The notes beneath the pieces were generated by a model. That model made no database searches, was not told the origin of the DNA, and was given only the letters and a program-made list of their open reading frames with translations. Positions 1 through 64,000 of a DNA stretch of 64,000 nucleotides are shown in pieces (position 1 is the stretch's first letter; every line of letters starts with the position of its first letter). The DNA lies in assembly GCF_002105155.1 (NCBI RefSeq), contig NW_019029016.1, positions 124,001 through 188,000 of the forward strand, given 5' to 3'. The DNA is from Lobosporangium transversale (Eukaryota). Both the position numbers and the translations under genes were made by a program.

Positions 1-2870
1 CACCTCAATAGCTTTTCGGAATTCAGGGACAGTTGCTTTATCGATGTCAGTTGACCAAGTGAAAGAAAACTTATTCTCTTTTTTAAGATGGATTGCAAAG
101 GCTAAATATTTATTGGTAAAAAACATTGATCAGTCTCTTCATTCGAAAGAGCAAAAACATCCATGTGACAAAGATTTAAAGATTTACTTATTGATTAATG
201 ATCCAACCACTCCATCGTAGCGGTTTTGAAGCTTGATTGGACATTCGCAACTTTTTCTGGGTTGATCCCTCTACCATTTGCATCGATGACGAACCCGAGC
301 AATAAAACTTCCATGCGGAGGAAATTACTTTTTTCCTTATTGATAATTAAGTGGCACTTGTCAGTAGTTTAATTTAATCACCAGTTTGACATGTTCAGTG
401 TGCTCTTCAATGCTGCCGGAGAAAATGACAATGTCATCCACGCAAACGCTAACGAAGTGAAGATCTCCAAGCAATTGAGACATTCCTCTTTAGAATATAC
501 TGGTCATAGGCTTCAATCCAAATGGAGCACGAGCAAACATATATTGTTTATTCAGGTGCTTAAATGCCGTGTAGGGTTGGCTCTTCTCGTCTAGAGGTAA
601 TCCGTGGTGTATGCTTGCGACAAGTCAATTGTAGTAAAATACATATGACCTGTAGCTCGTTCCAATATCTCGGAAATTATAGGGATAGGAAAGTATCAAT
701 ATCCACGAGCTGCTTATTCATCGTTCTTGGGTCAAAGCAGACTCTGTATTTAATAATTTCGCCTTCTAAGTTCTTCCTTGCCGCAAGCGTAAGAGAGCTG
801 TTGTAGGGTTTACCCTTAGGTGCCTCAACGATAACTCCATCGTCTAATCATTTCTGTACGGTTGTATTGACTTCCATTTCTACTTGCGCGTAGAACCTAC
901 GAGAGCGTTCTTGAATCACGCAGTCATCTCTGACTTTTAGATGGACTCGCATAATGTCTAATGGGCAGTGACTCTTAGGGCCAATCTGGCTTTCGGAGCA
1001 AAGGAAGGGCTCAATGGCTAATAAGAACTGCTTCTTCTGTTCGATGAATTCAGCTTCTAACTCTTGGTCTTTCAAAGTAGAGGGTACAAGTAGTGGTTTA
1101 TTTTCATCAGTTAAGGAATCATCTGCTTTTTCAACAACAGTCGTAGCTATGCCATGGATCCCAAAGCCGAAGCGGTAAAATAGATCCATTCCGATGAGGA
1201 AGTCGTAATAGCCCAGAGGCATAACGCTGACTATGCATTCTACTGTCCGATGATTACAAGAGAGAGTAATAGCATCTACTGTGCCGACATTGTGAAAACC
1301 AGTAGTGTCGTCTGCAAATTTAATTACAGTATTTTTCGAGGTCGCGGTCCTTAATTTGAGACCTTTAGCAACTTCTCGATTAATGAAGGATACATTGGAA
1401 CCAGGCTGGGATACGTCGTTGCTCAACAACTTGGCCAGACATATTTTTTCGATATGCATCCATATATCGAAAGCACTTCCTTGCGTATTTTCGAATGGTG
1501 ATGATGTCCACTGAGCTTAAAGCCTTTGGGATGGTCTCCTGTAGCCCATTGAATGTGTAATCGCAATTTGCTCTGGTGTATCGCTTGCTTGCGCCCCAAA
1601 ACATTTCAATGAAGTTCAATTCGCAATGGAATTTTGGATAGAAAATGACTTGCTGTCCGTGTTTCTTTGCAATTTCTTCCAAAAATGATCGTTGTGCCTG
1701 AAAGTCCGGCTGCAGCTTCAAGATACGAGTAGGCAACATGAATCTCTGAAAACAGAGTGATCACTCTCCTTACAGCTCGCGCATATCTTCTTGAGCCCCT
1801 CCCTCCAAAGCTTTCTTTCAATGAGAACCCGTTTCATCCCTTTTGGTTGGTTTCGCATTTCTGGCCTGTATATATGGGTGTCATTGATCCTTCCTGTTGG
1901 TTCGATTTCCAGATGAAGGACGGGATGAACTCCTGTCGTAGAGAATGAGCCCTTATTAGTCTGCAATCCTTTTGTAGTAAAGTTATTGATGAACCAAGCA
2001 CAGGGATTATTCTTTTCACCCGTGAGGACGCTTGGATTCGCTCTAATAAAATCTAGCAAATGACCTACGTCTTCTATAGCGTCTAAGGACTTGAATTCTC
2101 CGAAGACTCTTTCTTGTCCAGCATCAGCCAACGCCGTTATGATTTTGCCGTAAAGGAGCACACCCATGGGCTGCAGCCCTCCAGCCTCAACAATCGACTC
2201 TATTCTGTCTGCGAAGGTATTTGCATCTTCATGTGGCAAGACAGTAAGGTCTGTTATCTGGCAAGTGATCCAGGATCGGATTAAATCGAGCTTCAGGATC
2301 GAATGGATGCTCCTTTTGACTTGCTTCCACGAGCGATCGCCATAGGCTTCTGTCTTTATCAGGCGATTGTACCTGCTGTCCAAGCGGATCTGTTCTAGAG
2401 CAAATCCCATGTATCGCCAGGCTAAGTCCTCGAAGAGATCGTCCGTCAAGAAGTTATGATAGTATGTCTCGAAAGCCTTGAGGAAGTCGATAACGGTTCT
2501 TGCCACCTTTAGAGCTATCTCTTTCTCAGGTACATTGTCCAACTGGAATTTAAGCGTAGGGGCATTTGCCTTCTTTTCCAACTGGACCCTTGAGAAGTCG
2601 ATTTCTTTGGTAATCATGTCTAGGACAGGGATCCGTTTGTAGTTGAAAACTCGGATCAATGCAGCATGTTTCTTGATTTCGTAATCAGGCGCGATATCAA
2701 GACTACCGCTGTCCTGCATATCAACTTCGCTGGGAGAAGAATCGGCTCGTTGCTTGACAATCAGGTGGCGTTCCATGCTGATGGCTTCCTGGGCTTCAAG
2801 GTGATCCTTGATTAGCTTGTAATGAGCTTCAGCCGCGTCATAGTCTTCTTGTATTAATAAAAATTGTTTG
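1..2870 (-). mobile_element. Degenerate Ty3/gypsy-like LTR retrotransposon relic (gag-like ~1935-2870, aspartic protease ~1100-1405, RT fragments 1-840)
   Basis: Protease-like '[18 protein letters not shown]...KFADDT' in ORF 848..1459. Minus-strand RT fragments 'YNSSLTLAARKNLEGEIIKYRVCFDPR' and 'CVDDIVIFS' (YxDD-like) carry stops and frameshifts. Gag-like helical ORF 1718..2896. No LTR identified. Confidence 0.75.
1406..1900 (-). mobile_element. IS630/Tc1-mariner-like DDE transposase C-terminal fragment nested in the gypsy relic
   Basis: 'QPKGMKRVLIERKLW...C..C...CC' followed, after a frameshift, by '[12 protein letters not shown]...[17 protein letters not shown]...RYMDAY', matching the ELNPIE-type motif of this family. 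Boundaries approximate. Confidence 0.7.
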
Positions 2871-2924
2871 ACGCCAATGAAATCATGCCAATACAAAGAA
2901 CTAATATAAAAAGCAACTGCTTAC

Positions 2925-3492
2925 CCGGGCGTTCAACCATGATATTATCCATCGAGCCAGGACCATATATGTGTAATCTTCTTTTGTTACCGAATAGAGC
3001 GAAAATCCAGAAAACCACCGTAAATAAAAGAAGTCATATAAAATCTGCTCGACTACCTAGTAAATCTGCATCTTCTTGGTAGTGAGCAAGAACAGAAAAT
3101 GAAAACCCAAAGGGAGGCTGAAAAGGGCGGGACATATATGATCCTGGCTCTCGGATAATAAGCTTAAGTCGTCGTGTTATTCGACTTGGCCAGCTATGAA
3201 TTGTGTTTTTAGGAGGTGCAGCAAAGACATGTGAGATTTCAACTATTGGGTCCCCAAGCTCAAACAGTGTACTATCGTTTTCCTCTTTTAAACTGGTGAG
3301 AGTAATTTGTCTTGTTGGGGACGATGGAATGGAGACGTGGAAGAGCTTTAAAGTGTGGGCATCCATGTCTCTAAAGTCATTGATTCTCTTCTTTTTAATT
3401 GCATCTTTAAGATCGCCGACAGTGTCATCGATTGAGACATCAATTGGGAATGGCGAAGATACTCCATCAATGATGCAAAAGAGTTTGTGCAT
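2925..3492 (-). pseudogene. Crinkler (CRN) N-terminal ubiquitin-like domain exon, interrupted by a mini-DIRS
   Basis: 'MHKLFCIIDG...FPIDVSIDDTVGDLKDAIK...LKLFHV' (LxLFLAK-like). Removing 2944-3195 restores 'PPKNTIHIMVERP' (HVLVxxP motif) followed by a GTAAG donor at 2924. Confidence 0.85.
2944..3195 (+). mobile_element. Non-autonomous mini-DIRS copy 1 (left end + ITR + spacer + right end, no ORFs)
   Basis: Starts ATTATCCATCGAGCCAGGACCATATATGTG, as does the DIRS at 56955. Diverged homolog of 15508-15768. Ends ...GACTTGGCCAGCT. Precise removal restores the host reading frame. Confidence 0.85.
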
Positions 3493-4633
3493 TTCAGGGG
3501 TGAAGATCAATGAGAAGGGTTGAGCAGTAATGATTGTTTACATGAAGATTTGTATGACTGTTTTTTAAAGTATGCACCAAGCTAGATACCATGGCTTCGC
3601 CACGGCCTTCTCTTGCCTCGCTAGAAATTTCATGACGACAAAATAAAGCGTTACCATTTATAACTTTTATTGACTGACTTTTTATATTTATCTCATTCAA
3701 ACACATTTACCTCTCAGCGATATTGAAAATGCTCCGCCACCATTCTCTCATGGTTATCAATTCAGGAACATTTCTTTCCTGTCTATTTACAAATAAGCTT
3801 GGGCCTACACAATGAGCAACAAAAGCATTTACTTATTTTTTTATTCAACTCATACAATCAAAGTTTTGGTAGAAAACCATTCAGCTATTCTCAGCTTTTG
3901 CCTTCCCCTTTTTCTGAGTCAAGGAACTTGACCCAGAGGATACTTAGCTTCTAAATCTTGTGTTCTCGTTAAAAGAGCTTTGATAGTCTTTTCTTGCTCG
4001 AGAATAGTCTTGTCTAGATCATCAATCCTGTTGTATGCACCTCGGACCCCTTTCACTCCAATCATGATTTTCGAAAGTTGTTTCATGCATCAATATAGAT
4101 CGCAGTAGAGAACTGAAAACCTTTTTTTTTTTTTTTTTTTTTGATGACAGAATGAAAGCCTTGGTTGGTTCTTGTCAGGCAGAACTTTACTCATATGAGC
4201 ACTCGCGCAGTATCTACTCAATAGAGCGGCGTGAATTTATGATAAATGGTGACATCAAAGGTGGCAACGGTCAAGTCAGTTCACTCGTGTTCAGCTTGCA
4301 GCCGTCCGCTGAACACAGCTGTGCCATCAAAGCAGAAAGAATGAGCGTTGATAGACTAATGCCACAGAATTATTTGTATTTCCGCCATGACGCCCTCGGT
4401 CAGATGTTCGCTATTTTCTGGTTGGTCAAAACATTTACACGGCAGAAAAGGGAAGCAGACATTGTCCACCTTGGTAAAATTAACCTTTTAATGAGTATGC
4501 AAAGAGCTATTGAGTCAAATATAATGAGTAGTACAAAATAGTGCATTGTATAGACATATAAGAAAAAAAAAGGAAAAATAAAAAGGAAAAAAAAAAGGAA
4601 AAGAAAAAAAAAAGGAAAAGAAAAAAGAAAAAG

Positions 4634-5035
4634 AAAACGGCATAGCGGAAATTGAAAATCGATAATAAGCGCACCTGTGATATCATTTGTCAATTTTCAT
4701 ATGCTTACAAGGTGGAGAAAGCGAGTGTTAATATGCCTGTGCTCTGAATCTCGTCCATTTACTTTAGCTCGCTGTCTAAATAGATATTTCTTTCTTTGTT
4801 GCACCACCTTAGCATGCAGAGAGAGCAATGTGGCTCGTGCTCTGATTGCAGCCTAATATTGTTGTTTATATGATCTTGCAGATCTTGAAGACGGAAGACG
4901 GAATGTTAGCAGTGCTTTTCCCCACCTCCACCCATGAGTGCTTTCTCTTTTCCCTCTTGTATGCATATGAAAAATGACGGATGATATCATGTATTGCGCA
5001 TATTATCCATTTTCAAATTCCGCTACGCCGCTTTT
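4634..5035. repeat. Fold-back/MITE-like element with ~80-bp imperfect terminal inverted repeats (mirror copy ~27316-27717)
   Basis: 4634-4711 (CGGCATAGCGGAAATTGAAAAT...CATATGCTTACAAG) pairs with 4956-5035. A-rich and T-rich flanks extend the symmetry. Confidence 0.6.
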
Positions 5036-5299
5036 TTTTCTTTTTTTCTTTTTTTCCTTTTTTTTGGCCGCTCTAGAGCTCTAGAGCGTACAAAAAGCAA
5101 GATGCTTGATATATTCATTATTCAGTCAATACTCTGAAATCGCAAATTGGTTTCACTTATCATTTTTCCTGCGCGACTTCAAAAACCACTCATCATTCAT
5201 CCATTCGTCCTTTACACGCGAGTGCTTTCGATATAAAATAGACTTTTTTTTTCTTTTCTTTTCTTTTCTTTTCTTTCTTTCCCTTTTTCTCTTCTCTTC

Positions 5300-6650
5300 C
5301 AGTTCAGCCTCATCGACCAACATGAAAGGTAAGCAACACTCCACAAATATTCACCCTTACTAAAGTCCTAACTCTCTCACCTTATGCTGCACTGTACTTG
5401 TTCTGACTTTTCATTCCCTGTCTATCTCTCTTTCTCTCTCTTTCACACCACTGTTAGACCACAAATGATACAAACTTCTAGCCAGATACAGAGCAGAGCT
5501 AGGAAACACTCTGAACAACTCAACAGCAAACTACAGACCAGAAAAAGCAAAAAAAGCCTCACCTGGTCATTCACAGAAGAGCCCTCGCCGCTGTCATCAA
5601 GTAAGTATATAGATTATGTATGCCTTCGCTTTGTCTTGCTTGTGATTGTCCCTACCATCAAATAAGCTTAGCATACTTACAAAGTTATCTTCGTTCTTTT
5701 TTTTCGTCTTCCTCCTTCTAGCTGTAATAGGGGCCACTAGCCCTAGGCTCATGGCGACGATTGTCCCAAAGACTGCAATGGGCCCATGCAGTGCTTATCG
5801 AAATGGGGCGAAAGCGGAGCTGTAAGTACAATTTCTTTTAGAGTACATGTCGTGACTTTCTGTCTGTACTCTGCTGTGCTCTGATTACCAAATATTCTAA
5901 CCACGCGTGTTTTTTTTTGTCTTCTTCCCTTAAAGGCTCATCCGCTTGGGCTCTAGCCCGCCGGGCCCTCCATCGGGCCATCCTCCCGCCTGCCCGTCGA
6001 TCCCCTTCGCAGACCCCTCCGTCAAGCCCTCGCAACTCCTTGAAGGGGGATCATTGTAGTAGCTCTAGAGAGCCTCTAGCCTCTGGACCTTACTTTGATC
6101 CGAGTGCCCTTGGGGATTTCGCATAGGTAACAGATGACACACAGTTGTGGTCGTCTAAGTATGGTAAGTCAGTAACAGTGGCCTGTTTACTAGGCCTATA
6201 GAGCTCAAGTCTCGGCCCTCAAGGAGGTCCCCCCTCCAGCAGGATCAGGATCAGGACCAGGATCAGGATCAGGTGTTATCAAGGCCTGATAACACCTCAG
6301 GTAAGTATACATGCGCATACATAGCAAGGAGCATATTAACTTGATTCTACCATTGCTTTTGTTCTCTCTGTTTAGGTGGGATCTTGGCAACTCGGAGCTC
6401 TATAGTGTTTAGTAAATAGTTCATTGTTACTGACACCATACTTAGATCACCCCAATTAGCGAAGCTGCACCAGGCGCCTGGCTGTAGTGTGTAGTGCATG
6501 GCGTAGAGGCGTCATGTTGTGTGACCTGTTACCTGCCGTCTGAACCAAAGGTACTCTGGTCATAGTAGGGCTTCATAGGCTAGTCGTTCGATAGACTATT
6601 GCAATGAGACCTCTGCTTGGAGAAGCGAGAGCAAGGGTCATAAGGGGAGT
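5300..6650 (+). ncRNA. Putative spliced long-hairpin non-coding RNA locus
   Basis: Four canonical GTAAG...AG introns (5329-5457, 5601-5721, 5822-5935, 6301-6375) with no convincing spliced ORF. Nested imperfect stem from ~6001 to ~6650, rich in G-U pairs. Transcript ends unknown. Confidence 0.55.
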
Positions 6651-7118
6651 AGAGGGCCTTGAGGCATAAAACTAGATCGAAGAGCGCCATGCTTCGAATG
6701 CGGCTTGGAGCGCAGGGCCAACAGAAAGCAGACAGCAGCCGAGGGCCGAAAGCCAATAGTCAAGAGCCAGCAGTCAGCAGTCAACACCCAACATCCAATA
6801 GCAGAAAAAAAAAAAAAAGAAGCAAATAACCAAAACACAAAACAAAGAACACAAAACAAAGAACAAAAAAAAAAAGATAAAAAAAAAGATAAAAACCGAA
6901 ACACAGAGTAAAGAACAAAAAAGATGAGGAAAAGAAAAAAAGAAATAACTCAAAAAAAAACACTCAAAGTCAAAGGCAGCCTCAGCCAAAGCTATAACAG
7001 GCAATGGGACTTTTGCTTGGAGAAGCGAGGCCTACGGTCCATGGAGGAAAGCAGAAGGCCTGGGAAAGAGCATCAGACCGAGGTAGAGCGCCTGGAGAAA
7101 TAGCCTCAGAGCTAATAA

Positions 7119-7520
7119 CCAACAGCCAACAGCCAACAGCCAACAGCCAACAGCCAACAGCCAACAGTTAACAGCCAACGGTCATATAAAAACCCCAAAA
7201 AAACCAAAAAAAAAAAAAAAACCAAAAAAAAAAAAAAACTTCAAATGAAAATAAAAAAAAAAAATAAAAACTTCAAAAGAAAAAAAAAAAAAAAAAAAAA
7301 AAAAAAACCCCGAAGCCAGAAGCCAGAAGCCAGAAGCCAGAAGCCAAAGTCAGAAGCCAGAATCCAAAAGTCAAATGCCAGAAGCCAAATGCCAGAAGTC
7401 GGAAGTCAAAAGATCGAAGCCAGAAGCCAAAAGTCAGAAGCCAGAACCCAGAAGCCAAATGCCAGAACCCAGAACCCAGAAGTCAAAAGCCAGAAGCCAG
7501 GAACCCAAAAGTCAGAAACC
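7119..7520 (+). repeat. Heptamer tandem arrays (CCAACAG)n and degenerate (GCCAGAA)n separated by poly-A tracts (mirror ~24828-25232)
   Basis: Directly visible tandem units. Confidence 0.9.
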
Positions 7521-10500
7521 AAAAATTAGCAGATAGCAGTCACATCACTGCAAAAAAAAAAAAAAAAAAAAAAGCCAACCAGCTCACTCCACTCAACCAA
7601 AAGAAACCTCATTGAAAACCAGCCAAGGCCCAAAGTCGGTAGACGGTTGGCTCAGCCATAGCAGCTAGAGACTGCCTCAGCAAAATTAAAGACAGAAAAC
7701 CTTAGTCAAAGCAATCGAAGGCAGCCAGGCAACCACAATTAATCAAACACAGTTTGCTGCAATCAAGGAAATCAAAGACTACCAAAGCCAAAGTCGACCA
7801 AGGGCAACCTATAAGAGTCCCGATAATCAAAGGCAGTCAACCAAGGGAAGCTAACCCAAAGCCAGGCCACTAGGGCCAGTCAACCAAGGTTTCCAAGGCC
7901 AGTTAGCCAAGGCGCCATCAAAGAATATGCTAAAAAGCAACATCAAAAGAATCCAAGCCGACTAGGAAATGTTCGGTTCATGCAAACGTACCATGGGCAT
8001 CGCCACTCTTGGGCCAGGATGCAGCTTGGAAACCACAGCATAGTAAACAATTAACAATAAATATTAAAAGGCAAGATCAGACACAATGATCTTTGTCTTT
8101 TGTCTGAAAATGTGATGGATCTATGACTATTGTGAATGCGAAATAGGAATAGAATGTTGGTAGCGATAATCAATAGTAAAGCCAATGGATTAAGCTGTGC
8201 CAGCTATCGGTAGCAAGCTACTCGGTAATATATAGCTGGCTATATACTTACATTCACTCATCCACGGCCTTGAAGAGCAACCCAATCAAGCACATGAATA
8301 CCTTAGTGGAGTTGTGGACGTGTATTGTTACAGGCGCTTACCGTGTTACAGTGCGTTCACATTTGCACTGTCTGTGCCCTCATTGACTACAGCAGTTAGT
8401 AAAGGAGACCATCTTCTTTATCCTCTTCTTCTATTCTCTTTCTTCACTCTTAACAAGAGATGGGATAGACTATGTGGGAATTATACTTTGGCAGATTGCC
8501 GTTTTTCCAGAGTTTGATAGAAGATAGCACATGACAATCCTCAAGATACCTCTGCGCCTTTTAATTTTAATTTCTATATTTTCATGCAAGACAATATGGA
8601 ATATGTAGATTAATGATTAGATTTTATAACTTCTTTGTTTGAAGGCGAAATAAAGTATCAACGTTTATGTATCGACCAATAAAAGGCATCCAACCGTGTC
8701 GAGGGAATGACGTGTTGTATCTCCTTGGCGTTCCGAAAGTTAAAAAAAAGGAAAAGTCTGTTCGAACAAAAATTGCTAAAGCACAGTTCCCACGATATAC
8801 ACAAACGACATGGCATACACGTGAGTATCAACAGTATCAACATTTCCATGAGCAACGCTGCTTTATGAGCCCTCTTTAGTGCTATACCATGCTGCCTTGG
8901 CCATCTTTTGTCCACTTGGTATTTCTCCACATTATTGTTTCACTGTCATCAAAGAGAGTGCTATATAAAAGAAAGGGCAAAATTAGGGATAAATAATAAA
9001 AATGTACATGAAGGATAATACCGCCGCCTCGCACCATGACTGTATGGACATGACTAATATTGATGTGTGGCTGTTTGCTCTCAGAGACAGGTTGCCATCA
9101 TTCATGTGGCATCTGGAAGTAAAAAAGGTCAATTTTATCGAGATGGACAATGTGTCCCTTGTCTGCCGTGTGAATATTCAGATTCAAAATGGACTCTGAC
9201 CAACCAGAAAAAAGAGTGTTCAAACGAACATCTGACTGAAGGTGTCATGGTGGAAAAATAAATGACATTGCGGCGTTCCCTCTGAACGCGTTATCTCTTT
9301 AGATTTTCAATACTACTTTATCTCATTCGTTTAATATTACAACCTACCCACCCACAATGACTTTCTTTATTGCTGGAGAATGATAGTTATCAGTATTTAT
9401 TATTATTTAACATTTGGCAGCAGGGATGCTCAGTTCCTTTGCGTCGCTGTAAAATATCGTATCGACAACACAAATGGAAACAACAAGTATAAAAAATCGA
9501 TAGCTATAAAGGAATAAAAATATGCTATACCAACTGAGCTATTCTCAAAAGGGTCAACAGCCGAGTCGTTTGCCGAGATTTAGGCAGCAGGTCACAGTCT
9601 GTCCAATCCTGATCCTAAAAAACAAATGGAAATAGACCTTACTTTACCCCTTTCACTCCAATCATGGTTTTCAAAAGCTGTTTTCATGCATCAATATAAG
9701 CCGCAGTAGAGAACTCTTTAATCTTATTTGTTGAGGGCAAAAAAATGAAAGCCTTTCATTTTGGATGACCGAATGAAAGCCCTGGTTGGTTTTTGTCATG
9801 CAGAACTTTGCTCACATGAGCACTCGCGCAGTATCTACTCAATAGAGCGGCGTGAATTTATGATAAACGATGACATCAAAGGTGGCAACGGTCAAGTCAG
9901 TTCACTCGTGTTCAGCTTGCAGTCGTCCGCTGAACACAGCTGTGTCAGCAAAGCAGAAAGAATGAACGTTGATAGTCTGGTTGTAACTGAAAGTGTATGT
10001 GTGTATGCTGTGAGAGAGGGGCAACAAGTCAGTCATACGTCTTTTTTTTTGTATAAATACCTCTCCTTTTCACACATACACACTCAACTCTCTTTTCTTT
10101 TTACATTTCATTTGCAGAAAAGAATCTTCACATAAACACACTCTATTCATATCTCATATCTCTTTTTTCCCATTGAATAAACACCGCCCTGCATCACCTA
10201 TAGTCACTCTCTTTTATTTTATTTTTTTTAAAAAGCCCTTGTCCCCATAATCAGTTCAGCTTTTAACAGTACCCACTTATCAGCACGACTCAGCAGCGAG
10301 TCAACTATCGATTCACAAATATAAGGTAACTACATGTAATAAGCATAACAACACCGTTTCCGAGATGTGATGTTACCAACTTTGCCACCACTTTACATCA
10401 TTGTGCAATTCTTTTTTTCTCTAATGTTACCGAGAAGAAAAGTACAGGGTGTTGAAGTTATCATATTGAAATCTAAAGCCTAAAGGCTTTGGGAGCCTCA

Positions 10501-10676
10501 AGACGCGTGTCATTGAAAACTGAAATAAAGAAAATCTAACTTTTGTTTAATTCTATTGGCATTTCCATAGCATCTGTCACCTCTATCAAAAGAGTCGCTA
10601 TTGACCTATTGTTTGGGTTTATGTTCATCACAAGGCTCATGCCCCTGCAACACACCCTAGCAGAGCAACTGTAGCA

Positions 10677-11387
10677 ATGAGCGGCGAGGACCATATTCCG
10701 GCAGAGGGAGCCAAGACTCCGTCGCGTAAAACTAAGACTAAATCACACAGTAAGTTTGTTTACATCTTTTTATTTCCTTTTGTGATGTCCATAATAGGAA
10801 ATGTACCGTTCGATACCATTTAGTTATCCAGTATTCCAATGCTCACCCATAGAGTACTCATTCTTTTTATTTATTATTACTCTTTTCGGTGATTATTAAA
10901 ATGGTTTGTGGTGATTCAGCTGGCACTCCAGTCCAGCAGCGACGTAGCGATAGAATTCGCACGAAGATGGCTGCAATTGTTAAAGATGGTAAGCATTATA
11001 TATATATAGATACACTGAAAGAAATTCACGATAGACAATAGACTGACGTTAATGTTTTTCTTTTCTTTTTTTTTTTTTTCTTTAATAAAGTGGGGGACTC
11101 AATCACACCCCCACATAGGTCTTATATTCACTCCAAGTTCCCATCACATATGGGACTTCTCGGTACCTCTGCGTCTCCGAGAGGAGTCGAATTAGACCAA
11201 TATAAAAGAAGGCTTCAGTTTAAGAGCGGTACGCGAAGCAACCTGACGCTGACAGACGCATATAGGAACTTTGAAAGGGATGTCAAAGTCCAAGAGTTCC
11301 ATGCGGATCAGCGGGGCAAACGCAACAGTGCCCATTTAAAAAACCGTGGTTGTAAGTTATCTATCTATTTGTTTTCTTCAATTCTAT

Positions 11388-11442
<55 letters not shown>

Positions 11443-12699
11443 TTTGGAGAATGGAAGAGAAATGGGTATTAACTGTATATCTAATCTCATTTTGTAAATG
11501 ATAATAATATTATTCCAAAAGTGGTCGTGGCTGCTGGCTCCAAAGCCCGACAAACCAGCGTAACCGCTACGCAAACTGAAGCCGGGCCAGCCAAAGTACA
11601 GGCTGCTCCACACCATACTTTGCGACCAGGTGTGGGGCAGGGCTCTGTACTAGAGTCGAATCCAGAGGTGGGCACCCTGGCCGAAACCACCCTGGAGAGA
11701 CGCAGGAGGCAATATAACCAAATCAGGTCCCGCCATATTGCCTCCAATTATACCAGTTGGGAAGAGCGGGACCAACACTGGCGAGCCAAAAGATTAGCAA
11801 GCTACAAAGCTTTATCTAAGGCCGCCAGAGAGACCGCAGTGTTCAAGAAGCGAAACTGTAAGCAGTTTTAAAAGACGCAAATAACATAAGGAGTTGGATA
11901 TTTTCAAAATGGAACATTGATTATTCTAACCATCTGTTTTAACTATACAATAGTGGACATTTGCGGATGGGGAAACTCGCGAAAAAATCTCGGCAACTAC
12001 CTCAGTATTTGCTGGGATTATAATTCAGACCTGGATGAAGACAAAGACCAGGCTCTTCCAGAGCGTGCTCCATCCACTCTTCAATATCGCAACGCTGCCG
12101 GAACAGTTGTTGAGTCCGGCGTGATCTATCATCCGCAGACTATTGTCGACGGAGATAATGATCACCTGAATGGATACTGTTTCACAGTCCAGTCAGAGCT
12201 TGCCTTGAAGTTTGAAGCAGCACAGCGGGTCTTGTTTCAACAGGCGAGTGACCTCATTCAGGGCTCCTTCTTCCAATACAATATGGACCTGTCTTTGGAT
12301 TCCAGTCTTGATGACGGATTCACCATTGATATTTTTGTGTCGTCGGCCCCTTCAAAGGATTTGGCCGACATCACAGTCCGAGGGGTGACGCAGTTCATCT
12401 TTATGAAGTCGTACATTTATGTCGACAAGATCTGCGTCGCACAAAAATATCAGAAAATGGGAATCGGGGCTTTTTTGATGGATAGGATCCTCAAAATCGC
12501 CCAGAAGCGGAACAAAGACATTCTCTTGTACGCACTTGGCCCTGTTATAGGTGCGTACAAGAGATGGGGGTTCGAATATTGTAAAGAGTGGCCGCCAATC
12601 CCCAAGGACGTTGGCGCGGTCATGCGGAAGCGTATCCGCACAGAAGGAGTCAAAGACGAATATGTTGGCCTGGAGTGGGATGGTACAGGCTTCTCTTAG
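10677..12699 (+). CDS. GNAT-family acetyltransferase with low-complexity basic N-terminus (5 exons, ~494 aa)
   Basis: Exons 10677-10749, 10920-10988, 11091-11351, 11522-11857 and 11954-12699 join in frame through four phase-1 GT-AG introns (1485 nt). C-terminal 'YVDKICVAQKYQKMGIGAFLM...AYKRWGF' contains the acetyl-CoA motif A (QxxGxG). The start exon is least certain. Confidence 0.8.
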
Positions 12700-14198
12700 G
12701 TCGCAGAGAGCCCAATCCACTTCCAGGCCAGCACGATACCCTTCGTCTTTTACTATAGTCCTTGGTTTTTGTTTTATTTCCGCGATGTATTATATATATA
12801 TTTATTTGCTTATTTTTGCTATGTACCATTATCACCACCATCATTATTAGAATCATTATTATCATCATTAAATTATCATCATTAAATTATCATCAGTATT
12901 GTCAGCATTGTCAATGGCATTAATTACTCAGTGTATTCTAATAAACTTTATTAATTTATTTTCTTGTTTAAAAAAAAAAAAAGCTTCTTTCAGCAACAAC
13001 AGCAGTCAAATTTGACCATCACTTACTTACACTTCATCTAATCTATTGTCTAGTTTCATTCAAACCATTGAGAGGGAGCCCACTAATCTTACGAATGAGG
13101 CAGCACACAGAGAGTGGAAAAAGACGCTTCTCATAAACTAGTTCATGAATCTGGTATTGATTAGCAGGAACGTAAGAAGCGTCTGCGGCTAATTCCACCA
13201 AGTCCACCTGCTGCACTTAATCCATTTAATGTACCGACTCTGAATGCTCTACGGAAGCGAAGAAATGAGACTAGAGAGTTCCAAAAGAATAAGAAAAAGA
13301 GCTGGAAGCAATGAAGAAGCAAGCACAAAAAAAAGGATCCTCCTACAAGGAAAAAAGCCACACTTGCAAGCTTTTGATCAAACCAGCCAGGAAGTTTTTG
13401 ATGGCAGCAAAAGGGCCACAGCAAGAGAAGAGGAAATGATGGGAAAAGAGTAAAGAGGTGTTGGAGAAAGTAAGAGAGCTGGATAGATGAAAGTTGAATA
13501 AGGAGTCCTTACATTAAGCCAGTAACGAAAAAGTGTTCAGATCAAAGCGGAAGTGAGGATAAAAAAGAGGCCAGAGGGAAGGCTGGTGGAAGCAAGAAGC
13601 AAGACAGTGTCAAGTCAACTGAGAGAGAGTTGAAGAGTGAAAGAAGTTAAGCTGAAAGAGTAGGAAAGAGACTGGAAAGTGATGAGGAGGAGTAAAGTGG
13701 GAGAGGGAAAAGAAAGAGTAGAAAGGAGTGTAGTAGGAAGAAAGTGAAACCTGTCACAGGAGGCACAGACAACAAAACGTTATGAGGAAAATGAAATGAA
13801 GGGACCAAACTTCCATTACTGAATAGGCAAGTTGATCGTCCGTAGTAACTTTATCATATCCTGTATTTTGCGAAGACTCTAAAATAGTGCATGGCTGCTT
13901 TGTTGCAAAGAAAAAACTGTTTTTGCTCTCGACCGATCACTTTGGAGATCCATAGCTCCTCAAACTACTGGCCCCTAGGGCCTAGCTCTTGCATCAACCA
14001 GGAGGGAAAGTCTGACTCTACCAACCAGTGAAGTTTCGAAAAATCCAACACGGCCCCACCTGTATCCTAAGTGTAATTTCCATCCAAGTGCAAGGTGTTG
14101 TTGCACTTGTCCGCTTTAAATGCACTTGCCGCCAATTATGAGTCTATACTAGCTTAATTGGCCTTTATTATCCTCGTAGCCATGGTCCATATGTGACT

Positions 14199-15190
14199 TC
14201 AGAGCGAACCAAAAACCGATGTCGTCAAATTTGAATGGGTTTTGCGGGAAACACGGTAGTGTTTGTTGAAAACCTTGTCAGACGACCAATTCCCTTGAAC
14301 CATGATATCTTGGGTTGATACGCCAGCGATGGCTGCCAAGGTTGATCCTATAGCGCGTGGCTTTGGAGGAGGCCGTTTCGACGGAAGATTTGGAATCCGA
14401 CGTGTGATTTCATTCATAAAAGTGCCTATGGTACTGACCCTAAGGACTTTGGACTTGTCTTTCACAAAGTGCATAAGAGGATTGAATTTATAATCCTGAT
14501 CTTTGTGGTGCTCGATTTCGAGAGGTGTGTCCGCTATCCGTCTGGTGTATTCTGTATAGGCCTCGACTGGGCAAATTTTCTTGTCGTTAGGGTGTCTACC
14601 CACGAAGATCGACTTTATGATGCGCTGCCCATCGCGCCGTTCCTTAGGAAGACTATGGTAAGGAGAAGACCCTTTTCATTGATCTCTGACTTTGACACAT
14701 CGATGCAACCGATATCATCTGGCCGGAGAAACGCACAAGCGCCTAAGAGCCAACAGAGCTTGCGAGAGAGCTTAGGCATATCAAGATCCACATTGTCCTC
14801 CATGCGGAAGTATGAAAGGATGGGTGAAATGTCGAGTGCGGATACGTGCTCCATTTGAAATACGCCAGTACTTTTCATTGCTGGCATGAACCGTTGAAAG
14901 TAAATGTTGCCTGTGATCACGGATGTGTATTCGTAAAGTTTTAAGATGGCTGATTTTTTGTTAAGAGTGGTATTCCTACTCCAAGAATAAATAATCCGCG
15001 CATGGCATAAATAGTTAACACAGCAATTGCATTTGGCGTACTAGGGTCGAAGCCTTCTTGTTGAGCCCATACTGCGAAAGCTTCTTGAGTTGGAAGATAT
15101 TGTCGACGTGTTTTGCTGTTGGCACCCGCTGAATCTAGTAGAGTGACAGCGGATGGTGTGAGTCCTGCATCTAGATCTTTACGTCGCCTC
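14199..15190 (-). pseudogene. DIRS tyrosine recombinase, frameshifted
   Basis: Pieces in ORFs 14941..15423, 14615..14920 ('LCWLLGACAFLRPDD') and 14199..14603 ('CPVEAY...PRAIGST...GNWSS...KHY'). Confidence 0.88.
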
Positions 15191-18019
15191 TTATTCTCCA
15201 TGCTGTCAATGACCAGAGTGGATTCTTGCTGAGGAGACCGCTTGCGCTTCCGACGGCTGGTAGGACTGCTTCCCGAGGGATCGGGATTGGTGGTGCTACT
15301 GCCATCTCCTTGATGGTTGGGAACCATATTGCACTCGGCCACCATGGGGTTATTACTGTTGCTGTCAGCTTCTGGGTCTGTATTCTCTCCAAGATTATTG
15401 ATAGAAGATTCCATGGGGGGCAAATGTAAAGGTTGCCCATCTCTGTCCAGTTGTGTTGAATGCAGATGGGATGTATGTCGTCCGTAGTCGAGTCCCCGTT
15501 GCTAGGCATTATCCATCGAGCCAGGACCATATATGTGTTATCTTCTTTTATTGCCTAATTTAGCGAACTTTTCAGAAAACTACCCTTAAATAAAAGAAAT
15601 AAACTATATAAATCTGCTCTGCTACCAAGTTGGATCTGCATCTTCTTGATAGTGAGCCAGGAAAAAATAGTAAAACTAAAGACAAAGGGTGGGTATAGGG
15701 TGGGACATATATGGTCCTGGCTCTCGGATAATAAGCTTAAGTCGTCATGTTATTCGACTTGGCCAGCTAGTGACGCCATAACATGTCCGCTAGTGTCATT
15801 AATTCCGGAGACCTCGTCCCTCCGAACCTGTTGATGTGTGCAATCGTCGTCGTGTTGTCGCATATGATGTTGATCATTTTGCCCTGTGTTATTGGTAGTT
15901 GAACAGCTCGAAGAACTGTCTGTAGTTCCTTCCAGTTGATGTGGTGGTCTTTCTCTTGTGGAGTCCATTTGCCACTCCATGTTTGATTGTTGATCACGAT
16001 CCCCCATCCGGTGTCCGATGCATCCGTGTATATGTCCATTTGTGTCTGTTGTTGAATCCATGACAGACCATTCCATGACGTCAGTTGCTCCTTCCACCAT
16101 TGAAGGTTCTCCTTGGCTGGTTCCGTGAGGGTGACCAAGTTCGACCAAGAAGCTCCCTTGGCTTTTAGTGCTGTGTTCTTGAGCTGAAGCAGATTTCGTG
16201 TCATGAATCGCGCTGGGAACACTGCCATAGATGTTGCCATTGCCTTCCCGACGAACGAAGAAAGTTCCCTTAAAGAAGTGGCGCCTTTTCGTAGCAGCTT
16301 TCCCGCCTCGCGTCGTATATCCCTGACTTTGGATTTCGGAACTGTGACAGTCATATCTCTGGAGTTGATAGTGAAGCCTAAATGATCTATCTCCTGTGAT
16401 GGGGTCAACGTAGATTTGGCTTCCTTGATGAGGAATCCTAGCGATGCCAACTTGTCTTGTACTAGTTGAGTGAACTGGATTGATTGCTCTTTGTTATTGG
16501 CTAGGATTATCAAATCGTCTAGGTACGCTGATATGCGAATTCCTCGTCGTCGTGCCCATTTGAGGAAAGGCTTGAGAACCTTGGTGAACACTAGCGGAGA
16601 GAGTGAGAGACGGAAGGGAAGTGTACGGAATTGAAATTTCCGGTTCTTCCATTGGAACTGTAGATAATGACGATAATCTGGATGGATTAGTACATGAAGA
16701 AATGCATCTAATAGGTCGATGCTTGTCATAAAGTCGTTCTTTTGTAACATTGCGCATACTGTCGCCATCGTTTCCATTTTGAAGTGCCGCTCTGAGACGT
16801 AGGCATTCAATGGTCTTAGATTTAAGACTGGACGAATGTCCCCGGTTTTCTTGGGGATAGTGAATATGCGGCTCTTGAAACCAGGACCTGAAGCGACCTC
16901 TATTGCTCGTTTGGCTAAGAGTGCGACAACCTCTTGATCGCCTTCTCTTCCTCCGCTGCTACTCGAGCTTGGTACGCTGTTGAACTGGATATCGGTGGCC
17001 GTTTGTGGAACGGGATCTTGAATCCCTCGGAGATGACCGACTTGACCCATTCGTTGTCGGCTATGAGAGCCCATGCTTCCCGGTAAATCTGTAAACGGCC
17101 ACCTACTGCTGGCCTGCAGCCTGTGACTGACTTGTCTGGTTGGATTGAGGGGTTTGGTAGCCTCGGCCTCGTCCCCCTCTCCTTGGAATTTGGCCTCGCC
17201 CAAAAAAAGAACCATTGTCATTTTGATAGTGGGCGGTCTGAGTTTGACCCGATGGATGAGATTGGCTAGAATTAGAAGTGGGTCTGTAAGTATTGCGCTA
17301 AAGAAACTCCGGTTTTGAGTCCTCCTGTTGTATGCCCGTTGTCTTGTCGGGTTAGTAGCCTGACGAACACTCTTTGCCAATTTGCTGGCTTCAATGAAGT
17401 CTGAAGTAGAGACAATTGGTGGATCAACTGTGTCCTTGGTGACTGAAATTTTGTGCGCCTGGTAAACAAGGTCCTCTCTGTCGCTTGACATTTGCTGTGC
17501 CAGGTGTGCGATATGTTCACGCATTGTCTGTGCGAGCTGTAAACACGCTTGTGCGACCGCAGGGTCAACTTCGTAGGAAAACATTTCCGTGGCAAATTGA
17601 TCAAGTGGTCTTGTAAGGTTTGCCAATCGTGATTGATAGCGTGAGATTGTTTTGTCCATGGAACTGTGGTGAGAGGAAGAGTCGGGCCAGTCAATGAGTG
17701 CCGATTTGGGTGCAGAATAGGTTTGAATTGTGTTTTTGGCAAAAGAGTGCATCTCTTTAGCCATTTCTGTTGCATATGCAAGATCGTCTGCACGGTTTCC
17801 AGATTTATGTTTGAAAAAATCTTTCCCGTCCATTGCTGGGTAGTGGACGAGAATGGAGTCGTCAGGTGTAATTTCGTAAGCTGGTTCTTTTGGAACCAAG
17901 TAGGGGTTCGATCGACTGGATTCAGAGCTAGTCGAGAGAGCTTCAAGCCGGCTGGTGAGTGTAGCCAGCTGGCTCTGGAGAGAGTGTATAATTGGATCAG
18001 AAGTGTCATACTCGCTCAT
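15171..18019 (-). pseudogene. DIRS gag and RT-RNaseH-methylase, disrupted by frameshifts, a mini-DIRS insertion and an internal deletion
   Basis: ORF 15767..18031 carries gag and RT/RH. The reading frame resumes after the insertion as 'CLATGTRLRTTYIPSAFN'. The segment PADAPSR...DLFA...DA present in the other two copies is missing. Confidence 0.88.
15508..15768 (+). mobile_element. Non-autonomous mini-DIRS copy 2, inserted in the RNase H of DIRS 1
   Basis: 15508-~15663 is almost identical to 56955-~57110. It continues with a GGGTGGG spacer and the right end ACATATATGGTCCTGGCTCTCGGATAATAAGCTT...GGCCAGCT. Removal restores W-R-H-C-L-A-T-G. Confidence 0.9.
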
Positions 18020-19643
18020 TTGGAACTTCAATACGCTGGATGTGTTCCTGAGCGAGAAAAAAGAAGATAGAGAGTAGATCAGAGCGAACGCTAGATTTTA
18101 TTTATTTTATTTTTAGTTTTCTCGGTCAGAAGGAATAAAAGAGATCACACATATGGACCATGGCTACGAGGATAATAAAGGCCAATTAAGCTAGTATAGA
18201 CTCATAATTGGCGGCAAGTGCATTTAAAGCGGACAAGTGCAACAACACCTTGCACTTGGATGGAAATTACACTTAGGATACAGGTGGGGCCGTGTTGGAT
18301 TTTTCGAAACTTCACTGGTTGGTAGAGTCAGACTTTCCCTCCTGGTTGATGCAAGAGCTAGGCCCTAGGGGCCAGTAGTTTGAGGAGCTATGGATCTCCA
18401 AAGTGATCGGTCGAGAGCAAAAACAGTTTTTTCTTTGCAACAAAGCAGCCATGCACTATTTTAGAGTCTTCGCAAAATACAGGATATGATAAAGTTACTA
18501 CGGACGATCAACTTGCCTATTCAGTAATGGAAGTTTGGTCCCTTCATTTCATTTTCCTCATAACGTTTTGTTGTCTGTGCCTCCTGTGACAGGTTTCACT
18601 TTCTTCCTACTACACTCCTTTCTACTCTTTCTTTTCCCTCTCCCACTTTACTCCTCCTCATCACTTTCCAGTCTCTTTCCTACTCTTTCAGCTTAACTTC
18701 TTTCACTCTTCAACTCTCTCTCAGTTGACTTGACACTGTCTTGCTTCTTGCTTCCACCAGCCTTCCCTCTGGCCTCTTTTTTATCCTCACTTCCGCTTTG
18801 ATCTGAACACTTTTTCGTTACTGGCTTAATGTAAGGACTCCTTATTCAACTTTCATCTATCCAGCTCTCTTACTTTCTCCAACACCTCTTTACTCTTTTC
18901 CCATCATTTCCTCTTCTCTTGCTGTGGCCCTTTTGCTGCCATCAAAAACTTCCTGGCTGGTTTGATCAAAAGCTTGCAAGTGTGGCTTTTTTCCTTGTAG
19001 GAGGATCCTTTTTTTTGTGCTTGCTTCTTCATTGCTTCCAGCTCTTTTTCTTATTCTTTTGGAACTCTCTAGTCTCATTTCTTCGCTTCCGTAGAGCATT
19101 CAGAGTCGGTACATTAAATGGATTAAGTGCAGCAGGTGGACTTGGTGGAATTAGCCGCAGACGCTTCTTACGTTCCTGCTAATCAATACCAGATTCATGA
19201 ACTAGTTTATGAGAAGCGTCTTTTTCCACTCTCTGTGTGCTGCCTCATTCGTAAGATTAGTGGGCTCCCTCTCAATGGTTTGAATGAAACTAGACAATAG
19301 ATTAGATGAAGTGTAAGTAAGTGATGGTCAAATTTGACTGCTGTTGTTGCTGAAAGAAGCTTTTTTTTTTTTTAAACAAGAAAATAAATTAATAAAGTTT
19401 ATTAGAATACACTGAGTAATTAATGCCATTGACAATGCTGACAATACTGATGATAATTTAATGATGATAATTTAATGATGATAATAATGATTCTAATAAT
19501 GATGGTGGTGATAATGGTACATAGCAAAAATAAGCAAATAAATATATATATAATACATCGCGGAAATAAAACAAAAACCAAGGACTATAGTAAAAGACGA
19601 AGGGTATCGTGCTGGCCTGGAAGTGGATTGGGCTCTCTGCGAC

Positions 19644-20900
19644 CTAAGAGAAGCCTGTACCATCCCACTCCAGGCCAACATATTCGTCTTTGACTCCTTC
19701 TGTGCGGATACGCTTCCGCATGACCGCGCCAACGTCCTTGGGGATTGGCGGCCACTCTTTACAATATTCGAACCCCCATCTCTTGTACGCACCTATAACA
19801 GGGCCAAGTGCGTACAAGAGAATGTCTTTGTTCCGCTTCTGGGCGATTTTGAGGATCCTATCCATCAAAAAAGCCCCGATTCCCATTTTCTGATATTTTT
19901 GTGCGACGCAGATCTTGTCGACATAAATGTACGACTTCATAAAGATGAACTGCGTCACCCCTCGGACTGTGATGTCGGCCAAATCCTTTGAAGGGGCCGA
20001 CGACACAAAAATATCAATGGTGAATCCGTCATCAAGACTGGAATCCAAAGACAGGTCCATATTGTATTGGAAGAAGGAGCCCTGAATGAGGTCACTCGCC
20101 TGTTGAAACAAGACCCGCTGTGCTGCTTCAAACTTCAAGGCAAGCTCTGACTGGACTGTGAAACAGTATCCATTCAGGTGATCATTATCTCCGTCGACAA
20201 TAGTCTGCGGATGATAGATCACGCCGGACTCAACAACTGTTCCGGCAGCGTTGCGATATTGAAGAGTGGATGGAGCACGCTCTGGAAGAGCCTGGTCTTT
20301 GTCTTCATCCAGGTCTGAATTATAATCCCAGCAAATACTGAGGTAGTTGCCGAGATTTTTTCGCGAGTTTCCCCATCCGCAAATGTCCACTATTGTATAG
20401 TTAAAACAGATGGTTAGAATAATCAATGTTCCATTTTGAAAATATCCAACTCCTTATGTTATTTGCGTCTTTTAAAACTGCTTACAGTTTCGCTTCTTGA
20501 ACACTGCGGTCTCTCTGGCGGCCTTAGATAAAGCTTTGTAGCTTGCTAATCTTTTGGCTCGCCAGTGTTGGTCCCGCTCTTCCCAACTGGTATAATTGGA
20601 GGCAATATGGCGGGACCTGATTTGGTTATATTGCCTCCTGCGTCTCTCCAGGGTGGTTTCGGCCAGGGTGCCCACCTCTGGATTCGACTCTAGTACAGAG
20701 CCCTGCCCCACACCTGGTCGCAAAGTATGGTGTGGAGCAGCCTGTACTTTGGCTGGCCCGGCTTCAGTTTGCGTAGCGGTTACGCTGGTTTGTCGGGCTT
20801 TGGAGCCAGCAGCCACGACCACTTTTGGAATAATATTATTATCATTTACAAAATGAGATTAGATATACAGTTAATACCCATTTCTCTTCCATTCTCCAAA

Positions 20901-20955
<55 letters not shown>

Positions 20956-21666
20956 ATAGAATTGAAGAAAACAAATAGATAGATAACTTACAACCACGGT
21001 TTTTTAAATGGGCACTGTTGCGTTTGCCCCGCTGATCCGCATGGAACTCTTGGACTTTGACATCCCTTTCAAAGTTCCTATATGCGTCTGTCAGCGTCAG
21101 GTTGCTTCGCGTACCGCTCTTAAACTGAAGCCTTCTTTTATATTGGTCTAATTCGACTCCTCTCGGAGACGCAGAGGTACCGAGAAGTCCCATATGTGAT
21201 GGGAACTTGGAGTGAATATAAGACCTATGTGGGGGTGTGATTGAGTCCCCCACTTTATTAAAGAAAAAAAAAAAAAAGAAAAGAAAAACATTAACGTCAG
21301 TCTATTGTCTATCGTGAATTTCTTTCAGTGTATCTATATATATATAATGCTTACCATCTTTAACAATTGCAGCCATCTTCGTGCGAATTCTATCGCTACG
21401 TCGCTGCTGGACTGGAGTGCCAGCTGAATCACCACAAACCATTTTAATAATCACCGAAAAGAGTAATAATAAATAAAAAGAATGAGTACTCTATGGGTGA
21501 GCATTGGAATACTGGATAACTAAATGGTATCGAACGGTACATTTCCTATTATGGACATCACAAAAGGAAATAAAAAGATGTAAACAAACTTACTGTGTGA
21601 TTTAGTCTTAGTTTTACGCGACGGAGTCTTGGCTCCCTCTGCCGGAATATGGTCCTCGCCGCTCAT
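19644..21666 (-). CDS. GNAT-family acetyltransferase, mirror copy
   Basis: ORF translations identical to those of 10677-12699. Confidence 0.8.
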
Positions 21667-24600
21667 TGCTACAGTTGCTCTGCTAGGGTGTGTTGCAGGG
21701 GCATGAGCCTTGTGATGAACATAAACCCAAACAATAGGTCAATAGCGACTCTTTTGATAGAGGTGACAGATGCTATGGAAATGCCAATAGAATTAAACAA
21801 AAGTTAGATTTTCTTTATTTCAGTTTTCAATGACACGCGTCTTGAGGCTCCCAAAGCCTTTAGGCTTTAGATTTCAATATGATAACTTCAACACCCTGTA
21901 CTTTTCTTCTCGGTAACATTAGAGAAAAAAAGAATTGCACAATGATGTAAAGTGGTGGCAAAGTTGGTAACATCACATCTCGGAAACGGTGTTGTTATGC
22001 TTATTACATGTAGTTACCTTATATTTGTGAATCGATAGTTGACTCGCTGCTGAGTCGTGCTGATAAGTGGGTACTGTTAAAAGCTGAACTGATTATGGGG
22101 ACAAGGGCTTTTTAAAAAAAATAAAATAAAAGAGAGTGACTATAGGTGATGCAGGGCGGTGTTTATTCAATGGGAAAAAAGAGATATGAGATATGAATAG
22201 AGTGTGTTTATGTGAAGATTCTTTTCTGCAAATGAAATGTAAAAAGAAAAGAGAGTTGAGTGTGTATGTGTGAAAAGGAGAGGTATTTATACAAAAAAAA
22301 AGACGTATGACTGACTTGTTGCCCCTCTCTCACAGCATACACACATACACTTTCAGTTACAACCAGACTATCAACGTTCATTCTTTCTGCTTTGCTGACA
22401 CAGCTGTGTTCAGCGGACGACTGCAAGCTGAACACGAGTGAACTGACTTGACCGTTGCCACCTTTGATGTCATCGTTTATCATAAATTCACGCCGCTCTA
22501 TTGAGTAGATACTGCGCGAGTGCTCATGTGAGCAAAGTTCTGCATGACAAAAACCAACCAGGGCTTTCATTCGGTCATCCAAAATGAAAGGCTTTCATTT
22601 TTTTGCCCTCAACAAATAAGATTAAAGAGTTCTCTACTGCGGCTTATATTGATGCATGAAAACAGCTTTTGAAAACCATGATTGGAGTGAAAGGGGTAAA
22701 GTAAGGTCTATTTCCATTTGTTTTTTAGGATCAGGATTGGACAGACTGTGACCTGCTGCCTAAATCTCGGCAAACGACTCGGCTGTTGACCCTTTTTGAG
22801 AATAGCTCAGTTGGTATAGCATATTTTTATTTCCTTTATAGCTATCGATTTTTTATACTTTGTGTTTCCATTTGTGTTGTCGATACGATATTTTACAGCG
22901 ACGCAAAGGAAACTGAGCATCCTGCTGCCAAATGTTAAATAATAATAAATACTGATAACTATCATTCTCCAGCAATAAAGAAAGTCATTGTGGGTGGGTA
23001 GGTTGTAATATTAAACGAATGAGATAAAGTAAGTATTGAAAATCTAAAGAGATAACGCGTTCAGAGGGGAACGCCGCAATGTCATTTATTTTTCCACCAT
23101 GACACCTTCAGTCAGATGTTCGTTTGAACACTCTTTTTTCTGGTTGGTCAGAGTCCATTTTGAATCTGAATATTCACACGGCAGACAAGGGACACATTGT
23201 CCATCTCGATAAAATTGACCTTTTTTACTTCCAGATGCCACATGAATGATGGCAACCTGTCTCTGAGAGCAAACAGCCACACATCAATATTAGTCATGTC
23301 CATACAGTCATGGTGCGAGGCGGCGGTATTATCCTTCATGTACATTTTTATTATTTATCCCTAATTTTGCCCTTTCTTTTATATAGCACTCTCTTTGATG
23401 ACAGTGAAACAATAATGTGGAGAAATACCAAGTGGACAAAAGATGGCCAAGGCAGCATGGTATAGCACTAAAGAGGGCTCATAAAGCAGCGTTGCTCATG
23501 GAAATGTTGATACTGTTGATACTCACGTGTATGCCATGTCGTTTGTGTATATCGTGGGAACTGTGCTTTAGCAATTTTTGTTCGAACAGACTTTTCCTTT
23601 TTTTTAACTTTCGGAACGCCAAGGAGATACAACACGTCATTCCCTCGACACGGTTGGATGCCTTTTATTGGTCGATACATAAACGTTGATACTTTATTTC
23701 GCCTTCAAACAAAGAAGTTATAAAATCTAATCATTAATCTACATATTCCATATTGTCTTGCATGAAAATATAGAAATTAAAATTAAAAGGCGCAGAGGTA
23801 TCTTGAGGATTGTCATGTGCTATCTTCTATCAAACTCTGGAAAAACGGCAATCTGCCAAAGTATAATTCCCACATAGTCTATCCCATCTCTTGTTAAGAG
23901 TGAAGAAAGAGAATAGAAGAAGAGGATAAAGAAGATGGTCTCCTTTACTAACTGCTGTAGTCAATGAGGGCACAGACAGTGCAAATGTGAACGCACTGTA
24001 ACACGGTAAGCGCCTGTAACAATACACGTCCACAACTCCACTAAGGTATTCATGTGCTTGATTGGGTTGCTCTTCAAGGCCGTGGATGAGTGAATGTAAG
24101 TATATAGCCAGCTATATATTACCGAGTAGCTTGCTACCGATAGCTGGCACAGCTTAATCCATTGGCTTTACTATTGATTATCGCTACCAACATTCTATTC
24201 CTATTTCGCATTCACAATAGTCATAGATCCATCACATTTTCAGACAAAAGACAAAGATCATTGTGTCTGATCTTGCCTTTTAATATTTATTGTTAATTGT
24301 TTACTATGCTGTGGTTTCCAAGCTGCATCCTGGCCCAAGAGTGGCGATGCCCATGGTACGTTTGCATGAACCGAACATTTCCTAGTCGGCTTGGATTCTT
24401 TTGATGTTGCTTTTTAGCATATTCTTTGATGGCGCCTTGGCTAACTGGCCTTGGAAACCTTGGTTGACTGGCCCTAGTGGCCTGGCTTTGGGTTAGCTTC
24501 CCTTGGTTGACTGCCTTTGATTATCGGGACTCTTATAGGTTGCCCTTGGTCGACTTTGGCTTTGGTAGTCTTTGATTTCCTTGATTGCAGCAAACTGTGT

Positions 24601-25038
24601 TTGATTAATTGTGGTTGCCTGGCTGCCTTCGATTGCTTTGACTAAGGTTTTCTGTCTTTAATTTTGCTGAGGCAGTCTCTAGCTGCTATGGCTGAGCCAA
24701 CCGTCTACCGACTTTGGGCCTTGGCTGGTTTTCAATGAGGTTTCTTTTGGTTGAGTGGAGTGAGCTGGTTGGCTTTTTTTTTTTTTTTTTTTTTTTGCAG
24801 TGATGTGACTGCTATCTGCTAATTTTTGGTTTCTGACTTTTGGGTTCCTGGCTTCTGGCTTTTGACTTCTGGGTTCTGGGTTCTGGCATTTGGCTTCTGG
24901 GTTCTGGCTTCTGACTTTTGGCTTCTGGCTTCGATCTTTTGACTTCCGACTTCTGGCATTTGGCTTCTGGCATTTGACTTTTGGATTCTGGCTTCTGACT
25001 TTGGCTTCTGGCTTCTGGCTTCTGGCTTCTGGCTTCGG

Positions 25039-25070
<32 letters not shown>

Positions 25071-35919: not shown

Positions 35920-38900
35920 ATGTTTGGCAGCATCAATTCCCTTTCACGAAACACTCTCTCACCAGCACAGGCTCTGAGACTCTTTGACTTGTACATGCAA
36001 GGTACTCGCACCATAGATGACGATCGCATCCTACTGACGGAGCTATGCCTCGATGCTGACTCTGTACTGTCTCGTATTCAGAAGTCTTGGAAGAAGTCCT
36101 TTGCTTCGATGACCTCAGCCTCTTCGACCTCTTCAGCTTCCAATGAAGACATGGCATTGCACCAAAGTATTGGCTCAGCCTACTATGAACTTGCTCGCTT
36201 ATTTGAGCAATTGGGTCACTCAACTGATGCACAGAAGCGAGACAAGAAAGCAGAGAAATGGGGATACATCCAAGGAAGTAACAACAACAACAGCAACAAC
36301 GACAGCAATAGCAACAATGTCACTGCTAACCGACAAGTCAACGGATCCAGTAGTAGCAAATTGAGCAAGGTGATGGAAACAGTGCAATTCACACCAGTAC
36401 AGACCATTGCAACTATATCAAAGGACATATTCAACCATGATGAACCTCCAACAGTCATCAGGTACACCTTACCAGATGTTGATGCAAGTGTGGATGATTG
36501 CTACCAGCTTGCATATTGTCTCAGTCTGTGTCCTACTGCTCCTATCCAAACAAATGACCTTAATAAGCACGAGAAAGAGTGGCGGCAGGCTATATCAAGC
36601 AATCAAGATGAGCATGATCGATTGCGTAAATTGACATCGGATGTGATTGAACTGTTCATCAGCGATGGAGTCAAGGCTGAAGCTGTAGCTGAGGTTGTAA
36701 CTCTGGCTCCAGCCCTCGACCAAACACAGTTCAGAGTACTGCTTGCAGCTTTGATCAATGGAATCAGTCAAAACATCATGCTGGAGACTCATATGCTAGA
36801 AGGATTAGCTCAGTTGATGCATCATGCTCCTCTTGGATATCTCGATTCGGATGACCTTGTCTCAATCCTCACCACTCTCAACTCTCGCTTGCAAAACACA
36901 CATGGTCAATCTACAGACCATCTCTATCACCTTTCAGCTACAGTCTCACATGTCCTTGATGCGATGGTCAACAACCAAGTCAAGGGTCTGAAGCGAGAAC
37001 AGCTCCATGAGCCACTTACTACATATCTCAAAGGACTGAAAGAGAGTACAGATCCATATCTAGTCTATCAAGCAGCTTATGCTTTCCAAGCTCTATTGTA
37101 CATTCCGGACGACGAAACAACAATACAAGCCATGCTTCGACGGACATCAACAGTACTCCGAGGAGTGTTTGGAGTAGTGAGTGCAGTCAAAGACATGAAT
37201 ATGAATGGCTTCATGGATGAGATAAGCAACATCCAGAAAGGACTTCCATCAGTGACAGATATTATGGATAAGAGTCTGGAGGTGTACAAAGGAACAGTAT
37301 CACTCTATGAGAGCGGAGTGACATTCAGAGAGTGTATGGAAGAAGGACTGAGCTTCAGTCGCAAGTCAGGATGGTATCCAGCACTTCGAGTAGCTGATGG
37401 GCTACTTCAGATGGGCGAACTGACCAAGTTCAAGATTCTTGTGTGTGAAGTATCCTGTCGAAACGAGGTAGCATTCCAATGGGGACTATGTCAAAGACTG
37501 GGACAGATAGCAGCTGATGTAAAGTGGAGCATGGATATTCGACAAGATGCCATCATATTCCTAGGAGAGATATACAGGAATGATCGAGAATGGGGAAGCC
37601 ATACACACATTAAGCAGTGGATCATAAATATTCTCAGACAACTATCCTCGCTATCACCAAATGGTTTTCAAGGTATGTACTTGATTCCTGTATGGATACG
37701 TTTGGTGGCGATGATGTTAATGATTATATATTAATTCATATGCTCTATAAATGATATTGTCCCTTTCTTCCTATTCTCGCCTATTCCAGCTGCAAACAGT
37801 CTTTTGAATGATCTCAAGGTGGATGGGGATGACAAAAAACAAGAACTATACACCAATTGTCTTCATGGGCCATTGATACAGTTCTCCTCTGTTGCTACAC
37901 TCTTTCGAGCTGAATCTTCACAATTGCTTGATCGTGCACAGAAGAAGCCTGGTGTTGAGGATAGTCTACGGCAACTAAAGAGACGACGGATAGATGGGAA
38001 TAACCAAAGCTTCTATGTTCAACAGTATGCCAAAGCAAGTCCTCAAGCAAGCGATAACGATCGGTTCTTGTTGATGGACAAGGTGAAAGAGTTCCTAAAC
38101 GGCGACCAGAAAGTGATGCTTGTGCAAGGAGATTCAGGAGCAGGCAAATCCACATTCAACCGCACTCTGGAGTGCACACTCTGGGTAACATACCAAAAGA
38201 GACATGGCCGGATTCCACTGTTTATCAACATTCCAGCCATCGACAAAGCAGAGAAGGATCTGGTTGCAAAGCAACTGCGAGACTACGGCTTCACAGACTC
38301 TGAGATTAAGGAGATGAAGATGAATCGGTCATTTGTGTTGATCTGTGATGGATATGATGAGAGCATGCAGACCAACAATCTGTATGCATCCAACCAACTG
38401 AATAAACCTGGAGAGTGGAAGTGTCAGATGGTGATCAGTTGTCACAGTGAGTATCTTGGATCGGACTATCGAGATCGGTTCCATCCTATGGACCGCAATC
38501 ATCGAGCAGATAGTGGAATGTTCCAAGAGGCAGTAATTGTACCATTCTCCGAGGCACAGATTGAAGACTATATCGAACAATATGTCAACTCTATGGATCT
38601 ATTGTGGGGTGTGGAGGACTACAAGGGTGCACTCAAGATGGTCCCTAGCTTACAAGAGCTTGTGAAGAACCCATTCATACTATCGATGTCACTAGAGGTA
38701 CTCCCACGGATGGTGGATCCAGGACAAGAGATCACCAACAGCAAGATCAAGCGAGTCACACTGTATGACCAGTTTGTTGAGCAATGGCTCGAACGAGGCA
38801 AGAAGCGATTAGGCGAGACATTAAGAGCAGAAGATAGAAAGGTGTTCAGAGTGCTGACAGATGAAGGGTTTGCACAGAATGGGATCAAGTATCTGGCGGA

Positions 38901-41900
38901 GCTGGCTATAGCGATCTATAAGCATCAAAATGGCAATCCAGTGGTGGAGTACTCACCATCCAAGGACAAGGGCACATGGAAAGAAGCGTACTTCAGCAAA
39001 GAGAATAGAAGGAACCTATTGCGTGAGGCATCACCACTCACACGTACAGGCAATCAACATCGGTTTCTGCATCGATCTATTCTAGAGTACAGTCTGGTAC
39101 GAGCGATATTTGAGCCACAACCGATGATGAATACGTTTGCGAGCGATGAAGAAGCAAAGGCGACTACATCGCCTTCTCGTCGACAGAGTATTAATTCGGT
39201 ATTTAGTTTTGAATGCATGGACACCAAAGAGAGCGAGCAGGAAATGGATATGGTCAAAGCCGATGAGGCATCACCTTTAGTATGGAGGAGCTTTGTAGAT
39301 GAGACATCTATCCTTCAGTTCCTGGAGGACCGTGTCCGTCTTGAGCCGGTGTTCAGACAACAGTTGTTTGGATATGTAGAACTCTCGAAGAGCGATAGCA
39401 AGTGGCGGATAGCAGCAGCGAATGCGATGACGATCTTGGTCCGATCAGGCGAGTCATTCATCGGAGCAGACTTACGAGGCATTCAGATTGCAGGAGCCGA
39501 TATCAGTCATGGTATTTTTGAGTATGCTCAACTGCAAGGAGCAGACTTGAGGAAGGTGAACTTACAGAGATGTTGGCTTCGAGAGGCAGACCTGAGTGGA
39601 GCAAAGATGGCAAGAATACAATTTGGAGAATGGCCACTTCTTGAAGCAAATGGTGAGGTATTGGGTGGGGCATATTCACCTGATGGCAAGACACTCGCTG
39701 CAGTTATTGGAGTTATCAGAGATGAATCATATATGTGTTCAATTACCGTGCATGACACATCAACATGGGAGAAACTCTTGGTTTTAGAAGACAATGTAAC
39801 TCGCGACAGGCTTTTATACTCACCAGATAGCAGGCATATCGCCTCTTGGGGCAATGATCAAGCTGCAGTTTTAATTTGGGATGCAGCCTCAGGTGTATTG
39901 GTTCACCAATTAGTGGGTCATACAGGCTCTGTCAGCTGTGTAGCGTATTCACCAAGCGGGAACGATCTTGCTTCCGCTAGCGAGGATGGCTCAGTGCGAG
40001 TGTGGGATACCCAAACAGGCATGCTCAAATTTATATTAGAGGGCCATGCTGGATCCGTGAGAAGTGTGGCATATTCACCTGATGGAAAGCAGATTGCAAC
40101 TGGCGGTAGCGACAAGATATTACGACTGTGGGATGCGACATCAGGGCAACAGTTGATGTTGCTGACGGACCATGAGGATGAGATTGTACATGCTGTGTAT
40201 TCACCTAATGGACAAGAAATCATAGCTCTTTGTTTTTTGGATAGCTATCTGCATGTGTGGGATGTTGGATCTGGTCAAAAGAAGTTTAGTTTGGGTCATG
40301 ATGATCCTCTTGCCAAAGGGATACAGTATTCACCTAATGGGAAGTTCGCTGCTTCGCTCGCTGGTTGTTTCAACTTTGATACGGTATATCAGTGGGATAT
40401 GCAAACAGGAGAAGTCGTTCATACTCTTGTAAAAGAAGGTCCTCTTACCAGTGATTTAAAGTATTCACCAAACGGAGAAGCGATAGCCGCTTACGATGTG
40501 AACGATGCAATATGGCTATGGGATGCGAGATCAGGACAACTCATGAATACCTTCTACGGCCACTCAGGGGAAATAACATGTTTGGCACATTCACCTAACA
40601 ACCACCAGATTGCGTCCTTCAGTAGAGACAAAACGATACGCCTTTGGGATACTCGACCGCAACAATCCAGTCATAACTTACATAGTCATTCAGCAAGAAT
40701 CGTTGGCGTCAGGAGTTCGCCTGATGGACAGCAAATAGCTTCATGCAGTCGGGACAGAACAGTGCGTATGTGGGATGCAAGAACAGGACATCCCATTCAC
40801 GTTTTACAATGCCTCAATGGATATATAAATGACATCAGGTATTCACCTGATGGCCAATTGCTTGCCTCTTGCCATTCTTCTCCCCGCGTGTATCTATGGG
40901 ATCCTCGTACAGGACTAGTTGTTCACACTTTGGAGCTACAATTTGAAGGCGCCGATGACATCAAAGTCTTTGATTTCTTACCTAATGGCCACCAAATTGT
41001 CTGTGGTCATAGGTCTGGAAGAGTGATCATACGGAACACACAAACAGGAGTGCCCATCCGCATACTATATGGCCACAAAGCAGAAATTGAGAGTGTAACG
41101 TTCTCACCTAATGGCGACCAGATTGCTTCGCGTGATCATGGTAATATCAAAGTCTGGGATGCTCAAACAGGGGATCTTCAGCATGAAATGAGTGATGAAG
41201 TAACCTCTAACTCTTATGTCGTATACACGCCTGACAGTCGAAAGATAGTGTTGTATCACATCAGTGAGTGCAAGTGTTTGCATGTATGGAGTGCAGAAAC
41301 GGGTGAGCTCTGTTACGAAGCGCAGTTTGACAATTATGTAGAATGCGTTGCATTTTCACCATGTAGTCAACAGATGGTTGTTGCAGGTAAGGAAGGGCTG
41401 GTCAGTGTGTTGGATACAGAAACAGGGTTAGTGTTGTGTGTATTTAAAGGACACACCTGGTCGATCGTTGATATAGCTTATTCGCCTGATGGAAGATACA
41501 TTGCCTCAAGCAGTTGGGACATGACAGTGCGAGTGTGGGATCCGAAATCAGGCCACTGTTTGATTGTAATCCCATGTGAAGGTGGTGATGCTCAAACGCT
41601 TCTATGGAATGTCTCTGAAGAGGGCCACTACCTGGTTACAGGCTGTGGGGATGGTTCTATTCGGAAGTGGCAGATTGTGAAGAAGGATGAAGAATATCAT
41701 TACCACCTAAAATGGAGCACCAGGCAAACGACCCTTAATGCAAACAACGCTCGTATTCACTCTGTAAATGGGTTGAGTGAAGTCAACAGGAAGCTCTTGA
41801 TGCAACATGGAGCTATAGACGAGCAATCCTCCTCGTTGGATGTACAAGAGTGTAGGGACGCCATCAATAACGCTCAAGGCCAGGAGTGTGTCCATTCAAG

Positions 41901-42066
41901 TGGACCATTATCAAGAACCATCACTAAAAGCAGATTCGGAAGCAGGTTTAGAGCCAGATTTAGAGCCAGAAGGTCTGGACGAAGGAGCACGATTGACAAG
42001 GTTGACAGAAACAAGTCAATCGATCGGAGGATATCGGCTCAAATGCAGTGTGTGCAAGGAATGTAG
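35920..42066 (+). CDS. NLR-like protein: helical N-terminus, ARM-like region, NACHT, pentapeptide repeats, WD40 repeats (~2009 aa, 2 exons)
   Basis: Exons 35920-37672 and 37790-42066 join in frame through a GT-AG intron. Walker A GDSGAGKS, Walker B LICDGYDE, 'ADLRGIQIAGADIS...AQLQGADLRKVNL' pentapeptides and many GH...WD repeats. Confidence 0.92.
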
Positions 42067-44173
42067 TATTGCACATATCATTTCATGCGAACCTTGTGAG
42101 TCAAGAGTAAAAAGGATGGATAGACATGAAGTCGTACAGGATATAGAATAAAGTGCGAATATTACCTCTTTACAATCAAACCACAAAAAAGAAAATGGTT
42201 CTTGAATAAGTCAGGATAGCTTGAGAGAGATTGTTGTATTTATGGCAAAATGTTTAGTAGTTACCAATCTCAGTCTGCAGGAGCCAAGTCGACTATAACC
42301 ACCATTATGAACGTTGGGTAGCTGCTGAAGGTGAACTTACATGGCAAGGAGTATGGGTACATCTTCTGACGCAGACTGAGAAGAAGTATGGTTCACTGAT
42401 GATGTCAATGATCATGACGGTTTATGTCTCTTTTTATCTCTAGACCCTAGCTTTATCTGTTTCTTTTTGGGGGGAACGGAGGCATCAGCCACCTTTCTGA
42501 TCATCTATACAAGGGAGAGAAATAGGGCTTGAATCTCAGTACATCAAATGTTTAAGATAACATTCCGAACATCTGTGTCACATTCGCTTCTCCCCCATCT
42601 TACATTCTTTCGACTCTAAGAAAATGCTTTACGGTCTATAAAAGAAAGGAAAAGACAAAGTGAAAGCTATGGTAGATATGAAAAGTCCGTATAAATGCTA
42701 GCTATTATCATAGGTACCATTATGAGATGAATAAAAAGGAAAAAAGGAAAGGGTTGTTTCAATGATGGAGTAACAAGAATGTTCCTCGACAATTTCCTTT
42801 TGTCCCATGTCATTCCTCTTTGTTCCAACGATCCATGCATGTATATAAATGTAACCGCTAAACAACAGTAACAACAGTAACAACAGCTCTAATTTTGTAT
42901 TCAGGGTCTACCAAATGTGTAATACCCCACACCATCTGTTCTAAAAAAGAAAAGGTCAAAAGACCCACTGAAGAGGAAGAGGAAGAGAAAAAGACAGGAG
43001 CAGAGTGAGAGCGAAGGAAAGACAAGAGAGTAAGAAAGGAAAGAGAGAGAAAAGATAGGGGAGGCTACAACTGTTTCCAATAGGCCCCTTTCCTTCTTTC
43101 TCTTCCTCTATATCCACTTCCCCACAAGTGTCTGGAGTAAAATATAGATATATATATTCTATAATTACTACCAGGTGGGGGACGGGATTCTTTTTTTTTA
43201 AAAAAAAAAGATCGACAATTAGTCTTTGTATTATATACTCAAGATTTAGGCAGATTGCAGATCCCTGGCTGTGGTATTAAAAAAAGATCAATGAAGTAAA
43301 CAAGAATTATGTCAAGACCAAGAGGATGGCTTGGAGATTTAGGCCGAATGTAATACTATCGGCACCACCCATCATGCCATGCTAAATCCTTGTCAATATG
43401 GGATCATTTCATGGTTTTGAGAACATTGCCAGAGTTCGTTGTAGTAAATGACACTGTGCAGCAATTTCTCAAGGGTAGCTGGCTCTGCGAACACGCCGCG
43501 CGATGTATTTACCATCCTCAGAGTTGGACCATTCCAATGACCAGCTGAAATGGAGGCCCTGTCAAGCCTTTAGAAGACAATAAGCATATAATAAAAGAGA
43601 AAATGAAAAGAGAATAGCTTGGAGGTTTAAGCCAAAAGAAACGCTATTAGCACCACCCATCATTCCATGTTTATTCTTGTCAAGAACGAATTAATTCATG
43701 GGTTTGAGAATATTATTCCCAAAGGGAGCTGGCCCTGCAAGCACATCACAGGATGTGGTTACTATTCTCAAGGCTGGGCCAGCCCAATGACTAGTTGAGA
43801 TGGAGGACCCGTCATTCTGTAAGAGAAGAGAGAGAGAGAGAGAGAGAGAAATGATTTACGAGTAGCAAAAAGTGAAGAAAGAAAGCGAACAAAAAGATGA
43901 GAAAGAGTGATAAATGTAGAGAGAAAGAGAAATAAACAGAGCAATATAAAATGAATGAAAGTACGACTTAAAAAAAGGAACAAGAGATGACCGAATAAAG
44001 TGAATCGTGGAAGAAACATTGTGTCATTGGCCTGGGATTGTTCATACCTCTAATATATAGCTGTAGCTACTAAACATGCTGCTATAACACAACAATCTTT
44101 CTCAAGCTACCCGATTTTATTCAAGAACCACTTTCTTTTTATACTATTGTTGTAAAGAGGCGTTGTTTGCACA

Positions 44174-47100
44174 TCATTCTATATCCTGAACGACATCCTG
44201 TCTATCCATTCTCTTTACTCTTGACTCACAAGGTTCGCATGAAATGATATGTGCAATACTACATTCGCTGCACACTCTGCATTTGAGCCGATATCCTCCG
44301 ATCGATTGGCTTATTTCTGCCAACCTTGTCAATCGTGCTCCTTCCCTCAGACCTTCTTCCTCTATATCCACCTCTAAATCTGACACTAAATCTGCCTTTG
44401 TTGATGGTTCTTGAGAATGGCTCACTTGACTGGACGCACTCTTGGGCTCGGATGCTATTGATGGCGTCCCTACAGTCAAAGAGGAGGGTTGCTCGTCTAT
44501 AGCTCCACGCTGTACCAGAAGCTTCCTGTTGACTTCACTCAATCCATCTACAGAGTGAATACGAGCGTTATTTGCATTAAGGGTCGTTTGCCTGGTGCTC
44601 CACTTCAAGTGGTATTGATATTTATCCTCCTCCTTCACAATCTGCCACATCCGAATAGAGCCATCTCGACAGCCTGTTACCAGATAATGGCCCTCTTCAG
44701 AGACATTCCATACAAGCGTCCTAACAGCTCCACCTTCAAATGGGATTGCAATCAAACAGTGGCCTGATTTCGGATCCCACACTCGTACTGTCATGTCAAA
44801 ACTGCTTGAGACAATGTATCTTCCATCAGGCGAATAGGCCATCTCAATGATCCGACTGGTGTGTCCTTTAAACACACACAACACTGACCCTGTTTCCGTA
44901 TCCACCGCACTGACCAGCCCTTTCCTATCCCCAACAACCATCTGTTGGCTACATGGCGATAATGTTACGCACACTAGATCATTGTCAAACTCTGTTTTGT
45001 AACAGAGCTCACCCGTTTCTGCACTCCATACTGCCAAGCCTTTGTGCTCATAGCTGCGATACAACACTATCTTTCGACTGTCAAGCGTGTATACGATATA
45101 AGAGTCATAGCTTGCTTTATCACTCACTTCATCACTCACTTCATGCTGGAGATCCCCTGATTGAGCACACCAGACTTTGATATTACCGCTTTTATCATAA
45201 GAAGCAATCTGGTCGCCATTAGGCGAGAACATCACACTCTTCATTTCTGCTTTGTGGCCATATAGTATGCGGATGAGCTCTCCTGTTTGTGTGTTCCATA
45301 TAGTCACTCTTCCAGATTCATGACCACAGACAATTTGGTGGCCATTAGGTAAGAAATCAAAGGCCTTGATGCCATCCGCGCCTTCATCTTGTAGCTCCAA
45401 AATGTGAACAACTAGTCCTGTACGAGGACTCCAAAGATAGACGCGTGGAGAAGAATGGCAAGAGGCAAGCAATTGGCCATCAGGTGAATACTTGATGTCA
45501 TTTATATATCCATTGAGGCAATATAAAACGTGGATGGGATGTCCTGTTCTTGCATCCCACAAACGCACTGTTCCGTCCCGACTGCATGAAGCTATTTGCT
45601 GTTCATCAGGCGAACTCCTGACGCCAACGATTCTTGCTGAATGACTATGTAAGTCATGGCTGGGTTGTTGTGGTCGAGTATCCCAAAAGCGTATCGTTTT
45701 GTCTCTACTGAAGGACGCAATCTGGTGGTTGTTAGGTGAATGTTCCAAACATGTTATTTCCCCTGAGTGACCGTAGAAGGTATTCATGAGTTGGCCCGAT
45801 CTCGCGTCCAAAAGGCATATTACATTGTCCGAATAGCAAGCGGCTATCTTTTCTCCATTTGGTGAATACTTTATATCAGTGACAGAAATATATTCTTTTT
45901 CAAAAGTATGAATGAGTTTCCCTGCTGGGATATCCCATTGATACACCGTGTCAAAGGTGAAAGAAGCAGCGAACTTTCCATTAGGTGAATACTGTATGCG
46001 ATTGACGTGATAAATATGTTCCAAATTGAACTTCTTTTGGTCAGATCCAACATCCCACACATGCAGCCAACGATCTTCGTAACAACGAGTTATGATTTCT
46101 TGTCCATTAGGTGAATACTCAATTTGCACAATCCCAGAGCCATGGTCCATCAGCAACATCGACTGTTGCCCTGATGTCGCATCCCACAGCCGCAATATCT
46201 TGTCGCTACCGCCAGTTGCAATATGCTTTCCATCAGGGGAATATGCCACAGTCCACACAGCACCTGTATGACCCTCTAACATAAATTTGAGAATGCCTGT
46301 TTGGGTGTCCCACACTCGCACCGAGCCATCATCGCTAGCTGAGGCAAGATCCTTCCCGCTTGGCGAATACGCTACACAGCTAACTGAGCCTGTATGACTC
46401 ACCAATTTGTGAACCAATACACCTGAGGCTGCATCCCAAATTAAAACCTCATTATAGCGCCGGGAAGTGATATGCCTGCTATCTGGTGAATATAGGGGCC
46501 TACTACCGGTTACATTGTCTTCTAAAATCATGAGTTTCTCCCATGTTGATGTGTCATACACAATGGTTGAATAATTAAATCCGATAACCGCAGCGAATGT
46601 CTTGCCATCGGGTGAATATGTCCCATCAATCGCCCAATCGCCTGCTTCGATAAGAGGCCATTCTCCCTGCCATCTTTGCTCCACTCAGGTCCGCTTCACG
46701 AACCCAACATTTCCGTAAGTTGACCTTCCTCAGATCCGCTCCTTGTAGTTGAGCATACTCAAAAATACCATGACTAATATCGGCTCCTGGAATCTGGATG
46801 CCTCGTAAGTCTGCTCCGATGAATGACTCGCCTGATCGGATCAAAATTGTCATCGCATTCGCTGCTGCTATTCGCCACTTGCTATCACTCTTCGAGAGTT
46901 CTACATATCTATACAACTGCTCTCTGAACACCGACTCAAGACGGACACGGTCCTCCAGGAACTGAAGGATAGATGCCTCATCTACAAAGCTTCTCCACAC
47001 TAAAGGTGATGTCTCATCAGCTTTGACCATATCCACTCCTTGCTCACTCTCTTTGATATGTATGCCTTCAAAACTATACACCGAACTGTTACTCTGTCGT

Positions 47101-50100
47101 CGGAGGAGTAGTGTAGTCGCCTTTGCCCCTCCATCGCTTGCAGACCTACTCATCATCGGTTGTGGTTCAAATATCGCTCGTACCAGACTGTACTCTAGAA
47201 TAGATCGATGCAGAAACCGATGTTGATTGCCTGTACGTGTGAGTGGTGATGCTTCACGCAATAGGTTCCTTCTATTCTCTTTGCTGAAGTACGCTTCTTT
47301 CCATGTGCCCTTGTCCTTGGATGGTGAGTACTCCACCACTGGATTGCCATTTTGATGCTTATAGATCGCTATAGCCAGCTCCGCCAGATACTTGATCCCA
47401 TTCTGTGCAAACCCTTCATCTGTCAGCACTCTGAACACCTTTCTATCTTCTGCTCTTAATGTCTCGCCTAATCGCTTCTTGCCTCGTTCGAGCCATTGCT
47501 CAACAAACTGGTCATACAGTGTGACTCGCTTAATCTTGCTGTTGGTGATCTCTTGTCCTGGATCCACCATCCGTGGGAGTACCTCTAGTGACATCGATAG
47601 TATGAATGAGTTCTTCACAAGCTCTTGTAAGCTAGGGACCATCTTGAGTGCACCCTTATAGTCCTCCACACCCCATAGTAGATCCATAGAGTTGACATAT
47701 TGTTCGATATAGTCTTCAATCTGTGCCTCGGAGAATGGTACAATTACTGCCTCTTGGAACATTCCACTATCTGCTCGATGATTGCGGTCCATAGGATGGA
47801 ACCGATCTCGATAGTCCGATCCAAGATACTCACTGTGACAACTGATCACCATCTGACACTTCCACTCTCCAGGTTTATTCAGTTGGTTGGATGCATACAG
47901 ATTGTTGGTCTGCATGCTCTCATCATATCCATCACAGATCAACACAAATGACCGATTCATCTTCATCTCCTTAATCTCCGAGTCTGCGAAGCCGTAGTCT
48001 CGCAGTTGCTTTGCAACCAGGTCCTTCTCTGGCTTGTCGATGGCTGGAAGGTTGATGAACAGTGGGATCCGGCCATGTCTCTTTTGGTATGTTTCCCAGA
48101 GTGTGCACTCTAGAGTGCAGTTGAATGTGGATTTGCCTACTCCTGAATTCCCTTGCACAAGCATCACTTTCTGGTCGCTACCCAAGAACTCTTTCACTTT
48201 GTCCATCAACAAGAACCGATCGTTATCGCTTGCTTGAGGACTTGCTTTTGCATACTGCTGAACATAGAAGCTTTGATTATTCCCATCTATCCGCCGTCTC
48301 TTTAGTTGCCGTAGACTACTCTCAACACCAGGCTTCTTCTGTGCACGATCAAGTAATTGTGAAGATTCAGGACGAGAGGGAGTAGCAACAGAGGAGAACT
48401 GTATCAATGGGCCATGAAGATAATCGGTGTATAGTTCTCGTTTTTTGTCATCCCCATCCACCTTGAGAATATTCAAAAGACTGTCTACAGCTATAATAGA
48501 CGAGAACACAATGATGGAGCGAAAACATGTATAGAGTATGTGGATTAGTATGTAGTGATTGTTGTCATCCATACAAGAATCAAATACATACCTTGAAAAC
48601 CATCTGGTGGTAGCGAGGATAGTTGTCTAAGAATATTTATGATCCACTGCTTAATGTGTGTATGGGCTCCCCAATCCCGATCATTCTTGTATATCTCTCC
48701 TAGGAATGTGATGGCATCTTGTCGAATATCCATGCTCCACTTTGTATCTGCTGCTATCTGTCCCAGTCTTTGACATAGTCCCCATTGGAATGCTACTTCA
48801 TTTCGACAGGATACTTCACACACAAGAATCTTGAACTTGGTCAGTTCGCCTATCTGAAGTAGCCCATCAGCTACTCGAAGTGCTGGATACCATCCTGACT
48901 TGTGACTGAAGCTCAGTCCTTCTTCCATACACTCTTTGAATGTTGCTCCGCTCTCATAGAGTAATGCCCTACCCTTGTACACCTGCAGACTATTGTCTAT
49001 GATATTTGTCACTGATGGAAGTTCTTTCTGGATGTTGCTTATCTCATCCATGAAGATATTCAAGTTCAAGCCCTTTACTGCACTCACTACTCCAAACACT
49101 CCTCGAAGTACTGTTGATGTTCGTCGAAGCATGGCTTGTATTGTTGTTTCGTCGTCCGGAATGTACAATAGTGCTTGGAAGGCATAAGCTGCTTGATAGA
49201 CTAAGTGAGGGTCTGTACTCTCTTTCAGTCCTTTGAGGTATGTAGTAAGTGGCTCATGGAGCTGTTCCCGCTTCAGACCCTTGACCTGGTTGTTGACCAT
49301 CGCATCGAGGACATGTGAGACTGTAGCTGAAAGGTGATAGAGATGGTCTGTAGATTGACCATGTGTGTTTTGCAAGCGAGAGTTGAGAGTGGTGAGGATT
49401 GAGACAAGGTCATCCGAATCGAGATATCCAAGAGGAGCATGATGCATCAACTGAGCTAATCCTTCTAGCATATGAGTCTCCAGCATGATGTTTTGACTGA
49501 TTCCATTGATCAAAGCCGCTAGCAGTGCTCTGAACTGTGTTTGGTCAAGAACTGGAGCCAGAGTTACAACCTCAGCTACAGCTTCAGTCTTGACTCCATC
49601 GCTGATGAGCAGTTCAATCACATCCGATGTCAATTTACGCAATCGATCATGCTCATCTTGATTGCTTGATATAGCCTGCCGCCACTCTTTCTCGTGCTTA
49701 TTAAGGTCATTTGTTTGGATAGGAGCAGTAGGACACAGACTGAGACAATATGCAAGCTGGTAGCAATCATCCACACTTGCATCAACATCTGGTAAGGTGT
49801 ACCTGATGACTGTTGGAGGTTCATCATGGTTGAATATGTCCTTTGATATAGTTGCAATGGTCTGTACTGGTGTGAATTGCACTGTTTCCATCACCTTGCT
49901 CAATTTGCTACTGCTGGATCCGCTGACTCGTTGTTTGGTGGTGGTATCGCTGTTATTGCTGTCGTTATTGTTGTTGTTGTTGTTGTTGTTATTGTTGCTC
50001 CTTTGGATGTATCCCCATTTCTTTGCTTTCTTGTACCGCCTTTGTGCATCAGCTAAGTGACCCAATTGCCCGAATAAGCGAGCAAGTTCATAGTAGGCTG

Positions 50101-50356
50101 AGGCAATACCTTGGCGCAATGCCATATCTTCATTGCAACCTGAAGAGGTTGAAGAGGCTGAAGTCATTGAGGCGAAAGACCTCTTCCAAGACTTTTGAAT
50201 ACGAGATAGTACAGAGTCAGCATCGAGGCATAACTCCGTCAGTAGGACGCGATCGTTGTCTATGGTGCGAGTACTCTGCATGTACAAGTCAAAGAGTCTT
50301 AGAGCCTGTGTTGGCGAGAGTGTATTTCGTGAAGGGGTATTGATACTGCCAAACAT
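44174..50356 (-). pseudogene. Paralogous NACHT-WD40 NLR, frameshifted between the pentapeptide and WD40 regions
   Basis: Exons 50356-48592 and 48490 onward. Net 11-nt loss at ~46670 (GCA-G-GGAGAA versus GCA-AGAATACAATTT-GGAGAA in copy 1). The WD40 frame 44174..46684 is otherwise open. Confidence 0.88.
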
Positions 50357-51068
50357 GGTCTATTGCTTGTCTTTTTACTCGTAGATTGTATCCTATCCAC
50401 GCCTCTGAGAGAGAATGACTATTTGTCAGTGGTGAATGTGAAAAAATGTTTTCTTGTGCGCCAGTCATGTTAGCCCGTCTCTTACATGCTGTATGCTTCA
50501 AAAGATTCGAATTGAACTAATAAAAAGAAACGCAATTGGAATTGTCTGATGTGATGAAGGATGAAGGATGAAGGATGAAAGATGAAGGATGAAGAGATGA
50601 TGAAAGATTAGAAGCATGCGTCTGCCTGCCTTTGTGCGACTGTTGCTTTGGCAGTCTACATTCAGCTGAAATTGTTGCACATTTGCTACTTTTTTCTTTT
50701 TTACAATGCGTGTCGACTAAAGGTCAATTGGTTTTTTTTGTTTCTGTTCGAATGATCATATTTTCAAATGTGTTTAATATTGGTTTTTTTTTTTTGGCAC
50801 AAGAATGAAGTGAATGGAGTGAATGAGGATGGAGCCGTGAGAACATGCTTGTGTATCTGGGCTGTGCAGGAATGTTTACATGCATGGTATGGGAAACATT
50901 GTCTACGGTACCATGTCCGTATGTGTGTGTCACCTTTCTTCATTGAAAATCCGACGAGAAATAAAGAAAAATAAACTAAATAAAAAGATCCCTCTGCCCT
51001 GCAACTCTGATCTTTCTTCTCGTCGCTCCTGGAACTCATCCGTTGCAGACTATTATCTATTCGTTCCA

Positions 51069-51998
51069 ATGAGCGACAATTCTACCGACAACACTCATAA
51101 TGCACTCCTTCATGAAATCAACACTCTTCGTCAGCAGGTGGCTGCCCTTACGCAGGCCAACCCTTCCTCCTCTTCCCCTTCCCCCATCACCATTGATCGC
51201 CCACAGGCCAAGATACTTGTCCTCTCTGATACCCTCAAAGCGGCTGTACCTTCCCTTGACGGCTCTCATTTCTTCCGTCCCCCGGACAACTCTGGCGACG
51301 ATAACATCCTCACCGAGTACGTCCTCTATCCCAAGAACCCAGATCAGCAGTACAAAGCGCCCTCTCTTGAGTTGCCTTGGCCTCAGGAGACCACTTCTTT
51401 TCAACGAGTGGACAAGTGGTTATCCCAACTACAGGAACGTCAGGCCCACGCTACGCGACCCTTGGACGAATTCCTGGCAGAATACTTTCACAAAGTGCAC
51501 GATCCTGCATTACGGCAGATCGTCGCAGATTTTGGGCATGTCATGCGATCTCATCTGGCCGTTACAGCACGCCAAATCACCGATCTGCGCATGGATAATT
51601 TTGTGTACGCAAAGGGTCTCAAGCCAGCCCCTGATCATGAAAAGACTGCAACTATCACTAAAGATGATATTGCAGCCCGAATTAAAGCTGCTGAGGAGTA
51701 CCAGGAGGCCAGCAAGCCTCGCAAGACAGCTTTGCAAAACAGAGGATCCGGTCGCAATTCCGGTTCTCGCAGCAGGGGTATTTACTTTAACATGTACCCC
51801 CACCAGCAGCAACAGTTCCAGCAATTTCCATCACAATCGCAACCTTATTCACCAGCGAATCATCATCAAGCACAACAAGCCACACCTCCTCAGCTCACTT
51901 ACGGGTATGGAGAGCCCATGCATAACAACCAGCAGGGACAGTATTTTTACAGAGGCAGCCGTGGACGGGGACGCGGCAGCGCCAACAAGAGCCAGTAG
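51069..51998 (+). CDS. DIRS gag-like protein
   Basis: First ORF after the left ITR. Homologous to the first ORFs of the other DIRS copies ('LSQLQERQAHATRPLDEF'). Confidence 0.8.
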   Translation: MSDNSTDNTHNALLHEINTLRQQVAALTQANPSSSSPSPITIDRPQAKILVLSDTLKAAVPSLDGSHFFRPPDNSGDDNILTEYVLYPKNPDQQYKAPSLELPWPQETTSFQRVDKWLSQLQERQAHATRPLDEFLAEYFHKVHDPALRQIVADFGHVMRSHLAVTARQITDLRMDNFVYAKGLKPAPDHEKTATITKDDIAARIKAAEEYQEASKPRKTALQNRGSGRNSGSRSRGIYFNMYPHQQQQFQQFPSQSQPYSPANHHQAQQATPPQLTYGYGEPMHNNQQGQYFYRGSRGRGRGSANKSQ

Positions 51999-52063
51999 GG
52001 GGCCGTCTGCACCTCTACTCGAGGGCTTGGAGGCTCCTCACGGACGACAGGTGGGTCCGCTCC

Positions 52064-53869
52064 GTGATTGGAAACGGTTTTCAGATTCCCTTCCACAGAC
52101 AACCTCCAATAACACACACATCAAGAGCCCTTTCCCCGCATCTATCCAAGGAGGAGACACTGGCGATAGAGAACGAAGTGATCGCACTTCTGGCCAAAAA
52201 AGCCATAGAGCACGCTTCGGGACCTGGTTTCCAGAGTCGTTTGTTTACTATCCCCAAGAAGACAGGGGACCTCCGGCCTGTCCTCAACCTACGTCCTCTC
52301 AATCAATTTATCATCACAGACTCGTTCAAGATGGAGACGATTCAGGTAGTATGCAATACCCTTCAGAAGAACGATTATTTGACGAGCATCGATCTCAAAG
52401 ATGCTTTCCTTCATGTGCTGATTCATCCACATTTTCGTCCTTACCTTCAGTTTCAGTGGAAGGGTCAGCTGTATCAGTTTCGCACTCTACCTTTCGGGAT
52501 GTCACTGTCGCCGTTAGTCTTCACGAAGGTCCTACGCCCGGTGTTGAGATGGGCGAGGCGTCGAGGAATACGGCTGACAGCTTACATCGACGATCTGTTG
52601 ATCATGGCCAACTCCAAAGCCCAAGCAGAAGAGCACACGAATCTTGTCCTGGACAAACTCAAGTCTCTTGGATTCCTCATCAACAAGGAGAAATCCTCTC
52701 TGATGCCAACGAAATGTCTAGATCATCTGGGTTTCACCATCAACACCACCGACATGACCCTCTCGGTACCGAAGTCCAAGGTCAGGGACATACGGCGAGA
52801 AGCAGCGAAGATGCTCAGCAAGGGATGGACGACGGTTCGCAACTTGGCTACGTTCATAGGGAAAGCCATGGCGACGACAGCAGCAGTATTTCCAGCTCGT
52901 CTAATGACGCGGCATCTTCTGGCATTGAAGAACAGAGCACTCAGCCATCAGGGGTCATCTTGGGAAGCGACGATCTCACTGGACGACAGAGCTCGAGCCG
53001 ATCTGGATTGGTGGACACACCAACTCAAGGAGTGGAACGGGACGTCATGGATTCAGTCGCCAACTCAGATGGACGTGTACACAGACGCCTCCGACCAAGG
53101 CTGGGGGATCGTCATAGGGCAGCGCACTTGGACAGGGCTATGGCCACCAAACATACGCCACCAACACATCAATTTAAAAGAGTTACTAACCGTGTACTAC
53201 GCAGTCACTCTACCGCAAACACAAGGGAGGATGCTCAACCTAGTAATCGACAACACAACCACCATCGCTTACATCAACCGGTTCGGCGGAACTCGTTCAC
53301 AACCTCTGATGGACCTGGCGGACAAAATATGGAAGCATTGTCTAGCAACAGGCACAAGACTCAGGACCACATATGTACCTTCAGTATTCAATCCAGCAGA
53401 TGCACCATCACGCCGGATGCAAGCGCAGCTCGAATGGAGGCTGGACCCGTCATTTTTCCGTCGTCTAGACCAGCAGTGGGGGCCTCATCGGATAGACCTC
53501 TTTGCATCGCCCAGCAACAACCAGCTTCCTCAGTTCATGACATGGAAACCTCATCCTTTGGCAGTGGACTTCGATGCGCTGAGACACAAGTGGAGCCACT
53601 TGGGCAACCTTTACATCTGTCCTCCATGGAACTTACTTCCAAGGATCCTGCAGAAGCTAGACCAGGAAGGCCTGGAAGCGACCATAATTACTCCATTTTG
53701 GCCATCGGCGATTTGGTTCCCGAAGATACAGGCAATGGCGACCCAACCCCCTTTACCGATTCCACGAACATGTGTTCTCCCTCCACCAGGAAGCGACGCG
53801 CACATCCTGCTCAAGAATCCACACTGGGGCCTTACCGCGTGGAGAGTAAGAGGACGAGGATGCTCATAG
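52064..53869 (+). CDS. DIRS reverse transcriptase-RNase H-adenine methylase-like polyprotein
   Basis: IDLKDAF, LPFG, YIDD, YTDAS, INLKEL, DNTT, ADAPSR, DLFA and ICPPW motifs. The frame is open slightly upstream ('PVGGRL'). Confidence 0.95.
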   Translation: MIGNGFQIPFHRQPPITHTSRALSPHLSKEETLAIENEVIALLAKKAIEHASGPGFQSRLFTIPKKTGDLRPVLNLRPLNQFIITDSFKMETIQVVCNTLQKNDYLTSIDLKDAFLHVLIHPHFRPYLQFQWKGQLYQFRTLPFGMSLSPLVFTKVLRPVLRWARRRGIRLTAYIDDLLIMANSKAQAEEHTNLVLDKLKSLGFLINKEKSSLMPTKCLDHLGFTINTTDMTLSVPKSKVRDIRREAAKMLSKGWTTVRNLATFIGKAMATTAAVFPARLMTRHLLALKNRALSHQGSSWEATISLDDRARADLDWWTHQLKEWNGTSWIQSPTQMDVYTDASDQGWGIVIGQRTWTGLWPPNIRHQHINLKELLTVYYAVTLPQTQGRMLNLVIDNTTTIAYINRFGGTRSQPLMDLADKIWKHCLATGTRLRTTYVPSVFNPADAPSRRMQAQLEWRLDPSFFRRLDQQWGPHRIDLFASPSNNQLPQFMTWKPHPLAVDFDALRHKWSHLGNLYICPPWNLLPRILQKLDQEGLEATIITPFWPSAIWFPKIQAMATQPPLPIPRTCVLPPPGSDAHILLKNPHWGLTAWRVRGRGCS

Positions 53870-54825
53870 ATGGCCTCTCGCCAGCGGTGACTGAGTTTAT
53901 CTGTGCTCACAAAGGATCCAAGAGCACCAAGCGAGAGTACGAAAAGCATCAAGCTGAATTCGTCACTTGGCTGAAAGAGGGCTCGTTCGAACAAGGGATT
54001 AACCCCGCGATCCCAGTAGTGAACTGGCTACACTACGTGCGGGTCGCTCGCAATTTGAAGTGGTCCACGCTGATGACCATGAAGTCGGCTGTCCTCGCCC
54101 TATTTCGTGACCCAGAGAGAGTACGATCAGATGAATACTACCGCCAGTTCCTCAAGGCTGGAAAGCAAGAAGGTGTCGTTGAGTCCAGGTCTGGTCACTT
54201 TGACATCACACCTGTTTTGGACCATTTTCGGCAGTCATCAGCAAATATGGAGTTGCCTTTTGAGGAGCTTACATGGAAGCTGTGTTGGCTCTTAGGCGTC
54301 TGTGGCTTCATGAGACCAGACGACATCAGATGTGTAGATGTCAGTCTCTCCAAGATTGTGTTAGGGAAGCTTCAGCTTGTTGTTGTTTTCCCAAAAGAGA
54401 AGAGTGATGGACAACGTATCATTAAGCATGTGACCATTGGTTCTCACTTTGACAAGAAGCTATGCCCTGTCGACGCATACACCGCTTACCTGGACAGGCT
54501 GTCTTGTCCTTCCACTACCTCTCCTCATCCGAAGGACCCAACAAGAAGCATTGTACCTTTGATTAGATTTGTGAAAGACCACACCCAGCCGGCGCGTGCG
54601 ACTACTATTGGCTCCCACATGAGTAGGATTTCTTCGCTGATGGATTTAGGAGACAAGAAAGCTCCTAAGCTCCGAGCCTTAGGTTCTACGCTCGCGGCTA
54701 TAGCAGGCGTACCAGTGGCTGATATCATGGTGCAGGGGAATTGGTCGTCCCCGAAAGTCTTCGAGAAGCACTACCGTTTGTCGAGTGCCACCTCCAACAA
54801 CATGTCCATGAGCACTCTAGGCTAG
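53860..54825 (+). CDS. DIRS tyrosine recombinase (frame open from 51100)
   Basis: 'GFMRPDD', 'PKEK', 'LCPVDAY', 'KLRALGST' and 'GNWSS...EKHY' catalytic R-K-R-W-Y pattern. Confidence 0.93.
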   Translation: MLIDGLSPAVTEFICAHKGSKSTKREYEKHQAEFVTWLKEGSFEQGINPAIPVVNWLHYVRVARNLKWSTLMTMKSAVLALFRDPERVRSDEYYRQFLKAGKQEGVVESRSGHFDITPVLDHFRQSSANMELPFEELTWKLCWLLGVCGFMRPDDIRCVDVSLSKIVLGKLQLVVVFPKEKSDGQRIIKHVTIGSHFDKKLCPVDAYTAYLDRLSCPSTTSPHPKDPTRSIVPLIRFVKDHTQPARATTIGSHMSRISSLMDLGDKKAPKLRALGSTLAAIAGVPVADIMVQGNWSSPKVFEKHYRLSSATSNNMSMSTLG

Positions 54826-54915
54826 ATTTTCTTTAGTTAGTTGTTCATTTCGTTCAGTTTTCTTTTAGTTTTAGTTTTGTTTTAGTTTAGTTCTCTTTGG
54901 CGATCCCTCTGGAGC

Positions 54916-55007
54916 CACATACGGACATGGTACCGTAGACAATGGTCTACTGAATGGTCTACGAAGGACGACCTATTCACATTGTCATAGGTACCATGGA
55001 CGTATGT
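54916..55007. repeat. Internal complementary region (ICR) of DIRS 2
   Basis: First part is the reverse complement of 50898-50925 and second part of ~55137-55203. The two overlap at AAT (GTAGAC-AAT-GGTCTAC). Confidence 0.97.
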
Positions 55008-55779
55008 CCCACCCACACCACCCCTTTTTGGCTCGAGAAGTAGATGTAGATCAGAGTTGCAGGGCAGAGGGATCTTTTTATTTAGTTTATTTTTCTTTAT
55101 TTCTCGTCGGATTTTCAATGAAGAAAGGTGACACACACATACGTCCATGGTACCTATGACAATGTGAATAGGTCGTCCTTCGTAGACCATTCAGTAGACC
55201 ATTTTTCGGCCGTGACAGGTGAGGCTCCTCTCAAGATGCTCTGTTATTAAGCCCATTCAGTCCCTGAAGTTCAAAATACAAATTTTACTGTTTATTCCTT
55301 TACATACATTATTTATTTGGATTCATTGTTTCTAACGATTTGTAACCCGCCTCCACCACATGTCCCATTTTTCCCACCATTTCAGAAAGACTGATCACCT
55401 GACGTTGCAATCCTTGGATTGTTTCGTTTTGCATTGTGGGCTAAAACAGCAAAAGTCAAAGTAGTATTCTAGGGGATCCTGCTGCAAGGAATGCTCTAGA
55501 AAATTGGGCGAAATGCTGTGTCATACAAAATCATAATAGCAATGTCGCTTGCAAAAACCCATAATCCATATTGATGACGCTGGATGTTGACGATGTTGAA
55601 TTACGCATTTCCGTTGGTATAGGCGGAGGGACATGGAATGGAAGAGGGATTTTGATAGGGATTTTTGAATCGATTAAGTCCGGTTCACCCATCACCACAA
55701 TGATTGGACACATTGTTCTGAAATGTTGACAGTTTTTGAAGTGATTTAAAACCACATCACGGTCTCGATATCTATTTCG

Positions 55780-56954
55780 GCAGACGCAAGTGTAGTCCCA
55801 TTCATTATTGGAATCTCGACATGCCGAAAATATACGCGTAATATTGACAGTTGGGATATTCTACTCAAATGCGACAGCACTGTTAAAATGATAACGGCAA
55901 TAATGATCTTTCAGATCTTTCGGTAAGTCCCTGTAAGGTTTACTTTTTGGTTCATCCAGACCATAGGAACGAATTTGATCTAAGGAAATGTCTTTTTTGT
56001 TGCAAAAGTTGAATGAGCATCGTTCAATTGTGGCAACACGGTTTTCATTATTGTAAGCAACTTGGAATAGAGAAGATGGTGGAAAAATTAATAGAAAAAT
56101 AAAAAAAGGCAAATGTACATGTAGACAAAATCATACGGTTTCTGAACTGCTATACGAAATTTCAACATTTGAACGTATTTTATGAAGTGTGAAAGCTCCA
56201 CGAATGAAGTTCCAAGTGATGTCGCAGAATGCTTCTCTTTCACTAAGGGTCCCTTGAAGTCGCTCAGTAAAGGTAAAATGATGGTCACTAAGGCCAAAAA
56301 AAAAAAAAAAAAAAAAAAAAAGGTAAGAAAACTTTTAAAGAATTGTTGATATTATAAATAAATCATCTAATTTACTTAGTATGATGATACTGTTTCCATC
56401 AGATATCGGTAAGTGGGGTTTTCGAATCTTCCGTACTTAGTCAGCGCTTTTGTTACATCTTCAAATGTGATGACATCCGGTTTGAATACCGTAGAACAGA
56501 TAGAATCGAATTCAGGAAATGACAACGAATGCTTCTTTGCGATAGGTTGCAAGAAAATGTAAGAACAAGGATGTATCGGATTCTTGCGATAGTAAGATCC
56601 GCGAAGCCTTTCCCAGTGCTGCAGAAAAAGGGAGAAGAATGAACGAAAGTCTTGAAGCGTAAAAAATAGTCGTGTCCCTTGTACTTCCATAGTTTCATAC
56701 GCTTCCTAATTTTATGTTGCTCAAATAGATCTTTTACATTCATGTCTCAAAAAAGTATATGAGTGAAATGTAATTTACCTTGATAAATATCATTTTGCTG
56801 TAAATCAGTTACAAATGATGACCAAAAAGAGTTTCCACTTTTCTCTTTCCATCGAACGAAAGCGTCCTTCAGCAAAAGACGTTTTTTATCTTTTAGTTTA
56901 TGTTGTCTGTCGGAAAGGTAGGAGGAATAAAGATGCTCTGCCTGCGATTTTGAT
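55780..56954 (-). other. Multi-exon hypothetical gene fragment cut at its 5' side by DIRS 3
   Basis: Several coding-like minus-strand ORF pieces (56747..56977, 56376..56690, 56088..56297, 55861..56112) separated by intron-like tracts. No recognised domain. Confidence 0.4.
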
Positions 56955-57152
56955 ATTATCCATCGAGCCAGGACCATATATGTGTTATCTTCTTTTATTG
57001 CCTAATTTAGCGAACTTTTCAGAAAACTACCCTTAAATAAAAGAAATAAGCTATATAAATCTGCTCTGCTACCAAGTTGGATCTGCATCTTCTTGATAGT
57101 GAGCCAGGAACGTATCCGCATTCATTTTAGATCACTACTGCTACTTCCCCTT

Positions 57153-58065
57153 ATGTCTATCACTCAAGATGAAACCATCGCTTCACTTCAACAACAACTG
57201 GCTACGTTGGCTAGCCAATTCGCTGATCTTCAGCGCTCCAAGGAGGAACAAGATCCAGCCATGGAGACCCCTACTCTCATTCAAACTTACAAGCCCACAC
57301 AAGATGATCTCGAACGCTTCCCCTTCTTGGAACCAAAAGATCCTTCTTCCGTCTTTCAACAAGACATTACCGACGAGGAGCTTTGGGAACAGTTCAGACA
57401 ATTTCCAAAAAACATTCATTGGCCATATGAACCTCCCAAGCTCCCTTCAGCTGTTTCTCTTAAAACCCATCAAAAACATCATGATCAACAACTTCGAGCG
57501 CTACAAAAACGGTTACTCAACCTTACTCGCCCACTACATTTGTTCGCTCACCAAACCACTTCCATGGAAATCGATGATAAAATGGGTACCGAAGACATCG
57601 CCGACATTTGCGGCACCTTTGTCACACTTATGCAGGAACAGATTACTGGTACGATCGGCAGGATCAACAACATGCGACTTGAAAATCTTCATGCCGCAAT
57701 GGGCTCAACCTACAAGCAAACATCATTGGAACTTGTGGATCCAACTAAATTCCAGGAGGAGATTAAGACCCTTACAAAATTTTTTCAGCCCCCGACAGTT
57801 TCAAACTAGCAGTAGTTCAGATAGAAAAAATAAGACAAACTCTAATTCGTCTTACAACTACAAATTTGGCAACAAAAGCAACGAAGGCCGTTATTTTTAC
57901 GGGGACAACAATTACAGACGGGGGGACAACAACTACAGGCGAGGAGACAGCAACAGCCGAAGAAAGGACAGCAGCTACCGGAGATCAGACAGCCGCCGGA
58001 GAGACCGAAGCAGCAGTCGCCGACGACAAGAGAGAAAGTCGGGGGAAGAATCACACTCTTCTTAA
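57153..58065 (+). pseudogene. DIRS gag-like, frameshifted near 57790
   Basis: ORF 57093..57809 ('LQKRLLNLTRPLHLF'), with the RG/RS-rich tail in another frame ending at 58065. Confidence 0.7.
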
Positions 58066-58136
58066 ACGCATGGCGGAATGTTACAAAAGATCGAACACTC
58101 CTAGAGATAGTCAAGGAAGGTTACTCTATCCCGCTC

Positions 58137-59936
58137 TTGAACGCACCCCCAATTTCAACATCCCATCCTCCACCTTACCCGCTATCGGAGAAGGCGACAA
58201 AGAGTGTGGACAACGAAGTGTCCGCTTTGCTAACGAAGGGTGCAATAGAATTCGCGAGTGGACCCGGATTTACAAGTCCGCTCTTCACAATCCCCAAAAA
58301 GACTGGAGACGAAAGACCTGTCCTAAACCTGAAAGCATTAAACCAGTACTTACCTACACAACACTTCAAGATGGAGACAATCCATCAAGTATGCAATCTA
58401 ATAAAGAAAAACGATTATCTTACCAGTATAGATCTGAGCGATGCATTTCTTCATGTGCCGATACACCCAGCATCACGAAAATATCTTCAATTCCAATGGA
58501 GGGAACAACTGTACCAATTCAAGGTCCTACCATTCGGACTCTCCCTAGCACCATTGATTTTCACCAAGATACTGAAGCCTCTACTTCAATGGGCACGAAC
58601 AAAAGGAATAAGAATATCAGCTTACCTCGACGGCCTGATAATCGCAGCACCGAGCAAGGAATCATCCCAACGTGCAACAGCACTAGTCTTGACAAAACTG
58701 AAGAGCCTAGGTTTCTTGACAAAGGAATCCAAGTCGAGTCTTCAACCGAAACAGATACTGGAACATCTGGGATTCGAGATAGATACAACGACGATGACCC
58801 TGAGTGTACCGGGCAAGAAAATCCGGGACATTCGTCGAGAAGCGTCCAAACTGGCCAACAAGGGGATCTGCACAGTCCGTCAGCTATCATCCTTCATAGG
58901 CAAAGCGAGCGCAATGACAGCCGCAGTCTTTCCGGCTCGCCTCAAGGTTCAGCACCTCATGGCAGACAAGATTCATGCATTGAAATTGGATCCCTCATGG
59001 GAACGCTCAATATCTCTGTCAACCAAAGCAACGGAGGAACTCCTTTGGTGGAGGACACATCTCAAATCATGGAATGGGAAGACATGGATCGCAATCAACC
59101 CAGAAGTCGACATTTACACCGACGCATCGGATTCAGGATGGGGCGTAGTCATCAACAACCAGACAATCAAGGGATCTTGGTCAGACAGTCTTCGAGAACG
59201 ACACATCAATTACAAGGAAATGCAGGCCATTTTCTACGCCCTGAAACAACCAGAAGTGAGGGGACGCACAGTGAACGTGATAACGGACAACATCACGACA
59301 ATGGCTTACATCAACCACTTCGGCGGGACACGATCTCCAGCACTGATGACGCTAGCGACATCGATATGGGAATGGTGCTTGAAAACAGAGACAAGGATCA
59401 AGACAACCTACGTGCCCTCAGCATTCAACCCCGCAGACGCCCCATCCCGGCGCCTGACAGAACAACTAGAATGGAGCATCGACAAAGAATTCTTCAAAAA
59501 GCTCCAAAGACGATGGGGCCCTCACCACGTCGATCTATTCGCCTCGCCAATAAACAACAAAGTGACGAAGTTCATGAGCTGGAAACCAACTGCAGGAGCA
59601 ATAGGGCACAACGCCCTTCAACATCATTGGCGCCAATTCGGCAACGTTTACTTATGCCCGCCGTGGAACCTCATCCCCCTAGTATTGGAGAAAATCCGAG
59701 AGGAGAAGATAGAAGCAACCTTAGTGACACCTTACTGGCCTTCGGCGATGTGGTATCCAACAATCAAGATGATGACAGTGGACCATCCAATACCAATGCC
59801 TCGCCATCAAGTTCTCCCAGCGCCGGGAAACGCACCAGACATTCTGGCCAAAAATCCCCATTGGTCATTATGCGCTTGGAGGGTAAGAGGCGACGACTCG
59901 AAGCGAAAGGCTTCGACCCAGCCACGGCATCGATAG
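58137..59936 (+). CDS. DIRS RT-RNase H-methylase-like polyprotein; RT motif reads YLDG, so probably inactive
   Basis: Same motifs as 52064..53869 but the second catalytic Asp is replaced by Gly. Confidence 0.9.
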   Translation: MNAPPISTSHPPPYPLSEKATKSVDNEVSALLTKGAIEFASGPGFTSPLFTIPKKTGDERPVLNLKALNQYLPTQHFKMETIHQVCNLIKKNDYLTSIDLSDAFLHVPIHPASRKYLQFQWREQLYQFKVLPFGLSLAPLIFTKILKPLLQWARTKGIRISAYLDGLIIAAPSKESSQRATALVLTKLKSLGFLTKESKSSLQPKQILEHLGFEIDTTTMTLSVPGKKIRDIRREASKLANKGICTVRQLSSFIGKASAMTAAVFPARLKVQHLMADKIHALKLDPSWERSISLSTKATEELLWWRTHLKSWNGKTWIAINPEVDIYTDASDSGWGVVINNQTIKGSWSDSLRERHINYKEMQAIFYALKQPEVRGRTVNVITDNITTMAYINHFGGTRSPALMTLATSIWEWCLKTETRIKTTYVPSAFNPADAPSRRLTEQLEWSIDKEFFKKLQRRWGPHHVDLFASPINNKVTKFMSWKPTAGAIGHNALQHHWRQFGNVYLCPPWNLIPLVLEKIREEKIEATLVTPYWPSAMWYPTIKMMTVDHPIPMPRHQVLPAPGNAPDILAKNPHWSLCAWRVRGDDSKRKASTQPRHR

Positions 59937-60868
59937 TTGTGGACAGTCCTGAGTTACAACGCAAGCAACGCGCATACGCCAAGATACAAGACAGGTATAT
60001 TCAGTGGGCCACAGCACGCAATGTAGACGCCATGGTACCACAGCCACCTCAACTATGTAACTGGCTTGCCTCCGGAGTCGCAATCCACGGATGGTCAGCT
60101 TCAACGGTGGACGCATATAAAGCCGCAGTCATTCATATGTATGACGACAAGAGCGCATTCAACGATCCGGACTTTCTGTTATTTTTCCAAACTCTACGTC
60201 GTCGTGAGATCAAGCATACAAAGGAACTCAATATAGACATCAAACCCGCTGTCGAATATTTACAACAACTAGGGCCTAACAGTTCTCTCACTCTCCTTAT
60301 TCTCACACAAAAACTGTGTTGGCTACTCGGTACATGTGGGTTTCTCCGACCAAACGATATCATGTGTATCGATCTATCAAATGACAAATTCCATATCGAT
60401 GGCATCGTTGTAGTCCTTCCAATTTTGATTCCCAAGGAAACACGTGGTGGCAGCAGGATATGCAAATACACCACAGTTAAGAATCACACCGACAGTTCCC
60501 TTTGCCCGGTGATGACCTTCACCGAATATCTCAAAAGGATTGAGACTCACGCTATCAGCGTACCACACCCTAAGGACCAAAGCATTCGATATCGTCCTTT
60601 AATACGAGATATCAGAGACCTCAAAAAACCCGTGGGAGCTGATCGAATAAGCAATCATATCTCAGCCATAAGCAGCAAGCTCATTCTTCCAAATGGCTCC
60701 AAGTTACCCAAAGCCAGGGCTATTGGTTCCACCCAAGCCATTAAACAAGGCGCCAGTGTCGACGATGTAGTGGTACAAGGCAATTGGTCTTCATCAATTC
60801 TGTTCGACAAGTTCTATCGACTGAACGCAGCAACAGCCACTAATTTCACCTCGATGATACTGTCTTAA
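59870..60868 (+). CDS. DIRS tyrosine recombinase (frame open from 57866)
   Basis: 'GFLRPND', 'PKETR', 'LCPV', 'KARAIGST' and 'GNWSS...DKFY'. Confidence 0.92.
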   Translation: MRLEGKRRRLEAKGFDPATASIVVDSPELQRKQRAYAKIQDRYIQWATARNVDAMVPQPPQLCNWLASGVAIHGWSASTVDAYKAAVIHMYDDKSAFNDPDFLLFFQTLRRREIKHTKELNIDIKPAVEYLQQLGPNSSLTLLILTQKLCWLLGTCGFLRPNDIMCIDLSNDKFHIDGIVVVLPILIPKETRGGSRICKYTTVKNHTDSSLCPVMTFTEYLKRIETHAISVPHPKDQSIRYRPLIRDIRDLKKPVGADRISNHISAISSKLILPNGSKLPKARAIGSTQAIKQGASVDDVVVQGNWSSSILFDKFYRLNAATATNFTSMILS

Positions 60869-61258
60869 GGAATCTGCTCTGGATCCACATATATGGTCCT
60901 GGCTCGATGGATAATATGTCCTTACGACAAATTTGGTAGAACATGCTCCGCATGCATCGACATTTGTTGCTGAATAGATATCATTTGCCCCAAAATAGAT
61001 CCCGCAATAAGGCTCGTGACGTGACAGCCAGGTTACCCAACTCGACCCGAAGCCTTTCTGACTAATATATAAATATAGATTAAGGTATAGATACATAAAG
61101 TAAATTGTTTGTCATTAATGAAGAGAGAGTGTTTTAATGCAATCAATGCGAAATATACAAAGTAACAGCTATTTAAACAGATCTGCAAAATTATAAAGCC
61201 TATCTCAACAAAATGGGACGTCCTTACAATGTTGGGTAAAAAAAAAATAGAATTGCTG

Positions 61259-62799
61259 TTAGATAGTCAACAGCTCATTGTCAATTCTTTGAGTATTGCC
61301 ACTACTGTCCTTCCAGCGAGCACTCATCCGCACTGTATTAAAACTCCTATCGTGCCAGAAATGCACCAAATTCACCCCTTGGTCCAGTTCCGCGTCGGTT
61401 TGCCAGTATGGGTGCTTAAAATAGTCGTCCTCACAGGTAAAATGAACAACCCAAGCTTCTTCTGCTGGGAGTAAACGTTTGTAAGTTAGCGTCTTGCTGA
61501 TATGGTCCTTAATAGAAGTTTGATTCCCTGTAGCCAAAAGCTCGATAACAACCGTAGGTTTTCCTGCTTTCTTGATGACAATGTCACTATATTTGTGGTC
61601 CTCACGCTCACGGAGGTGCCACTAGCCAATGATCTCATATTTTTTTGTTTTGTTTAGCCAGTTGGTGAGAACTCTCATCAATTCCGTGTCATAGACGCTT
61701 TCTCGAGGGACACTGGCGTTGTAGTCGCCCATAACCTTAACTGTTCTCCCCGAACTTTTGTATGATCGATCTTCCGCCTGCAAAATCAAGTCTTTATCGA
61801 AAAATCGAAGAGCAATCTTCATAATCTCTAGAATATCCAATGATCCTCCTCTTTTCTTTGGGGGTGACTCTGAAGGAGCGTTGGGATATTTTGATGGAAT
61901 AATATATCTCCTCACAAACGAGTCAATGAATGCTGAGGCCATACGGTAGTTACTGCCATCAAGTCTTATCAGCACCCCTTCTGCAGTTAGGAAGTCTGCC
62001 AATCTCTGTTGTTCCATGTCTGTGATAGATATATCGCCGAGATACCCAATAAAATCTGTTCGGAGAAGATTAACAGCATCTGTAGCTGATTCATTCAAAA
62101 GTGAATCGACCATCCTTCTGAAAGTATGGTACGAAAGCATCCTCTTATTCTGATTGTCTGTGGAGAAGTCCTGCCATGTATCGTAATCGAGACATTTCGT
62201 CGAGCCGTTGACTTTCGAGCGAAGATCCTCATGAATGGAGCGTCCACAAAGACAAATCATTCCTGGATGACTATTGACATTGAGCACAATTCATTGTATT
62301 AGAATGGCACATCAACTCGTGGAGAGTTAACTAAGCTTAAAAAACATACCCATTTGACTTCGAGTGTACGTCTCGCATCACCAAAAGTTCTCCAGAAAAC
62401 AGACTCATTATTGCGAACGTTAACTTCCTCAAATGATAGTCTAAATGAAAAATATAAGGTCAGTACCGGTACAATAGCGCATACATTGCATCCACTTTAT
62501 CCATTTTCGCGGAAGTTGGCTTACGGGAGGCAGCGATACCCAAAGTCAGTTAATTGGGTGATAAGTCGATACAACCATGTTGTTTTTCCAGAGGCACGTG
62601 CGCCTATGAGCATCACTAAATCGCGGCGAAAAACGCTCTGTAGTATTTCCTTATTTTTGTCATGGTCCGCAGGATCCACATAGTAGACTTTATTAACATC
62701 GTCGAATCTGATCGGTCCATTGACTGTCCGGAATGTAATGAGACAGACCATGGCGATTATAAATTGAGGTTCATTCTGCTTCTTTCTGCTCCAAATCAT
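61259..62799 (-). pseudogene. Crinkler-type P-loop NTPase plus restriction-endonuclease-fold protein, probably disrupted
   Basis: Walker A 'GARASGKTT' and C-terminal 'RESVYDTEL...SDIVIKK...VIELLATG...AWVVHFT...VHFWHD'. In-frame TAG at 61622. The 5' part is missing or unresolved. Confidence 0.65.
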
Positions 62800-63130
62800 A
62801 CTTTTAACCTGCTTTTTTTTTTTTTTTTTTTTTTTTTTTCATCATGTACCAGAGATATTCGAGCTCTGCCTGCTAGATCCCTGCATCTGGGTATCCCACG
62901 GGGCCAACAGAGCTTACGAGGAGGACTGTGTTCAAGATGAGTAAGGATGACCTTTCCCAGGCTTGTGAGAGTGCAGGAGGATCATTTGTGATGCGCACTC
63001 ACACGCTGGAAGAGCACGCACAGTTTTCCAAGAAGGTGCGATCTCCGCACCAAGAGAGTTCAACAAAATAAACTGGGTTGTTACAAACGTTTATGTGAAT
63101 GAATAAGCTTTTTTTATTTTCTGAAAACAA

Positions 63131-64000
63131 TTAGTCGCCATCTTGCAGTGTTAAGGACGATTCTTGCTCGTTGGATTTGATCTTCTTTTCTCTTCCATGC
63201 TCAATTGCCTCTCCACTTCTCTTGATGGAATCCAATAGCTCAATCTCGTTCTCATGAAAGTATTCGGCAATGTTGCCCTCATCTATCACCATTAGAGCCT
63301 GCCTTGAATCTGGGGGATGCATGGTCTTATTTTTATCTGACAATTTTCCAGGATACATTAACAACAAGCTAAGATACCTTTCATTCGGAGGGCAAAAGCG
63401 GTCAAAGTTGGGCAAATGGTGTACATTGATCGCGTCGCGGCTAATTGTCTCTAAGGCGTGTGCTGCTTTCATACCATCAAGCTTCTTCACGAATTTGAGC
63501 TGGACAAATACGGGGTACATCTTTTTGTTGATCTTGAGAATAAACACAATGTCTGGACCAGTGATTTCGTCCGTGGGGAAATAAAATGGAGGAATCTCTC
63601 TTTTATCAATCCTCGAATCATGGTCGAAATGGGCCTCCAAGAATTGCTCCATAGTCAAGTCACTGCAATCAGCTCCAATGCGGGATTTTTTCCATCCAAC
63701 TATGGTGGCTTCGTGATCAACCAGATCCAGAGGTGCATTTTTTGGAAACATCTTTTTCGCAAGCGTCTTGTTGTGGAAGATGTTGATCAAGCTCAAAGGA
63801 ACTTGACACTCCCAAAATTTTCCATGTATTTTGGAGTCTTTAGTGAATGTCCAAAAGGTAACTATCATGTTGTGAAATCCAGGGTCTGATTTTTGAAAGT
63901 AATTGTGGACTGCAAGAAACACAAATGGTTCGTCGATCACTGTACGATATTCTGGCGATTTTGACTTGATAAACTCCATCCTACCAAGCGCCGATTCTAC
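63131..64000 (-). CDS. C-terminal part of a Crinkler-type nuclease-fold protein (runs off the window)
   Basis: Open 282-aa frame with 'IDEPFV', 'PPFYFP...GPDIVF...PVFVQLK' (PD...QxK motif). Confidence 0.65.
   Translation of the reverse strand, partial: VESALGRMEFIKSKSPEYRTVIDEPFVFLAVHNYFQKSDPGFHNMIVTFWTFTKDSKIHGKFWECQVPLSLINIFHNKTLAKKMFPKNAPLDLVDHEATIVGWKKSRIGADCSDLTMEQFLEAHFDHDSRIDKREIPPFYFPTDEITGPDIVFILKINKKMYPVFVQLKFVKKLDGMKAAHALETISRDAINVHHLPNFDRFCPPNERYLSLLLMYPGKLSDKNKTMHPPDSRQALMVIDEGNIAEYFHENEIELLDSIKRSGEAIEHGREKKIKSNEQESSLTLQDGD

What the first reader, a model, noticed from the sequence alone, without database searches (positions are those of the whole stretch)
2944..60915. DIRS ICR appears to act as a live genomic recombination site: mini-elements, half-elements and a giant palindrome in one window
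Established: DIRS elements have ITRs plus an ICR that is an inverted copy of the circle junction (right end - 3-bp core - left end), and they integrate through a tyrosine recombinase without a TSD. Seen: one complete element defines the layout (core ATT). Two other elements stop exactly at the AAT core in the middle of their ICR. Two gene-less units consist of the missing part (ICR second half, spacer, ITR) closed by a left end. One ICR break is joined to a 10-kb inverted copy of the element's own flank. Inference: the ICR is cleaved or recombined in chromosomal DNA, so these DIRS spawn MITE-like satellites and rearrange host DNA. I am not aware of this being described.
Basis: partly seen in the sequence, partly recalled or inferred. 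Interest (0 to 1): 0.92.

Follow-up and report, generated by a model that had tools for sequence, protein, structure and literature searches.

The report
DIRS internal junction breaks, spawns minis
In what is likely a fungal genome, two copies of a jumping gene end exactly at an internal copy of their own joining site, next to 250-260-base miniatures built around that site, which likely means the element's recombinase also acts on this internal site and can rearrange host DNA.

Summary
The anatomy is real. The window holds one complete DIRS1-like element (C), two copies (B, D) that stop exactly at the 3-bp ICR core, a 10.16-kb palindrome around B, and two gene-less minis (252 and 261 bp). Short-read contigs of other runs show the empty sites of C and mini-2, a third mini-like layout, and about 5 ITRs and 3 spacers per D-family body (2 and 1 expected), so tail-derived units probably outnumber their parents. 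Minis have the junction signature of full elements (left ATT, right A plus target bases).

Cutting at the ICR alone gives right halves, not minis: minis need a switch in a ~20-bp block shared by ICR and right ITR, and their length equals that loop. Both half-elements use the shortest of three available repeats, which points to a site-specific event, but a hairpin break repaired by 29-30-bp homology gives the same junctions. No reciprocal half, circle or spanning long read was seen.

I found no description in nine searches of open papers; key subscription reviews were not seen. New variant of a known kind; interest 0.7.

The parts
50898..55203 (+). Element C, complete DIRS1-like retrotransposon (left end 50901-50925, ITR-L to 51013, gag, RT-RH-MT frame 51926-53869, YR frame ending 54825)
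   Evidence: empty paralogous site with one core copy in X1, X2, X3 (joint 50896->55200, skip 4303, 4 shared letters)
54916..55007 (+). ICR of C: ICR1 (54916-54940), core AAT (54941-54943), ICR2 (54944-55007); folds as a long hairpin
   Evidence: z -7.6 and -6.3
55008..55200 (+). Tail of C: spacer, ITR-R (55048-55143) and right end (55137-55200)
56955..60915 (+). Element D, half-element ending at the ICR core (ICR1 60886-60912, AAT 60913-60915); RT motif reads YLDG and gag lacks 8 bp relative to the family contig; YR frame open
   Evidence: YR folds like Cre
60910..62400 (.). New right flank of D: a multi-copy repeat whose unoccupied form shares 6 bp with the end of ICR1 plus core
   Evidence: loose end before 60910 in X2 and X3; depth several times that of D's left flank
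14167..18176 (-). Element B, half-element ending at the ICR core (left end 18173-18148, ICR1 14195-14170, core 14169-14167); frameshifted; carries mini-2
   Evidence: family body contig begins exactly at 14167 in X1 and X2
4048..14195 (-). Derived palindrome arm: inverted copy of B's own left flank, joined at 4047/4048 to unrelated sequence in the middle of a repeat
   Evidence: the one substitution (4073) is derived in this arm by comparison with the paralogue at 9660-9686
18148..28304 (+). Native palindrome arm (B's left end and left flank; the repeat broken at 4048 continues here past 28304)
2944..3195 (+). Mini-1 (252 bp): ATT, left end, ITR, inverted spacer, right end; followed by ATG; interrupts a Crinkler-domain ORF
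15508..15768 (+). Mini-2 (261 bp), inserted in the pol/MT region of B; ITR 125 of 126 identical to D; followed by AGT
   Evidence: empty site in the B-family majority contig of X1 and X2 (joint 15507->15769, skip 261, 1 shared letter)

Best explanation
The window holds one complete DIRS retrotransposon, two copies that stop exactly at the core of their internal junction copy (ICR) and two gene-less minis, and the ICR is likely used by the element's tyrosine recombinase (YR) as a second recombination site. Shown: the ICR is identical to the predicted circle junction; B and D end at its core; the minis equal the inverted tail of a full element with the true left end swapped in; they sit in their sites with the same asymmetric core as full elements. 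[quoted passage not shown] Minis would be made afresh by each subfamily and, lacking an ICR of their own, would not retrotranspose further. Inferred, halves: YR exchanges a resident ICR with a new target (D) or with the left junction of the same element on the sister chromatid (B); the latter gives flank - body - inverted flank, later broken 10.1 kb away and end-joined at 4047/4048.
For: Anatomy. Mini length (252, 261) lies in the range of the loop between the two shared blocks in the 7 full elements where it could be measured: 201-269 bp, 239-269 in the four closest relatives. Mini-2 aligns over its whole length with the inverted tail of L003. Mini-1 and mini-2 are 30/30 and 62/64 alike at the ends but 125/169 in the middle, which fits separate parents, not neutral decay. 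Cores: ATT at 13 of 14 left ends but 2 of 9 right ends (Fisher p 0.001); minis follow this; empty sites of C and mini-2 show no duplication. D-family single-contig depths: ITR/body 4.96, 4.67, 5.52 (X1-X3), spacer/body 3.28, 2.93 (X1, X2) against 2 and 1 for full elements. A third left-end-to-spacer layout in X1 and X2 (joint 15531->15697). Both halves use the shortest of three inverted repeats (29 vs 96 vs 67 bp in C). D's new flank is an unoccupied DIRS-type site elsewhere. The B-family body contig starts exactly at the core in 2 of 2 runs, as expected if two different sequences precede the ICR core, while a C-family contig of X7 runs through its core. The arm contig has 2.2x and 2.1x the depth of seven low-depth contigs per run. 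B's 3.95-kb spacer is far above the 40-80 bp preferred in fork template switching (PMC10766183, passages).
Against: No reciprocal right half in the window (12 tails searched) or seen in reads; no circle; no long read. D's own junction was not seen bridged (most rows were not shown: 209 loose ends, 765 pieces). Depth is not a copy number by the tool's own statement, and 55499-56286, single in the window, has the same depth as the arm, so duplication of the arm is not proven. Excess ITR and spacer could be right halves or other tail fragments, not minis. The ICR is a strong hairpin and L016 breaks in its loop, which offers a YR-free trigger. Of 20 metagenome loci with a recognisable ICR1 only 1 (L012) ends at the core, and it may be a short-read misjoin. 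In-place formation of minis leaves the same junctions.
Confidence: 0.55

Rival explanations
1. Half-elements come from host repair without YR: the ICR hairpin stalls a fork or is cut in its loop, the end is trimmed back to ICR1 and anneals to a left end through 29-30 bp of identity, either the element's own (B, foldback palindrome) or that of another family member or mini (D, copying its flank).
For: ICRs fold at z -6 to -12; L016 ends 18 nt past the core, inside the predicted loop; homology repair gives junctions identical to those seen; D's new flank is multi-copy and looks like a normal left junction; the family offers many left ends.
Against: Breaks outside a ~110-bp stretch would favour the longer ITR or ICR2 repeats; 29-30 bp is short for homologous repair (recalled); no donor insertion with D's flank was seen, though the tables were cut.
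Confidence: 0.25
2. For the minis only: they are immobile solo-type remnants formed in place in two steps, first a flip of the body or tail between inverted repeats, then deletion between the resulting direct repeats.
For: Leaves the same flanks and cores as a fresh insertion. L017 reads as a tail-flipped element. Solo AB units are known for Ngaro (PMC8547959, passages); solo-like deletion was predicted for DIRS (PMC8498967, passages). An earlier AI note reports a body-flipped DIRS (e1-7359305, untested).
Against: Needs two events per copy, yet tail units seem to outnumber bodies 2-3 to 1 in a young family (mini-2 ITR 125/126 to D; family contigs differ from D at 6-14 sites per 0.9-1.9 kb). 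L017 is also what a short-read graph walk would produce. The one-step deletion predicted in PMC8498967 gives a different order (left end, spacer, right ITR).
Confidence: 0.3
3. The palindrome and the half-elements are assembly or library artefacts at the 29-30-bp left-end/ICR1 repeat.
For: Arms are nearly identical and differ mostly by homopolymer indels; short-read contigs do break at this repeat (L006); no spanning read was available.
Against: D's new flank is not its own flank; the derived arm has its own outer junction and a derived substitution; the B-family contig breaks at the core and the arm shows about twice the lowest depth class in two studies. It cannot explain the minis, whose empty site and extra copies appear in other runs.
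Confidence: 0.1
4. B-type palindromes arise at insertion: YR uses the duplex formed between the joined ends and the ICR in the folded single-stranded cDNA; exchange of both strands caps the target with a loop holding the body, and replication opens it into flank - body - inverted flank.
For: Predicts B's layout exactly in one step; DIRS-1 cDNA is single-stranded and the double-stranded circle was not detected (PMC7192593, abstract and section 29).
Against: B's body looks older than its arms: it holds mini-2, has frameshifts and differs from the family contig at 29 of 1266 sites, while the arms differ by one substitution; it does not explain D.
Confidence: 0.1

Closest known systems
DIRS1-like retrotransposons (PMC3266345, passages with part of Table 3; PMC7192593, abstract, passages, section 29; fungal survey PMC3783388, passages)
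   Same: ITRs, two ICR halves overlapping on a 3-bp junction, ATT the commonest end, no target duplication, RT-RH-MT and YR, a short block conserved in both ITRs and both ICR halves; start and end trinucleotides can differ in published elements.
   Different: In those passages the ICR is only the template for rebuilding ends. Elements ending at the core, tail-derived minis and a palindrome centred on a half-element are not mentioned; YR specificity is stated to be untested.
Solo AB repeats of Ngaro elements (PMC8547959, passages) and the solo-like deletion predicted for DIRS (PMC8498967, passages)
   Same: Short gene-less units made of terminal repeats, raising terminal over internal sequence.
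   Different: Those are one-step deletions between direct repeats. The minis here have ITR and spacer inverted relative to that product; the amphibian DIRS showed about 1:1, not an excess.
Non-autonomous DIRS-order elements such as TOC1 (PMC9940879, passage)
   Same: [quoted passage not shown]
   Different: Gene-less DIRS1-like copies need the ICR to retrotranspose (PMC7192593); the minis have none.
Inverted duplications at interrupted inverted repeats (ODIRA; PMC10766183, passages)
   Same: A palindrome whose centre is bounded by a pre-existing short inverted repeat.
   Different: ODIRA uses 2-14-bp repeats mostly 40-80 bp apart; here 29 bp, 3,952 bp apart, and the repeat is a recombinase site.
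MITEs (definition recalled)
   Same: Short, gene-less, apparently multi-copy, imperfect inverted ends.
   Different: No target duplication, a 36-bp extension beyond the inverted part, YR partner instead of a DDE transposase.

Membership tests
DIRS1-like retrotransposon (C; B and D as derivatives) | Inverted terminal repeats | tested here: met
   C: 96 bp exact, 118 bp at 95.8%
DIRS1-like retrotransposon (C; B and D as derivatives) | ICR complementary to both ends, overlapping on a 3-bp junction | tested here: met
   25 bp + AAT + 64 bp exact in C; B and D keep only the first half
DIRS1-like retrotransposon (C; B and D as derivatives) | RT, RNase H and methyltransferase in one frame | tested here: met
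   RVT_1 above cut-off in B, C, D; Dam-like hit in C (below cut-off) and D; RNase H-like hits near or below cut-off
DIRS1-like retrotransposon (C; B and D as derivatives) | Tyrosine recombinase | tested here: met
   No Pfam hit at cut-off, but the D model matches Cre, E 4.5e-7; conserved R, K, R, W, Y in 21 sequences
DIRS1-like retrotransposon (C; B and D as derivatives) | No target-site duplication | tested here: met
   Empty site of C has the core once
Retrotransposition-competent non-autonomous DIRS (minis) | Intact ICR and two ITRs | tested here: not met
   One ITR, no internal junction copy
MITE (minis) | Target-site duplication | tested here: not met
   Mini-2 empty site: 261 skipped, 1 shared letter
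MITE (minis) | Terminal inverted repeats at the very ends | tested here: not met
   Right end runs about 36 bp beyond the inverted part
MITE (minis) | Many copies spreading from one another | tested here: inconclusive
   Excess ITR and spacer depth, but origin from parents or from other minis cannot be told
Solo-type remnant (minis) | Formed in place from a full element at the same site | not testable with these tools
   No genome or strain panel held
ODIRA-type inverted duplication (B palindrome) | Junction at an inverted repeat with spacing under about 100 bp | tested here: not met
   Spacing 3,952 bp against PMC10766183 passages

The most novel reading that the evidence does not exclude
The DIRS ICR is a live tyrosine-recombinase site in chromosomal DNA. 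Every resident DIRS1-like element carries three sites (left junction, right junction, ICR), and recombination at the ICR produces half-elements, translocation-type junctions and giant palindromes, while read-through of the ICR during end rebuilding releases 250-260-bp circles that integrate as the family's most common product.
Probability: 0.45. Interest if true: 0.85.

Novelty: new variant of a known kind. Interest (0 to 1): 0.7.

Why it matters
DIRS integration has been a model since 1985: the circle junction has not been amplified and the recombinase's specificity is untested (PMC7192593). The minis are natural 250-260-bp molecules whose only recombination site is the ICR-derived junction, so they define a minimal substrate and a much easier circle to detect than the full element. 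If the ICR is active in chromosomes, DIRS1-like elements, which are abundant in some animal and fungal genomes, are site-specific rearrangement agents, and truncated copies written off as decay carry a readable signature. The left/right core asymmetry also suggests that the real crossover needs only about one or two matching bases, not three.

Tried and rejected
No whole genome is held, so no genome-wide census of ends was possible. IMG/VR scans with D's pol, the YR alignment and a right-end pattern found nothing; GTDB scans gave no YR relative and six 19-22-bp chance matches. No mini was found in the flanks of the 31 metagenome loci, which are mostly short. PDB sequence search with the YR gave nothing. 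No RNA holder was listed; X7 is only guessed to be RNA and is not used for expression. Reading D as a TIR element with an ATAT duplication was rejected: its right flank has another natural upstream neighbour. Circularly permuted integration through the ICR was rejected for D as a single step: its left end is not preceded by a right end. YR recombination at the degenerate core inside the right end was rejected for minis: it would keep the degenerate, not the true, left end. Neutral decay of mini-1 was rejected. Arm depth as proof of duplication is inconclusive (no certified single-copy control). The empty site of mini-1, the outer junction at 4047/4048 and the D junction itself were not examined or not seen in reads. 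In one search the script took 23 of 31 loci (8 left out: no or tiny tail, or decayed ends) and found ICR1 in 20; L017 was left out of the right-core count and L018/L019 were counted once.

Full report
Setting. No genome is held for the window. The closest named relatives of D's recombinase are from Mortierellaceae, up to 78% identical, so the host is inferred to be a fungus of that family. DIRS elements were reported from one such genome (PMC3783388, passages).

Observation. Self-comparison and motif maps give five DIRS-derived units. C (50898-55203) is complete: ICR1 is the exact inverse of the first 25 bp, ICR2 of the last 64 bp, joined by AAT. Contigs of three runs hold a paralogous empty site with the core once. 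D (56955-60915) and B (18176-14167, minus strand) have a left end, ITR, gag, pol and YR and stop after ICR1 plus AAT. B is flanked by arms of 10,158 columns at 99.86%. The arm at 4048-14195 is the derived one: it breaks a repeat that continues past 28304 in the other arm, and its single substitution is derived against a paralogue. Both halves are aged copies: D has YLDG in the RT motif and an 8-bp gap in gag against the family contig; B has frameshifts, mini-2, and 29 differences in 1266 bp from its family contig. D's YR folds like Cre.

Minis. Mini-1 (252 bp) and mini-2 (261 bp) read ATT, left end, ITR, inverted spacer, right end. The window has no full D-family tail, but metagenome locus L003 supplies one: mini-2 is collinear with its inverted tail and the last 64 bp match at 62. 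The one structural change is that the degenerate left-end copy closing the right ITR is replaced by the true left end. [quoted passage not shown] The minis are that loop. Mini-2's empty site appears in the B-family majority contig of both runs laid: 261 bases skipped, one shared letter, target AGT kept on the right. Across window and metagenome ends, ATT is at 13 of 14 left ends and 2 of 9 right ends; published elements also differ between start and end (PMC3266345, part of Table 3). Minis therefore sit like YR products. Single-contig depths give ITR/body near 5 in three runs and spacer/body near 3 in two, against 2 and 1 for full elements, and a further left-end-to-spacer layout is present in both runs. 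The tool states that depth is no copy number, the runs may be one strain, and the excess may include right halves. Mini-1 and mini-2 agree at 92 of 94 end positions but 125 of 169 in the middle, which fits separate parent subfamilies.

Half-elements. A full element offers three inverted repeats (29, 96 and 67 bp in C). Both halves use the shortest, which homology-driven repair would favour only after a break in or just behind the ICR. D's new flank is a multi-copy repeat whose unoccupied form, seen in X2 and X3, shares six bases with the end of ICR1 plus core and is not D's left flank, so D joins two loci. For B, the family body contig starts exactly at the core in X1 and X2. The shared block is 29 bp, shorter than the assembly word, so a family with only normal ICRs should run on into ICR2, as a C-family contig does in X7. 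A variant last base of the right end would give the same break. The arm contig has 2.2 and 2.1 times the mean depth of seven low-depth contigs per run, but so has 55499-56286. Among 20 metagenome loci with a recognisable ICR1, 19 continue into ICR2 and L012 stops at the core; L012 may be a short-read misjoin, L016 stops in the ICR hairpin loop, and L017 reads as tail-flipped, possibly a graph walk. No right half lies in the window.

Mechanism. The ICR is sequence-identical to the circle junction, so nothing in the DNA stops YR from using it. I put 0.55 on the combined reading: minis are loop circles closed by a switch in the shared block, most likely when end rebuilding on the cDNA reads through the core, and integrated at the ICR-derived junction; halves are YR exchanges of a resident ICR with a new target (D) or with the sister's left junction (B), the latter later broken and end-joined. 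The main rival for the halves is a hairpin break with 29-30-bp homology repair (0.25; ICRs fold at z -6 to -12). The main rival for the minis is in-place flip plus deletion (0.3, a separate question).

Known versus new. C meets every DIRS1-like feature tested. The minis fail the tests for MITEs and for ICR-bearing non-autonomous DIRS; the ICR is essential for retrotransposition in DIRS-1 (PMC7192593). The nearest precedents are solo AB units of Ngaro (PMC8547959), a predicted but untested solo-like deletion in DIRS with a different order of parts (PMC8498967), and the proposal that DIRS clusters favour rearrangements (PMC5941688). Nine searches of the open library showed no description of ICR-core halves, tail minis or ICR-centred palindromes. 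What I saw: PMC7192593 abstract, passages and section 29; passages only of PMC3266345, PMC3783388, PMC9210276, PMC8547959, PMC5941688, PMC8498967, PMC13465315, PMC10766183, PMC11193728 and PMC9940879; no supplements. Goodwin and Poulter 2001, Poulter and Butler 2015 and Repbase were not available and may hold such derivatives. Earlier AI notes had nothing on this window or on such minis.

Verdict. Real and apparently undescribed, a new variant of a known kind. The minis are well supported; the ICR as a chromosomal YR site is likely but unproven. Interest 0.7.

Noticed in passing
window and L001-L019 element ends: Right-end cores keep only the first A (ATC, ATA, ACA, AGA, ATG, AGT, ATT) while left cores are ATT; the base before the core matches the element's right end in 10 of 14 left flanks. 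The effective crossover may need only one or two matching bases.
   Followed up: partly
window 35367-42264 and 44063-50878: Inverted pair of ARM-NACHT-WD40 (NLR-like) genes, 88% alike; C sits just upstream of the second copy.
   Followed up: no
window 3037-3537: ORF with a Crinkler N-terminal domain (E 1.7e-18) interrupted by mini-1.
   Followed up: no
window 61259-64000: Multi-copy minus-strand ORFs with weak P-loop NTPase and nuclease-like hits below cut-off, very deep in run X7.
   Followed up: partly
window 33827-34195: Isolated 3' fragment of large-subunit rRNA, 211.8 bits.
   Followed up: no
window 11890-12699 and 19644-20453: GNAT acetyltransferase ORF duplicated by the palindrome; further diverged copies exist in the runs.
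   Followed up: no
joints 55202->58471 and 51550->54442: A C-family right end joined to the inside of a D-family copy (nested insertion) in X1 and X3, and an internally deleted C-family copy in all four runs.
   Followed up: no
window 9441-9469 (paralogue elsewhere): A D-family left end is inserted in another copy of a repeat that lies in the palindrome arm; the window's copy reads ACA at the core position.
   Followed up: partly
L017 4169-4480: B-like element whose tail reads inverted and ends in a joined right end/left end; real isomer or assembly graph walk.
   Followed up: partly
window 29227-29407 and 31228-31411; 848-1516: A 184-bp inverted repeat at 95.7% around coding-like sequence, and a weak gag-aspartyl-protease hit.
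   Followed up: no
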